A stretch of DNA of 64,000 nucleotides, taken from Mobula hypostoma. Its lineage: Eukaryota. The translations under genes were made by a program, and so were the position numbers. Positions 1 through 64,000 of this stretch are shown here, in pieces. Where the stretch lies: assembly GCF_963921235.1 (NCBI RefSeq), contig NC_086097.1, positions 8,308,001 to 8,372,000 on the forward strand, written 5' to 3'. Below the pieces are notes generated by a model, which ran no database searches, had not been told where the DNA came from, and worked only from the letters and a program-made list of their open reading frames with translations. Within the stretch, counting starts at the first letter, position 1. The number at the start of each line of letters is the position of its first letter.

Positions 1-744
1 TGGAGGAATGCAGACTTTATGCAGACAGAGGGGTTATTTTAATCAGTTATTTAATTACAGGTTTAATGAGCATGGTAAAGCACTGTGCTGAAAGGCCTGT
101 TCCTGTTCTGAACTATTGGCAAAGAAGGATATCAGGGTCTCTCTTTCATCCATCGGTGATATTTATCAAGAGCGCTGTGTATACAAGAGACCTCAGCATT
201 GTCTATGATCCCTCCCATTCGTCCAACTATTTCATTGACTCCCATCCCCCATCTTCTCCCGGGCCGTGAGATTACTGAACTCCCTGTCACCACCCAGGTC
301 TCATCTTGTATGAAGTGCCATATTCTTATCTTGATCGTAAATGCACCATATTACTTGTTAATTTTTTTGTGCTAATGTTACTTTATGTGCTGTGTAAGTT
401 ATGTGTATTGTATTGTGCACCTTGGTCTGGAGAAAAAATGTTTCTTTGAGTGGTATACAGGTGTACAGCTGAATGACAATAAACTGAACCTGAATTTGAA
501 CTTGTACATGAGTGGGAGATTATGTAGAAATATCAGCTTCAGGTTTTGTACCCATCTGGTTCCTTTAGCCAAATGAGCAAAAGTAGACAATCAAAACTTT
601 CGTACACATTTACAATCAGAGAATTGATTTCCTACAATGGTGTTTTCTGTTATCTGTCAGAAGAAATGACTGAGTAAGGTTCTGCAAACTCAATTGGATT
701 TAACACTGTGATTCTCCTCATAGCTCCATTTCATTTGTCTGTTT

Positions 745-1040
745 GTTATTTGCCATGCCGTTGATGTGGGTGTTCATGGTCTTTCCATGACCATGATTGT
801 TTTTGACAAATTTTTCAACAGAATTGGTTTGCCCTGGCTTCATTCTGGGCAGTGTCTTTACAAGATGGGTGACCTCAGACATTATCAATATTTTTCAGAG
901 ATTGTCTGCCTGGCATCAATGGTCGCGTAGACAGGACTTATGCTGTGGACCATCCAGCAGGGAAGAAGCACATGACACCTCCTTTGGTAAAGACGTATCC
1001 CCATCCTATCACCCCTCTCCATCCTGCCACCCCATTTACC
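745..1040 (-). mobile_element. Non-autonomous retroelement/SINE-like repeat, partial (family also at 2510-3210, 15808-15880, 23735-24122)
   Basis: Shared blocks 'ccatgaccatgattg...ctgggcagtgtctttacaaga...cacctcctttggta' recur at several places in the window. Confidence 0.6.
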
Positions 1041-1974
1041 TGAGTTAAAAGATGAAGTTGACCTCACTAGCTTTGGGGCCCCTCAGCTGTGGGGAAAGTG
1101 ATTCACAACTAATTACCTGGTAAGGATAATGACCAGAGTCTCCCTCCCCCTATTTGTGACATTTACTGGGGGCATTGTAGACAAAGGGCCCGAAGCATTT
1201 TCAAGGACCCCTACCATCCATCGTACAATCTCTTTAACCCACTACCATCAGGAAAGAGGTACTGAAGCATCGGGAATAGGACTGCCGGGCTGTAAGACTA
1301 ATGAATACCCTGCCACCACTGAGGATTTGTCACTAGGTCAGCGAGATTTTTACTGTTTATTATACTGTTCACTGTTAACCTGTGCTACACACTTCACATG
1401 CATTTTGAATTATATATTATTGACTTATTCTTGGTATTAATTTGTTTTATGTGCTGTGTGTGATAAATGTTTTCGGGTGCGCTGTGGTCTGGAGGAACAT
1501 TTAGTTCTCAGTAAGTACAGTCCAATGACAATAAAGATGAAGTTTAACTTACTCCCAGAATTCCATGTGAAGCTTTGACAGAGCTGCAGGGGGTTGGGTG
1601 GAGAGCTTCATTTACTGTCAAATCTGTCACTACTTTTTACAGTTTTTAAAGCGGTTTTGGTTTTCACCGACACTTAGAAACTATAAAAATCAAAGTACAC
1701 TTTAAAAAAAATAGATGTTTCTTTTCAATTGTAGGAATTAATGAAAACGTTTGAGTAAAGAGCGGTAGGTGTTGAAGCGGTTTTGATAGAATGAATGCTT
1801 CCACTGGAGGGAAAGAGCAAAACTTGTAGAAATCATTAATAAAAGATAGTCATCAGGAAATCCAATAGGAAATTCAGAGAGAAAGAGAGAAAAAACCTGT
1901 CTTCAGCCAAAAATAGTTTGAAACTCGCTATCATAGAGATGATTGATGAAAAAATACAGATATTTTTAAGGATC

Positions 1975-2280
1975 ATAAGACCATAAGATATGGGAGCAGA
2001 ATTAGGCCATTTGGTCCATCAAGTCTGCTCCACCATTTCATCATGGCTGATTCATTTTCCTGTCAACCCCAATTTCCTGCCTTCTCCTCATAAACTATCA
2101 CAGTCTGACTAATCAAGAACCTATCAGCCTCTCAATTACTAGGCCTCCACAGCTGCCTGTGGCAAAACATTCCACAGATTCACCACTCTCTGGCTAAAGA
2201 AATTCCTCCTTATCTCTGTTCTAAATACATGTCCCTCTATTCTGAGGCTGTGTTCTCTGGTCCTAGACTCTCCCACCAAG
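1975..2280 (-). mobile_element. CR1/HER1-type LINE 3' end fragment
   Basis: 'cataagaccataaga...ggagcagaattaggccatttgg' tail followed by reverse-strand RT C-terminal sequence, matching the other CR1 copies here. Confidence 0.75.
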
Positions 2281-2537
2281 GGAGAGGTGGAAGCACACAA
2301 TGGGGGAGTATGGAATAGAGGTATTAGTGACAGATTTGGATGAGTTTGAGTAGATTACATGCACTGGCATAGAGTTGTGGAGCCAGATGATCTACTTTTG
2401 TGTTGTGTATTGAAATTCATTTTGGTGGGCCTTTTTGTCTGCATCAAGGTCATCCACTAAAGATGTACTCCACTCATTCCAGGGAGTGTTTGCATGCACT
2501 CTATTTTGTTTTATCATCACCATTATATGCTATGTCG

Positions 2538-2844
2538 GTTGGCGTGTGGTCAAGTGGTTAAGGTGTCGGTCTAGTGATCTGAAGGTCGCTAGTACAGGCC
2601 TCAGCGAGGCAGCGTGTTGTGTCCTTGAGCAAGGCAGTTAACCGCACATTTCTCTGCGACGACATCAGTGCCAAGCTGTATCTGCCCTAGTGCCCTTCCC
2701 TTGGACAACATTGGTGGCATGGAGAGGGGAGACTTGCAGCATGGGCAACTGCCTGTCTTCCATACAACCTTGCCCAGGCCTGCGCCCTGGAAAACCTTCC
2801 AAGGCGCAAATCCATGGTCTCACGAGACTAACGGATGCCTATAA
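2538..2844 (+). mobile_element. tRNA-derived SINE, full length, 13-bp TSD
   Basis: A-box-like GTGGTCAAGTGG; TSD ATATGCTATGTCG at 2525-2537 and 2845-2857; homologous copies at 30241-30557 and 50830-51119. Confidence 0.85.
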
Positions 2845-3402
2845 ATATGCTATGTCGTATAACATGGGCAAAGATGGTCTTTCCATGACCATGATTGTTC
2901 TTGACAAATTTTTCTAAAGAAGTGGTTTGTTATTGCCTTCATCTGGGCAGTGTCTTTACACGACAGGTGACCTCAGCCATGATCAATACTCTTCAGAGAT
3001 TGTCCGCCTGGCGTCAGCAGTCGCATAACCAAGACTTGTGATATGCACCAGCTGCTAATACAACCATCCACTACTTGCTCCTATGGTTTCATTTGACCCT
3101 GATTGGGGCTAAGCAGATGCTACACCTTGCCCAAGGGTGACCTGCAGGCTAAAAGAGGGAAGGAGCACTTTACACCTCCTTTGGTAGAGACGTGTCTCCA
3201 TTCCACCACCTCTTTTGCTGTAGCCTGTCCAATTCCTTCCCAACTTGACTATTCAGAACACTCAGGAATGGTCCAGGCTAGCAGTTAAGTCTGATACAAA
3301 TAAATGCATTATTACACCTTATATTTCTCAGCTATCTTTGCACATACCGTCATATCTTTTCAACTATGTCTCATGATGTGACTTTGAAGCATCAGTGTTG
3401 AA

Positions 3403-3532
3403 TATCCTGACGAAGGGTCTAGGCCCAAAACGTTGACTGTTCATTTCCACAGATGCTGTCTGACCTGCTGAGTTCCTCCAGCGTTTTGTGCGTGTTGCTT
3501 TGACCCCAGCATCTGCAGAATATTTTGTGTTA
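3403..3532 (+). mobile_element. Penelope-like terminal-repeat fragment with degenerate hammerhead motif
   Basis: CTGACGAAGGGTCTAGGCCCAAAACGTTGACTG (GAAA mutated to AAAA), then the conserved gatgctg..cctgctgagttcctccagc tail. Confidence 0.75.
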
Positions 3533-4374
3533 ATGTTGAATGAACTCTTTTTGCGTTGCCAGGTTCTCTTGTCATTTGTCCTAGTCTTTAATCTGAAGAT
3601 TGTCAAAATGTGACTTTAATTTGCCAGCTAAAATTGCTCGAAACTGACAGTAATGCAGTGAGTAAAGATGTGGTCACCTGCAACTAACTAATTGCTACCA
3701 GGGACTCCATACTGGGAATTTTGGCCTGGGTGGAGGCAAAATAGTTGTTTTATTTATCCTGCAACAATCCTTGCAGGATTTGTGGAGACAACATTAGTAG
3801 TAACTTTCCAATGCTTTGAGATGACTGTCATTAGTCCGTGTCCAAGAAGAGCGTAAGAGCATAGGATCCCTCATGCTCTTTCAACCTTGAATTTTGTTTC
3901 AGGTTTGACATTTGATCTTCTCTTATAAGCAAAGGTTTTATTAACTCATTGAATGTCATGGCTAATTTCATCATCAATATCTCTGCACACTGTGACAATC
4001 TTGCTCGTTTTGCATTCAAACAGACTTGGTGTTTTTTTGCTCTATTTGCGTTCTTTCTTGAAAAATGATGTTAGTTATGTTTATCGTTTCTTGTCAATAA
4101 CTCTGCCATGGATGTGAAGCTATGCCAAGCCCAGTTGTGAACTGAGGAGGGTTGGCATAGGGCTAACATCTCCATCCCGTAACAATGGCAACAGAAGCCT
4201 CAAACATGAAGGATACACCAAGCAGATGGACTACACCTGGTGAGAAGACTGACCCAGGACGGAGAACTCTGTTGAGCTGCTCCTGGCAGCCTCTGCTCCA
4301 GTAGGGTGGTGGGCTTATGTATATAAAGTGGATTTAATTTGGCTTTTTTTTTGCATTGATCAAGAGCACACCTT

Positions 4375-5065
4375 AAGGCAATGGCTCAAAAAGGTGGCAT
4401 CCATCATTAAGGATCCTCAAAATCCAAGGACGTGTTTTCTTCTCATTGCACCATGAGGAGCCTGAAGGCACACATGTAATATTTCAGGAACGGCTTCTTC
4501 CCCTCTGCCATCATATTTCTGAATGGCAATGAACCCATAAACACTACTACCTCAATATAACCAGAGGCAGTCAGCAAGCACCCACAACCTTTGCAGCACA
4601 ACCTCACAAGTATTACGTTTAACAACGTGGCATGCCTAACCTGGAGGGATGTGCTTGTTCTTTCCATAGATGGTGGTTTGCTGTAATACAACAAAGACAT
4701 CTTCAAAAGGCGATGTCTCAAAAAGACAGCATCATCATTAAGGACCCCCATGACCCAGGACGTGCCCTCTTCTCATTGCTGCCATCAAGGAAGAGCTACA
4801 GGAGCCTGAAGATACACACCCAATGTCTCAGGAACAGCTCCTTCCCTCCGACATCAGATTTCCAAATGGAAAACAAATCCATGTACACGACCTGATTATT
4901 TTTAGTCTCTTTTTGCACTACTTATTCAGTAAAATTTTTATAAATTTTTTATTGTAATTAGTAGTTTTTCATTATTATGTATTGCAATGTACTGTTGCCA
5001 TAAAACAACGAATTTCCTGACATATGCCAGTGATATTAAACCTGATTCTGATTCTGATTCTGAAT
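4375..5065 (+). mobile_element. Two adjacent Rex1/Babar-like LINE 3' fragments with (ATTCTG)n tail
   Basis: Translation IIKDPHDPGRALFSLLPS..YRSLK is the RT C-terminal region typical of this clade; tail ctgattctgattctg at ~5042-5063. Confidence 0.75.
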
Positions 5066-5444
5066 TTAGACTGGCATTTAATATCATGGATTTGTGACAA
5101 ATAAATCAGTCCTTTTCTTAATTACTTACTGCACATTTTGTTTAGGGCAGCAATTAAGATCCTTCATCTCCATTGGCCTTGGTCATCTTCTCTACTGTGC
5201 CACAGGTGTGTTTTAGGATCCTCATTTCTACCTCTATGGTGCAGCACCAAGTTGTCTTTTGTTTCTCACATTTCCTCCGTACTTTGGAGATTCAGAAGAG
5301 TGCTGTCATGATTTTGGAAATATTCCTCTCTTCTCATCATGTGCCCAATCCATCTCCAACAGTTATTCTATTTCAGTTCTATTTCACATTAGCAGATTCT
5401 CTTGTTTGATTGTACATCTGTACAGTCCATAAGAGACCTTAAGA

Positions 5445-7640
5445 CCATAAGAGCATAAGGCATAGGAGCAAAATTAGGCCATTTGGCCCATTGAGTCGGC
5501 TCCACCATTTCATCATGGCTGATCCATTTCTCCCTTAACCCCAATCTCCTGCTTTCTTCCCATAATATTTCAGACCCTGACTGACCATGAACCTATCAAT
5601 CTCTGCCTGTCGCATGGAATTTATCACCTTCTAGCTAAAGAAACTCCTCGTCATCTCTGTTCTAAATTAACGTCCCTCTATTTTGAGGCTATGCCCACTG
5701 ATCCAAGACAGTCCCAACAAATGAAACATCCTCTTCACCTATACTCATTCTTCTAAATTTCAGCAAGCACAGGCCCAAAACCTTCAGCTGCTGCTCATAA
5801 GTTCATCCCTTCATTCCTGGAATCATTCTTGTTGACCTCCTCTGAATCTTTCCAATGTCAGTACATCCTCCTTTAAATTAGGGGTCCCAAACTGCTCATA
5901 ACACTCCAAGTGAGACTTCACTAGTGCTATACACAGCCTCAGTATTACACCCTTGCTTTTATTTCCTCCTGAAATTAATGCTAACATTGCATTTGTCTTC
6001 CTCACCATGAATTCACTGGCAAATTAACCTTCAGGAATCCTGCATGAGAACTCCCAAATCCCTTTACACCTCAGATTTTTGAATTTTCTTCTCATTTAGA
6101 AAATATTCTATGCTTTTATTCCTTCTACCAAAATGCATTACCATGCACTTCTCAGCTGAGTATTCGGTCTGCCACCTATTTGCCCATTCTCCTAATCTGC
6201 CTGTCCTTCTGCAGTCTCTGCTTCCTCAACGCTACCTGCCTCTCCACCTAACTTCACATCACACACAAACTTGGCCACAATGCCACCTATTCCATCACCT
6301 AAATCATTGACATACTGAACATTGTGAAAACACAGACCCCTGTGGAGCCCCACTGGTCACTGCCAGCCAATCCAAAAAGGATCCCTTTATTCCCACTTTT
6401 TGCTTCCTACCAATTATCCAAAGTTATATCCATTCTAATATATTTCCTGTAATACCCTGGGCTCTTGTTTGGCATCCTCATGTGTGTGGCAACTTGTCAG
6501 AGGCCTTCTGAAAATTCATGTACACAATATTCACCACTTCTCCTTTGCCATGTATTACCAAGCACCCCAAAGCCAGATCCTTAACAATCGACTCCAATAT
6601 TTTCCCAACCACCGAGGTCAGGCTAACTGGCCCATAATTTCTCTTCTTCTGTCTCTCTCCCTCCTTGAAGAGTGGAGTGACATTTGCAATTTGCCAGTCT
6701 TCCGGAATCATGCCAGAATCTAGTGAATCCTGAAAGATCATCACTAATGCCTCCAGAATTTCTTCAGTTACCATTTTTAGAACCCTGAGCTGTAGTCCAT
6801 CATGTTTGTATAACTTATCTAACTTCAGACCTTATTCTGGCATCTTCCCCCTTCCTTTCCAGTCCTGAAGAAGGGTCTTGGCCCAAAATGGTGACTGTTT
6901 ATTAATTTCAATACATGCAGCCTAACCTGCTGAGTTCCTCCAGCATTTTGTTGCTTTACGTTTATATTTCATCTTCTCCCCCACCTTATGTTTTTTCTTT
7001 TAGTTGCCTTCTGTTGATTTTTAAAAGCTTCCCAATCTTCTAACTTTTCACTAATTTTCGCCCTATTATATGTGCTCTCTTTTGCTTTTATGTTGGCTTT
7101 GACTTCCCTTGTCAGCCACGGTTGCACCGTCCTGTCTTTAGAATTCTACTTCTTCTTTGGGATGTACCTATTCTGCATCTTCCAAATTGCTTCCAGAAAC
7201 TCCAGCCATTGCTGACCTGCCATCATCCCTGCTAGTGTCTGCTTCCAAATAACTTTGGAAAGCTCCTTTCTCCTGTCTCTGTAATTCTCCTTACTCCACT
7301 GTAATACTGATACATCTGACTTTAGCTTCTCTCTCTCAAACTGCAGGGTGAATTCTATCATTTCATGAGCACTGCCTCATAAGATTTCCATTACCTCAAG
7401 CTCCCTAATCATATCCAGTTCATTACACAACACCCAATCTAGAACTGCTGATCCCCTAGTGGGTTCAACCATAATCTGCTCTAAAACATGATCGCAGAGG
7501 CATTCCACAAATCCTCTCTCTTGGGATCTAGCATCAACTTGATTTTTCCAATCTATTGAAATCCCCCATGACTATCGTAACATTGCCTTTTTGACGAACT
7601 TTTTCTACCTCCCACTGGAACTTGGAGACTACATCCTGGC
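5445..7640 (-). mobile_element. Degenerate CR1/HER1-type LINE (ORF2 fragments), interrupted by a Penelope terminal-repeat piece at ~6830-6955
   Basis: ORFs 5823-6008, 6478-6774 (PEDWQIANVTPLFK..NYGPVSLTSVVGK) and 7146-7361 are CR1 ORF2 segments. Confidence 0.88.
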
Positions 7641-8659
7641 TAGAGTGAGATAGCAATAAACTTGAACTTGAATGGTAGCAATGAGTGTAGAGTGAGAGGC
7701 ATTTCACTGCATTGTTGGAATTCCATTCGATTACAAAATATTGTCATTTATTTGAATGGAAAATTACTTGATTTGGTGTCTATTTGTGGTTCAATAAACT
7801 TCACAGGGTAATTCTGAAATGCTGACTGCAAATCTTATCCTACAATGCCAAAAGGTTCAATTGATTAAAAATGCATAATAAGACATGACACATTACTCCA
7901 CAAGGATTCTGTTTTAATTCCTCTTAAAACTGTCAAGTGCATGCCTTCAGTATTAGACACGTGAGAGGCTTTCATTAACTGGCAACCTCTGATTGCTAAT
8001 TCACCCTGGCCTAGTTTCTTTCAATAATAAATGAGAAAGATCTACATAATCATCCATTTTAAAGCAGATTCATTCTGCTGTTGCAGAAGTGCATAGGAGA
8101 ATGAATTTTCTATGCTACATTACCTTCAAGTGAACCATTCAGAGATTATTGTGCTAGATTGGTTGATTTAAAAAAAACAGTTTTACTTGTTTTCTACAGA
8201 GCAATTGTGCGTTGCTTTAGAGATATGAAGGGGTTAGAACCCTTCACTTAATAATAGTACAGAGTTGAGAGGTGCAGCACTTTGCTTGAGTCCTGTCGCA
8301 ATAATTTAACGCATTCGTGGTATGCAACTCAAATTCAGAAGATAGATTAGGATTGCTATAATAGTCATTCACCCATCCACTCCAATTTGGATATCTTGTT
8401 GAACTGGCTTTGTGCTGATCTCATTCAACAGTGCTTTCACCATCGTTAATGTTCAATTTCAAGCCTGACTAAATATTTTTATGTGCTTAGTTTGTGAACA
8501 AGATTCTCTGTATGCAAATTTATAGGTATGAAAATCCTTGGCCCTATGTTCCACTTGAAAAGCAAAGACAAAGCAGAAATAAGCATCATTCAGGGGAAAT
8601 AGTTAGAGTGTTTAAATAACATATCGATGTTGCTATAATTCAAAATCAAGTGGTAAAGA

Positions 8660-8995
8660 TTGACTTTGACCTCTTCTCCTCACTTCCCCCACTGTCTCTC
8701 CTTTTTCCGTTTCACCCATAGTCCACTTTCCTCTCCTGTCGGACTCCTTCCTCTCTAGCCCTTTATCTTCCCCACTCACCTGGCTTCACTCGTTCACCTT
8801 CTAGCTATCCCCCTTCCCCTCCCCCCACCTTCTTATGCTGAGGTCTTGCCCTTTCCTTACCAGTTCTGAGGAAACTTCTCAGCCTGAAATGTCGATGGTT
8901 TGTTCATTTCCATAAATATTGCCTGACCTGCTGAGTTTCTCCAGCATTTTCTTAATGTTGCTCTGGAGTTCTAGTATCTACAGACTTGTTCATGT
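8660..8995 (+). mobile_element. Penelope-like 3' region (pyrimidine tract, decayed hammerhead, tail)
   Basis: C/T-rich tract similar to 62290-62620, then cagttctgaggaa..cctgaaatgtcga and gcctgacctgctgagtttctccagcatttt. Confidence 0.65.
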
Positions 8996-9154
8996 TTATG
9001 GCTAAAGACTGAGCTACCTTGACTCCTGCGATAGACCAGAAGGAGCAAAATTTGGAAGATTAGAGTGTGGCACATGTGGAACTACAGCTCAATTTAGCTT
9101 TTTACTCAGCAATGTATTGTCTATGTGTCCCAAGAATTTTCAGGACCTAGGGCT

Positions 9155-9380
9155 CCAGGGTAGTGTAGCGGTTAGCGTGACACTTTTACAGCTCGGGGAG
9201 TCAGAGTTTAGAGTTCAATTCTAATGTCCTTTATAATAAAGTTTGTACATTCTCCCTGTGGCTGTGTAGATTACCTCTGGGTGCTCTGACTTCCTCCCAC
9301 AGTCCAAAGATGTACCGTTAGTAGGTGAATTAGATTGTGAATAGGCTAGGGTTAAATGGATGGGTTGCTGGGCTGGAAGG
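9155..9380 (+). mobile_element. HE1-like V-SINE (other copies ~15150-15395 -, 19655-19915 -, 30575-30830 +, 43205-43410 -, 43530-43810 +, 51245-51530 +, 61825-62130 +)
   Basis: tRNA-like head (gtagtgtagcggttagc...gagttcaattc) plus V-domain-like core 'gggtgctctgacttcctcccacagtccaaagatg'. Confidence 0.75.
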
Positions 9381-9589
9381 AAACGAGGCTGTGGAATTCA
9401 TACTGCAAGTGAGGCATGTCTATTTATTAATGCTAATATGATGTTACATCTGGGTGAGCATTCCTTCCCGTTAATTTGATGATGTTGCTTGGTTTACCAT
9501 TCCTTCTCAGTTTCCAGCTGTTCTCCTGCTACCATTTATTCCTCTTCGTAGATGCTACCTGACCTGCTGAATTCCTTCAGCACAGGATA

Positions 9590-10025
9590 TAGAACATCAG
9601 AGCAGAATGAGGCTATTCTGCCCATTGAATCTGCCCCCTCTTTCCATCAAGGCTGATTTATTACCCCTCTCAACCTCATTCTCCATCCTTCTCCCTGTAA
9701 ACTTTGGTGCCCTTACTAATCAAAACACCTATCAACCTCCACTTTAAATTTACCGAGTGACTTGGCTTCCACCACTGTCTGTGGCATTGAATTCCACATC
9801 TTCACCACCCTCTGGCTAAAGAAATCCTTCTTCATCTCCGTTCTAAAGGGACATCCTTAATTCTGAGGCTGTACCTTCTAGTGCTGGACTCCTCCACTAT
9901 AGGAAACATCCTCTCCACATCCACTCTATCTAGGCCTTTCAATATTCAATAGATTTCAATGAGATCCCCACTTCATTCTTCTAAACTCCAGCAAGTAGAG
10001 TGCCTGAGCCATTAAACACTCCTCA
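9590..10025 (-). mobile_element. CR1/HER1-type LINE 3' fragment
   Basis: Reverse-strand homology to the RT C-terminus and 3' UTR at 17700-18150 and 46330-46760. Confidence 0.75.
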
Positions 10026-10624
10026 AATCAAATGTTCAAATGGTTCAATTTAATATTAGTGAATATATACAATACACAACCTGAAATTCTTACTCTTTGC
10101 AGATATCGACAAAACAAAAAAAAAGAATTAATTTTGTATATTTTGTTCTTTGTTCGGTCTTTTGTTTTCAGGGCATTCTTTTGCCGACAGAATCTTCTGA
10201 CCTGGTTTTGGAGGCGTGCGTGATAAGAAAACTCTGAAGAAATTTGTTATCTAGTTACTACTTAATGCCCGCATTATTGTTGTCTCTATATTTTAATGTC
10301 TGAATAAAATAAGCCTTTCAATAACCTTGGGCCATAATAGTTAATGAAAAAAAATTGCTAAACAGGAACAGATTATATTACCAGTTTGATTAAAAAAACT
10401 TTCCATTAACTCTGCATAAAAAGCAAAATTGTCCTAGATAAATATTAAATACGACTTGGTTATGAATGTTATCTTCTTTCACAGTTTAGAATCAATGCCA
10501 TTTATTCTCGTGATATGAAAATAGTTCTAATGAGATTTCCCAAAACAGCATATGTATTCTCATCAATATTCAAGACTCACACATGTTGTAGTTAGTTTCT
10601 ATAATGAAGCTTCAGTAGTATTAA

Positions 10625-11200
10625 CCCTTCAGTCTAACGCATGTAGTCACCCAAACTTTCGAATCCAAAGATAGAATCAAGCGCAGTGTTGGTTGTCCAT
10701 TGTATCCAACAATGACAGGAAACCTGTGCAGGAGAGATTTTAAAGTGGAAAAGCCATTCCACTCTCTTGACCTTGGAAGTCCAGTCCATTTGTATGAGTT
10801 GTCATCAAAAACTGGAGATTTCTTTGGTTGCAGGAGATGACCATGACTTTTTCTATGCTCTATCTGCCTCTCACTCTCCACGAAGCATTGCAGTACCACC
10901 CTCCAGGATCTCACTGTTGATCTCATCCATCCAGTCTGCCGGAGTTGACTTCACATGCTACGACTGGCATGTCCCTATTTCACCTGGATATGATGCCTGC
11001 CAGCTACCCTCAACTGGTTCAGCCCGCCTGCCGAAGAGCACACCGGGTATGGCCATGGTTGCATGCAGACAGCTAATTGGAGCCTCACCTGAGAGCAGAC
11101 GATCTGATGGTGACCAAAGGTGAGTGAGCTGTCCCAGAATGGACACAACAAGCCCCTTCACCAGAAGTGCTACCCCTCTCTGGACATCACATACAACCCC
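10625..11200. mobile_element. Unclassified non-autonomous interspersed repeat (inverted copy at 13958-14450)
   Basis: 'gacaggaaacctgtgcaggagagattttaaagtggaaaag' is the reverse complement of ~14397-14436; several other shared blocks. Confidence 0.65.
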
Positions 11201-12059
11201 AAGTACAAAAAAATAGAAAATGCCAAAAATACTCAGCATCTAGAGAGAGAAAAAACAAAATTAATGTTTCTGATGCAAGATCATCAGCCGAGGCACAGTT
11301 TCTAATATTACCCATTACACCGATATTGCTTAATATGGCAATCACCATCAGAATTTTGTGTTTTTTTTATTTCAGATGTCTAGCATCTGCATATTTTTGC
11401 TTTCCTATTAATAGCTGAAGTATATGTTTTCTTTCAATTTCCTCTGCATTCTGTTCAAAGGTTCTGTTAGTACCTTCAAATAAAGTGGATACAGATGGTG
11501 AATTTTGCAGATGTCAGCAACATTTCTGTTAAGTTTCTTTGGGATAGAAAATACAAAAACAGAAGTGGTGCTAGTAAGTATCTAAAAGTACTCTTTAACC
11601 TGCTCAAGTATATTTTTAATAAGAAAATTGAGATAGCTAGCTCAAGAGGTTAGACTAATACAAAGCATTGACTCTGAAATTTAGAATGATAATTTTGTTC
11701 GTCTGGTGGAAGCAAGTAAAATACAGTGAGGTGTCTTCTCACTTGGCCCTAGTTTTCAATGTAAATTTATTATGAAAGTGTGTATATGTCAGCATATACT
11801 ACCCTGAGATTTATTTTTTTACACAAAAATAAATACAGTAGAATTTATGAAAATCGATACTTAACAATGACCGACAACTATCCGATGTGTAAAAGAGGAC
11901 AAATTGTGCCAATAGTAAATTAATATGTAAATGAATAATACTGATTTGCATAATTCTTAAAATTGAAGTCATAGGCTGAGGAGTCAGTTCAGTGTTGAGT
12001 TGAGTGTCAGAAGCATGATGGTTATACGGTAATAACTATTCCTGACCTGGTGGTGTGGG

Positions 12060-12800
12060 ACATTCAATACTATCATCCCCTCAAAACTAATCAAGACTTT
12101 GGCCTCAATACCTCCTTGTGCAATTGTATCCTGGATTTCTTCACTTTCAGACCCCGGTCAGTTCACATTGGTAACAACATTCGTCCACAATCTCCATCAG
12201 CACAAGTACACCACAAAGATGTGTGCTTAGCCCCCTGCCCTACTCATTTTACACTGTGTAGCTGAGCAGAGTTCTAATACCTTAATTAGGTTTACTGACA
12301 ACATCAGTGGTGTTGGCTGAATCAAAGGTGGTGACTCATCAGCGTATAGGATGGAGACTGAAAATTTAGCTGAGCGTATCTACACAGAGTGCTGTTGCAG
12401 GAAAGCAGCATCCATCATCAGGGACCCCCACCGCCCAGGACATGCTCTCCTCTCACTGTTGCCATCAAGAAGAAAGTGTAAGATCCTCAAGACTCACACT
12501 TATTACCTCTTAACCATCAGGCTTTTGAACCAGTAGGGATAACTTCATTCAACTATTCCCACAACCTATGGACTTACTTTCAAGGACACTTCATTAATGC
12601 TTAATGCTTATTGCTTATTTATTTTTTTTTCTGTTCTGTGTTTGTACAGTTCGTTGTCTTTTGCACATTGGTTGTTTATCTTCCCCTTTGGCTGCGGTCT
12701 TTCATTTATTCTATTACGGTTCTTGGATTTACTGAGTATGCCTGCAAGAAAATGAATATCACGTACATACCTTGATCATAAACTTATTTTGAATTTTGAA
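12060..12800 (+). mobile_element. Rex1/Babar-like LINE fragment
   Basis: LNTSLCNCILDFFTFRPRSVHIGN and SIIRDPHRPGHALLSLLPS motifs. Confidence 0.8.
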
Positions 12801-15800
12801 ATGTGGAACAGAACAAAATAGAGGAAGTGTCTCTTAAAGCAAAGAATGACAAGGTAATAAGATGAGAAATGTGCCTATCAGCGATCAGCAAATAAAGCAA
12901 CTTGTGAGGGAAAGGGGCCTGTCAAAGATACAAAATGTGGACAACACAAGGACAATACTTCTGGCCTCTCAGCAAAGGATGATGTTAAAATACTGAACGA
13001 GATTAAAGATGAAATGGAAGTATAAGCAAGGTTAGGTGTATCAAAACTGAATAAATCATCCAACAACATGCAAGCTAAATATCTATAGAATTTAACTGGG
13101 AAAATTACAGGGATATTTGGATATTCCTCATGACTTTCTAAAAGGAGACTTACGCTGGATGACTAAGAAATTGCAGATATTAAATATTCACTCAAAAATG
13201 GGATAAAGAGTAACCCAAAGACTACAGATTAGTTGGTTTGACTGTAAATGACCCAGGTGTGTCCATTGATTGACAGACCTAGGACAATGTGTTTGTTCTA
13301 AGTTCCCTGGCAAAATTCCAAGTGAAGGGTTGCAAGGTGGTCCTGCATGTATGCCTGGATCTGGATTGTAAAATAACAAATGATAGGAAATTAGCAGTCA
13401 CATTTTCCAAATGATGTAAAAGTGACCTCGAAGTGTTTGTTATTGAGCTACGGGGAGGGAAAAGATATTATGAATTCCATAGCACGAGACAAACAGGATT
13501 TGGCAATTGGATTTCTAAGAAGATGACTTGGCTATCAACTAGCTTGCATAAAGCATGAAACAAAGGGTTTATTCCAGGAAGGAAAGTGATGCAAAGAAAA
13601 ATGTTTTTCGTAACCTCAGGAAAGTTGTGCAAATAATTGACGTACATATGGTAATATATTTAGTAGGTTCAGCTTAATTAGTTATGGTTGGGCCTTCTCA
13701 GTGACACCTATATCCTGTAAATTCATTTTCAAAAGATGAATTGCTGGTACTTCTGGAAATGTGGTGATTCAGAGATTTGGGTGGAACTGATAAAGAACAA
13801 TTCTTATGTGGTATTTGGTCATGTAAGTCAGAAGCAGGACTTATCTGATAACTAGGTGTGTGATCCTTTTGCTAAAATGGATGTTTTTACCACTTTTACC
13901 ACAAGGTTCCTACTATGTTGTTTCACCATGTTGTTTCCTTTCCTCATGGGTATATGTAGTGTCCAGGGAGGGTAACACCTCTGGCGAAGGGACTTGTCGT
14001 GTCCATTCTGGGGCAGTTCACTCATCTTTGGTCTCCACTAGACACTCATCTCTTACCTGTGGCTCCAAGTAGCTGCCTGCATGTGACAGCAGCCACAACC
14101 TGGTACACCGCTTCATCAGGTGGGCCAAGCCAGGTCAGGATGTCTGGTGAGCCTCACATCCCAGTGAGATGGGGATTTGTCTGTTGTAGCATGCAAAGTC
14201 AGTTCCAGTGGACTGGGTGAGAATGAAATCTACAGAGGGTCAGTTCTGCAATGCTCTATAGAGAACAGAGGGCATGATGAAACACAGAACAAATCCTAGT
14301 TATCCACTACAACCAAGAAAGACCCCAATTTGTGACAGCTACCATTGGACCTAGACATCCAAGCTAGAGAGAGTGGAATTCATTCAGTGCTACAACTTTT
14401 CCACTTTAAAAACTTTCCTGCACAAGTTTCCTGTCACCGTCAGACAACCACCACACCCATATACTTTAAATAGCTTGAAATACAAGCAGGTTTCTTTAAC
14501 TAAAGAAACTCCAATATATCCCCAGAATTTGTTGTCAGTATATTGGAGTTTCTTTGGATAATGAGTCCAGTTTGTGCTTCAAACCATTTAAAGTAAATCC
14601 CTATAACTAAAGTTAAATTAAAACAACACAATGCACTCACATCTAACATGCTGCTTGAAACTAGACAATAGCCCAAGTATTTAGTGCTGCCTTTGCTCGG
14701 AGTTCAAACGTGAATCCCATCAGAGAGGTTGCTCTTCAGTCAGGATTAGTTCACATACCAGGATCAGAAATTATATACAGTGTGATGGACGGCAATACAT
14801 AATCATTTGGTACAGTGAAATTATGTGCTTAGCTTGGAATTATGTTAAGGAAAGGAATGCTTTTATCAAGAGTCAGTAGTATTATATCTTTACCATATAT
14901 TAAGGAAAACAAAGCAAGGTCGTGTTTGTTTTACCAAGGTTGCAACTCAGGCCAGGCAGCTACAGCAGCTGGGTGAGTGAGTGATTCTTTTAAAAATTCT
15001 CTAAATTTAACTCTTTTCTTTCATTATGGCTTTCTTTCCATTAATTGTCTGTTTAGCAAGAACCCTGTTTGTCATCTAACACCAAGGGCATAAATTTAAG
15101 ACAATTGAAGGTGAGTAAAGGAAGATATTTTATTTTTTTTATTTAGCAGAGTGAGCCCTTCCAGACTTTCGAGTCATGCCTCCCCAGCAACCCCCCGACA
15201 AGCCCAACTAACCCTAATCTATTCACAGGACAATTTACCATGACCAATTCACCTACCTGCTAATTCTTTGGATGGTGAAGGGAAACCAGAGCACTGGGGA
15301 GGACTCCTAACAGAACAACGCCGCAATTGAACTCCAAATGCCCGAAAAGTCCCGAGCTGTAAAAGTGTTGTTCTAACTGCTATGTTACCGTGGCGCTGTC
15401 AGATGTGGGTTTTTTACACACAGAAAGGCGGGTGAGCGAAATGCACTGCTGTGGTGGTGGCAGAGACAGATTCTTCAGGGGTACCTAAGAAACTTAGACA
15501 GGTTAATCATCATGTGGAAGGGAAAGGTTAGATTAAATGTGGAGTAGGTTAGAAGGTCAGCACAATATCATGTGCCAAACGGGCTCTATCGTGCTGTTCT
15601 ATATTCTATAGTCTGGGAAAACAAGTGTCAGATTTTCCATAGGTGTCTTCTCTGTCATTTTAAATGACCTTGATATGCTTTATACTTTATCTATTTAAAA
15701 TGGCACGCTTCAAAAATAATTTATTGAATCCCTCTTTGTCATTTGTAAAAGCATTATGAATCTCCCTAGAAGGTGATGCTTCCCCCTCCCTTTCTGGACT

Positions 15801-16422
15801 ACGTATCTCATCATCACCATTGTTATGTGCCGTGTCATATGACATGGGTGATCTATGACCGCGATTGTTCTTGGCAAAATAAAACCTACAGTATTGTAAT
15901 TTATAGCTTTTATTATTATGCCTTGCACTGTACTGCTTTTGCAAGACAACAATTTTCACAATATATGCTAGGGAACCTGATTCTGACATTACACAGTAAG
16001 TGCATATATTGCATAAATGTCCTTACTCTAGCCATTGGTAATACAGAGAATACCAAGGAACGCAGAGCGACATAGAAAGTTGCTGGACCATGAATCATTT
16101 GCCTGTTCAATATGCAGTGCAGCTGTGCAGATGGCAAACTACACCTTTACATGAATCCATCATGGCAAAACTTGGTACACTGAAACTTTTTCTTCATCTT
16201 CAGAAATGGCTCGTCAAGGACTCTGACTTTTTTATGCTAAAATGTTCTGTTGCAAGAGCAGAGCCACTTGCTTCCATATTCCCAAGGTTTAATATTGAAA
16301 TGAAATAAGGTCTTTAGCAATTCGATCAAATGGTTCTCAAATGACAAGAGAAAGCTTTCTCTGGGTGCTGTACATAATCATTAACTAAAGCTTACGTTTA
16401 TTAATCAAGTATAGTAGGCAGA

Positions 16423-17035
16423 AATACACACAAAATGCTGGTGGAACGCAGCAGGCCAAACAGCATCCGTAGGAAGAAGCACAGTCGACGTTTCGGGCCA
16501 AGACCCTTCGTCAGGACCAACTAAAAGAAGAGATAGTAAGAGATTTGAAAGTGGGAGCGGGAGGGGGAGATCCAAAATGATAGGAGAAGATAGAGCTAAG
16601 AGCTGGAAAGTTGATTGGCAGAAGTGATATGAGTGGATCATGGGATGGGAGGCCTAGGGAGAAAGAAAGGGGGAGGGGAGCACCAGAGGAAGGTGAAGAG
16701 CAGGCAAGGAGTTATGGTGAGAGGGAGAGAGAGAGAAAAGAGAGAGAGTAAAAAAGGGAAAAAAAATAATAAATAAATAAAGGTTGGGGTTGAAGGCTAC
16801 CCAGATGGAATATAAGATGTTGTTCCACCAACCTGAGTGTGGCTTCATCTTGACAGTAGAGGAGGCCGTGGATAGACATATCAGAATGGGAATGGGACGT
16901 GGAATTAAAATGTGTGGCTACTGGGAGATCCTGCTTTCTCTGGCGGACAGAGCGTAGGTGCTCAGCGAAACGGTCTCCCAGTCTGCGTCGGGTCTCACCA
17001 ATATATAGAAGGCACACCGGGAGCACCGGACATAG
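16423..17035 (-). mobile_element. Penelope-like element 3' part: GIY-YIG endonuclease remnant plus terminal repeat
   Basis: ORF 16712-17026 LLYIGETRRRLGDRFAEHLRSV..PVATHFN..HSHSDM..EQHLIFHLGSLQP is the PLE GIY-YIG domain; followed by a pyrimidine tract, hammerhead motif and tail. Confidence 0.92.
16483..16518 (-). ncRNA. Minimal type I hammerhead ribozyme motif (intact core)
   Basis: Reverse complement GGTC-CTGACGA-A-GGGTCTTGGCCC-GAAA-CGTC-GACT: stem I GGUC/GACU, CUGANGA, stem II, GAAA, GUC triplet. Confidence 0.8.
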
Positions 17036-17327
17036 TATATAATAGGCAGGAATTTCTGTTTCAGCTTTATAAAACCCTAGTTAGGCCACAGCTGGAGTAC
17101 AGCATGCAGTTCTGGTCACTCCATTTTAGGAAGGATGTTGGAGAGGGTGCAGAAGACGCTTACCAGGATGCTGCCTGGATTAGAAGGCATGTGCTATAAC
17201 GAGAGGTTGGACAAACTAAGGATTGTTTTCTCTGGAGTGGTGGGGACTGAGTGGGACTCTGATGGAGGTTTATTACATTGTGAGAGACATGGACCGAGTC
17301 AGTCGACAGTTAGTATCTTTAGCCAAG

Positions 17328-17527
17328 GGCCGGCTGGTGGTGCAGTGGCATTAGCACTGGACTTCAATACAGATGGTCCTGAGTTTAAACCAGCACAGCA
17401 GCAGTATCTGCGCAGAAGAAAGGCCTGGCAATCTACTTCCGCATCTGGCCATGAAAACCCTATTGACCCTATGGTCCATGAGGTCACCAAGAGTCCAATT
17501 TGACTTAACAACCGAACAACAACAACA
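17328..17527 (+). mobile_element. tRNA-derived SINE with RTE/BovB-like 3' end and (CAA)n tail
   Basis: A box TGGTGCAGTGG, B-box-like GAGTTTAAACC; TSD ATCTTTAGCCAAG (17315-17327) / ATCTTTATCCAAG (17528-17540). Confidence 0.82.
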
Positions 17528-17695
17528 ATCTTTATCCAAGCTTTGGAAAGTCTAATACCAGGGAGCATGCATTTAAGATGAGAAGGGGTAATTTCAAAGA
17601 AGATGTGAGGGGCAAGTTTTTTCTTACACAGAGAGGTGGGTGTCTGGAATGTGCTGCCTGGGGTGGTGGTAGAGGCAAATACACTAGAGGCTTTT

Positions 17696-18985
17696 ACAAT
17701 AGACAATAGGTGCAGGAGTAGGCCATTTGGCCCTTCGATCCAGCACCGCCATTCATTGTGATCATGGCTGATCATCCACAATCAGTATCCAGTTCCTGTC
17801 TTATCCCCATAACCTTTGATTCCGCTATCTTTAAGAGCTCTATCCATCTCTTTCTTGAAAGCATCCAGAGACTTGGCCTCCACAGCCTTCTGGGGCAGAG
17901 CATTCCATATATCCACCACTCTCTGGGTGAAAAAGTTTTTCTTCAACTCCGTTCTAAATGGCCTACCCCTTATTCTTAAACTGTGGCCTCTGGTTCTGGA
18001 CTCACCCATCAGCGGGAACATGCTTCCTGCCTCCAGCGTGTCCAATCCCTTAATAATCTTATATGTTTCAATAAGATCCCCTCTCAGCCTTCTAAATTCC
18101 AGTGTATACAAGCCCAGTCGCTCCGATCTTTCAACATATGACAGTCTCGCCATCCCGGGAATTAGCCTTGTGGACCTACGCTGCACTCCCTCAATAGCAA
18201 GAATGTCCTTCCTCAAATTTGCAGAGCAAAACTGAACACGGTACTCGAGGTGTGGTCTCACCAGTGCCCTGTACAGCTGCAGAAGGACCTCTTTGCTCTT
18301 ATACTCAATTCCCCTTGTTATGAAGGCCAACATGCCATTAGCTTTCTTCACTGCCTGCTGTACTTGCATGCTTGCTTTCAGTGACTGATGTACAAGAACA
18401 CCTAGATCTCGTTGTGCTTCCCCTTTTCCTAACTTGACTCCATTTAGATAATAATCTGCTTTCCTGTTCTTACCACCAAAGTGGATAACCTCACATTTCT
18501 CCACATTAAACTGCATCTGCCATGCATCTGCCCACTCACCCAGCCTGTCCAAGTCACCCTGCATTCTCATAACATCCTCCTAATATTACTTTTAATTCCC
18601 TCATTTAAATCATTAATATATATATATTGTAAACAGCTGCTGTCCCAGCACTGAACCCTGCGGTACCCCACTGGTCACCGCCTGCCATTCCAAAAGGGAC
18701 CCGTTAATCGCTACTCTTTGTTTTCGGTCAGCCAGCCAATTTTCAATCCATGTCAGTACTCTGCCCCCAATACCATGTGCCCTAATTTTGCCCACTAATC
18801 TCCTATGTGGGACTTTATCAAAGGCTTTCTGAAAGTCCAGGTACACAACATCCACTGGCTCTCCCTTGTCCATTTTCATAGTTACATCCTCAAAAAACTC
18901 CAGACGATTAGTCAAGCACGATTTCCCCTTTGTAAATCCATGCTGACTTGGACCAATCCTGTTACTGCTATCCAGATGTGTCGTA
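17696..18985 (-). mobile_element. Relatively young 5'-truncated CR1/HER1-type LINE (RT region, FADD motif deleted)
   Basis: ORFs 18613-18915 (YLDFQKAFDKVPH..SGVPQGSVLG) and 17782-18570 (262 aa RT C-terminus). Confidence 0.95.
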
Positions 18986-20139
18986 AAACTTGTTTAGATA
19001 GACACATGAATGTGAACAAAATGGAGGAATTGGACGTTGTGTAGGCAGAAGGGATTGGTTTAGTTGGCTACTTGATTACTAATTTAATTGGGTCAGCACA
19101 ACACTGTGGGCCGAAAGGCCTGTTCCTGTACTGTTCTGTTCTATGTACTATGTTCTAAATCGGTAAGATTCTGTTATCCCAACTGACAGAGTGTAAGTTA
19201 ACCAGCTTGTCTTTCAAGGATGATATATTGATATGAACTTGTCAGAATGACACAAGAGCTCCTTCAGGCAATCACCAGTCATTGTCCACAAGAGTAAACC
19301 TGTAGTTACACCTCTAACAGGAAGAGCTTTAGACCTGGGATTCAGCCTAATGCTTCCAATATAAGTACACTTGTATTAAGTGAGTTAATTGGAGAATATT
19401 CCTCCGACCTGCATCACCCTGCAACCCTCAACAACCCCAATTTAAACCTAATCTGCTCACAGGACAAATTACGAGGAGACGGTTTCATATAATTATAAAA
19501 TATTGTAAAATGGAATTGTAAATGACGTTGGGGGAGGATTGGGGTGGGAGTGGGTCATTCAGCTCTCTGTGTTTGATATTGTTGGAAAAGCTACCATCTT
19601 CATCCCATCTTTCAGCAGGATTCCCGCAGGCACAATTTATAAAAATTTATTTAGATATACAACACAGAACCAGCCATTCCGTCCCGAAGAGCCTCACCAC
19701 CCAGTAGACCACCAATTTAACTCTAGTTTTATCACAGGACAATTTACAATGAACAATGAACCTACCTCTGGAAGAAAACCAGAGGAGCCTGAGGAAGCAC
19801 ACACATTGCGCAGGGAATACGTACAGGCTCCTTACAGAGGGCATCAAGATTGATCTCTGAGCTCCGATGCCCTGTGCTGTAATAGTGTCATGCTGACCGC
19901 TACACTACTGTGGCACCAATTTGTCTCCAGCTTGCTACACTCTAAGCATCAGACCTAAATGTTGTTGAATTGACCATAATGCTAGATGTCAATTTCTCAA
20001 TTGACCCAGAAGTCCTGAGGGTAATCCCAACAGAGAGAAAAAACATTTGTACATTGCATGCCACAGTTGAAAGCAAGCCCAATAGCTTGTAAAAACAGAG
20101 TTGTGAAGGCCAATAGCCTGCACAGAAATGACTAATGTA

Positions 20140-20436
20140 CAAACACAAGAAAATCTGCTGATGCTGGAAATCCAGAGCAACACACGTAAAATGCTGGGAG
20201 AACTCAGCAACACACATCAGAGTTGCTGGTGAACACAGCAGGCCAGGCAGCATCTCTAGGAAGAGGTTCACCAGCAATTTTGATGTGTGTAAACTGTTGA
20301 GGTTTTTGGTCAAGGCCTTTCATTCAGGCGTCTCACGTCCCTTTCCCACCCCCCCACCCTTCTCAGGTCACAGCCTGAAATATCAACTGTTTACTTTTTT
20401 CATTAGATCTGCTGAGTTCCTCCAGCATTTTGTGTG
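20140..20436. mobile_element. Penelope-derived inverted terminal-repeat insertion with a nested second inverted copy
   Basis: TSD AATGACTAATGTA at 20127-20139 and 20437-20449; inner inverted arms 20210-20234 / 20266-20290. Confidence 0.8.
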
Positions 20437-21214
20437 AATGACTAATGTAGTTGTTCACAGTTAAATTGACAGGGAGTTAACAATGATTTTATCTCCAGGG
20501 CACTAGGGCCTCAGGGATAGTAATCCAGTCTGGTGTCTCATGTTAAGCAACCTGACTGGGATTGAACATGTGGGAGTGATCGCAATGGGTTGTCACACAG
20601 CATTCTGAGTCAGAGACCAAGAACACGATTCAGTCCCAACAATCTCTAAATATTATGTGTGCTTTTACAAAGTTATCTTCAGATATGATAATGTTGGTCT
20701 AATTACAGCAAGAGCAGTAAAGGTTCTAAGAGCAACTGTTTCTGACTGTCATTCCTGTGGATGTAAGAATGATTCATATCATCACCTTAATGCATACTGC
20801 TAGAGTTTAAATCCATTTAGTGTCCTGCTGTATCTCTCGTAAGGAGCACTCGGCCTTTCCGACTTTCTCACAGACACATCAGTTTCACAATTCTCATGCT
20901 CTTGCTCATTGAACTTCATCTGTTATCATAGACGTGTGCTTGAAGGAGTGCTGTGTAAAACATTTTCTGTCAGGGGTATCTCGAACAGAAAGATGTACAG
21001 ATCAAAAAAAAAATGGACCAACTCATTTCTTATTTCTTCCTTTTTGCCATCAGAAGAAAAGAAAGAGACAGTCAATATTTGCTTGTCAACACCTCCCCAT
21101 CCTTGGGAAATACCACATGTATATTTTTAGGCATCCTTGTTGAAGATCGCTGTACATATAACTTCCCTGCAAGAGGACATGAAGAGATGATCTGATTAAA
21201 TCAGTCGGTATTAC

Positions 21215-23020
21215 CAGGGCCGGATTTAGTGGGGCCAGGGCCTCTGGGCTGAAGACCCTGATGGGCCCCTGCCGACACCGTAAAATGCTGCTGTACCAAG
21301 CAAAAAAAGGCAAGAACAAGAGCAAAGGTTGTACTGGTCTAAATATCAAAGCTGTGGACCAAGACATTGGTTTAGTACAATACACAGGCTATAAACTTAC
21401 AGGCCTTAAGAGGGAGGACAGAAAGTAATGCAGATTCTTAGTTTGAAGGACAGCATCTAAAGCACTCAAAGATTGACCTAGGCTTAGTTGGCTTAGTAAA
21501 GTTACGAGGGAGACGAAGTATGATGTACCCAATCTTAAATCTTTATTTAGCTATTGCTGCACATACCATGGGCCTTATTTCTCAAACAATGCCAAAGCAT
21601 TTTTATCCGGTATTTTTCTCAGCTGTGTGTTCTGAGAATGTAAAATGGAAATGAGAGACAAAAAAGGTCAAGAGAGATGGCACTATGGCAAACTAGGAAA
21701 CTTGACAATACTCCAACAATCTTTTTGAAAAATGAGATCTGGCACATATTAACCTATTGCTGCACTGTGTGGCTTGCAGAGTAAAGACCACTTCTTACTT
21801 ACTAAGTTTGTAAACAGTCAACTATTAGCCTATTGCCACAAAAACAGGAACAGCACTGACACATAAGCCTAGATGTTTACAAAGTCAGATGCTTGTTTTT
21901 TAAAATTAAAGCCTAGTTCTTCTGGATTTCTTCACAGCAAAGTCCTTGATCAGATCACTAAAATCCAGTTTCTGAAAAAGATCACTTTCAAGTGACATCA
22001 GAGTAATATGATTCAGCCTGTCCTGTCCCATTGTGGATCTGAGCCTATGTAGTTGCCGTTATCAGGCCTGCCAAATATGTCACTGGAGCCTCGGATAGCC
22101 AGTCCCCTCTCGACCAAGAACTTCACAACCACCACCACTCTTCTCAATACGTCGGTCCAGTAGACACACTCAGATTCAAACTGTTTTTGCAGTTCTATAT
22201 CTAATCTTCTGTTGTCAGACACTAGTATAACGTTGGTCAGTATTCGTTTTCCTGTAGTGTTCGCTATTTTCATGCTCTCCTATGTGTTCAGCGGCATGTT
22301 TCCAGTCGCTAAAGCCAGTTTCAAAGATGGACTAACAGTTACCATCACTGAAGATGTAGCATGCAAAACAAAACACACAGCCGGTGGAAGGGGAATATAA
22401 GAGCCATTGCCTTGATATTGTACAAGCTTGCGTTTGAAGTGAAATTTGGAGAACAAATGTCTTTGCTGTTTGTATACTTGTTCCAAAGCTTTGATATCCA
22501 CCTCCTCATTCTGGCAGGACTCCAGCCCCTTTCTTAGCCCAGTATGCTCGGACTGAATCATCTAACGTTTCCCTTCCCCAGCGAGCAGGATCAGTGCTGT
22601 AAGGATCCTCAGTAGCGGTAACATTAACATTAATGGTGGCCCGACTTGGTTGTTTGGAGGCCTCTGTGGTACGGAATCCCAAAATCATGCTCTCTGCCTC
22701 TTCAACGTTAGCTGCTGTCTGTGGCAAGGACGGTGGTCCTGTGCTAAGGCTGGTGCTAGTGCTAGCTGTTGAACAAGTCTCTATTTATCCACCGGTCTCA
22801 GACTGTGACAAGGGCGATGGTACTGCTGCATCATCGAGAACAGGTTTAAAAAATCCTGTCAATTGCAATGTCTTTTTTAATGCTTCTTTCTCACGGTCCT
22901 CTTTTTCTTGTTTCTTTTCTGTGCTCCACTCTCGTATTTTTTTTTGTCCACCATGATGATAGCTCCCTATTTCAGGCCCTTCTGCAGCTCGGCTGTGAGA
23001 CTAATAAACACCCTGCCACC
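21215..23020 (-). mobile_element. hAT (Tip100/ZMYM1-like) DNA transposon, internally deleted transposase pseudogene
   Basis: Terminus CAGGGCCGGATTTAG at 21215; YWTDVLRRVVVVVKFLVERGLAIRG..DNGNY (DUF4371-like) at 22013-22273; TTF-zinc-finger-like CFACYIF near 22345-22400; hATC-like C-terminus LESDLFQKLDFSDLIKDFA near 21915-22010. Confidence 0.85.
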
Positions 23021-23194
23021 ACTAATTAACTACCTTAAAATAGCTTCCATAATGATCTGTAACAATTTTTTTAGCAAATATTCTCAGAGAAAGTGGGTGA
23101 TTTTGCAAATTTTTTGTTTTACAATGGATACAAGAAGTTCACATGGACAGTGCCTGATACATGTAGGAAGATCTGTGTCTGAGAAAGGGAACAG

Positions 23195-23642
23195 GTAGAT
23201 GTGCAGGACTTTGCAAAAGTCTAAGGCACATATACATAGCCAGAGTGCCTAAGATTTTGCATAGCACGGTATTTGACAACATGCTGCAGAGAGCGAGTTT
23301 ATAAATCTGGTGGGAGCAAAGGGTTTTGGTGAGAGTTGAGCATCTTGAGAGGGTATGAGACAGTTGGCAAAGAACCAGTCCCAGGGCACAGGGTAGTGCA
23401 GGTGCAGACACACCCAGCCCTGAGACACCAGGTAAGGTCATCTGATTCCAAACAATCAGCTTATTGATTGTTACAGAATGGCCCTCTGGTGCTTCCTGCT
23501 CCCTCCCCTCTCCCTTCCCATTCTCAGTCCACAATAGAGACCTATATCATAATCAGATTCATCATCACTCACATACGTCATGATTTTTTTTGCGGCTGCG
23601 GAATAATGCAATACTTAAAATTACTACAGTACTGTGCAAATG
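23195..23642 (-). mobile_element. Non-autonomous Tc1-like element (inverted homolog at 52425-53000)
   Basis: Repeated TACAGTACTGTGCAAAAGTCTTAGGCAC-like TIR motifs; body is the reverse complement of 52560-52990. Confidence 0.7.
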
Positions 23643-24574
23643 ACTGTATTTGAAGAAGGGATTTGGATAACATCTATATACCATCAATCTACAGACCATG
23701 GCATGAAGGGACTAGGGCTAGGTCACTCTTCACTCATTGTCACCATTATGTGCTGTGTCATACGATGTGGGTGATCAGGGTCTGTCCACGACCATCATTG
23801 TCCTTGGCAAATACTTCTACAGAAGTGGTTTTCCATTGCCTTCTTCTGGGCAGTGTCTTTACAAGACGGGTGACCTGAACTATTATCAATACTCTTCAGC
23901 GATTGTCTGCCTGGCGTCAGTGGTCGCATAAGCAGGACTTGCGACATGCATCAGCTGCTCATACGACCATCCATTGCTACTCCTATGGCTTCACATGACC
24001 CTGATCGGGGGGGGGGGCGCAAAGCAGGTGCTACATCTTGCTCAAGAGTGGCCAGCAGGCTAGCAGAGGGAAGGAGCACCTTACACCTCCTTTGTAGAGA
24101 TGAATCTCCACCCCACCACCCTGCAATATTATTATTTTTTATAAATAATTTTGCAGTAACCATATGCTTTCTGCTGTCATAGTCCTTTGTGCTGTGTGTG
24201 TGACTGTTTGTCCTGTGCTTTGCACCCTGTTCCTGGAGGAAAGTTGCTTCATTAGGCTCTGTTTTTGTGTATGGTTGATGACAATTAAACTTAGTGAGAC
24301 TTCTCACAAAAAGTTTCGTCACTAGGTAAGTGACCGAGCTGACCAAGGCAACATGTTACATGGATGGAGGTTTGACTAACAGGCAGGAAGCAAGAAGTAA
24401 AGCAAAGTGGATGATTCTTATTTTGCACTTTGAGACTACTGGAGTACTATAAGAATCAATATGGAGGCCTCAGCTGGTTCGGAAATATTGTAAAACTTGG
24501 AGGAAAAAGTGGAGGTATGATAACCAAATTTAAGGACAATGGAAAAATAGGTGGGGGAAGGTTCAAAAGATCAA

Positions 24575-25380
24575 AGTTCAAAGTTCAAAGTAAATGTTAT
24601 TATTCAACTACATAAATGTCACCATATACAACCCAGAGATTAATTTTTTTTGTGGGCATACTCAATAAATCTATAGAATAATAGCCATAATAGAATCAAT
24701 GAAAGACTGCAACACACATCAAAGTTGCTGGTGAATGCAGCAGGCCAGGCAGCATCTCTAGGAGGAGATACAGTCGACGTTTCGGGCCGAGACCCTTCGT
24801 CAGGACTAACATGACTGAATCAATGAAAGACTGGCCAAATTGGGAATTCAACCAGAGTGCGGAAGACAACAAACTATGCAATAAATGAATAAATAAACAA
24901 ACAAATAATAAATAAATAAACAAATAATAGATAATAAATAAGTAATAAATATCTAGATGATGAGATGAAGAGTCCCTGAAATTGAGTTCGTAGATTGTGG
25001 GAACATTTCAATGATGGGGCAAGTTAAGTTGTTTGAAGTTTTACTTATGGTTGAAGAGTCTGATGGTTGAGGGGTAGTTACTGTTCCTAAACCTGATGTT
25101 TTTGGTCACGAAGTTCCTGCACCTTCTTCTTCATGGCAACAGCGAGAAGAGAGAGCATGTTCAGTATGGTGGGAATTCCTGCTGATAGATGCTGCTTTTC
25201 TGTGAAAGTGTTTCACGTGGATGTGTTCAATTGTAGGGAGGGCTTTATCCATGATGGACAGGGCCATATCCTCAACATTTGTAGGATTTTCCATTCAAGG
25301 GCATCAGTGTTTCCATACCAGGATGTGATGCAGCCAGTCACTATACTCTCCACTATGCATCACTAGAAGTTTGTCAAAAG
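24575..25380 (-). mobile_element. Rex1/Babar-like LINE 3' fragment hosting a hammerhead-bearing insertion
   Basis: (TTCAAAG)n tail; ALPTIEHI..RKAASI..HALSS; homologous uninterrupted copy at 57415-58160. Confidence 0.75.
24710..24816 (-). mobile_element. 107-bp Penelope terminal-repeat insertion with intact hammerhead motif (24772-24807)
   Basis: 17-bp TSD GAATCAATGAAAGACTG at 24693-24709 and 24817-24833; reverse complement AGTC-CTGACGA-AGGGTCTCGGCCC-GAAA-CGTC-GACT. Confidence 0.88.
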
Positions 25381-26084
25381 TAAGTTGCTAGGAGATATTT
25401 ATTGATAGGCATAATAGGCAAAAAAACTGTAAATGGCATGTAATGCGGGGAAATGGAGGGCATTATTTAAATGGAAAAAACATTCAGAAAGCTGCAGCAC
25501 AGTGATTTAGGGTCCTGGTGCATGGAATGAAGTTGGCTGTTTTTTTAAGGAAAGCTGAAATATAAATGTAGGGAATTCTTATTGCAAATATAAAAGGCAC
25601 TAGTCAGTCCATCCCTAAAGCACTGTGAACTATTGTGGTCTCCCATTTTAAAGAAAGATATTATTGCATTGAAGATTGTTCAGATAAATTTCAAGAGGAT
25701 GATCGCAAGTATGGATGTGTTATCCTTTGTTGAGAAGTTAAGAGGACTGTGTTTAAACTCACTTGAGTTTAGATGAATGAGAGATGATCTTACTGAAATA
25801 TAGGATTCTTGCGAGCTCTCTCTCATAAGATGCTTCCTCTCATAATAGAGCTAAAATCCAAGGAGCAGTTGCAACAGACAAGATTCAATGGGCTGAAGAG
25901 TCTAATTCTGCTTCGATTTTCTGCTGGTTTTTCTGAATAAGAGGACAGCCATTTCAGACTGAGATCAGGAAGAAATTTAACCCTATCACTGATTGATTCC
26001 ACAACGTATGGTCTCACTTTTAAGGACTCAACAACTCATGTTTTCAATATTTACTACTGATATATTAATTTTTTATGTTTTTTC

Positions 26085-26350
26085 AGCTCAAGCTGGTAAA
26101 ACCATAGCCAAGCATGCTCATTTTTTAATTGCTAGGAACTTTCAGACTATTCTAGTGGTGTTTAGTCTTGTGGTTTTCTGGAGACTTACATAAATATTGC
26201 TGTTTAATTGTTTAATACTCTTGTCTAGAGACTTTGGGATGATACCAGTCGTAGATATTACCACTGGGGCAATATATACCCTGTTCAGGTTCCACTGTCC
26301 TTCAATTTCTTATTTTAGTTCAGCATATTTCTGGTGTTATTCACTTATGT
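26085..26350 (-). mobile_element. R4/Dong-like (RLE) non-LTR retrotransposon 3' fragment
   Basis: Reverse complement homologous to 41510-41830 (..KYAELK.EIEG.WN.NRV.I.PVVIS.TG.IPK). Confidence 0.7.
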
Positions 26351-26854
26351 CATATATCATGTGTCTTTGGAATGGCTATATCTATTAATTAAGCTGTTCT
26401 TGTTTGTTTATCCTTCAATATTATATCCAGATGCTTATTGCCCTACCTGTAATAACGGATCAGCCGTAATAAAATTTCTAGGACCGGTTCTAAAACTGGA
26501 TCAGGCTTGTATTTATAGTAATGTATGGTTTCTTTTATGAAGTTGAATTTCAAAGCAAGGTTTTACTGAATGATGATTATTATTATTTCTTTTTTTTTAC
26601 TTGCACAGTTTATTGTATTTTGCACATTGGTTGCTTGTCTGTCTATTGTTTTTCATGGATTCTGTCGTGTTTCTTTGTATTTACTGTGAATACTCACAAG
26701 TAAATGAACTTCAGGGTAGTATATGGTACATATACATACTTTGACAATAAATTCACTCTGAACTTTGAATCTTTGGAACTCCTTGTCACAGAGAACTGCG
26801 AGGGTGGATGGCTTGGACATGTTTATGTCTGGGAGAGACAGAATTCTAATCAGT

Positions 26855-27770
26855 AAAAAACATAGAAAAATAGAAAACCTACATCACAATACAGGCCCTT
26901 CAGCCAACGAAGCTGTGCCGAACATGTCCTTCCTTGAGAAATTACCTTTGGTTACCCATAGCCCTCTATTTTTCTGAACTCCCTATACCTGTGCAGGAGT
27001 CTCTCAAAAGACCCTATCGTATCTACCCCCACCACTGTCGCTGGCAGCCCATTCTACACACTCACCACTCTGCGTAAAAAAAAAACTTACCCCAATAATT
27101 CCTCTGTACCTACTTCCAAGCACCTTAAAACTTGTGCTAGCCATTTCAGCCCTGGGAAAAAGCCTTTGACTATCCACACGATCAATGCCTCTCATACCTC
27201 TATCAGGTCACCTCTCATCCTCCGTTGCTCCAAAGAAAAAAGGCTGTGTTCATTCAACCTATTTCCATAAGGCATGCTCCCCAATCCAGGCAACATCCTT
27301 GTAAATCTCCTCTGCACCCTTTCTATGGTTTCCATATCCTTCCTATAGCAAGGCGACCAGAACTGAGCACAGTACTCCAAGTGGGGTCTGACCAGGGTCC
27401 TATGTAGCTGCAGCATTGCCTCTCAGCTCCTAAACTCGATCCCACGATTAAGGCCAATGCACTGTATGGTTTCTTAACCACAGAGTCAACCTGCACAGCA
27501 GCCTTGAGTGTCCTATGGACTTGGACCCCAAGATCCCTCTGATCCTCCACACTGCCAAGAGTCTTACTATTAATACTAATCCCTCCCTCCACTCCTTCAT
27601 CCAGGTCATTTATAAAAATCACAAAGAGTAGGGGTACCAGAACAGATCCCTGAGGAACTGGTCACCGACCTCCATGCAGAATATGACCTGTCTACAACCA
27701 CTCTTTGCCTTCTGTGGGCAAGCCAGTTCTGAACCCACAAAGCAATTTCTCCTTGGATCCCATGCCTCGA
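26855..27770 (-). mobile_element. CR1-type LINE fragment with internal deletions (homologous 3' end at 63428-63710)
   Basis: [31 protein letters not shown]; (ACATAGAA)n-like tail. Confidence 0.88.
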
Positions 27771-28129
27771 TTAATTGTATGCAGAAAGAACAGGACAGAT
27801 TTAATAAATGTTGAATGTCAGGAGAGGTTTGAGGGCTGAATGGCCATCTCTTGTTCTGACTTACGCTGTTAACTCCACAGTGCACCAATTGCCTTTCACC
27901 TTTAATGTTTGTTACTGTACAAGTTCTCACACAAGCTGTGTAATACTTCAGTTGGGGAAATCTCACAGTATTTACCACGAGGTTGCACAGTAGTGTAACA
28001 CTGTTACAACACAAGTGACCCCGATTGATTTGCTGCCAATGTCTGTAAGGACATTGCTCCAAGTGACTCTATGCTTGCGTTTCATCAGAGTGCTGTGGTT
28101 TCCTTCCACAGACTAAACACCTAATCCTG

Positions 28130-28545
28130 CACACAAATGATTCCAGGATTGAATGGTGGACGAAAAGCGTTTGCTAGCTCTAGGCCTGTACTCACTAGAA
28201 TTCAGAAGAATGAGAGGCGACCTCATTGAAACCAATCGAATGCTGAAAGGCCTTTGTAGAGTGGATGTGGAGAGGATGTTTCGTATGGTGGGAGAGACTA
28301 AGACCAGAGGATACAGCCTTAGAATAAAGGGGCTTCTTTTAAAATGGAGATGAGGAGAAATGTCTTCAGTCAGACAGTGAAAAATCTGTGGAATTCTTTG
28401 CCACAGGCAGGTGTGGAGACCAAGTTTTTATGTATATTTAAAACAGAGATTAAGAGGAAAATTGAATCAGCAATTATGAAATGGTGGAACAGACTCGATG
28501 GGCCAAATGGCCTAATTCTGCTCCTATGTCTTATGATCTTAGGTT
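28130..28545 (+). mobile_element. CR1/HER1-type LINE 3' fragment
   Basis: LGLYSLEFRRMRGDLIET..; FSQTVKNLWNSLPQ. Confidence 0.85.
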
Positions 28546-28619
28546 AATGGGTCACATGAGTGTAATTGGGCGGTGCGGACTCAGATGGCCAAAGAGCCTC
28601 TTACTGTGCTGTACATCTA

Positions 28620-28722
28620 AATAAACAGATAGATAAATTGATAGATAAATAGATAAATAAATGAACAGATAAATGAGTGAATGAATGAATGAATGAATCA
28701 ATCAATCAATCAATCAATCAAC
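28620..28722 (+). repeat. Compound tetranucleotide microsatellite (AGAT/AAAT, GAAT, CAAT)
   Basis: Read directly from the sequence. Confidence 0.9.
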
Positions 28723-29564
28723 CAAACTGGATTTCAAAAGCCATCATTAATTTCATTTCCCCAGGGTTATGGGTTATCTCTGGGTCCTCCAGCTTCCCAC
28801 AATTGATGGTCTCATTTTAAGGACTCTTTATATTATTATTTCATGCTCATTATTTGCTACTATTTATTTATATTTGCATTTGTACAGTTTGTTTCTTATT
28901 GATCCTGTTTACTCAAGACTGTATGTAGTGACATGTATGTACTCTGATAATAAATCTTGCTTTGAACTTTTTGAACTTTGAACAATCCAAAGACATAACA
29001 GGTAGGTTAACTGGTCATTGTAAATGGGAGAATCTGAGGAACAGAATTCTCCAGTGCCAAGGTGAATAATTTCTACATTGAAGCAACACTGATCTATACT
29101 AACTGTAATAATAGGTAATAGGATAGAGTTCTCCATCTCGGTGTGGAAGGTATTGTGATGAAGTTAATAGTGAAGCTAGTTATCAGTTGTAAAATGAACA
29201 GGTTGAAGGACAATGTACTACAGGTATGAAGTAGATAGAGGTACTTTGTCTGTGGAATGACAGGTGACATCAGAGTGAAAACTTAAAAGAACATTAGTGG
29301 ACATTAGGGTCACTCAGAATTACAATTTTTAATTCTCATCAGTGCCAATGGTAAACTGCCCTCTACCTCTTCAAAGAATCATTATCAAACAGAATTTAAT
29401 GTCATTCCACAGAAAAAGGATATTAGTTTAGGTTATTTAAATTTGGTCAAGGTGCTGATTTTTAAAGAATGAGAGGTTTGAGGATTAAACTCTATTGTTC
29501 AGAGCATACAAAACTAAAGGCATGTTTGCTAGTATTAGAGCAAAGAGCAATAGTGATCAGAGGA

Positions 29565-29718
29565 ACACACACAAAATGCTAGAGGAACTCAGCAATCAGT
29601 CCTGCTGAAGGGTTTCAGTCCTAGACGTTGACCGTTTATTGATTTCCATTGATGCTGCCTGGCCTGCATTTTGTGTGTACTGCTCTGGAGTTTCAGCATC
29701 GGGCAGAATCTCTCATGT
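29565..29718. mobile_element. Penelope-derived inverted terminal-repeat insertion with degenerate hammerhead
   Basis: TSD TAGTGATCAGAGGA (29551-29564) / TAGTGATCAAAGGA (29719-29732). Confidence 0.75.
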
Positions 29719-30240
29719 TAGTGATCAAAGGATAGCAAGATGAAACATACGCAGAGATCTCCTTGGCGTGAAAAGTTTGCAAATGCAAGCAAGTGAGAAG
29801 CCTATGAGAAATCCGGACAATTTATTGATATTAATTCCAATCCTTAATTTAAATTCGGTGAACAAAATAATCAGTAAAGAAAATTGTGACCAATGTTTTA
29901 GTTCTTACTTTCCTAAGTTATTATATGATATATGTGTGTTATGTGTAGGACTTGTAACTGCTGGTCTTCCATACAACCTTGCCCAGGCCTGCGCCCTGGA
30001 ACTTTCCAAGGCGCAAATCCATGGCTCATGAGACTAACGGGTGCCTATATGTATATGACTGTGCTTTACACCGTAGTTCGGAGAAACATTGTCTCTTTTG
30101 ATGGTATACATGTATATAATTAAATGACAAATTGATGTATTGATTTGAATTGCTATATTATTGGGTATATTTACCTTGTTACTGATATGTCCAAGGGAAG
30201 AAAATCTGTTATCTTTATTTGGGGTTGTCTATATCTGACT

Positions 30241-30557
30241 ATGTGTGGGCATGTGGCCAAGTGGTTAAGGTGTTCGACTAGCGATCTGAAGGTCGTGAGT
30301 TTGAGCCCCAGCCAAGGCAGCGTGTTGTGGTCCTTGAGCAAGGCACTTAATCACACAGTGCTGTGCGATGACACTGGTGCCAAGCTGTATGGGTGCTAAT
30401 GCCCTTCCCTTGGACAACATCAGTGTCATGGAGAAGGGAGACTTGCAGCATGGGCAACTGCTGGTCTTCCATACAACCTTTCCCAGGCCTGCGCCCTGGA
30501 GAGTGAAGACTTTCCAGGCTCAGATCCATGGTCTCACAAGACTAACGGATGCCTTAA
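30241..30557 (+). mobile_element. tRNA-derived SINE (same family as 2538-2844)
   Basis: TSD TATATCTGACT at 30230-30240 and 30558-30568. Confidence 0.85.
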
Positions 30558-31244
30558 TATATCTGACTCCAGAACCATGGTAGTGCAGCGGTTAGTGTAA
30601 AGATATTACGGATTGAGACGATGGAGTTCAGAATTCAATTCCAAGGTCATCTGTAAAGAGTCTGTATGTCCTCCCTGTGAAAGGTGTGGGTTTCCTCCGG
30701 GTGCTCTAAAGACTTCCTGATTAGTAAGTTAATTGTGCATTGTAAATTGTTCCATAATTAGGCTGGTATTAAATTGGGGTTGTTGGGTGGTACAGCTCGA
30801 AAAGCCTGTTCCACACTATATCTCAATAAATATATAAGCGAGGAGGTTTTGATTCTGAAATGGCCTAACAAGACATTCACTTTTAGAACAATTAGGAATA
30901 AATAATAAATCTCACAACACCTGAAACAGAAAAAAAATTCTGTTGAAATCTGTTTTTAAATCTCCCAGCTTTCTAAAGGAATTCCTTTGTCTTCCCTTTT
31001 AAAACATTAACTTGTGTGAGCTAATGTGTCAATTAATTTTCTTTTCTTTTTGATATCGAAGAGCAATAACTATTGTTATATTAACACTCTAAAATTGACT
31101 ATCAAGTAATTAGCTCAGCTTCAGGGCAAATATTTAAATTTGAAGATTGGATTTACAGAAGATAATGTGGAAGCCATGTTAATTCTGCAGATTAAGTAAT
31201 TGACTCTAACAATGAATGAAAATGAAAATGAATTCATAGAGACG

Positions 31245-31820
31245 ATACCACAAAAAGGTGGCATCCATCATTAGGGACCCTGATCATCTAGGACATACCT
31301 TCTTTTCACTGCTACCATCAAAGAGGAGGTACAGGAGCCTGAAGACACACACTCAATTCTTCAATAATAGTTTCCTTTTTTTTTTGCTCTCTTTCTGTCC
31401 CCTTGTATTATCCTGAGGAGGTCAATGCAATCAAATACATTAAATGTACAAGAAACAAGGATTAGAGGATACTACCCTTAATAGGTAGCCATCATTAAAT
31501 GGCATCCAACATTAAGGGCCCCCGTGACCCAAGACATACCCTCTTTTCACTGCTACCATCAAGGAGAAGGTACAGGAGCCTAAAGACACACACATTCAAT
31601 GCTTCAAGAATAGCTTCTTCTCCTCTGCCAATAGATTTCCAAATGGACAATGAACCCATGTACACTGCCTCTAAACTTTTTTCTTTTTTTTTGCTCTTTT
31701 TGCACAACTTATTTATTTTAATTTAATTTTATTTTATTTTACTTTTATTACATACGTTTTTATTCTCATATTTTGCAACGTACTGCTGCTACAAAATAAC
31801 AGAATCTGTTTCTGATTCTA
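31245..31820 (+). mobile_element. Two Rex1/Babar-like 3' fragments
   Basis: IKGPRDPRHTLFSLLPSRRRYRSLKTHT. Confidence 0.75.
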
Positions 31821-31964
31821 TAAGACTTCAATAAAATAATTCTACACAGAAATCAATCACACATGCAAAGGCATATATTATCACTCGTCTAACTTTGGTT
31901 TACATCACGGAATTCATCTCATGGCACTGTGTTTATTTTCACTTAAATTGAATCTTTTCTGCAG

Positions 31965-32023
31965 CCCGAGTCCCCTGTGGAGATCTTGGCGGAAATCTCA
32001 GAGGTGTTACAAATAGAGTGGAG
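31965..32023 (+). other. Candidate 59-nt exon, unidentified
   Basis: Strong acceptor ttttcacttaaattgaatcttttctgcag and donor GAG|gtcagt; two open frames. Confidence 0.25.
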
Positions 32024-32517
32024 GTCAGTAATTGCTTGTTGGTTTTGATCTCCTGTCGATGTGATGATTGACAGGCTGACGGTCTGCAACACAGACTGAT
32101 GGGATGGAAGTACTTGACAGAATGCGTCTCAGTATGCTATTAATCATTTGCTCTACATTTTCCCCACCACATTGGAACATGTTTTCACAGTTCCACTTCA
32201 TTAATTAAAACAAAGTTGTTATCGAGAAGGTGAACTTCACTAAAACATTTTGCTACTCGGTATGATTCAACCATGAAGACCGCAGGTCTCATTAACTCAG
32301 AGTTATACATTCATGTTGTGGAGAAACAGGGTCTTCGGGTGGCCACATCTTTGCCCATCAACATGGACCTATCTATACTAATCCCATCTTCCAGTACTTG
32401 ACCTGTAACTTTCTTTACCATTGAGTTTGAAGTGCACAACTCGATATTTCTTCAGTATGAGAATGCCTGCTTCTTTCACCTCCTGAAGAGGATTCAAAAT
32501 TCCAGCACCAACTGAAC

Positions 32518-32600
32518 CAGGGGTTCCCAACCTTCTTTCATGCCATGGACACTGACCGTTAACCGAGAGGTCCATGGACCTCAGGTTGGGAACGCCTACT
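32518..32600. mobile_element. hAT/Charlie-like MITE (other copies ~40410-40480, 56130-56200)
   Basis: TIR CAGGGGTTCCCAACC ... GGTTGGGAACGCCT; other copies abut TCTAGA-like targets. Confidence 0.72.
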
Positions 32601-33593
32601 CTGGACCATCAAGGCTTTCTATTGGTCAGGATCAACCATGGATTTTACATCCTGGCTCTCGAAGTTGGTACCCAAAATAGTATCCAATCAAAGTACCATA
32701 TGGAGAACAAGCTATTGCACAAGTAGCAAGCTCCCCCTCTCTACACAACTGATGAATCCAAAGGAATGGCAGAGAACTATACAGTTTAGACTGATAGATA
32801 GATACTTTATTGATCACAAAGGAAATGACAGTGTTTCAGTAGCATTACAAGTTCACCTGATTTGCAAATACACAAATATTAGAAGAGAAGTAAGAAAGAA
32901 TAAAAAATCAGTTACTTCAAACAGTCTAACAAGAGGGGGGGTCATTACTTCCCTGGTTATAGGTTGACTCATTATAGAGCCTAATGGCCGAGGGTAAGAA
33001 TGACCTCATATAATGCTCATTGGAGCAGTGCAGCTGTCTTGATCTATTACTAAGAGTGCTCCTCTCTTCAGCCAAGGTGGCATGCAGAGGGTGAGAAACA
33101 TTGTCCAGAATTGCCAGGATTTTCCTTTGTTCTACCACAGCCTCCAGTGTGTCCAATTTGACTCCAATAACAGAGCCAACCTTTCTAATCAGTTTATTAA
33201 GCCTGTTGGCATCCTCCATGTTAATGCCATTGCCCCAGCACACCACAGTATAGAAGATTGTACTGGTGACAACAGACTTGTAGAACATGTGAAGGAGAGG
33301 CCTGCATACTGAAAAGGACCTCAGTCTCCTCAGGAAGTAAGTCAAGTCAAGTCAAGTCACTTTTTATTGTCATATCGACCATAACTGCTGGTACAGTACA
33401 CAGTAAAAATGAGACAACTTTTTTCAGGACCATGGTGCTACATGAAACAATACAAAAACTACACTGAACTACATAAAACACCACAAAAACTACACTAGAC
33501 TACAGGCCTACCCAGGACTGCATAAAGTGCTCAAACAGTGCAGGCATTAAAATAAATAATAAACAAGACAATAGGCACAGTAGAGGGCAGTAG

Positions 33594-36500
33594 GTTCACA
33601 AGATCACAAGACAAAGGAGCAGAAGTAGGCCATTCGGTCCATCGAGTCTGCTCTGCCACTCCACCATGAGCTAAACTATTCTCCCATTTAGTTCCAATTT
33701 CCGGATTTTTCCCCATATCCCTTGATACCCTGACTAATTAGATACCTACCAATCTCCTCCTTAAACACCCTCAAAGATCAGGCCTCCACAGCCATATGTG
33801 GCAACGAATTCCATAAATCCACGACCCTCTGGCTAAAAAAATTTCTCCTCATCTCTGTTTTAAATGGGTACCCTCTAATTCTAAGACTATGGCCTCTTGT
33901 CCTGGATTCACCCACCTAGGGAAACAGCCTTTCCACATCTACTCTGTCCAACCTTTTCAACATTCAAAATGTTTCTATGAGATCCCCTCTCATTCTTCTA
34001 TACTCTAACAAATACAGTCCAAGAGCCGACAAATGATCCTCATTTAGGAATCATCCTCGTAAATCTTCTCTGAACTCTCTCCAACATCAATACATCCCTT
34101 CTAAGACAGGGGGCCCAAAACTGCACACAGTATTCCAAATGAGGTCTCACTAATGCCCCATAGACCCTCATCAACACCTCCTTAATTTTCCTCTTGAAAT
34201 GAATGCCAACATAGCATTCGCTTTCCTTACCGCCAATCCAACTTGGTGGTTAATCTTTAGGATATCCTGCACGAGGACCCCCAAGCCCCTTTGCACTTCC
34301 GATTTTTGAATTTCCTCCCCATCTAAATAATAATCTGCCTGATTATTTCTTCTTTCAAAATGTACAACTGTACATTTCTCAACATTGTGTCTCATCTGCC
34401 ATTTCTTTGCCCACTCTCCTAAACTGACTAAGCCTTTCGGCAACCTTTCTGTTTCTTCAACATTTCCTGCTCCTCCACCTATCTTGGTGTCATCCGCAAA
34501 TTTAGCCACAAAACCATTTGATCCATAATCTAAATTGTAAAAAGCAGCGGCCCCAACACTGACTGTAGTGTTATCGTGCAGTGTGTTGAAACTCTAACTA
34601 AATACCAAGTTAAACCGGAGCCATTGAAGACAGAGTCATAGTAAGATTAACCATTTACTGTTCACTCTTCCACATTAACATCGTATGGTGAAAACTGTTG
34701 ATCAAAAAATACAAACAAAAACAGCGTCTGTTTCATTCTGGAGACCGCCTGTGCTCTCTTCTTTTAGCGAGTGTCTCCAGCCGCCCGAATAGGGAGCGAG
34801 GAGGGTCCCGTCAAACCACCGCCGGGCCTGAGCCCACCCCGCATTAGAAATTGAAAAGCCGACACGCGCGCCACCCAAACCGCCGCTTCCTTAACAGAAA
34901 CCGCGTTAATATTTTTACCTCAAATACTTTGATAGGAACTTACGGCGTTGCTTCTATAATGTTTCTTTGTGGGTAGACATGGAGCTCTTCATGATCATGT
35001 TGCACGCATGGCACCCACCTTCACACCTTCCCGAACCAGAGGGTACTCATAAGACGCGGCGAAATCGGAGGTGACGTCATCGCATGCCGCGATATACCAT
35101 CGACAATGAATTTACCTTTGTTATACTGTAACCTAATTATCAACCTTTAACTTTAACTAGAAAATAGTTCAGTCAAATAAATGCCTTAAGGGCAACACAC
35201 CGACCCCTGCGGAACACCACTAGTAACCGGCAACCAATCAGAATAGGATCCCTTTATTCCCACCTCTTGCTTTCTGCTTATCAGCCAATGCTCCACCCAT
35301 TCCAATATCTTTCCTGTAAGTCCATGGGCTCTCATCTTATTAAGCAGCCTCTTATGCCGCACCTTATCGAAGGCCTTTTGAAAATCCAAAAACACAACAT
35401 TCACAGCCTCTCCCTTGTCAATCTTATTTGAGATTACCTCAAAATTCCAGTAGGTTGGTGAGGCAGGATCTTCCCTTCATGAAACCATGCTGGCTTGGGC
35501 CTATCTTGTCATGCAGCTCGAGATATTTCATAACCTCGTCCTTGAAGATCGACACCAATAACTTTCCAACTACCGATGTCAGACCAATAGGTCTGTAATT
35601 TTCTTTTTGCTGCCTTTCTCCTTTCTTAAACAGCGGAACTACATTTGCGACCTTCCAGTCCTCCAGAACCATGCCAGAGTCTATTGATTCCTGGAAGATC
35701 ATTTCCAATGCCTCCACAATCTCCAAAGCCAACTCCTTCAGAACCCGTGGGTGCACCTCATCTGGTCCGAGAGACTTAACTATTCTTAGTCCATTTAGTT
35801 TCCCAAGCACTTTCTCTCTAGTAATCTTGACTGTACCTAATTTTATTCCCTGAGACCTCTGACTATCAGGTATGTTGCTAATGTCTTCCACTGTGAAGCC
35901 TGATGCAAAATACTCATTTAGTTCCTCTGCCATTATAGTTTCTCCAGCATCATTTTCCATGGGTCCTATATCTACCCATGTCACTCTTTTACTCTTCATG
36001 TATTTAAAAAAACTCTTAGTATCCTTTTTTATGTTAATTGCCAACTTCCTTTCATAATTCATCTTTTCTTTCTTAATGACTTTCTTAGTTTCCTTCTGTA
36101 AGTTTTTAAAAGTCATCCAATCCTCAGTTTTCCCACTAATTTTGTTTCCTCGTATGCCATCTCTTTTGCTTTAATTTTAGCCGTAACCTCTCTCGTTAGC
36201 CACATTTGTGCCATTTTTCCATTCATGATTTTTCTTTTTTCTTGGAATATACTTTTCCCTGCACGTTCCTGATTTCTGGTAGGAATTTCATCTAATTCTG
36301 CTCTACCATCCCTCCATCTAGCTTACTTTTCCAATTGACTTGGGCCAGTTCCTCTCGCATACCACTGTAATTTCCTTTGTTCCACTGAAATATCGATATA
36401 CCGGATACCAGCTTCTCCTTTTCAAATTTGAAACTGAACTGAATCATATTATGAGCACTACTTCCAAGGGGTTCCATTACCTCCAGCTCCCTAATCAGCT

Positions 36501-37568
36501 CAGGTTCATTACACAGCACCCAATCCAAAACAGCCGATCCCCTGGTGGACTTATGGACAAGCTGCTCCAAAAAGCCATCCTGTAGGCATTCTACAAACTC
36601 CCTCTCCTGGGATCCAGTACCTTCCTGACTTTCCCAATCCACTTTCATATTAAATTCCCCCATAATTATCTTGACATTTTCCTTCTGACATGCTTTTTCT
36701 ATTTCCAGCTGTAACTTGTAGTCCATATCCCGGCTGCTGTTTGGAGGCCTGTATATAACTGCTACTAGTGTCTTTTTACCCTTGCCATTTCTTAATTCTA
36801 CCCATAAGGATTCTACCTCTTCTGATCCTATTTCCCTTCTTTCTAGTGATTTGATATCATTGCTTACCATCAGGGCCACGCCACCCCCTTTTCCTACCTT
36901 CCTATCTTTCCTATACACTGTGTATCCTTGGACATTCAGCTCCCAATCACATCCATCATTTGGCCATGACTCGGTGATGGCCACAATGTCATATCTTTTA
37001 ACCTGTAGCTGTACAACAAGGTCATCCACTTTATTTCTAATGCTGCATGCATTTAAGTAAAGTACATTTAGATCAGTATCTGTTACCAATTTTGCTATAT
37101 TTCTATTGCACAGCAAATTATCCTGTCTATTCACCTGCCTGTCCTTCTTGCCATCTTTGCTGCGCAGTATCTTTGACTTATTTCTATTTTCCTCTTCCTC
37201 GACCCTAACACTCAGGGGGTTTCCTTCCCCCTGCCAACTTAGTTTAAACCCTCCCTAACAGCTATATTAAACAATCCTGCCAGGATATTAGTACGCTTTG
37301 AGTTCAGGTGTAACCCATTGTTTTTGTATAAGTCATACCTCCCCCAAAATAGATCCCAATGATCCAAGAATTTGAAGACTTGCCCCCTGCACCAGTTACT
37401 TAGCCACACATTCATTTGCTTAATTCTGCTATTCTTACCTTCATTAGCACGTGGCTCAGGCAGTAATCCTGAGATTATTACTCTGGAGGTCTGACTTTTC
37501 AATTTTCTTCCTAGCTCCTAGTAATCTTCCTTCAGGACCTCCTCTTTTTTTCTGTCTATGTCATTGGT
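33594..37568 (-). mobile_element. Long CR1/HER1-type LINE: ORF1 esterase end, APE endonuclease, RT (frameshifted)
   Basis: 37239-37502 SGNH-esterase-like (FLDHWDLFWGR..GLHLN); 36292-37134 APE (YLNACSIRNK, GGGVAL, IYRPP, HNMI); RT 35439-36116, 35186-35404, 34171-34509 (KFADDTK). Confidence 0.95.
34564..35197 (-). mobile_element. CpG-rich solo LTR inserted in the CR1 RT
   Basis: TGT...ACA termini; flanking duplication CACTGAC (34557-34563) / CACCGAC (35198-35204); CR1 sequence rejoins across it. Confidence 0.75.
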
Positions 37569-40500
37569 TGATGTCAGTCCAGGTTCCGGGTATTGAGGAA
37601 TCTGATGGCTTGGGAAAAGAAACTGTTACATAGTCTGGTTGTGAGAGCCCGAATGCTTTGATGACTTTTGCCAGATGGCAGGAGGGAGAAGAGTTTGTAT
37701 GAGGGGTGCGTGGGGTCCTTCATAATGCTGTTTTGCTTTACAGATGCAGCGTGTGGTGTAAATGTCTGTAATGGCGGGAAGAGAGACCCCGATGATCTTC
37801 TCAGCTGACCTCACTATCCGCTGCAGTGTCTTGCTATTCACGTTGGTGCAATTTCAGAACCAGGCCGTGATGCAGCTGCTCAAGATGTTCTCAATACTCC
37901 GGCCCTTCTTGAACACAGCTTCTGTGTTGGTGCTCCACTCAAGACAGCAGTGCAGGCTTAGTATTACTAAAGTCCATCTCCATATCCCTTTGTCTTACTG
38001 ATGTTGAGCTGCAGATGATTCAGCTTGCACGATTTAAAAAAATTCTCCACCAGGGCCCAATATTCATCCTCCTGTCCTCTCTTTATGCATCCAACTATTG
38101 CTAAGTCATCAGAGAATTTCTGCAGATGATACGACTCAGTGTTGTATCTAGAGTTCGAGGTATACAGGGTAAACAGGAAAGAAGTCAATCCAGTCCCCAG
38201 TGGGGCCCCGGTGCTGCTTATAGCCATGTCTGACACACAGCTCTAAAGCCACACAAACTGGGGTCTGCTGGTCAGATAGTCTACTATTCAGGATACTATG
38301 GAAGTGCCAACTAGCATTGAACAGAGCTTTTTCCCCAGCACAGAGGGCTGTGTGGTATTGAAGGCATTTGAGAAATTAAAAAACATGATCCTCACAGTGC
38401 TGCCCTGCTTATCCAGATGGGAGTAGGCTCTGTTCAGCAGGTAGATGACTCCAATGTCCTCCTGGTAGGCAGGCTTCAGGGGATCAAGGTCTGATCTGAC
38501 CAGGGGTAGGAGGTGAGCCAGGTCCAGCCTTGGTCCAGGTCCAGGGTCTTCATGATGTGTGAGGTCATGGCCACTGGATGGTAGTCATTCAGGACTTTCG
38601 GTTGGCCCTTCTTGGGTACTGGGACACACAGTTTCCACATAGTCGGTACCCTCTCCAGGCTGAATGTCATATTGAAGTGCTGCTGGAGGACTCCACACAG
38701 CTGCTCAACACACTCCTTCAGAAGCTTGGGTTTCACGCCATCCAGTCCCAATGCTCTACCATGTTAATTTCCCACAGCCCTTCTCTCCTGCTCACTTGGG
38801 AAGGTGAGCAAATGATGACTGGGGAGTTGGTGGAAGGTGGGGCCTAGGAAGGTAAAGATTGGGACAATGGCAGTTGGTAAATGGAGGTGTGGATGGTAGG
38901 TGCCGGGCAAAGGAGGGGATGTAGACAGTGGTAGCCTGTGTTGTTCATCCACGATTTGAACTGGAGGGGAGAGGGGAAGGGAGGGGAGGGAGGGAGGAGG
39001 GGAGGTATTGGTGCTGAGGGAACATTGGATGCCTTGGCAACTGGATTGATGTGCTGAGAGGAGGGTAATTGGACAGGAGGGTAATTGTCAAATCTGTTGA
39101 AGAATTAAATTAAGTCATTCGCCCATTCACGGCTGCATTCTGAGGCTCTACAGCGAGGCTGACTGAAGCCAGTGATGTTCCTCATGTCTCTCCACACCTC
39201 CCGTGAGCTACTCTGCCCAAGCTTGTTCTCCAGTTCTCTGGTGTATTCCTTTATAGCCACCTTGATCTTCTCCTTAAGCTCCCTCTGCACATGTTTCAGT
39301 TCCTCCCAGTCTCCTGATCTAAAGGTTTTCCTTTTGTGGTTGAGAAGAGCCTTAGATCACAGGTGACCCATGGTTCGTTGTTAGGGAAGCAACAAACAGC
39401 CCTTGATGGTATTACAGTGTCCACGCAGAAGTTGATGTAGCCAGTGAAGCAATCAGTAAGTCCTTTAATGTCCTCCCCATCTAGTTCACAAAGCACATTC
39501 CAGTCAGTAACCTCAAAGCAGCTCTTCAAGGCCTCAATGGCCTCTGGAGACCATTTCTTTGCTGTTTTGTTGGTAGCTAGCTGTTGCTGTACTTTGGGCT
39601 AAAACAAGGGAATGAGGTGAACCAGGTTCTGATCTAATCTTCGAAGTGACCCTAGCGGCATTACAAGAGTTATCAGTCAGCATTTAACTCAACTCCAGTT
39701 CGGGATTTTTTCTTGGGTTTTACTTCTGAAGGCTTACTCATGAGTGGGCAGCAGAGATTTGAGATTAGAGAATTCTTTCTCCTAGATGAACTTCAACCGT
39801 AGCCCCATCTGCACAAAGCGATTGGTTTTAAGGCATCGGTAACCCACCTTTGCCCCTTCTCCCATCAGTAGAAATGGTTCTATTGGGCTTAGTAGCTAAG
39901 CCACATGTGGACGCATGATCTGGACTTGGTTGAGTTGATTGTCAGAGGCTATTTGAGATGCACTCGAATGGGAGCTTTTAATAGGTATTGGGAGTTTATC
40001 CCCACTACACCCCCTCCCTCTATGACAATCTTACAGATCACCCTCTGGTCCTGCACTGCACTTTCTCTGTCGCTGTTACACTTTATTCTGAATTGTTATT
40101 GTTTTACCTTGTTCCAGTTCAATACACTGTGTAATGATTTGATCTGTATGAATAGTATACAAGACAAGCTTGTCACCACATCTTGATATTTGTGACAATA
40201 ATAAACCAATTCCACTTCTATTTCCAAAGATGAGTTCTATTTCCTACTACCAATCTTTCCTAGTATAATAGGAACGTAAGAAACAGGTGAAGAAGATGGC
40301 TACAAGTCTCTCTGAGCCTATTCTACCAGTAATCAAGGATTTCGCAGATGGTCAGCTATATGGTTTGGTGCCAGTGTCCCACTATTCATCATCTGGAGCT
40401 AAGATTCCACACCTGGGTTCCAGAGACCCCTCAGTTAATGGTAACGGTCCGTGGCATAAAAAAGTTTGGGAACCCCTCTTCTAGAACAATGATTTAGCTG

Positions 40501-41471
40501 AGAGGACCAAATTTTCCTAAAAGATCCCTATATTTGTAATATTTAGAAATGCTATCAAACTCAGTTTTGCATGAATTCAACGACTGAGCCTCCAGAGACT
40601 CCACAAAGGATTCACTCCTGAATGAAGAAATCTCTTTTCAGTCCTGAGTGGCTTACTCCCTTATTTTGAGACAATGACTCCTAATGTTGAATTCAGCTGA
40701 TGTAACTTCTGCCATGTATCCAGCATATTTAGCCTTTAAGACTTTAACATTTTTCAATGCAAAGTTGTCACTTTCATCGAAAAGAAAATATAAACCTAAT
40801 CTGCCCAATGTCTCCTCAATGAGCTAAACACCAAGACTGGAACTAGTTTAGTATATCTTTCTTTACTCCCTTCCATAACAAGCATATGTCATTTTTTTTG
40901 GTAATTAAGACAAAACTAAGCACAATATTTCAGGTGAAGCCTGTCTAGGCTCTCGACAAATGTAGGTGTAAAAAAAACATCTTTATTCCTGCACTCAAAT
41001 GCTCTCACAATAAAGGCTCACATTTCAAGATTCAGGATTGTTTAATGTCATCTGTGGATTTTCCCTTGTTTGTGAATCTTTCCAAGGTATTCTGTTCTTA
41101 CGTTACAGATTCAAGGGTTTTCCCCACTACTGCGTTCATCTGATAGGTTTTCATTCTCTCATTGCTTAAATAGTGAACTGCATTAACTAGGGGAGTGAAT
41201 TTAAGATAGTGAGAAAAATATTCACTATCTCGATGTCACCTCTTCCAAAGCAGTACATGTAAATCACTGAGTCCTCAGGATTTTTCATTATTTCAATTTC
41301 AAATTTAAATTCAAATTGAAGTTTAGTTATTTTTCAACCATATGAAAATACTGCTGAACAAGGCAGCGTTCCTCTGGGGCCAAGGTGGAAAACATACACC
41401 GGACATTCAAAAGAGCAAGATAAAAAATATTTTTACACAAAAAACACATAAGTAGCCCAAGACCCTATCGA

Positions 41472-41832
41472 TGTGTCTTGCATATTGATGGTACAGTTCC
41501 TGGCAGTGCGCAGATCAGTGAAAAACACCAAGAATATGCTGAATTAAAAGAAGAAATTGAAAGACTATGGAATATGAACAGAGTACTCATTGTACCGATA
41601 GTAATGTTTGCAACTGGTGTCATCCCAAAGGCACTACACAATAGCATTAAAAATTAGGGCTGCACAGTAATATCTATGTAAATCTTCAGAAAGCCAAAAT
41701 ACTAAACACCACTAGAATAGTCCAAAACTTCCTAGCGATTAACAAATGAGTGTAATTTAAAAACGCAAACACGAGGACAAATGAGTGTGTTTAGCTATAC
41801 CCGCACCTCAGATCTTACCAGCTTGAGCTGAG
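41472..41832 (+). mobile_element. R4/Dong-like (RLE) non-LTR retrotransposon 3' fragment
   Basis: My translation from 41472: CVLHIDGTVPGSAQISEKHQEYAELKEEIERLWNMNRVLIVPIVMFATGVIPKALH, an RLE-type C-terminus (ID.TVP...EK..KY..L). Confidence 0.78.
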
Positions 41833-42599
41833 AAAAAATAAAAATTGCAATGATAAAAATAAATAAATAAGCAATAAATATTGAGAATATGAGATGAAGG
41901 GTCCTTGATAGGTTGTGGGAGCTGTTCAGTGATAGGGTGAGTGAAATTGAGTAAATTTATCCCACTGGTTAAGGAATGATAAGTGTTCCTGATTCTGGTT
42001 CCTGAGGCTCTTGAACCATTTTCCTGACAGCAGCAGCGAGAAGAGAGCATGGCCTGGATGGAATGGGGTCCTAATGATGGATACTGCTTTCCTGTGACAA
42101 TGTAACACGTAGCTTAACAATGGGGCAAGCTTTACCCGTGATGTTGAGTCATTTCCTGTGCTCTGAGTCCTGGGCTAAGCTTTTTGTAACATCTAAGTTT
42201 TGTATGTCAGGATGTTAAAAGACAAATGCACTCCTGTGGTTACCAGTGAACTAATCAAGCTCCTCCACCTACACAGAGTGTTGGCCTCTCCACCCCCGAC
42301 TATCAAAGGGCAGGAGAGTTTGTTTTCATAGCTCTGTCATAGCACAGTAATGCTTGTCAGTCATGCCTTCATCACGGCTATGATTTGTGTTACGGGGCAA
42401 AGCAGTTTTAAGGTAAAAACCTGCCTTCTAAAAATAATAATTAGAAATTGTCTACTCTAAACTGACAGCTCTGTTTCTATTTTACAGGCCATTGAAAGGG
42501 GTAATAAACTGCATTTTGTGAGACTAGTACTAATACTTTTCCAAGTGAATGTTTATTTTCTTCTGGTTACCGGCATTCAAAAATATTTTTTTCATAAAT

Positions 42600-43110
42600 A
42601 TCAGAATGAGAGTCAGAATCAGAATTGGGTTTATTATTCTGGCATGTGTCGTGAAATTTTTTAGCAGCAGTACCATGCGGTACTTGATAAATATAGAAAG
42701 AAAAGAAAGTTGTATATCAATTACAGTAAGTGTATATATATATATATACATAAAATAGATTAAAAATAGTGCAAAAACAGAAATAATAAAAAGTGAGGTA
42801 GTGTTCATGGGTTCAATGTCCATTCAGAAATCAGAATGTAGAGGGGAAGAAACTGTGCCTGAATAGCTGAGAGTGGGTCTTCAGGCTTCTGTACCTCCTT
42901 CCTGATGGTGACAATGAGAAGAAGGCGTGTCCTGGGTGATGGGGGTCCTTAATAATGGATTTCACCTTTCTGAGGCCCTGCTCCTTGAAGACGTCTTGGG
43001 TACTACGGAGGCTAGTACACAAGATGGAGCTGACTAATTTTACAACTTTCTGTAGCTTCTTTTAATCCTGTGCAGTCGCACCACCACCACCCCCTCACCC
43101 CATACCAGAC
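42600..43110 (-). mobile_element. Rex1/Babar-like 3' fragment
   Basis: SIIKDPHHPGHAFFSLSPSGRRYRSLKTH; (CAGAAT)n tail on + strand. Confidence 0.8.
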
Positions 43111-44088
43111 AATAATACAACTTGGTATGCTGTGAATATTTCCCTGTGAATTTCTCAAGCTTCACAAGAAATGATTAGTTTTAATTTATTATTTTATTTC
43201 ATTTGAAAATACAGCATGGAAGAGGCCAGCAACCCACCTATTTAACCCTAAGCTAATCACAGGGCAATTTACAATGACCAATTAACCTACGAAATGCTGG
43301 AGGAAACCGGGGAGAGCGTACAGACTCCTTACAGATGGCACAGGAATTGAACTCCAAAATCCAATGTCCCCGATCTGTAATATTGCCTCGCTTCGTGCAA
43401 AGCTATGTGATGCATAGGTTTAGACACAGTGGTTAGTGCAACGCTATTACAGCTCAGGGCGTCAGAGTTCAAACTTCAATTCTGAAAGTTTGTGTGTTCC
43501 CCTTTTACCGTGTGGGTTTCAGTCATATGGTGATACAGCTGGGAGAAATGGCTAGGCTCTGAGTGTTGGAGTTTGGAGTTCAATACTGGCGTCTTCTGTA
43601 AGCAGGTTTGTATGTCCTTCCCATGTGCACAAGGGCTTCCTCTGGCTGCTCCAGTTTCCTCCCGCAAACGAAAGACACACTGATTAGAAGGTTAATCGGT
43701 CACTGTAAATTGTCCCGTGATTAAACTTGGGTTAAGTAGGTGGGTTGCTGGGTGACGCTGCTTGGTGGGCCTGACGTTCACCTGAAGGTCTGTGCTGTAT
43801 CTCTAAATAAAGTAAAATAAAAAGAAAGATTGATTTAGCAATTAATATTGACAGGGAAGACAATCCTGTTTTCCTTTCCCACTGTAACAACCTGCTAAAC
43901 ACATTGGTTCATAGTCCATATTGCACTTAGGCAAACATTATGGGTTCATTATGCCATATTTGCAATCCCAGATGTAATCTATTCATCAGATAAACAGCAA
44001 GCTACAGATGAACCGTGATCAAAGGTATTATTCTCGGTTATCAATCAAATTGTTATATACCCTCAGTACATTGAAACGTTTCCTGTAG

Positions 44089-44115
44089 GAAATCTTCTGG
44101 TCCTCCTTCGTTTAG
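44089..44115 (+). other. Candidate 27-nt microexon or recursive splice site
   Basis: cctgtag|GAAATCTTCTGGTCCTCCTTCGTTTAG|gtgagt in unique sequence. Confidence 0.35.
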
Positions 44116-44264
44116 GTGAGTATCTTTTAATTCAGTTGCTGCTTACACTAACTTGTTAATCTGGGAGAGAAAAAAGAGATCAGGAGGGAATTAGAGCTGG
44201 CAAACCAAAGGAGCTGGCAAATATCCTGATGAAGGGTCTCAGCCCAAAATATCGACAGCTCTCA

Positions 44265-45180
44265 GAATCAAGTTTAATATCAGTGCATATGCCTTGAAAT
44301 TTGTTGCCTTTGCAGCAGTAGTACAATACAACGTATAATAATAGAATAAAAAACAAACCACAATTTACAGTGTATATACATATATGAGTTAAATTAAATT
44401 AGTGCAAAAATAATTTTTTTTTAAATTACTGAGGTAATGTTCATGGGTTTAATGTCCATTCAGAAATCAGAAGGCAGAGGGGAGGAAGCTGTTCCTGAAT
44501 CAATTAGTGTGGGTCTTCAGGCTCCTGTACCTCCTCCCTGATGGTAGCAATGAGAACAAGGCATGACCTGGGTGATGGACGTCCTTAATGATGAAAGCTG
44601 CATTTTTGAGGCATCACTGCTTGAAGAAGTTCTGGATACTATGGAGGTTCGTGCCCATGATAGAGCCAAGTAAGTTTACAACTCCCTGCAGCTTACTTCA
44701 ATCCTGTGCAGTAGCCACCAGCACCTCCACCCACCCCCATGCCAATACCAGATGGTACTGTAGCTAGTTAGACCGCTCTCGATGGTACAGTACATCTGTA
44801 GAAATTTGCGAGTGTCTTGGGTGCCAAACACCCAATTAAATACAGTCGCTGTCATGCCTTCTTTGTAGCTGCACCGATATGTTGGGTCCCAGAGATGTTG
44901 ACACCTAGGAACTTGAAATTCCTTGTTCTTTCCACTTCTTATTTGTCTATGAGGACTAGTGTGTGTTCCCTCATCTTACCCATTACGAAGTCCAACATCA
45001 CTTCTTTGGTCTTACTGACTTTGAGTGCAAGGTTGCTGCGACACCACTCAACTAGCTGATAAATCTCACTCCTGTATGCCCTGTCATTACCCTCTGAAAA
45101 TCTGCCAACAATAGTTGTATAGACATCAAATTTATAGATGGGATGTGAGCTGAGCCCAGCCACGCAGTCATTGGTGTAGG
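44265..45180 (-). mobile_element. Rex1/Babar-like LINE fragment
   Basis: AYRSEIYQLVEWCRSNLALKVSKTKEVMLDF; same 3' UTR as 42600-43110. Confidence 0.8.
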
Positions 45181-46335
45181 ACTGTTATTCCTTTCCAATA
45201 ATGTTTCATGACCTACTGAATTCCTCCAGCATTTTGTGTGTGTTACTGCCAAATGTCCCAGCAGTATGGAAACTAAGGGCCCAAATTTCAACCTGCCAGA
45301 GAAAGAGTTATGTACAACTGACCAATAAAAAATGGAGCAGTTGACGATACTTCTCTTCATATTGATCAAAGGGCTTACAGTCTGCTGCTGTCCATATTGA
45401 GTAGTGTCAAAGTTTCTGGTCCTGGAAATAAAGCGTGGAAAAATATTGTAACAATTAAGGGGGCTATATTAAGTAAACTACATAATTGCAAACTAACAAA
45501 GTTGTCATTTAATAGGCTTGATGCTTAATCCTCACTAGATCATAAAGTATACAGTACAGAAATAGACCCTGGAGTTCACAGAACCCACAGCCTCCATGAA
45601 ACACTAATTTAAATTCAAAGTTCAAAGTTCAATTTACATTTATTATCAAAGTATGTATATCATATACGACCTTGAGATTCGTCTCCCGACAAGCAGCCAC
45701 TGAACAGAGAAACCCAGTAAAACCCATTAAGAAAACACCATCAAACACCCAATGTGCAGAAGAAAAACAAATCATACAACCAATAAAAAAAAGCAAGTAA
45801 CGTTTAAAAATGAAGTTCACAAAAGTCAGTCCATAGCCACAAAGCCAGTTATCACTGCAGTTGATTCAGCAGCCCATTAGTTGAAGGCCATAGCCTTAGT
45901 TCAGTACAGAGATGAATAAACCTCATGATGGGCGAGCTGATCTGGCCCATCCCTCAGCTCTGGCACCAAACACCTTGACCATTTCAATCTGGCCCAGTGC
46001 TTATATCGTCCAAGCCTCAGGTCATTCCTCACTCTTGGACGCGGGCCCTGCTATGTCAATAAGTTCTCAGATCTGGGCCCATTGCCTGGATTTGCCCCAT
46101 ACAATTCAATTCAACCCAGCACATAAATCGATCAAACCTTTGGGTCTTTCCTTGTTTTCAGGACCAGGTCCACTGCCTCGAATCTGCATTGCCTCTGCTT
46201 GCCTCAGCTTGGTTCTGCACATCGAATCACCTCCAAGTCCATTCCAGCAATGGTCAGGTATTGGCTCATTCCCCATCTAAGCCCCACTGCCTCGATTCAG
46301 CAAATACATATGAGGCTTTTATGAAATGTTTAGGT

Positions 46336-47262
46336 AGAACATAAGAAATAGGAGGAGGAGTAGGCCATCCGGCCCATCGAGCCTGCCTCGCCATTCAATA
46401 AGATCATGGCTGATCTGTCCGTAACTCAGCTCCATCTACCTGTCTTTTCCCGATAATCCTTAATTCCCTTACTATGTAAAAACTTACTGTACCAAGCTGT
46501 TCCTTAAATATATTTAGTGTGGAAGCCTCCACTGCTTCCCTGGGCAGAGAATTCCACAGATTCACCACCTTCTGGGAGAAACAGTTTCTCCTCATCTCCA
46601 TCCTAAATCTTCGCCCCTGAATCTTGAGGCAAGCTCCCTAGTTCTAGTCTCACCTACCAATGGGAACAACTTTCCTACTTCTATCTTATCTATCCCTTTC
46701 AAAATTTTGCATGTTTCTATAAGATCCCCTCTCATTCTTCTGAACTCCAGAGAGTACAGTCCCAGGCGACTCAATCGCTCCTCATAGGTTAACCCCTTCA
46801 TCCCTGGAATCAACCTGGTGAACCTCCTCTGCACTGCCTCCAAAGCCAGTATATCCTTCCTCAAGTATGGAGACCAGAACTGCACACAGTACTCCAGGTG
46901 CGGCCTCACCAGTACCCTGTATAGTTGCAGCATGACCTCCCTGATCTTGAATTCAATCCCTGTGGCAATGAAGGCCAACATTCCGTTTGCCTTCTTAATA
47001 ACCTGTTGCACCTGCAAGCCAACTTTTTGCGATTCATGCACAAGCACTCCCAAGTCCCTCTGCACAACAGTGTGCTGCAATCTTTCACCATTTAAATAAT
47101 AATCTGCTCTTCTATTATTCCTTCCAAAGTGGATGATCTCGCATTTGCCGACATTGTATTCCATCCGCCAGACCTTGGCCCACTCACTTAACCTATCTAT
47201 ATCCCTCTGCAGACTCTCCATGTCCTCTGTACAATTTGCTTTTCCACTCAGTTTAGTGTCAT
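46336..47262 (-). mobile_element. Young 5'-truncated CR1/HER1-type LINE
   Basis: ORF 46592-47293 ([37 protein letters not shown]) plus 46404-46601 after a frameshift. Confidence 0.95.
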
Positions 47263-47549
47263 GAATGTGAGGAAGATAGAGGGATATGGTCATTGGGTAG
47301 ATAGGAGGGATTAATTATTGAGCGTATTTGATTTACTTTTTTAGCTGTTTTTTAGGGCCTGTCCTGTGCTGTACTGTTCTATATTCTATGTACACAATTT
47401 AACACAATCACCCTCTCCTCTGAGTCTTCAGTTCACTCTGCAGAAATGCAAGGTTGTACGAACTGTTCAAAAGCTCAATTCTGAAAGAGAAGTTACAGGC
47501 TGTTGATTGTAGTGATCATATCTGTGAAAAAGTGTGAGTAATACAGTCA

Positions 47550-47745
47550 ACAACAGGAATTCTGCAGATGCTGGAAATTCAAGCAACATACATCAAAGTT
47601 GCTGGTGTTCTAAACTTCTTCGGTGTAGGCATCACCGGAAGAGGTTCTGACGAAGGGTCTCGGCCTGAAACGTCGACTGCGCCTCTTCCTATAGATGCTG
47701 CTTGGCCTGCTGCGTTCACCAGCAACTTTGATGTATGTTGCTTGA
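47550..47745. mobile_element. Penelope-derived inverted terminal-repeat insertion with near-intact hammerhead (47643-47678, +)
   Basis: Perfect 29-bp inverted repeat 47579-47607 / 47717-47745; direct repeat TGAGTAATACAGTCA at 47535-47549 and 47743-47757. Confidence 0.88.
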
Positions 47746-48984
47746 GTAATACAGTCACTTTTGTTTTGTCTGCTACCAGCAAGTCATCACCGGGCTTCAC
47801 CAGTGTCATTTTAATCTCTAATCCCACACTAATCCCATTTTACTCTCCCCGTTACAGTCTGATGACCTTACTGTTTATTAAAATTAACGCAGAATATGTT
47901 TGGTGGTTAGGTGGGATGTGCAAACGCTAAATGAGACAAACTAGAGGAGTAAATATAACATGGAGAGATTTCAGAAGATGTGATAATAGGCCCAGCATTG
48001 AATGACGAGGGTGGAAAGTTGCTGAAAATCGCTTGCATGTAGCAGGCCACAATGGCCTGTGGGCATGGTTGGAAACAAAAGCTATATAATCACCCTGCTG
48101 GCAGTGTACAACTTCCACTGTGCAACCCACATCATCTGCCATCCTTTGATGACTGAGCTTTAAGATCAAAATATACTACCATATCTTCAGGGAAAAAAAA
48201 TGAGTGTTTAAATATAGCTGCGTTCAAATCCAAAACATGTTTCAATAATTAAATGGTCGCCGTTTGATTCAAGGATGACAAATGGAAAAAAAATGCATCT
48301 TCGTTTTTTAAATAAATTACTTACATTCGCAGATGAAGTAAAATAGAATGGAGTAGCCTTCATTAGACATGAATATCTGATGTGACTTATTGAGTACATT
48401 GCTGTCCTTAGCGTGGCTGAAATATGGACATTAAACTTAAGAGCTCAGACTGTTCTCATGTTCAAGGACCAAGGTCAGCAAAATTGCCCTCAATTTAAAG
48501 CTCAGCTGGACCTTGTGATCTTTGCAATTCTGGGAAGATAACAACAAGCCATAACAGTGTTGCAGAGGGGAAATGATTCCCTGCTGTCCACAAACCACAA
48601 ATCCAAACATATTTCAATAAAAGGCATCCTAACATGCCATATGGAATTAATCTGTTTGAATGATACATACGCCCCTAAATCAAAAAATAAAACGTTGCCA
48701 CTTGTCATAAAATCAAATGTAATGTTGCCCAAATGATTCACGGTTCATTTACCCGTATCTGTGCTGTGGTTGACTGCAATGGCAATTTGGCAGCTAATTT
48801 CAAATTAAACAAAAGTGCTATCTCAGACATCTAACATCATCTTTCCATAACCCTCATTTGAAGTACCTCTGTATATACGATATCTTTATAGCCAATGTAT
48901 TACATGCATATGAAAATCTAACAATCCTTCAATATATCAAGAAATTATTTCACATTGGCTGTTAAAGCTGTACCCAAACTCTTC

Positions 48985-49720
48985 TTAAGATCATAAGACC
49001 ATAACAGATAGGAGCAGAATTAGCCCATTTGGCCCATTGAGTCTGCTCTGCTATTTCATCATGGCTGATCCAATTTTCTCTCTCAACACCAATCTCCTGC
49101 CTTAAATATACCCAGTGACTGGCCTCCACAGCCAGTTGTGGCAATGAATTCTACAGATTCACCACTCCCTGGCTAAAGAAATTCTTCCTCATCTCCATTC
49201 TAAATGGATGTCCTTCTTGTTTGAGGCTGTGCCCTCTGGTCCTAGACTCTCTCACCATAAGAAACATCCTCTCCCCATCCACTCTATCAAGGCCTTTCAA
49301 TATTTGATAAGTTTCAGTTTCACTCTTCAGAATTTCAGTGAACAGGGGCCCAGAGCCATTAAACACTTTTCACACGACATGCCTTGCAATCCCAATATAA
49401 TTTCTTTGAACCCTCTCCATTGTCAGTGCATTCTTTCTTAGACAGGGGCCCAAAACTGCTCACAGTACTCAAATGAGGCATCACCAATGTTTTATAAAAC
49501 CTCAACAGTACACCCTTGCTTTTATAATCTAGTCCACTCGAAATGAATGCGAACATCACATTTGCCTTCTCTCCACCAACTTAACCCGCACAAGGACGCC
49601 CAAGTCTCTTTGCACCTCTGATTTTTGAATTTTCTCTCCATTTAGAAAGTAGCCTATGCTTTTATTTCTTCTACCAAAGTGCATGAACATAACTTTCTGA
49701 CAATGTATTCCATCTGAATC
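48985..49720 (-). mobile_element. CR1/HER1-type LINE 3' fragment
   Basis: YQILKGLDRVDGERMFLMVRESRTRGHSLK; FAFISSGLDYKSKGVLLRFYKTLV. Confidence 0.85.
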
Positions 49721-50477
49721 ATTATTTATCCCTTCTCAATAACTGTTCTTTTTAAGGACCAATTTCCAAAATCATCTTATCCTCATTTCTTTCAAAATAT
49801 ACATTTATTACTAGACACAATTTTGCTTTTATGAGACAAATCAATTCTTTATGTTCTTTGTTTCCACTCTAGGGTTACCCCTTGAATGATGTCCTTCCGG
49901 TAAGGGGGCGGTGAACTCAGATGTAACATCTTCTGCAGGGACAATCAAACGTGTTATTTTCTTTTGCAAACTTATTTTTTTTCTGTTTGTTGGACATTAA
50001 GAAGTTAAAGCACTGCAGGTCCACCCCATCAGTGAGTTGGTCATTGGTGGAGAAACTGAAGGAGCTGGAGTTGGTGCGGACGGTGTTGTTGCCTGCGAGA
50101 AAGGGATATTTTTGCATGGAGGAGGGGTGCAGTCCAGCAACAAGTGATTGCCTCTGTCTCTTTTATTGTGATTGTAAGATCCTGTTGGACATTGGTAAAG
50201 TGGAATACTGCAAGTCCATTTCACTGGCTCATTGGTGAATGGCGAGGTAGCTGCGTGGTCTTGGTCGTAGTGAGAACTAGCTGTTAAGCCACCGTGTTGC
50301 CTGCTTTCAGCTGTCCAGGAGAGAGGCACTGAAATCGGTGCTGGAGACAATGTGGCATGGTGTACATGCTGCAGTGTTGCTGCTGCTCGGCATTTTCACT
50401 CGGCAAAAGACAAGCTGCATTGTGTTCTACAGGGATTTGGACTATATTTTTTCTGTGACTGTATTATACTGCTACCT

Positions 50478-50630
50478 CAAACACGAGGAAATCTGCAGAT
50501 GTTGGAATTTCAAGCAACATACATAAAAATTGCTGCTGAATGCAGCAGGCCAGGCAGCATCTATAGGAAGAGGTACAGTCGATGTTTCAGGCTAAGACCC
50601 TTCGTCAGGATTGACGAAGTGTGTCCTGAA
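50478..50630 (-). mobile_element. Penelope terminal-repeat insertion with hammerhead motif (50577-50612)
   Basis: Reverse complement AATC-CTGACGA-AGGGTCTTAGCCT-GAAA-CATC-GACT; GCTACCT direct repeat at 50471-50477 and 50631-50637. Confidence 0.78.
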
Positions 50631-50829
50631 GCTACCTTATGTGTTTGCTGTATAATATGTGCTATATGTGCCTTGTGCTGTGTATGACTGTTGGTACTGT
50701 GTTTTGTACCTTGGCACCAGAGTAACACTGTTTCGTTTGGCTTTATTCATAGGTACTCATGTATGGTTGAATGATAATTAAACTTAAACATGCATTTATT
50801 GTAGCTGTAGTCTCATTGTGAGAGCACGT

Positions 50830-51119
50830 GTGTGAGCATTGGACTAGCTACCTGAAGGTCGTGAGTTCGAGCCCCAGCTGAGGGAACATGTTGTGTCCTT
50901 GAGCAAGGCACTTAATCCCACATTGCTCTGCGACGACACTGGTGCCAAGCTGTATGGGTCCTAATGCCCTTCCCTTGGACAACATTGGTGTTGTGGAGAG
51001 GGGAGACTTGCAGCATGGGCAACTGCTGGTCTTCCATACAACCTTGCCCAGGCCTGCGCCCTGGAGAGTGAAGATTTTCCAGGCGCAGATCTATGGTCTC
51101 GCAAGACTAACGGATACCT
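50830..51119 (+). mobile_element. tRNA-derived SINE (family of 2538-2844)
   Basis: B box GAGTTCGAGCC; body matches 30290-30553. Confidence 0.85.
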
Positions 51120-51876
51120 TTGGTCTCATAGCGTTCATGCTCATTACAGCAAATAATAAAGGCAGAGCTACAGTAGAACGTCCTTTACCAAAGCCAGTCA
51201 CTACTACTTACCCATTGGTGTTTAGTATTAACCAATGTTGCACACCATGGTAGCGTAGTCGTTAACATGACACTACTGCGGTTCGAGGCACCTAAGTTCG
51301 AAGTTCAATTCCAACATCGTTTGTAAGGAGTTTGTTTGTCCTGCCCATGAATCCATGTATTTCCTCCAGGTGATCTTATTTCCTCCCACATTCCAAAGAT
51401 ATAACAGTTCATAGGTGAATTAGTCTTTGTAAATTGTCCTGTGATTCGGCTAGGGTTAAGTAGGTGGGTTGCTGGTCAGTGCAGTTTATTGGGCTGGAGA
51501 TGCCTGTTTTGTGCTGCATCTCTAAAAAAATAAAATAAATAAGGGATTATATGAGCATTTTACCATGCAGGCACAATATAATTCTCTCTCCCTACTGAAA
51601 AAAAAAATCTTGCTTTAATCTGACAGCCCAAATACTAGTGGAGTCCTGGAAAATGTCTAATGCACACAGGGGAGACATTCCATTTTAAAGTTACTGGTGA
51701 CGGAGTGGTATGGGTTGGTTGAGCTCTGTTACACTTGAGAATGGCTGTTTTCCACTCTACCATATTGGCACTTGGCAAAAAGACTCCCAGGAATCCAAGT
51801 TGGTCAAACGTAGGTGTTACTTCCTACACATAGTCCAATAGTTAGGAAAAAGAAACAACAGAGACAGAAAAATGGC

Positions 51877-52098
51877 TGTTGTGTATTTAATATTCAAATA
51901 TATAAATATATTGTTTAATTAAGCATTCTTGTTAGTTTAAATAATCCATGATGGGTTATGTGAATTGCATGCATCGTCATGCTGCCACATGATATCTGCA
52001 CACCTCGCTTAAAGTAAACTCAAAGTTAGACCCCCATTCCCAGACTCCCATGGCTTCCTTTGAATTAATTTAATGTTTTAAAGTTACAAAACACAACA
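51877..52098 (+). mobile_element. Solo LTR (older homolog at ~56470-56697)
   Basis: Inverted termini TGTTGTGT...ACACAACA; 5-bp flanks ATGGC/ATGGT. Confidence 0.75.
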
Positions 52099-53002
52099 AT
52101 GGTATACAGGGGTTAACTGTCTAAAATAGTTGGCAATCTGCACATGATGCAACCCTCTGTGGCCAGGGCATTGTTTGCTGTTGAATGTCTTCAAGACCAA
52201 GGTCAAGTCAATGAAAAGAAAACTGAACACAATCCCCGGAACTAGGTGTGCATTTCATTATTTTTCTAACAAAATCACCGTTTTATGATCTAGTCTCTAC
52301 TGAATAAAATCTGTGACTATCTTAGCCCCATAATGATTCTGCTGTCAAGAGCAATATAATACCTTGCTTTGCTGTTTGTGCATCATGAGATACTTTTCTT
52401 TTCCACAGCATAGTTTCTTTTACATACAGTTTTGTGCAGAAGTCTCAGGCACAGATATATAACCTGCTGTAATTTTATATATTGTACTGTACTGCTGCTG
52501 CAAAAACAAAAACAGGTTTCAGGACCTATGTACAAATATACAGCCTAAGACTTTTGCACAGTACTGTAGTAATTTAATGTATTGCACTGTATTGCTACCA
52601 CAAAAAAAAACATATAGTATGTGAGTGATAATAAACCTGATTCTGATATGGGTCTCTGTTGTGCAGTGAGAGAGGGAAAGGGGCAGGAAGAGGGACATTA
52701 TGATTGGGAAAGGGGGAAGAGAGAGGGGAGGGAGTCGGAAGCACCAGAGAGACATGCTGTAATGATCAATAAACTAATTGTTTGGAATGAAATTACCCTG
52801 CCTGGTGTTTCGGGGCTGTGTGTGTCTGCACCCGTGCCACCACTCCCCCCAACTGCACCTGGCACTTCTTCTCTATCACCTATCCCAGAGCCCTCCCTCG
52901 CCATTTCCAATATCCTTTATTCCCGCCAGATGTACAAACTCGCTCTCCACTCCACGTTGACAAGTATAGTGCTGTGCAAAAGCCTTAGACACCTTAGCTA
53001 TA

Positions 53003-54805
53003 CAGTGCCTATAAAAAGTATTCACCCCTCCCTCGGGAAGATTTCATGGTCTATTGTCTACAACATTGAATCACAGTGGGTTTAATTTGTTTCTTTTTGA
53101 CACTGATCAACAGAAAAAGACTCTTACATGTCAAAGTGAAAACAAATCTCTACAAAATGATCTAAATTAATTAAAAATATAAAACATAAAATGATTGATT
53201 GCATAAATATTCATCCCCTTCTAGTCAGTATTTGGTAGATGCACCTTTGGCAGCAATTACAGCCTTTAGTCTGTGTGGATAGGTCTCTATCAACTTTGCA
53301 CATCTGAACACTGCAATTTTTCCCCAATCTTCTTGACAAAACTGCTCAAGCTCTGTTAGATTGCATGCAGGTTGTGAGTGAACAGCCCTTTTCAAGTCCA
53401 GCCACAAAATCTCAATTGGATTGGGGCCTGGACTCTGATTTGGCCACTCCAGAACATTAACTTTTTTGTTTTTAAGCTATTCCTGTGTAGCCTTGGCTTT
53501 ATCCCCGTGTCATTGTCTTGCTGGAAAATAAATCTTCTCCGGAGTCGCAGATCTCTTGCAGACTGCATCAGGTTTTCCTCAGGATTTCCCTGTATTTTGT
53601 TGCATTAATTTTACCCTTTACCTTCACAAGCCTTCCAGGGCCTGCTGCAGTGAAGCATCCCCTCAGAATGATGCAGCCCCCACCATGCTTCACGGTAGGG
53701 GTGGTGTGTTTTGGTGATGTGTGGCATTCAACTTATGCCAAACATAGTGTTTAGTCTGATGGCCATAAAGCTCAATTTTGGTTTCATCAGACAATAGAAC
53801 CTTCTTCCAGCTGACTACAGGGTCTCCCACATGCCTTCTGGCAAACTCTAGCTGAGATTTCATGCAAGTTTTTTCCAAAAGTAGCTTTCTCTTTGCCAGT
53901 CTCCCATAAAGCTGAGACTTGTGAAACACCTGGGTAAAAACAGTTGTTGAATGCACAGGCTCTCCCATCTCAGCCACTGAAGCTTGTATCTCCTCCAACA
54001 TTGTCATAGTTCTCTCGGTGGCCTCCCTCACTAGTCTTCTTCTTGCACGGTCACTCGATTTTTGAGGATATCCTGCTCTATGCAGATTTACAGCTGAGGC
54101 AAATTCTTTCCATTTCTTGGATTTCTTGGTGATTGATTTAACTGTACTCCAAGTGACTTGGAAATTTTCTTGTCTCCATTTCCTGACTCGTCCTTTTCAA
54201 TAACCTTTTGGTGGAGTTGCTTGGAATGTTCTTTTGTCTTCTTGATGTAGTTTTTTGCCATGAAACTGACTCACCAGCAGGCGGACCTTACAGATTGAAG
54301 TGCACCTTCAATAACTCCAAAAGACTGAAATTGTGTAAAATACTGAAAGGCTTTTATTCGCTGTACAATACGACCACCACGGTGAGTGTCTGCCCCCGGA
54401 CTGAGAGGGAGGGGCAAGGTGAAAACACCTTTATACAGGGCTCTGTGGGAGGAGCCAAAGGGGCAGTCAGCAGAGGGGCGTGTCCAGACAGTTAACCCAG
54501 TTACAACATATATATGGTTTACCACACAGATACAGGGCTAATTTTACTACAATCAATTGAAAGACCTTGACTGCACACGATGATCTCCATTTAACTAATT
54601 ATGTGACTTCTTAAAATCAAGTGGCGACACCAGTGATAATTTGGTGTGTCATATTAAAGAGGGCGAATACTTATGCTATCAATTATTTTTTGTTTTGTAT
54701 TTGTAACTAATTTAGATCACTTGTTTGAGATCTGTTTTCACTTTGACACAGGGGAGTCTTTCTCTGTTGATCAGTGTCAAAAAAAAGCCAAATAAAATCT
54801 ATTGT
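53003..54805 (-). mobile_element. Tc1/mariner IR-DR type transposon, transposase pseudogene
   Basis: TA|CAGTGCCTATAAAAAGTATTCACCCC left end; long TIR mirrored at ~54660-54805; WKKVLLSDETKIELYG and WLDLKRAVH..RLKAVIAAKGASTKY fragments. Confidence 0.93.
54296..54526 (-). mobile_element. Solo LTR nested in the Tc1 element
   Basis: TG...CA termini; perfect 5-bp TSD CAGAT (54291-54295, 54527-54531); TATAAA and AATAAA on the minus strand. Confidence 0.85.
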
Positions 54806-54809
54806 AGAG

Positions 54810-55260
54810 AAAACTTACAAGGAGACTGCTGCGACCTGAGCACCTGATTTACAGAGGAACGTTGAATAGGTTAGAACTTCATTCCCTAGAACATAGGAAA
54901 TTGAGGAGAGAGTTGAAAGGGGAATGCAAAATTATGAGGGTTAGAGATAGGGTAAATGCAAGCAGGGCTCTTACACTGAGGTTGGACAAGATTACAACTA
55001 GTAATTGGTTAAGAGAGAAAGGTGAAATGTTTAAGGGAAACACGAAGGGGAACTTCACTCAGAAGGTGGTGAGTGTGTGGAATGAGCTGCCTAGTGTTGG
55101 ATGCAGGCTCAATTTCAACGTGCAAGAAAAACTTGGATGGGTACATGGATGAGGGTGTATGGAGGGCTATGCCCATGGTGCAGGTCGACAGGAATAGGCA
55201 GATTAATTATACTAGATGGGCCAAAGGGCCTTTTTCTCTGTGGTAGTGTTTTATGACTCA
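54810..55260 (+). mobile_element. Old CR1-type LINE 3' fragment truncating the Tc1 right TIR
   Basis: LNRLELHSLEHRKLR..FTQKVVSVWNELP. Confidence 0.75.
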
Positions 55261-55812
55261 GTGACTCTATGCCAGTGATATTAAACCTGATTCTGATTCT
55301 GAAATGCAAAATGTCTGAATATATGCCTTAAAAACATTTTTATTTCATTGCTACCAATATATAGAAATTTGACACACTTAATTGTGACAATCAATAGAAA
55401 TCTCTTCCAATTTGCTTTTGTTATCTTTTACTATAAATTAATGTATTTGTATTTCTGTAATGCTATGATTCAGGAAACAGTTCCTCAGCCACCTTGAGGA
55501 GGCATTTGAGAAGGACTTTGTCAATGACTTTTCCTTCAGCAGAAAGCATAGACCCACTCTAGTTCTCACATCCAGACGAATAGTGGATACAACTTGCCTC
55601 CTGCATTGAAGATTATCATGATTACAACATCTCTTATCTAGTTTATTTTCTTCATTATGTAGTTGATTAGATTGTGGATTTGAAATTTAGGATTTCAGTA
55701 AGGCCTTGTGATATTTGATTTTGCAAATGGCCTTCTAATCTTCTTGTCAGTAAGAAGTGGAGCCAAGTCTAAGCTAAATAGGTTGTTTCAGAATGAAATC
55801 CAGGATGCTTAC

Positions 55813-55867
55813 ATCGAGAATGGCATCAAGGATGAAGATATCCTCAAAGAGCAGATGCATAGATTTC
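55813..55867 (-). other. Candidate 55-nt coding exon (KSMHLLFEDIFILDAILD), gene unidentified
   Basis: aaatag|G AAA TCT ATG..CTC GAT|gtaagc on the minus strand; protein-like open frame in non-repeat DNA; weak pyrimidine tract. Confidence 0.35.
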
Positions 55868-57414
55868 CTATTTATGTATATGTTAAATGTCCCCAGTTAA
55901 ATTTTCCAGTAAGTAGTTTCTTCCTAATTTTCAAGTAAGTAGTTCCTTCCTACTTTTCATGCAACCCAACTTTAAATACGTCAGCTTGACCCCATTGGAG
56001 GGTCTTGACCTGAAACATTGACTGTTTATTAATTTCTATAGATGCAGCCTCAACTGCTGAGTTCTTCCACCATTTTGTGTGTGTAGTTTATACACATCAG
56101 CCAACCCTCCTGGAAGATCATTGCTCTAGAGCAGGGTTCCCAACCTTTTTTATGCTATGGATCAATACCAATAAGCTAGGGGTCCGGGAACCCAGTTTCT
56201 ACTGGGATAATTACCTACAGAAGCAATACCTTTTTTGACATCAAGTGCACAAGCATGGGGTCTGCTACAAATGTCCCTTTAATTTATTAACTATTTGATC
56301 ATGAGCATCCAACCAGCATGATTCCAGTTTGTTTCTCTGACAGCTCTCTGGAGTAACTCAGGTAGAGCAGGAATTTGACCAACCCCTGAAGATCATGTAT
56401 TCTGGTAATCGGGCTTGGCATCTTCTTTGCGATGATCTGAAAGATATTTATTTATTGCTTCTTTAAAGTATATATCTATCTAATCGTTTATATATACTGT
56501 ATATTGTTTGATAAAGATTCATGTTCATTTAAATAATTCATTACAACTTATGTATAAAAATACATAAATTGCATATATTGACATGCTACCACATGATATG
56601 TACATACCTCACTTAAAGTAAACACAAAGATAGACTCATATTTTGGACTCCCATGTCTTCCTTTTAATTGGATTAACATTTTTAAGTGACAAAACGTTAG
56701 AGCAGAGTTTACATTTTTTCTATTATGGTGTTCTTTATCTTATTGTGTATTTTGTGCATCAGATCCAGAGTAAAAATTATTTTTGTTTTCCTTTACACTG
56801 GAGTATTGGAAATGACATTAAACAATTGTGAAACTTGAATCTCGGATCTACTGGGGCTATTAACACTATGCAAGACAGTTTATCAAAATCAGCTTCAAAT
56901 TTCCAGAGCCATTGGATCATGTTTCGGTGAACATACTAATCTACGTTTGTAGACAGTATCCCATCACACTCCTGACTTTGCCATAGACCATAAGGCAGAA
57001 TTAGGTCTTTTGGCCCATCTAGTCTGCACCATCATTTATTCAGAGCTGATTTATTTGTCCTTTCAATCCCATTCTTCTGTCGTCTCCTGGTAACCCCTTT
57101 ATGGAAGTCGCTTTCTTGAACCTCAGCTTTGAATGGTATTTGCTTACCTTTATTGTTTGCCCAGTTTGTTATTTTTTCTGCCCATTGGGTGTTTGGCTGT
57201 CTTCTTTTTTAATGGCCTTTATTGGGTTTCTTTCTGTTGAGGCTGCCTATAAGGACACAAATCTCAATCTAGTATATAGTATGCATATTTTGACAATAAA
57301 TGTATTTTAAACTATAACCTTTGATGCCCTGATTAATCAAGAACCTATCAAACTTCACTTTAACCATAACCAATGATTTGGTCTCCACAGCCATCTGTGG
57401 CAATGATTCACCAA

Positions 57415-58160
57415 AGTTCAGAGTTCAAAGTAAATTTTATTATCAAATGCAGATATGTCGCGACAAACACCTGAGATTCATTTTCTTGTGGGCCTACTCT
57501 GTAAATCTATAGACGTGTAACTATAACAGTATCAATGAAAGATCAACCAGAGTGCAGAAGACAATGAACTGTGCAAATGCAAATATAAATAAATGACAAT
57601 TAATACTGAGAGCATGAGATAATGAGATAAAGAGTCCTTAAAATGAGACCATTGGTTGTGGGAACAACTCAGTGATGGGGCAAGTGAGTAGAGTTATATC
57701 CTTTCGTTTAAGACCCTGATGATTGAGGGTCGTAACTATTGCTGAACCTGATGGTCTGAGTTCTGAGACTTATGCCTTCTTCCTGATGGGAGCAGCAAGA
57801 AGAGAGCATGATCCAGGCAGTGGGGATCCCTGATGATTGACACTGCTTTCTTACAGCAGCTTTTCATGTAGATGTGCTCAGTAGTTGGGAGGACTTTACC
57901 TGTGATGGCCTGGTCTGAATCCACTACTTTTTATAGGATTTTCCATTGAAGGGCATTGGTGTTTCCATACCAGTCTGTAATACAGCCAGTCAGTACATTC
58001 TTCACTGCACATCTATAGATGTTTCTCAAAGTTTTAGATCTCATGCCAAACCTCCGCAAACTCCTAAGGAAGTAGAGGCACTGCTGTGATTTCTTCATAA
58101 TTGCACTTACAGGCTGGGCCAGGGCAGGTTTTCTGGAATAGTAACACCCAGGAATTTAAA
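57415..58160 (-). mobile_element. Rex1/Babar-like 3' fragment inserted in a CR1 3' end
   Basis: KAVSIIRDPHCLDHALFLLLPSGRR; CR1 sequence flanks it at ~57315-57412 and 58170-58300. Confidence 0.75.
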
Positions 58161-58778
58161 GTGCTAACTCTCTGACTCAAGAAATTCCTCCTCATCTCTG
58201 TTCTAATGAATGTCCTTGCATTGTGAGGTTGTGCCCTCTAGTCCTGGATGTTCTAACTACAGTATTGTGAACGTTATCTCCATGTCCACTCTTTCTAGAC
58301 CTTGAGATGCTAGAAACCCCTTGAGATATCAAAAAAAATGGGGATACCTTACTTCTGATTTGGCTGTGTTAGCACAGCATTGATCTGACTAGTCCATTTG
58401 AATTTCCTGTCAGCAGGGATTCTCTAGTGATTGAGGATAACAATGTCAGTGAACATCAAGAGTAAATGATTAGAATTACCTTGATGGAGATTATCATTAC
58501 CTAGCAATTCTGACATATTCCATATATATACCATGAAGTATCATTCCATATAGTGTCTATAAAAAGTATTGACCCCCTTTGGAAGTTTTCATGTTTTACA
58601 ACATTGAATCACAGAGGATTTAATTTGGCTTTTTGGGATCAGCCATGATGGAATGGTGGAGCAGACTTAATGGGCTGAATGGTCTTGTAGTCTTATAGGA
58701 AAGGAAATTGCCTTTTAAACTCACAAGGGAGCATAGGCCATCAACTTTTTGCTGTTGATGTTTCTGTAGCAGGCAAAT

Positions 58779-58917
58779 TCTTTTTTACGAGGTCAAGTTG
58801 CTAGCTCGACGCTCAACCCAGCACGGATGGAAAACGTGCCCGGGGAACCAGCTGGGTTCGAACTCGAGAGCCTTCGCTCTGAAGTCCGGCGCTGATGCCA
58901 CTATGCCACCAGCTGGC
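58779..58917 (-). mobile_element. Short tRNA-derived SINE with A tail
   Basis: Reverse complement GCCAGCTGGTGGCATAGTGG..GAGTTCGAACCC..AAAAAA; GGCAAAT repeated at both ends. Confidence 0.8.
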
Positions 58918-59039
58918 AAATATAGTCTTATAGGTTAGGAATAAATTGCTGGGTGGTGCTGCATGTTCTGCCAGAAAGTATTGTTCTGTGTTGTATCTCT
59001 AAATGAACAAAAATCATCTGGCTGTCTTTTCCAAGCTTT

Positions 59040-59620
59040 AGCACATGTATATCAATGCTCACATCATTGAACAGATTCACAGTAGAGAGCATCCTAGCAA
59101 GCTACATCACTGCCTAATGCAAAAACTGCATCATGGTGAAGAGGAAGGCTCTACAACATGTAGTCGAAAATACCTAATGCATCACTGGTGCCAGCTTACC
59201 TGCCTTTAGGGACATAGATATACAGAAAGGTGCCAGGAAAAGGGCCTGTAATATCATGAAGGATCCCACCCACCCTGCTCATGGACCGTTTGTCCTACTC
59301 CCGTTAGGGAGCAGACTATGTAGGAATCACGCAGGACCACCAGATTCAAAAACAGCCACTTTCTCCAAACAGTGAGGGTGATCAACACCTCCACCAACTA
59401 ACCCAGTCACCTAAGCTTAGACATTCCTGTACCTAGTGTCACTTTATGGACATCCAATCAATCTATGCGTATAAGCTATCTTATATACAGTATTTCTATT
59501 TATTGTGTTGTTTTTATGATTGTGGGTTTTTTTTTATGCTGTATCAGATCCGGAGTAACAATTATTTTGTTCCCCTTTACATTTGTTTACTGGAAATGAC
59601 AATAAGCAATCTTGAATCTT
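59040..59620 (+). mobile_element. Rex1/Babar-like 3' fragment
   Basis: gtagagagcatccta..atcatgaaggatcccacccaccctgctcatgg (IMKDPTHPAHG). Confidence 0.7.
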
Positions 59621-60129
59621 TTTTTATGTTGCGATTGTACATGGTTTCCTTTGCTTTGTGGCTTTAGTATTTCCACCTCTGCTCTATAACAATCTGTTTA
59701 CCACCAACATAAGGCACTACCTTCCAACATTTTAAGGTTTATGGCAATCTCTTTTACATATGCTCCCAAAATGTACTGATTAAGAAAAGATTGTCTTTGA
59801 ACTGTCTCTGTTGCCCATGTGCACATTCAAATGGACTATTCTGTTCCTCTGACAATCAGCACAGCAAACGTTATCGACATATAGTCCAAACACAAGATAA
59901 TTCTGTTTTCTTGTCTATTCCATACCAGTTGTTACTGGTTGAAAAAGCAGGGCTATGTCAGACCTCTGTAAAACATCACTCAGCACCCCTTCACTTGGCC
60001 CATCTTTCCTTTCTATAACCCAAAGTTGAAAGTTCAAAGTAAGTTTATTATCAAAGTACATATATAATCACCATATACAGCCCTGAGATTTGCTTTCTTG
60101 TGGAAACTCACAGTAAATACAAAGATAGA

Positions 60130-60950
60130 TAGGAAGGCTACGATAGGAAACTGTCACATGTTGTGAGCAGAATTATCTGCAGCTTAATGTGAAAAAGACT
60201 AAGGAGCTGGTGGTAGACCTGAGGAGAGCTAAGGTACCGGTGACCCCTGTTTCCATCCAGGGGGACAGTGTGAAAATGGTGGCGGATTACAAATAACTGG
60301 GGATATGAATTGACAATAAACTGGACTGGTCAAAGAACACTGAGGCTGTCTACAAGAAGGGTCAGAGCCGTCTCTATTTCCTGAGGAGACTGAGGTCCTT
60401 TAACATCTGCCAGACGATGCTGAGGATGTTCTACGAGTCTGTGGTGGCCAGTGCTATCATGTTTGCTGTTGTGTGCTGGGGCAGCTGGCTGAGGGTAGCA
60501 GACACCAACAGAATCGACAAACTCATTCGTAAGGCCAGTGATGTTGTGGGGATGGAACTGGACTCTCTGACAGTGGTGTCTGAAAAGAGGATGCTGTCTA
60601 AGTTGCATACCATCTTGGACAATGTCTCCCATCCACTACATAATGTATTGGTTGGGCACAAGAGTACATTCAGCCAGAGACTCATTCCACCGAGATGCAA
60701 CACAGAGCATCATAGGAAGTCATTCCTGCCTGTGGCCATCAAACTTTACAACTCCTCCCTTAGAGGGTCAGAGACCCTGAGCCAATAGGCTGGTCCTGGA
60801 CTTACTTCATAATTTACTGGCACAATTTACATATTACTATTTAACTATTTATGGTTCTATTACTATTTATTATTTATGGTGCAACTGTAATGAAAACCAA
60901 TTTCCCCCGGGATCAATAAAGTATGACTATGACTATGACTATGACTATGA
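60130..60950 (+). mobile_element. Young Rex1-type LINE 3' end with (GACTAT)n tail, nested in an older Rex fragment (60025-61440, -)
   Basis: ORF 60417-60788 MLRMFYESVVASAIMFAVVCWG..RKSFLPVAIKLYN; AATAAA followed by gactat repeats. Confidence 0.92.
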
Positions 60951-62189
60951 TTCAATTAAAAAAACTGCACAATGCACTGCAAAGACTGACAACCAATATG
61001 CAAAAAACAACACATTCTGCAAATACAAAAGGGAAAAACAAAACAAAATAATGATAATTAATAAATGTTACAAATATCGAGGACATGAGTTTATAGTTCT
61101 TGGAAGTGAGTCCATAGATTGTGAAATCATTTCCTTGCTGGGGTGAGTGAAGTTATCCCATCTGGTTCAAGAACCTGATGGTTGAGGGGTAATAATTGTT
61201 CCTGAAACTGTTGGTGGGCCCTCAGGTTCACATACCTTCTTGAAGGTAGCAGTGAGAAGACAGCAAAGCTCTGATCGTGAGGTCCTTGATGATGGATCCT
61301 GCTTTCCTGTGACAGCACTCAGTGCTGATATGCTCATTGGAGGTGATGATTTCACCTGTGATAGATTGGGCTGTATCCAAAATGTTTCAGAGGCTTTTCT
61401 GTTCTGGAGCATTTGTATGCTCTCCACTGTGTATTTATAGAAGGCCACCCAGCACAAAGTGGCTGTTTTCCCTTTAATTAGATGTCTCATTCTTTATGTT
61501 ACATGTCCTATACATGATAAGACCTTTTAAATATCCCACCCCCTACAGCAGATTCTTCTACGTTACCGGAAACTGAAGCGAAACAAGCATGTCACTATGA
61601 TAAGGTTCAGTTGCCTCATTTCCCAGTTGAAGGTACTCAGAACAATATGAAACCGGAACAGGCCATTCGGCCCACGTGCCTGCACCAAGCTCAGTGCCAG
61701 TTTAACCTATTTCACCTGTGCCTGTCCACTATTGATAGAGTAATCACATTCACTTCATTCTACTGTGTCCTAGTTGAAGACATTTACAATTAATGATCTT
61801 TGGTGCTGTAACTTTAACAAATAATAGTGTGGTGGTGTAATGGTTATAGTAACATACTGTAGAAGTAGTTGTAAGACTGAGTTTCTATTCCCACCACTGT
61901 CTTTAGTGAGTCTGTATATTCTTCTCATGAGCACGTGGATTTCCTCCGGGAGCTTTTGGTTTCTCCCACATTCCAAAGATGTATCGGTTAGGGTTAGTAA
62001 GTTGTGGGTATGCTACATTAGTGCTGTAAGCATGGCAATAGGAATGCCCCCAGTATACTTTGGTCTCTGATGGTCGTTGACGGAAAATAACGAGTTTCAT
62101 TGTCTGTTTCGATTTACATATGACAAATAATACAGAGAGGTTGTTCCAATGGCCAACCAATTTAACTCCAATCCCTGTTCCTTTTTCGA

Positions 62190-62680
62190 GATGTGAGTCC
62201 TTGGCCACAATGAGGCTACTGTCAGCAGGTAGCAGGAGCAACATCTCATATTCCATTTGAGAAGCATTAACCTGACAGCACAAACGTCAATTTCTCCAAC
62301 TTCTTGTAATTTCTCCTCCATCTCCCCTTCTGTTCTTTTCAATTCTCTGTACCATCTCCTCTCTTATCCCTTCTCTTCTCCTCACTTGCCTATCACCTTC
62401 CTCTGGTGCCCTTCCCCTCTTCCCCCTTCCTCTCATGTTCCACTCTTTTCCTATCGGATTCCTTCTTCTTCGGTCCCTTTATCTTTTCCACCTATCACCT
62501 CCCAGCTTCTCACTTCACCCCCACCCACCTTCCCCCTCACCTGGTCTCACCTATCACCTGCCAGCTTGTACACCTTCCCCTCCCTTCGTCTTCTTATTCT
62601 TGCTTCTCCTCCCATTGCTTTCCAGTTCTGATGAAGATTCTCAGCCTAAAGCATCGATTCTTTATTCCTCTCAGGTACCC
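62190..62680 (+). mobile_element. Older Penelope-like 3' fragment (endonuclease end, pyrimidine tract, decayed hammerhead)
   Basis: aatgaggctact..gagcaacatctcatattccatttg matches the 16800-16860 reverse complement; cagttctgatgaagattctcagcctaaagcatcga at ~62623-62657. Confidence 0.75.
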
Positions 62681-64000
62681 ACACTGATGTGAATCTGCAA
62701 AAAGAACAAGCTTGTGTATGTTTAATCTGTTTCACCTGCCTTAAAGTGTTACGTTTTAATTTGTTGATGTTCTGATTAGTCTCACGACCTGACACATTCC
62801 TTGGAATCCATACTTGATTTATATGTTGACCATCCATGGGTTAACTACTCCCATTAGACAAACTGCTTGCTAATTTCACTTTCCATCTTGATCACAGTAT
62901 TTTTCACACCGCCATGTCTTCAGCTCTTATTTTCCTTCTTTATCCCACACTGACCTTATTTGTACTGTGGTCGCTGTTTGCCAGTTAGTCGCTCACCTAT
63001 TTGCTCCTTTTCATTACTCAGAGTCAAGTCAGACATCATTTCCTTCCTTGTTCAAGCAAAACAGCCTTGAGAACTCTGCATACAGTACTTCCCCTTTCTC
63101 ATTATTTTCTTGAAATCAGAATCAGAATCGGGTTTAATATCACAAGCATATGTTGTGGCAGTAGTACTTTGCAATATATAATAATAAAAATCAATAAATT
63201 ATATCCATAAATAAGCTCCCACAACTTATTAAATGCTCCCAATGGCATACTTCTGAAATAGCCTCTGACAACTAAGTCCAGCTCCTGGTCTTCACGTGTA
63301 TCTTAGCTACTAAGCCCAGTTGAACCATTTCTTCTGACAGGAAAAGAGACAATGGTGGGTTACTGACATCTTAACCAGTTGCTTAGGGTAGATGAGAGTC
63401 AACATCTGCGGTTGGCAGCTCATCTAGAAACATAGAAACATAGAAAACCTACAGCACAATACAGGCCCTTCTGCCCACAATGCTGTGCTGAACATGTACT
63501 TACTTTAGAAATTACCTAGGGTTACTCATAGCCCTCTATTTTTCTAAGCTCCATGTACCTATCCAGGAGTCTCTAAAAAGACCCTATCATATCTGCCTCC
63601 AACACTGTTGCCGGCAGCCCACTCCACGTACTCACCACCCTCTGCGTAAAAAAACTTACTCATGACATCTCCTCTGTACCTACTTCCAAGCACCTTAAAA
63701 CTGTGCCCTCTAGGGGAAGAAAAACTGATGTCAAACCTCCACTGGCTTTGCAGCTATTCCCATTCATGGATATAGCTTTAGGATCAACCCCAAGGAAAAA
63801 TCTAGAGTCCAAAAGGTAGAGTTCAATGCTGACTAGCAGCTCCTGCAATGCCACTGGTGCTAAATTGTATCAATCCCTGACATTCCTTTGGATTCATCAG
63901 ATATGTGGAGAGGGGGAATCCTGCTACATGGGCAACAGCCATGGTCAACCCCAACCAATGGAGTGCCTTGATAGTGTACATGAGTTCATTGTCCATTCAG

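What the first reader, a model, noticed from the sequence alone, without database searches (positions are those of the whole stretch)
3403..62660. High density of dispersed hammerhead-bearing mini-elements (retrozyme-like family)
Seen: the same hammerhead cassette occurs intact or near intact at 16483-16518(-), 24772-24807(-), 47643-47678(+) and 50577-50612(-). Decayed copies occur near 3407, 6865, 8865, 20295-20328, 29601, 44226, 56000 and 62628, mostly followed by a conserved tail (gatgctgcc..cctgctg..ccagca..tgtgtg). Most copies have no coding sequence and several have their own TSDs. At least two subfamilies differ in the tail (gagttcctccagcatttt versus cgttcaccagcaactttg). Decay is often at CpG (CGAAA>CAAAA/TGAAA). 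Inference: either a non-autonomous, Penelope-mobilised ribozyme retroelement comparable to metazoan retrozymes, or heavily 5'-truncated PLE insertions. At this density a genome would hold very many potential self-cleaving sites.
Basis: partly seen in the sequence, partly recalled or inferred. Interest (0 to 1): 0.8.

Follow-up and report, generated by a model that had tools for sequence, protein, structure and literature searches.

The report
Truncated Penelope elements carrying minimal hammerheads
The scattered hammerhead-ribozyme cassettes are the 3' ends of a very abundant Penelope-like retrotransposon, mostly cut short at the 5' end, which is a known and ordinary pattern for this kind of element.

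Summary
A hammerhead-like cassette matches 8 times in the window, against 0.13 expected by chance, and most copies carry a conserved tail. Some have target-site duplications. There are at least two tail subfamilies, and decay is mostly at CpG.

The cassettes are not a separate retrozyme family. Walking outward from genome copies leads to a 3.51-kb Penelope-like element (PLE). It has a reverse transcriptase, a GIY-YIG endonuclease, partial-tandem pseudo-LTRs, an inverted 5'-truncated upstream copy and a 30-40 bp tail extension. The minimal hammerhead lies about 95 nt from the 3' end.

The exact 33-nt cassette occurs 44,925 times in the 3.48-Gb genome, so the window's density is the genome norm. 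Longer copies have scattered 5' breakpoints. Short and long copies share haplotypes. Direct tandems are rare (120 pattern matches), whereas head-to-head inverted pairs are common (2,989 loci).

One feature is not explained by simple truncation. In a sample of 100 copies, 30 begin within 25 nt upstream of the hammerhead, and only 2 begin at the cleavage site.

No RNA data were usable. The kind is already described (Cervera & De la Peña 2014; Craig et al. 2021). Interest is low to moderate.

The parts
3404..3533 (+). Solo mini-copy of the second (GAGTTCCTCCAGC) tail subfamily. It has a decayed min-HHR at 3407-3437, a tail and a 30-40 bp tail extension. It is flanked by the 8-bp TSD TGTTGAAT (3396-3403 / 3534-3541). 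Its 5' end lies about 2 nt upstream of CUGA.
6831..6960 (+). Decayed copy of the second subfamily. The CUGA box is mutated (CTGAAGA, GAAA>AAAA). At least 34 nt of 3'UTR upstream are shared with the 8866 copy. The 5' end is not defined.
8767..8990 (+). Decayed older copy with HHR at 8866-8896, tail and tail extension. It shares positions -99 to +39 with the 62628 copy.
9540..9583 (+). Tail fragment (GATGCTACCTGACCTGCTG...) with no recognisable hammerhead upstream.
16423..17043 (-). 5'-truncated PLE copy of a third subfamily, covering positions 1855-2538 of the L046 reference piece at 75% identity. It includes the C-terminal GIY-YIG coding part (aa 163-242, 87.5% identical). Its HHR at 16482-16514 is intact, 32 of 33 identical to the young cassette. 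It has a probable degenerate TSD.
20140..20437 (.). Composite single insertion flanked by the 12-bp TSD ATGACTAATGTA. The left arm (-) joins a first-subfamily tail piece (from about +31/+36) to a second-subfamily tail. Then come a short inverted tail fragment (20266-20290, +) and a right arm (+) of the second subfamily with a decayed HHR (about 20365-20395). Tails face outward.
24709..24816 (-). Solo young mini-copy with an intact min-HHR (24773-24803) and the short tail end ...GATGTGTGTTGC. Six extra nt (agtcat) sit at the 5' junction. The 16-bp TSD lies at 24693-24708 / 24817-24832.
29556..29712 (.). Old head-to-head pair. A (-) tail fragment (29573-29590 and onward) abuts a (+) copy with a decayed HHR (from 29598) and a tail.
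44224..44256 (+). Isolated decayed hammerhead cassette (CTGATGAAGGGTCTCAGCCCAAAATATCGAC) with no recognisable tail behind it.
45178..45246 (+). Very short copy of the second subfamily that starts at about GACTGTT, at or within 2 nt of the predicted cleavage site, and runs to the tail.
47550..47743 (.). Young composite single insertion flanked by the 14-bp TSD GAGTAATACAGTCA. It has three parts: an inverted long-tail fragment (47550-47607, -), 36 nt that are the reverse complement of the PLE ORF-start region (47608-47643), and a forward mini-copy with an intact min-HHR (47647-47677) and a short tail.
50478..50630 (-). Solo mini-copy with a near-intact HHR (50578-50608, GAAACATC) and the long tail end (...CCTCGTGTTTG). 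The 7-bp TSD AGGTAGC lies at 50471-50477 / 50631-50637.
55999..56084 (+). Decayed copy of the second subfamily. The CUGA box is lost or truncated at about +6. The tail reads GAGTTCTTCCACCATTTT.
61987..62690 (+). Old 5'-truncated PLE remnant. It has endonuclease-coding remains (tblastn aa 156-246, 28% identity; DNA match 62226-62303) followed by a decayed HHR at 62628-62658.

Best explanation
The cassettes are the 3'-terminal module of Penelope-like retrotransposons (PLEs) from at least three subfamilies. The module is a minimal hammerhead (min-HHR) followed by a conserved 'tail' that ends in a small stem-loop.

Shown here:
- Copies end at one of two fixed 3' positions, about +92 to +96 or about +128 to +140 from the C of CUGA.
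- Copies are truncated at variable 5' positions.
- Copies carry target-site duplications.
- Copies often come as head-to-head inverted pairs inside a single duplication.
- Full units are preceded by a direct partial copy (pseudo-LTR).

Inferred from the published biochemistry of an Anolis PLE:
- The endonuclease cuts both DNA strands.
- The RT starts internally at the tail stem-loop of the RNA. Every insertion therefore carries the hammerhead, which lies only about 65-95 nt upstream of the start site.
- Premature termination or template switching gives the short copies and the inverted pairs.

About a third of all copies stop within 25 nt upstream of the hammerhead. I read these as by-products of the element's own RNA, from an RT stop or an RNA 5' end at the edge of helix I, not as a separate lineage.

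A dispersed single min-HHR has no helix III and is not expected to self-cleave on its own.
For: Identity of the element:
- Window copies align to the last 100-690 nt of a long genomic copy. Endonuclease coding sequence lies upstream of the 16.5-kb copy.
- Stepwise extension of genome copies gives ever longer elements. 5' starts differ in 18 of 20, 10 of 12 and 10 of 12 loci.
- Two loci show a 3,510/3,511-bp unit preceded by a direct partial copy of 1,041 or 1,111 bp, at 97.3% and 99.5% identity.
- The ORF has FYLLPKIHK...YIDDC and GLLYIGET...R..EH motifs. Pfam gives RVT_1 at E 2.8e-5 and GIY-YIG at E 4e-4. There are 386 homologues at E<=1e-10, many annotated with PF00078 plus PF01541.

Insertion anatomy:
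- At the tandem junction the tail reads straight into ...TTGAATTTCCAGCATCTGCAGAATTCCTGTTGT. This is the 'long tail' seen on many copies.
- Inverted upstream copies occur in L003, L008, L031 and L047. Genome-wide there are 2,989 head-to-head loci, against 120 direct-tandem pattern matches.
- Among the first 100 cassette hits, 7 (-,+) pairs lie within 1 kb, with 0 (+,-) and 0 direct.
- Pairs are flanked by a single TSD in L064, L100, window 47536/47744 and window 20128/20438.

Short copies are not a separate lineage:
- Every haplotype seen in 3 or more of 84 sampled copies occurs in both short and long copies.

The hammerhead is conserved:
- It is 32 of 33 identical in a subfamily that is otherwise 75% identical. 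Similarity between subfamilies begins at -2 to -7 from CUGA.

Literature (text read):
- PMC4209133: min-HHRs in PLE repeats, thousands per genome, mostly single, 'probably related to truncated PLEs'.
- PMC8557442 passages: 5' truncation, partial tandems, inverted upstream copy, 30-40 bp tail.
- PMC11167929 passages: internal RT initiation and cleavage/extension of both strands.
Against: - Simple random truncation does not predict the pile-up of 5' ends. In the sample of the first 100 tail hits, 30 start at -25 to 0, against 11 at +1 to +26 and 6 at -26 to -65 (binomial p 9e-8). Its cause is not shown.
- Both Pfam hits are below the curated cut-offs, and no solved structure matched the RT.
- In all 3 long copies examined (L046, L061, L062) the RT and endonuclease lie in different frames. 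I have therefore not shown an intact autonomous copy.
- Haplotype proportions differ between short and long copies (chi-square p 0.04).
- 5' ends of the 59 copies without an exact cassette were set by my reading of a printout, with BLAST as a guide, so they are good only to about 3 nt.
- Self-cleavage, transcription and the RT start site were not tested here.
Confidence: 0.88

Rival explanations
1. The short copies are a separate non-autonomous, retrozyme-like or SINE-like family. It would have its own master copies, be transcribed as a short RNA, and be mobilised in trans by PLE proteins.
For: - There is a discrete size class. 27 of 63 exact cassettes and 30 of 100 tail-anchored copies begin within 25 nt upstream of CUGA.
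- Solo minis have clean 10-15 bp TSDs.
- One haplotype (CG/ATA/T) is 21 short against 5 long.
- An initiator-like TCAGTT and a 3' splice-site-like ACTAAC...TCTTCCTTCAG sit directly upstream of helix I (the labels are recalled consensus motifs).
- A few micro-arrays exist, for example 62-bp units at C50:67866254 and 145-bp units at C2:12242910.
- A preprint argues that animal retrozymes derive from PLE terminal repeats (10.64898/2026.07.22.740005, abstract, Results and Discussion read).
Against: - No haplotype seen in 3 or more copies is private to short copies.
- 5' ends form a continuum from +52 to beyond -300.
- Short copies are 93-97% identical to the long element's own 3' end.
- Direct tandems give 120 pattern matches against 44,925 cassettes, and there are none in the window.
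- The one 341-350 bp internally deleted tandem found is a single locus (2 junction hits).
- The ribozyme is the minimal type, not the canonical type I of animal retrozymes (PMC7229834 passages).
Confidence: 0.1
2. The short copies are cDNAs of RNA that the hammerhead had already self-cleaved. Their 5' ends would then mark ribozyme activity in vivo.
For: A few copies begin at or within 2-3 nt of the predicted site (after GUC, between positions 27 and 28 counted from the C of CUGA). These are L139 and L178, the partner arm in L076, and window copies at 45178 and about 20270.
Against: Only 2 of 100 tail-anchored copies start at +27 to +31. That is 0.40 per nt, the same as the neighbouring +1 to +26 (0.42 per nt) and a third of the peak at -25 to 0 (1.15 per nt). 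The peak lies on the wrong side of the ribozyme. For the Anolis PLE, no reads began or ended at the cleavage site, and ribozyme mutants still inserted in vitro (PMC11167929 passages).
Confidence: 0.03
3. The copies were spread at the DNA level, by satellite expansion or segmental duplication of a hammerhead-bearing repeat, not by retrotransposition.
For: Micro-arrays of 39-145 bp units exist. Two pairs of sampled loci are duplicates with identical flanks: L034/L035 and L125/L165.
Against: Copies are dispersed on all large contigs with equal strand counts (22,432 forward and 22,493 reverse). They have unrelated flanks and individual TSDs, fixed 3' ends and variable 5' ends.
Confidence: 0.01

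Closest known systems
Canonical endonuclease-bearing Penelope-like elements (Penelope/Poseidon and Neptune clades), as described by Evgen'ev & Arkhipova and by Craig et al. 2021 (PMC8557442)
   Same: - A 3.5-kb unit with RT followed by a GIY-YIG endonuclease.
- Partial-tandem pseudo-LTRs.
- An inverted 5'-truncated copy directly upstream.
- A 30-40 bp tail extension and heavy 5' truncation.
- The hammerhead lies in the terminal repeat.
- A CX4CXXC motif (CKRNKCYTC) precedes the endonuclease. The paper's passages link this motif to Neptune.
   Different: - Clade membership was not tested by a tree.
- The copy number is very high for a vertebrate PLE: 44,925 exact cassettes and 67,467 exact tails.
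- RT and endonuclease are in different frames in the 3 long copies read.
Minimal hammerhead ribozymes of PLEs (min-HHR; Cervera & De la Peña 2014, PMC4209133)
   Same: - CUGANGA and GAAA boxes.
- An extra unpaired A between positions 9 and 10.1.
- A G10.1 pair closing a 4-bp helix II.
- No helix III loop, with the palindromic ACGU.
- A 5-bp helix I (UAGUC/GACUG).
- Location in the PLE terminal repeat, thousands of mostly single copies, and some pairs on opposite strands.
   Different: - In 83 of the first 100 exact genome hits, position 11.1 is U, giving a G·U pair instead of G-C.
- Head-to-head pairs here are often much closer than the roughly 100-700 bp reported: 0-100 nt between the two CUGA boxes at 2,989 loci.
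- Activity was not tested.
Poseidon element PAc of Anolis carolinensis (PMC11167929)
   Same: - Fixed 3' ends at a small stem-loop downstream of the hammerhead fit internal RT initiation.
- Inverted pairs inside one TSD fit cleavage and extension of both strands.
- The lack of 5' ends at the cleavage site matches their RNA-seq result.
   Different: - In PAc the ORF starts inside the hammerhead. Here the first ATG lies about 165 nt downstream of CUGA, about 70 nt past the short tail end.
- No biochemistry was done here.
Animal non-LTR retrozymes (Cervera & de la Peña 2020, PMC7229834; Li, Clavereau & Pollet 2026 preprint)
   Same: Non-coding, hammerhead-bearing, thought to depend on PLE enzymes. 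Rare micro-arrays of the cassette exist in this genome.
   Different: Retrozymes are head-to-tail arrays of 150-450 bp units with canonical type I hammerheads, expressed as circular RNA. Here the copies are dispersed singles or inverted pairs with the minimal motif, collinear with an autonomous element.

Membership tests
Penelope-like element (endonuclease-bearing) | Reverse transcriptase followed by a GIY-YIG endonuclease in one element | tested here: met
   RT motifs (LPKIHK, YIDDC) and GIY-YIG motifs (YIGET..R..EH) are present in L046. Pfam gives RVT_1 at E 2.8e-5 and GIY-YIG at E 4e-4, both below the curated cut-offs. Homologues carry PF00078 plus PF01541. The two domains lie in different frames in L046, L061 and L062.
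Penelope-like element (endonuclease-bearing) | Pseudo-LTR formed by a direct, 5'-truncated upstream copy | tested here: met
   In L061, 5021-6056 repeats 8531-9568. In L062, 5056-6166 repeats 8567-9676. The unit is 3,510/3,511 bp.
Penelope-like element (endonuclease-bearing) | Inverted 5'-truncated copy adjacent upstream | tested here: met
   Seen in L003, L008, L031 and L047. Genome-wide, 2,989 close head-to-head loci. In the window: 47550-47743, 20140-20437 and 29556-29712.
Penelope-like element (endonuclease-bearing) | 30-40 bp tail extension present on some insertions | tested here: met
   There are two classes of 3' end, +84 to +103 and +122 to +142 from CUGA, among 63 copies. The extension equals the sequence that follows the tail at the tandem junction.
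Penelope-like element (endonuclease-bearing) | RT groups with PLE/telomerase RTs in a phylogeny | not tested
   No tree was built. No PDB sequence match to the RT.
Minimal hammerhead of PLEs (min-HHR) | Catalytic boxes CUGANGA and GAAA, an unpaired nucleotide after A9, a G10.1-C11.1 pair, and helix II of 4 bp or more | tested here: met
   Read directly from CCTGACGA-A-GGGTCTCGGCCC-GAAA at 24773-24803 and 16482-16514. Position 11.1 is U in 47647, 50578 and 83 of the first 100 genome hits.
Minimal hammerhead of PLEs (min-HHR) | No helix III loop, palindromic 15.2-16.2, short helix I | tested here: met
   GAAA-CG-UC gives ACGU with no loop. Helix I is UAGUC/GACUG, and it is recovered in the minimum-energy fold.
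Minimal hammerhead of PLEs (min-HHR) | Self-cleavage, as a dimer or with protein help | not testable with these tools
   No assay was possible. No RNA run is on record. The laid runs are contigs and show no molecule ends.
Canonical type I hammerhead (Rfam models) | Match to an Rfam hammerhead covariance model | tested here: not met
   0 matches at gathering score in the window. No hammerhead family at E up to 10 on 24680-24850.
Animal non-LTR retrozyme | Head-to-tail tandem repeats of 150-450 bp units, each with a hammerhead | tested here: not met
   None among the 14 window pieces. Genome-wide, 120 pattern matches with 90-190 bp spacing against 44,925 cassettes. 0 direct pairs within 1 kb among the first 100 hits.
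Animal non-LTR retrozyme | A lineage of its own, not collinear fragments of an autonomous element | tested here: not met
   The copies are collinear with the PLE 3' end and share haplotypes with long copies.
Animal non-LTR retrozyme | Expression as circular RNA | not testable with these tools
   No RNA holder is listed, and only contigs are available.

The most novel reading that the evidence does not exclude
The pile-up of 5' ends at the first nucleotides of helix I (mode about -5/-6) may mark a real, discrete RNA species or a programmed RT stop. One version: a short RNA begins at the hammerhead's 5' edge. It would be made by the initiator-like TCAGTT, or by processing at the splice-acceptor-like ...TCTTCCTTCAG just upstream, and copied from the nearest internal RT start site. 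In that case the 100-165 nt hammerhead-plus-tail module is the minimal self-sufficient retrotransposition unit of this PLE. It would be the direct precursor of animal retrozymes, and the hammerhead fold would act as a 5' boundary element rather than as a cutter.
Probability: 0.25. Interest if true: 0.55.

Novelty: new member of a known kind. Interest (0 to 1): 0.28.

Why it matters
For annotation, these cassettes should be masked as PLE 3' ends. They should not be reported as ribozyme genes or as a new retrozyme family.

For PLE biology, this genome offers a very large natural sample: tens of thousands of young insertions with two fixed 3' ends, one-TSD inverted pairs and template-switch chimeras. 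These fit the recently proposed internal RT initiation and priming on both strands.

The sample also gives two testable facts. Cleaved RNA is not the usual template. Reverse transcription very often ends at the hammerhead's 5' edge.

Tried and rejected
- **Rfam.** No hammerhead model matched, at gathering score or at E up to 10.
- **RNA evidence.** No RNA holder was listed for the pLTR-ORF junction stretch. The four runs laid were contigs of unknown library type. They showed no places where molecules begin or end and no usable back-joint, so nothing can be said about transcripts, circles or cleavage.
- **Window ORFs.** ORFs at 17299-18579(-) and 46592-47314(-) were tested as possible PLE coding parts. 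There was no Pfam hit and no tblastn match to the PLE proteins.
- **False full length.** A first apparent full length of 2.54 kb (three copies with nearly the same 5' end) was wrong. The ORF ran on upstream.
- **Internally deleted tandem.** A 341-350 bp unit at C1:1876684-1877192 looked like a retrozyme candidate, but its junction occurs only at that locus.
- **PDB.** Sequence searches gave nothing for the RT and only a chance-level hit for the endonuclease frame.
- **Dimer folding.** It only showed the trivial hairpin-swap duplex and says nothing about an active dimer.
- **Second subfamily.** A replicate of the breakpoint sample (24,280 exact tails) could not be made.
- **Earlier notes of this scan.** Nothing found for this genome.
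- **Covariation.** Helix II covariation between subfamilies was not pursued, because the older window copies are too decayed to read their original pairs.

Full report
**Observation.** The window looks like vertebrate DNA (CpG observed/expected 0.29). It lies in a 3.48-Gb assembly of 200 contigs. The cassette CTGANGA-N13-GAAACRTCGAC matches 8 times with up to 3 mismatches, against 0.13 in shuffles. BLAST with one copy recovers the decayed ones. Both tail motifs are far above chance: 8 against 0.01, and 10 against 0.16. Target-site duplications of 7-16 bp flank five of the insertions. No Rfam hammerhead model matches, even at E up to 10.

**What the copies belong to.**
- A search of the window's own genome with the 131-nt copy at 24700-24830 gave at least 1,569 first-look candidates.
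- Eight of the first ten loci extend upstream of the window copy's 5' end into shared sequence, to different lengths. Two of them are inverted pairs.
- Repeating the walk three times gave more shared sequence each time, with scattered 5' starts.
- A first apparent full length of 2.54 kb was wrong.
- Two loci finally showed the whole structure: a 3,510/3,511-bp unit preceded by a direct partial copy of 1,041 or 1,111 bp.
- The unit encodes a reverse transcriptase and, after a CKRNKCYTC motif, a GIY-YIG endonuclease. Pfam hits are weak (E 2.8e-5 and 4e-4, both under the curated cut-offs).
- There are 386 homologues at E<=1e-10. Many carry RVT_1 plus GIY-YIG. They include uncharacterised proteins of a cartilaginous fish (72% identity), cnidarians, echinoderms, ticks and amphioxus.
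- The hammerhead lies in the 3' untranslated region, about 95 nt from the short 3' end.
- At the tandem junction the tail continues into ...TTGAATTTCCAGCATCTGCAGAATTCCTGTTGT, and the first ATG follows about 70 nt after the short end.

This is the anatomy of a canonical Penelope-like element as described in papers I read. Those papers report terminal repeats that carry minimal hammerheads, mostly single genomic motifs 'probably related to truncated PLEs', and some pairs on opposite strands (PMC4209133, text). They also report heavy 5' truncation, partial tandems, an inverted truncated copy upstream and a 30-40 bp tail (PMC8557442, passages).

**The window.** All 14 pieces are PLE 3' ends or fragments of them, from at least three subfamilies.
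- Only two keep coding remains: 16423-17043 and 61987-62690.
- Three are composite inverted insertions. Two of them sit inside a single duplication (47550-47743 and 20140-20437).
- The first of these contains 36 nt copied from the ORF-start region in reverse.
- The second joins the tails of two subfamilies.
- Both look like template switching during one insertion event.
- Similarity between subfamilies starts abruptly at -2 to -7 from CUGA. The cassette is 32 of 33 identical in a copy that is otherwise 75% identical. The hammerhead and tail are therefore the conserved core of the 3' end.

**Numbers in the genome.**
- The exact 33-mer cassette occurs 44,925 times (22,432 forward and 22,493 reverse; reversed control 0).
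- The exact 35-mer tail occurs 67,467 times.
- The tail of the second subfamily occurs 24,280 times.
- The window's two exact cassettes are within expectation (0.83 expected).
- Direct repeats of the cassette start at 90-190 bp spacing give only 120 matches. Many come from a handful of micro-arrays with 39-145 bp units.
- Head-to-head pairs with 0-100 nt between the two CUGA boxes occupy 2,989 loci.
- Among the first 100 cassette hits there are 7 (-,+) pairs within 1 kb, and no (+,-) or direct pair.

**Breakpoints.** I took the first 63 exact cassettes along contig C1 (the 64th in that stretch was not fetched).
- 27 begin 0-25 nt upstream of the C of CUGA.
- 3 begin at -40 to -48.
- 6 begin at -101 to -252.
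- 27 run beyond about -285.

To avoid conditioning on an intact cassette, I also took the first 100 exact tail hits.

| 5' start relative to the C of CUGA | Copies (of 100) | Density per nt |
|---|---|---|
| Beyond -65, or internally deleted | 45 | – |
| -26 to -65 | 6 | 0.15 |
| -25 to 0 | 30 | 1.15 |
| +1 to +26 | 11 | 0.42 |
| +27 to +31 (cleavage site) | 2 | 0.40 |
| +32 to +52 (two are duplicates of one locus) | 5 | 0.24 |
| Not fetched | 1 | – |

- The binomial p-value for the excess at -25 to 0 lies between 9e-8 and 3e-5, depending on the comparison.
- The ends of the 59 copies without an exact cassette were set by my reading of the printed sequences and are good to about 3 nt.
- The mode in solo copies is -2 to -6, which is the start of the UAGUC strand of helix I.
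- There is no excess at the cleavage site.
- Eight solo minis have clear 10-15 bp duplications. The pairs L064 and L100 each sit inside one duplication.
- Every haplotype seen in three or more of 84 copies occurs in both short and long copies. Proportions differ (chi-square p 0.04).

**How it most likely works.** *Shown:* fixed 3' ends of two kinds, variable 5' ends, duplications, one-event inverted pairs and partial tandems. *Inferred from the Anolis Poseidon study* (PMC11167929, passages): the endonuclease cuts both strands, and the RT starts inside the RNA at a stem-loop downstream of the hammerhead. Both DNA ends can prime, which explains tails-outward pairs. The two 3' ends would be two start sites. 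Because the hammerhead is only 65-95 nt from the start site, almost every insertion carries it.

The pile-up at the hammerhead's 5' edge could be an RT stop at the folded or protein-bound ribozyme. It could instead be run-off at an RNA 5' end. An initiator-like TCAGTT and a branch-point/polypyrimidine/CAG motif lie just upstream. Those labels are recalled consensus motifs, not tested here. I cannot tell these apart.

The motif has no helix III. The paper that defined the min-HHR (PMC4209133) found no detectable cleavage for a single motif from Schistosoma mansoni and only weak cleavage for dimeric and trimeric constructs. In the Anolis study (PMC11167929) the ribozyme cleaved only when the element's protein was added. 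Dispersed singles, and pairs on opposite strands, are therefore unlikely to cut the transcripts that contain them.

**Comparison and novelty.** The element passes the structural tests for an endonuclease-bearing PLE and for the minimal PLE hammerhead. It fails those for a canonical type I hammerhead and for an animal retrozyme. RT phylogeny, activity and circular RNA were not tested.

The kind is in print, including the proposed descent of retrozymes from PLE terminal repeats (PMC7229834 passages; preprint 10.64898/2026.07.22.740005, abstract, Results and Discussion). I searched for 'Penelope-like' with 'hammerhead' and with 'shark'. In the texts I read I found no statement about a 5'-end hot spot at the hammerhead edge. 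I did not see their supplements, and repeat libraries could not be consulted, so this family may already be catalogued.

**Verdict.** This is an ordinary, very abundant PLE family seen through its truncated 3' ends. The one quantitative feature worth a follow-up is the hot spot of 5' ends at the hammerhead's 5' edge.

Noticed in passing
L046:6668-9092; L061:6041-9168; L062 (reverse complement) 6153-9278: In all three long PLE copies read, the GIY-YIG endonuclease frame differs from the RT frame and overlaps its end by about 195-320 nt. This could be a family-wide frameshift, an unrecognised short intron or shared decay. No copy with one continuous RT-endonuclease frame was seen.
   Followed up: partly
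G000:C67:45319292-45321278; C50:67866254-67866702; C5:27282262-27282581; C59:36183591-36183767; C2:12242910-12243214: Small head-to-tail arrays built from the hammerhead region, with units of about 45, 62, 61, 54 and 145 bp. The 61-62 bp units contain a complete minimal hammerhead with both helix I strands.
   Followed up: partly
G000:C1:1876684-1877192 (L148, L149): A tandem of an internally deleted PLE derivative with 341-350 bp units. It keeps the last 65 nt of the 3'UTR, the hammerhead, the tail, the 5'UTR and the first 120 nt or so of the ORF. Its deletion junction occurs only at this locus (2 hits).
   Followed up: yes
L061:5891-5955 and equivalent positions in copies L002-L009: Directly upstream of helix I lies ...CTTACT(A/C)ACTCTTCCTTCAG|TTAGTC. 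It resembles a branch point, polypyrimidine tract and 3' splice site, and it also contains an initiator-like TCAGTT. A published Drosophila virilis PLE has an intron ending at the 5' end of helix I (PMC4209133).
   Followed up: no
window 35439-37254 (-): Two adjacent open frames with an AP-endonuclease domain (Exo_endo_phos_2, E 2.7e-8) and the start of an RT (RVT_1, E 2.3e-4). This is a LINE-type retrotransposon remnant unrelated to the PLE.
   Followed up: partly
window 53690-54196 (-): Open frame with a Tc3-type transposase helix-turn-helix domain (PF01498, E 2.8e-11). This is a Tc1/mariner-like DNA transposon remnant.
   Followed up: no
window 60309-60788 (+): Open frame matching PF09004 (ALKBH8_N, E 1.4e-13) over 41 residues.
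   Followed up: no
window 17299-18579 (-), 46592-47314 (-), 52618-53085 (+): Open frames of 155-265 aa with no Pfam match at E 0.01 and no similarity to the PLE proteins. Their origin is unknown.
   Followed up: partly
L034 / L035 (G000:C96:15469642 and C96:15261425); L125 / L165 (C1:170433 and C1:2960804): Pairs of PLE copies with identical or near-identical flanks at distant places on one contig. These are segmental duplicates or copies carried inside another repeat, and they slightly inflate copy counts.
   Followed up: no
window 20140-20270 (-): One arm of a single insertion joins a first-subfamily tail piece directly to a second-subfamily tail at ...GTGTGTTGCT|GAGTTC. It looks as if the RT jumped from one subfamily's RNA to the 3' start site of another's.
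   Followed up: partly

What the first reader, a model, noticed from the sequence alone, without database searches (positions are those of the whole stretch)
16423..17035. Penelope GIY-YIG remnant linked to an intact minimal hammerhead ribozyme that needs a dimer to fold
Seen: on the ORF (minus) strand, about 200 nt after the GIY-YIG remnant, the sequence reads GGUC-CUGACGA-A-GGGU(CUUG)GCCC-GAA-ACGU-C-GACU. It has stem I (GGUC/GACU), the CUGANGA and GAAA core boxes, a 4-bp stem II, an extra A after A9 and a GUC cleavage triplet. Stem III is only the loopless palindrome ACGU. Established: Penelope-like elements carry minimal type I hammerheads in their terminal repeats that are thought to cleave as dimers. 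Inference: this element family is the source of the short hammerhead insertions across the window.
Basis: partly seen in the sequence, partly recalled or inferred. Interest (0 to 1): 0.75.

Follow-up and report, generated by a model that had tools for sequence, protein, structure and literature searches.

The report
Dead Penelope-like retroelement tail with hammerhead
This is the decayed tail end of a Penelope-like jumping gene that carries the small "minimal hammerhead" RNA-cutting motif already known from such elements, so it is a real but ordinary feature of a genome that holds about a hundred thousand copies of it.

Summary
At window 16483-16518 (-) the sequence reads GGUC-CUGACGA-A-GGGU(CUUG)GCCC-GAA-ACGU-C-GACU, and every hammerhead core position is intact. 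It lies 271 nt downstream of a GIY-YIG endonuclease remnant.

The insertion spans 16425-17040 (-) and is flanked by a 12-bp target duplication. It is a 5'-truncated, roughly 20% diverged copy of a Penelope-like element (PLE).

Full-length relatives in the same genome show the canonical PLE layout:
- pLTR-ORF-pLTR or tandem units of about 3.5 kb, with one hammerhead per pLTR, 3512 nt apart
- RT, a CX4CxxC linker and a CCHH GIY-YIG domain in one frame
- inverted 5'-truncated neighbours
- two 3'-end classes about 35 nt apart, the PLE "tail"

The motif matches the published PLE minimal hammerhead: an extra nucleotide after A9, G10.1-C11.1, and a loopless palindromic helix III. The genome holds about 108,000 relaxed-pattern matches, against 0 for the reversed control.

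This copy is a fossil and its cleavage is untested. Copy ends give no sign that cleaved RNA is the usual template. Among genomic copies, paired double changes are no more common than unpaired ones, so there is no compensatory signal. The short hammerhead insertions in the window are PLE pLTR-derived, but they come from at least three subfamilies. This is a new member of a known kind, of low interest.

The parts
17041..17052 (.). Upstream copy of the target-site duplication, TTCCTGCCTATT as read on the minus strand
   Evidence: alignment: homology to the reference copy starts at 17040. The same 12-mer, with 2 mismatches, follows the 3' end; the depth of family contigs falls to near 0 beyond about 17027-17051.
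16790..17040 (-). Remnant of the C-terminal GIY-YIG endonuclease coding region. It runs from the CxxC between GIY and YIG onwards. It has a 1-nt deletion near its start, and a 51-nt deletion has removed the end of the ORF and its stop codon.
16519..16789 (-). C/T-rich 3' untranslated spacer of the element, with a 15-nt deletion relative to the reference
   Evidence: alignment to L046
16483..16518 (-). Minimal type I hammerhead motif. Helix I 5' strand 16515-16518; CUGACGA 16508-16514; extra A 16507; helix II 16503-16506 / 16495-16498 with loop 16499-16502; GAA 16492-16494; ACGU 16488-16491; C17 16487; helix I 3' strand 16483-16486.
16425..16482 (-). Element tail downstream of the hammerhead. 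In tandem copies this is the leader of the next unit's ORF. It ends at the shorter of the two 3'-end classes.
   Evidence: loose ends at 16426 continue in other copies with the optional extension.
16413..16424 (.). Downstream copy of the target-site duplication, TTTCTGCCTACT as read on the minus strand
24709..24819 (-). Short hammerhead-plus-tail copy, 89% identical to family A, with an intact core. Its 5' end lies about 11-14 nt before CUGA.
47644..47745 (+). Young short hammerhead-plus-tail copy, 97-99% identical to family A, with an intact core of the U11.1 variant
47546..47643 (-). Inverted fragment of the element's ORF-proximal leader, 97-100% identical, abutting the 47644 copy head to head
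50479..50619 (-). Short hammerhead-plus-long-tail copy, 87% identical. The helix III palindrome is lost (ACAU).
3405..3540 (+). Short copy of the second subfamily (87% to family B). The hammerhead is decayed: GAAA has become AAAA and GUC has become GUU.
6839..6970 (+). Old copy of a third subfamily with a decayed hammerhead
55999..56089 (+). Old copy of the third subfamily, 5'-truncated inside the hammerhead
20191..20270 (-). Tail-only fragment of family A. Its 5' end lies about 9 nt after the predicted cleavage site.

Best explanation
Window 16425-17040 (-) is a dead, 5'-truncated retrocopy of an endonuclease-bearing Penelope-like element. It was made by target-primed reverse transcription that began in the element's tail and stopped inside the endonuclease region. 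The hammerhead motif in it is the element's pLTR minimal hammerhead.

In complete elements, one such motif sits about 330 nt after the ORF stop and about 85 nt before the next ORF, so a transcript of a pLTR-ORF-pLTR or tandem copy carries two of them 3512 nt apart.

The most likely function, inferred from published work and not shown here, is this. Two motifs pair through the ACGU palindrome and swapped helix I strands into a double hammerhead that cuts after GUC. This happens slowly, probably with help from the element's protein, and trims multimeric or read-through transcripts to unit length.

In this solitary, truncated and diverged copy the motif has no role.
For: Motif:
- It is exact and far beyond chance.
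- The genome has 48,973 matches to the 32-nt pattern and 107,964 to a relaxed 27-nt pattern, with 0 for the reversed controls.

Element identity:
- L047 copy 1 has RT, CKRNKCYTC...VIYCVRCSRCGLLYIGE... and the rest of GIY-YIG in one frame.
- Pfam gives RVT_1 at 1.3e-5 and GIY-YIG at 3.5e-4, both just under their cut-offs.
- The nearest Atlas clusters are animal RT+GIY-YIG proteins at 0.98.

Architecture:
- In L046 the hammerheads are at 2407 and 5919, the 155-nt pLTRs are 100% identical, and an inverted 5'-truncated copy is adjacent.
- In L047 the tandem units are 3518 nt long and 99.2% identical.
- 3' ends of 44 copies: 15 at +92..+99 and 21 at +129..+145.
- Among neighbouring tail hits within 3 kb, 16 pairs are head to head, 2 are tail to tail and 4 are direct.

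Window copy:
- It aligns from inside the EN domain to the tail and has a 12-bp target duplication.
- The GIY-YIG peptide sits at the same distance from the hammerhead in 13 of 30 genomic loci.

Match to the published PLE minimal hammerhead:
- It has the extra nucleotide between A9 and 10.1, the G10.1-C11.1 pair, the palindromic 15.2-16.2, and the pLTR location (PMC4209133).

Conservation:
- Between two diverged subfamilies the 36-nt hammerhead keeps 33 of 36 majority positions. The 3 changes are in loop II or are U/C at 11.1.
- The upstream flank keeps 22 of 57 and the downstream flank 64 of 111.
Against: - Cleavage was not tested.
- Secondary-structure energies do not favour the active form. 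The monomer minimum (-12.7 kcal/mol) is a rod in which GACG of the core pairs with CGUC at the cleavage site. The double hammerhead scores -16.3, against -25.4 for two rods and -35.5 for an extended duplex.
- Every copy that holds the motif also holds the sequence 3' of the cut site, so its template was uncut or re-ligated.
- Only 2 of 20 examined tail copies that lack a motif match start within 6 nt of the cut site.
- Paired double changes in helix II are no more enriched than an unpaired control, odds ratio 2.63 against 2.43.
- The subfamily comparison is biased, because subfamily B was found through its hammerhead.
- 84 of the 100 listed exact matches, and all 5 motifs in the three open-frame units examined, carry U at 11.1. 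This gives G.U in place of the conserved G-C.
- For an Anolis PLE, hammerhead mutants inserted normally in vitro and no RNA-seq reads ended at the cut site (PMC11167929, passages).
Confidence: 0.9

Rival explanations
1. The short hammerhead-plus-tail units (about 100-145 bp) are a self-sustaining non-autonomous family, SINE-like or retrozyme-like, that borrows the PLE machinery. On this reading they are not by-products of truncated PLE reverse transcription.
For: - 5' ends are not spread evenly. Of 43 aligned copies, 23 start between -48 and 0 relative to CUGA, 1 starts at -129, and 19 start at -299 or further.
- 7 more of 20 tail-ascertained copies start at +1..+7.
- 6 of the 7 hammerhead-bearing fragments in the window are of this short class.
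- A 2026 preprint argues that animal non-LTR retrozymes derive from PLE pLTRs (10.64898/2026.07.22.740005, abstract and part of the Results read).
Against: - Short and long copies share the same two 3'-end classes.
- Both show the same mix of CpG-decay variants just after the motif.
- No tandem arrays of short units were seen. In the window the copies are dispersed or head to head. Of 4 direct neighbour pairs within 3 kb, one (41 nt apart) is a partial duplication and one is a second subfamily.
- No promoter or transcript evidence is available.
Confidence: 0.15
2. The motif is kept for a non-catalytic reason. It could act as a fold-back or RNA-pairing element, or as part of the signals read by the element's protein or the splicing machinery. 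Its hammerhead-like core would then be tolerated or vestigial.
For: - The predicted ground state is a rod hairpin, and GUCGAC and ACGU are overlapping palindromes.
- 5' ends of short copies, and the junctions of 11 tight head-to-head pairs (mean arm ends -43 to +23, median +4.5), centre on the motif.
- The most successful lineage has G.U at 10.1-11.1.
- A pyrimidine tract followed by CAG lies directly before helix I in both subfamilies. This recalls the intron end at helix I reported for D. virilis (PMC4209133).
- Published data show that insertion in vitro does not need cleavage (PMC11167929) and that PLE clades without hammerheads proliferate well (PMC8557442).
Against: - All 11 invariant core positions and the NUH site are kept in both subfamilies, which a mere hairpin would not need.
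- PLE hammerheads of fungi, plants and protists are active as monomers, and a schistosome minimal motif cleaved weakly as a dimer (PMC4209133).
- The clustering of ends could equally reflect a block to reverse transcription at the C/T-rich spacer.
Confidence: 0.2
3. The hammerhead-like string is a chance resemblance inside a repeat.
For: No Rfam hammerhead model matches it.
Against: - All core boxes, both helices, the bulged nucleotide and the palindrome match the published PLE minimal hammerhead, in the published place (pLTR) (PMC4209133).
- The block is the best conserved part between subfamilies.
Confidence: 0.02

Closest known systems
Minimal hammerheads (min-HHR) in the pLTRs of metazoan Penelope-like elements, including the fish Xena, Poseidon and Neptune elements (Cervera & De la Pena 2014, PMC4209133)
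   Same: - Type I topology with no helix III loop.
- Palindromic 15.2-16.2 (here CG).
- One unpaired nucleotide between A9 and 10.1.
- A short helix I (4-5 bp).
- G10.1-C11.1 in the window copy.
- Located in both flanking repeats of complete elements.
- Most genomic copies are solitary or lie in opposite-strand pairs 100-700 bp apart.
   Different: - Helix II has 4 bp, where the schistosome families have 7-8.
- The copy number is far higher than the ~4,000 and ~9,000 reported there for coelacanth and Xenopus: 107,964 relaxed matches.
- The dominant young lineage has U at 11.1.
- Sequence variation within the family is low, where the paper stresses extreme variability.
Hammerhead of the Anolis carolinensis Poseidon element PAc (Frangieh et al. 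2024, PMC11167929)
   Same: - It lies just before or at the start of the ORF, inside the pLTR.
- The element has two adjacent reverse-transcription start sites that explain the 30-40 bp optional tail. Here the two 3'-end classes are about 35 nt apart.
- Genomic copies imply that uncut RNA serves as the template.
   Different: - In PAc the ORF starts within helix II and the cut site lies 26 bp after the start codon. Here the first in-frame ATG lies about 85 nt after the start of the motif.
- PAc belongs to the Penelope/Poseidon clade, which lacks the CX2-5CxxC linker that this element has.
Dimer-dependent satellite hammerheads of newts and schistosomes (Forster et al. 1988 and Ferbeyre et al. 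1998, as cited in PMC4209133 and PMC6765202), and Lunse et al. 2017, 'cleave RNA as dimers', seen only as a reference in PMC6765202
   Same: An unstable helix III with a palindromic sequence, so that two copies must pair to build the active site.
   Different: - Those motifs sit in short tandem repeats that bring two copies close together.
- Here the partners are 3.5 kb apart in complete elements and are absent for solitary copies.
Animal non-LTR retrozymes (bioRxiv 10.64898/2026.07.22.740005)
   Same: Short non-coding units carrying a type I hammerhead and related to PLE pLTRs.
   Different: - Retrozymes are defined by tandem head-to-tail arrays that give circular RNAs.
- The short units seen here are dispersed singles or head-to-head pairs.

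Membership tests
Hammerhead ribozyme, PLE minimal type I | Conserved core C3 U4 G5 A6 N7 G8 A9 and G12 A13 A14, the A15.1-U16.1 pair, and an H17 cleavage nucleotide | tested here: met
   Read directly as CUGACGA ... GAA-A..U-C at 16487-16514
Hammerhead ribozyme, PLE minimal type I | Helix I and helix II flanking the core, with G10.1-C11.1 | tested here: met
   GGUC/GACU and GGGU/GCCC. Both helices appear in the predicted folds. The genome's majority variant has G.U at 10.1-11.1.
Hammerhead ribozyme, PLE minimal type I | One unpaired nucleotide between A9 and 10.1, and a palindromic 15.2-16.2 with no loop III (PMC4209133) | tested here: met
   Extra A at 16507; ACGU at 16488-16491
Hammerhead ribozyme, PLE minimal type I | Present in both flanking repeats of complete elements | tested here: met
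   L046: motifs at 2407 and 5919. L047: motifs at 2315 and 5827.
Hammerhead ribozyme, PLE minimal type I | Match to a curated Rfam hammerhead model | tested here: not met
   0 matches at gathering score over the whole window and none at E<=10 over 16300-16700. That the models assume a closed helix III is my own knowledge, not a tool result.
Hammerhead ribozyme, PLE minimal type I | Compensatory change in the helices | tested here: inconclusive
   The paired double change 10.2A+11.2U occurs 140 times (53 expected, odds ratio 2.63). The unpaired control 10.2A+11.3U occurs 169 times (69 expected, odds ratio 2.43). Copies decay neutrally, so this neither supports nor refutes the structure. Differences between subfamilies are confined to the loop or are G-C versus G.U.
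Hammerhead ribozyme, PLE minimal type I | Self-cleavage 3' of C17, as a dimer | not testable with these tools
   The listed public runs are all held as assembled contigs and none is on record as RNA, so no RNA ends can be read.
Penelope-like element, endonuclease-bearing | A single ORF with an RT followed by a C-terminal GIY-YIG endonuclease | tested here: met
   L047 copy 1 has one frame of 670 aa up to the locus edge. RVT_1 scores 1.3e-5 and GIY-YIG 3.5e-4, both just below the Pfam cut-offs. In the window only the EN remnant is present.
Penelope-like element, endonuclease-bearing | CCHH motif with two cysteines between GIY and YIG; CX2-5CxxC linker (Neptune and Nematis clades) | tested here: met
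   VIY-CVRCSRCGL-LYIG and CKRNKCYTC in the translations. The definitions come from PMC8557442.
Penelope-like element, endonuclease-bearing | pLTRs from partial tandems, an adjacent inverted 5'-truncated copy, and frequent 5' truncation | tested here: met
   16 head-to-head pairs against 2 tail-to-tail among neighbours within 3 kb.
Penelope-like element, endonuclease-bearing | An optional 30-40 bp tail at the insertion end | tested here: met
   3' ends of 44 copies: 15 at +92..+99 and 17 at +129..+134, plus 4 at +140..+145
Penelope-like element, endonuclease-bearing | RT groups with the PLE/telomerase RT clade | not tested
   No reference PLE sequences were at hand. A PDB sequence search gave nothing relevant.
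Non-LTR retrozyme | Head-to-tail tandem arrays of short hammerhead units | tested here: not met
   The window copies are dispersed or head to head. Only 4 direct neighbour pairs were found among 100 tail hits, and none is an array. This is a small sample, not a genome-wide test.

The most novel reading that the evidence does not exclude
In this genome the hammerhead block may act chiefly as a fold-back or RNA-pairing element that shapes how PLE copies are made, rather than as an efficient self-cutter.
- The 5' ends of more than half of the sampled copies, and the junctions of tight head-to-head pairs, centre on it.
- Its predicted ground state is a rod.
- The lineage that reached roughly 10^5 copies carries a G.U wobble at the otherwise conserved 10.1-11.1 pair.
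- Almost no copies begin at the cut site.
Probability: 0.15. Interest if true: 0.55.

Novelty: new member of a known kind. Interest (0 to 1): 0.25.

Why it matters
As a single locus it does not matter. It is a dead copy of a known type of retroelement carrying a known type of ribozyme motif.

The family behind it is a useful natural data set:
- It has about 10^5 copies.
- Some units have long open frames and identical pLTRs.
- The two 3'-end classes are sharp.
- The 5' ends and inverted junctions cluster on the hammerhead.

With RNA end-mapping from this species, the family could help settle a question that is still open: whether PLE hammerheads cut in vivo at all, or whether they serve another step of retrotransposition.

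Tried and rejected
- Rfam: no hammerhead family matched at gathering score or at E<=10.
- Public runs: no RNA holder is listed. All 23 runs are kept as contigs. Laying 4 of them showed only that four coded organisms hold thousands of contigs at least 90% alike, and that cover stops at the element's ends. It cannot show RNA ends or expression.
- PDB sequence search with the 935-aa frame gave one irrelevant weak hit.
- A search for other hammerhead families with a different helix II gave 401 matches against 318 for the control, mostly decayed copies of the same family.
- Helix II covariation test by genome-wide counts: no excess over an unpaired control.
- Test for copies starting at the cut site: 2 of 20. 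L045 starts about 11 nt after the cut site.
- The idea that the window's 'CUUG' loop is a private CpG decay is doubtful, because no variant reaching 10% is listed at that position in the four runs laid.
- Lunse et al. 2017 could not be read.
- 9 of 52 copies, all old ones picked by a variant pattern, did not align to the reference and were dropped from the 5'-end count.
- Loci L003, L014 and L031-L047 were left out of that sample as duplicates or as loci chosen for their length.

Full report
**What is at the coordinates**

On the minus strand the window reads ...UUAGUU GGUC CUGACGA A GGGU CUUG GCCC GAA ACGU C GACU GUGC... at 16483-16518. This is a type I hammerhead layout:
- helix I is GGUC/GACU
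- the CUGANGA and GAAA boxes are present
- helix II has 4 bp, with G10.1-C11.1
- one extra A follows A9
- the cleavage triplet is GUC
- in place of a helix III hairpin there is only the palindrome ACGU

The 36-mer is exact. No shuffle of the window gives even a 3-mismatch match, yet two more copies are found at that level. The looser box pattern gives 7 matches against 1.08 expected.

Rfam reports no hammerhead family, either at gathering score over the window or at E<=10 over 16300-16700.

**The surrounding insertion**

Upstream on the same strand, the frame 16712-17080 reads ...LLYIGETRRRLGDRFAEHLRSVRQRKQDLPVATHFNSTSHSHSDMSIHGLLYCQDEATLRLVEQHLIFHLGSLQP.... Its Pfam GIY-YIG match is weak (E 0.069).

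Aligned to a complete genomic copy, homology runs from 17040 to 16425. The 17040 end lies inside the endonuclease domain, at the CxxC between GIY and YIG. The aligned stretch shows:
- a 1-nt deletion near its start
- a 51-nt deletion that removes the end of the ORF and its stop
- a 15-nt deletion in the C/T-rich spacer
- about 77% identity overall by BLAST

A 12-bp direct repeat, TT(C/T)CTGCCTA(T/C)T, flanks the insertion at 17052-17041 and 16424-16413.

Contigs of four public runs, from four coded organisms, cover the stretch thousands of times at 90% likeness or more. Their cover stops at these same ends.

The hammerhead begins 271 nt after the coding homology ends, not about 200.

**The family**

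The window's own genome is 3.48 Gb.

| Pattern | Matches | Reversed control |
|---|---|---|
| 32-nt motif pattern | 48,973 | 0 |
| relaxed 27-nt motif pattern | 107,964 | 0 |
| 20-mer of the tail | 116,507 | 0 |

The GIY-YIG peptide lies at the same distance upstream of the motif in 13 of 30 loci fetched by the motif. Copies share a 3' end and differ in their 5' reach.

Complete units were found through the RT frame. All 99 matches scored had E<=8.4e-240, and 4 of them had a 935-aa open frame.
- **L046** has a 155-nt pLTR, a 935-aa open frame and a second pLTR that is 100% identical. Its hammerheads are at 2407 and 5919, 3512 nt apart. An inverted 5'-truncated copy abuts it upstream.
- **L047** is a tandem of 3518-nt units that are 99.2% identical. 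In one unit the RT, a CKRNKCYTC linker and ...VIYCVRCSRCGLLYIGE... through to the ORF end are in one frame. In the other unit a one-base length difference in a C run puts the endonuclease in another frame.
- Pfam gives RVT_1 at 1.3e-5 and GIY-YIG at 3.5e-4, both just under their cut-offs.
- The protein atlas places the protein among animal RT+GIY-YIG clusters at 0.98.

The 3' ends of 44 copies fall into two classes about 35 nt apart: 15 at +92..+99 and 21 at +129..+145 after CUGA. Among neighbouring tail hits within 3 kb, 16 pairs are head to head, 2 are tail to tail and 4 are direct.

These are the published hallmarks of endonuclease-bearing Penelope-like elements (PMC8557442 and PMC11167929, passages read):
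- pLTRs from partial tandems
- an inverted 5'-truncated neighbour
- a 30-40 bp optional tail that reflects two reverse-transcription start sites
- the CCHH motif inside GIY-YIG
- the CX2-5CxxC linker, described for the Neptune and Nematis clades

**Comparison with the known motif**

Cervera and De la Pena (PMC4209133; about the first 20,000 of 32,700 characters read) defined exactly this minimal hammerhead in PLE pLTRs. It has no helix III loop, a palindromic 15.2-16.2, an unpaired nucleotide between 9 and 10.1, and a conserved G10.1-C11.1. Copies are mostly solitary or lie on opposite strands 100-700 bp apart.

They found weak cleavage only with dimeric or trimeric constructs. A review repeats the dimer model and cites Lunse et al. 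2017, which I could not read (PMC6765202, passages).

The window motif meets every sequence feature of that definition.

**How it would work, and what the data here say**

Nearest-neighbour folding does not favour the catalytic form.

| Structure | Energy (kcal/mol) |
|---|---|
| Monomer minimum: a rod in which GACG of the core pairs with CGUC at the cut site | -12.7 |
| Monomer with helices I and II alone | -8.7 |
| Double hammerhead (swapped helix I, intermolecular ACGU) | -16.3 |
| Two rods | -25.4 |
| Extended duplex | -35.5 |

This fits the low activity in vitro and the protein-assisted cleavage reported for an Anolis element (PMC4209133, PMC11167929).

The fossil record of insertions gives no sign that cut RNA is the usual template:
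- Each copy with the motif also holds the sequence beyond the cut site.
- Of 100 tail hits, 55 have a motif match at the expected offset and 45 do not.
- I fetched and examined 20 of those 45. Eight reach at least 82 nt upstream and have a mutated motif. Three start at -30, -17 and -6. Seven start at +1..+7. Only two start near the cut site, at +26 and +34.

Covariation among copies is not detectable. The paired double change in helix II has an odds ratio of 2.63, and an unpaired control has 2.43. This is what neutral decay of copies of mixed age would give.

A second subfamily has 1,255 strict matches. Against it, the hammerhead keeps 33 of 36 majority positions, and the differences lie in loop II and at 11.1 (U or C). 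The upstream flank keeps 22 of 57 and the downstream flank 64 of 111. That subfamily was found through its hammerhead, so the contrast is biased.

**Points that depart from the textbook picture**

1. 84 of the 100 listed exact matches carry U at 11.1, by my count of the rows. So do all 5 motifs in the three open-frame units examined. The most successful lineage therefore has G.U where G-C is described as conserved.
2. 5' ends are bimodal. Of 43 aligned copies, 23 begin between -48 and 0, one at -129, and 19 at -299 or further. The junctions of 11 tight head-to-head pairs centre on the motif, with a median of +4.5.

I cannot tell whether the second point reflects a block to reverse transcription at the C/T-rich spacer, fold-back at the rod-like motif, or a short template RNA.

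**The window's other copies**

BLAST against the pLTR of two subfamilies finds hammerhead-bearing fragments at these places:
- 3405-3540 (+), closer to subfamily B, core decayed
- 6839-6970 (+) and 55999-56089 (+), a third and older subfamily
- 24709-24819 (-), core intact
- 47644-47745 (+), 97-99% identical, core intact, with an inverted leader fragment abutting it
- 50479-50619 (-), helix III palindrome lost
- a tail-only piece at 20191-20270 (-)

**Verdict**

The locus is a dead copy of a known kind of element with a known kind of motif.

Noticed in passing
L047:1505 versus L047:5022; also L045, L046, L032: Several young copies share a 935-aa open frame that ends before the endonuclease. 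A one-base length difference in a C run separates RT and EN frames, while the neighbouring tandem unit has both in one frame. It could be a propagated defective lineage, an assembly error in a homopolymer run, or frameshifting. I did not resolve which.
   Followed up: partly
L046:2385-2406, L047:2295-2314, L064-L077 just 5' of the motif; window 16519-16540 (-): A pyrimidine tract followed by CAG lies directly before helix I in both subfamilies (...CTCTTCCTTCAG|TTAGTC and ...CCCTTCCCTCTACAG|TC). It looks like a 3' splice acceptor and recalls the D. virilis Penelope intron that ends at helix I (PMC4209133).
   Followed up: no
window 16483-16491 (-): ACGU overlaps a second, longer palindrome, GUCGAC, which spans the cleavage site. 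Two RNAs could therefore pair over 6 bp there instead of forming helix III.
   Followed up: no
G000 genome-wide; L064-L079: A second PLE subfamily has the same hammerhead core, loop UCCG, a different tail (GACUCAUCGUUUCC...), the same two 3'-end classes and head-to-head pairs. It has 1,255 strict matches.
   Followed up: partly
window 17782-18579 (-) and 16909-17199 (+): There is a 265-aa open frame (EDVMRMQGDLDRLGEWADAWQMQFNVEKCEVIHFG...), and on the other strand a similar LYKTLVRPQLEY... stretch next to the insertion. From memory these look like the C-terminal part of a LINE reverse transcriptase. Pfam gave no significant family. The PLE copy seems to lie beside or inside older LINE debris.
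   Followed up: no
window 16475-16509 versus its flanks: In contigs of four runs from four coded organisms, no site in the core shows a variant at 10% or more, apart from N7 (16510) and the outer helix I pair (16518). The 16 nt downstream (16459-16474) show 4 such sites and the 41 nt upstream (16518-16558) show 7. These runs also show no listed variant at the loop or at position 11.1, so the window's CUUG/C11.1 form may be the common one elsewhere.
   Followed up: partly
window 11266-11287 (-), 36088-36127 (-), 49311-49330 (-): Three matches to CTGANGA...GAAAC are unrelated to the family and have no convincing helices. They look like chance matches.
   Followed up: no
window 24772-24807 (-) and 16483-16518 (-): Two sequence-intact minimal hammerheads lie on the same strand 8.3 kb apart. 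A long host transcript of that strand would carry both.
   Followed up: no
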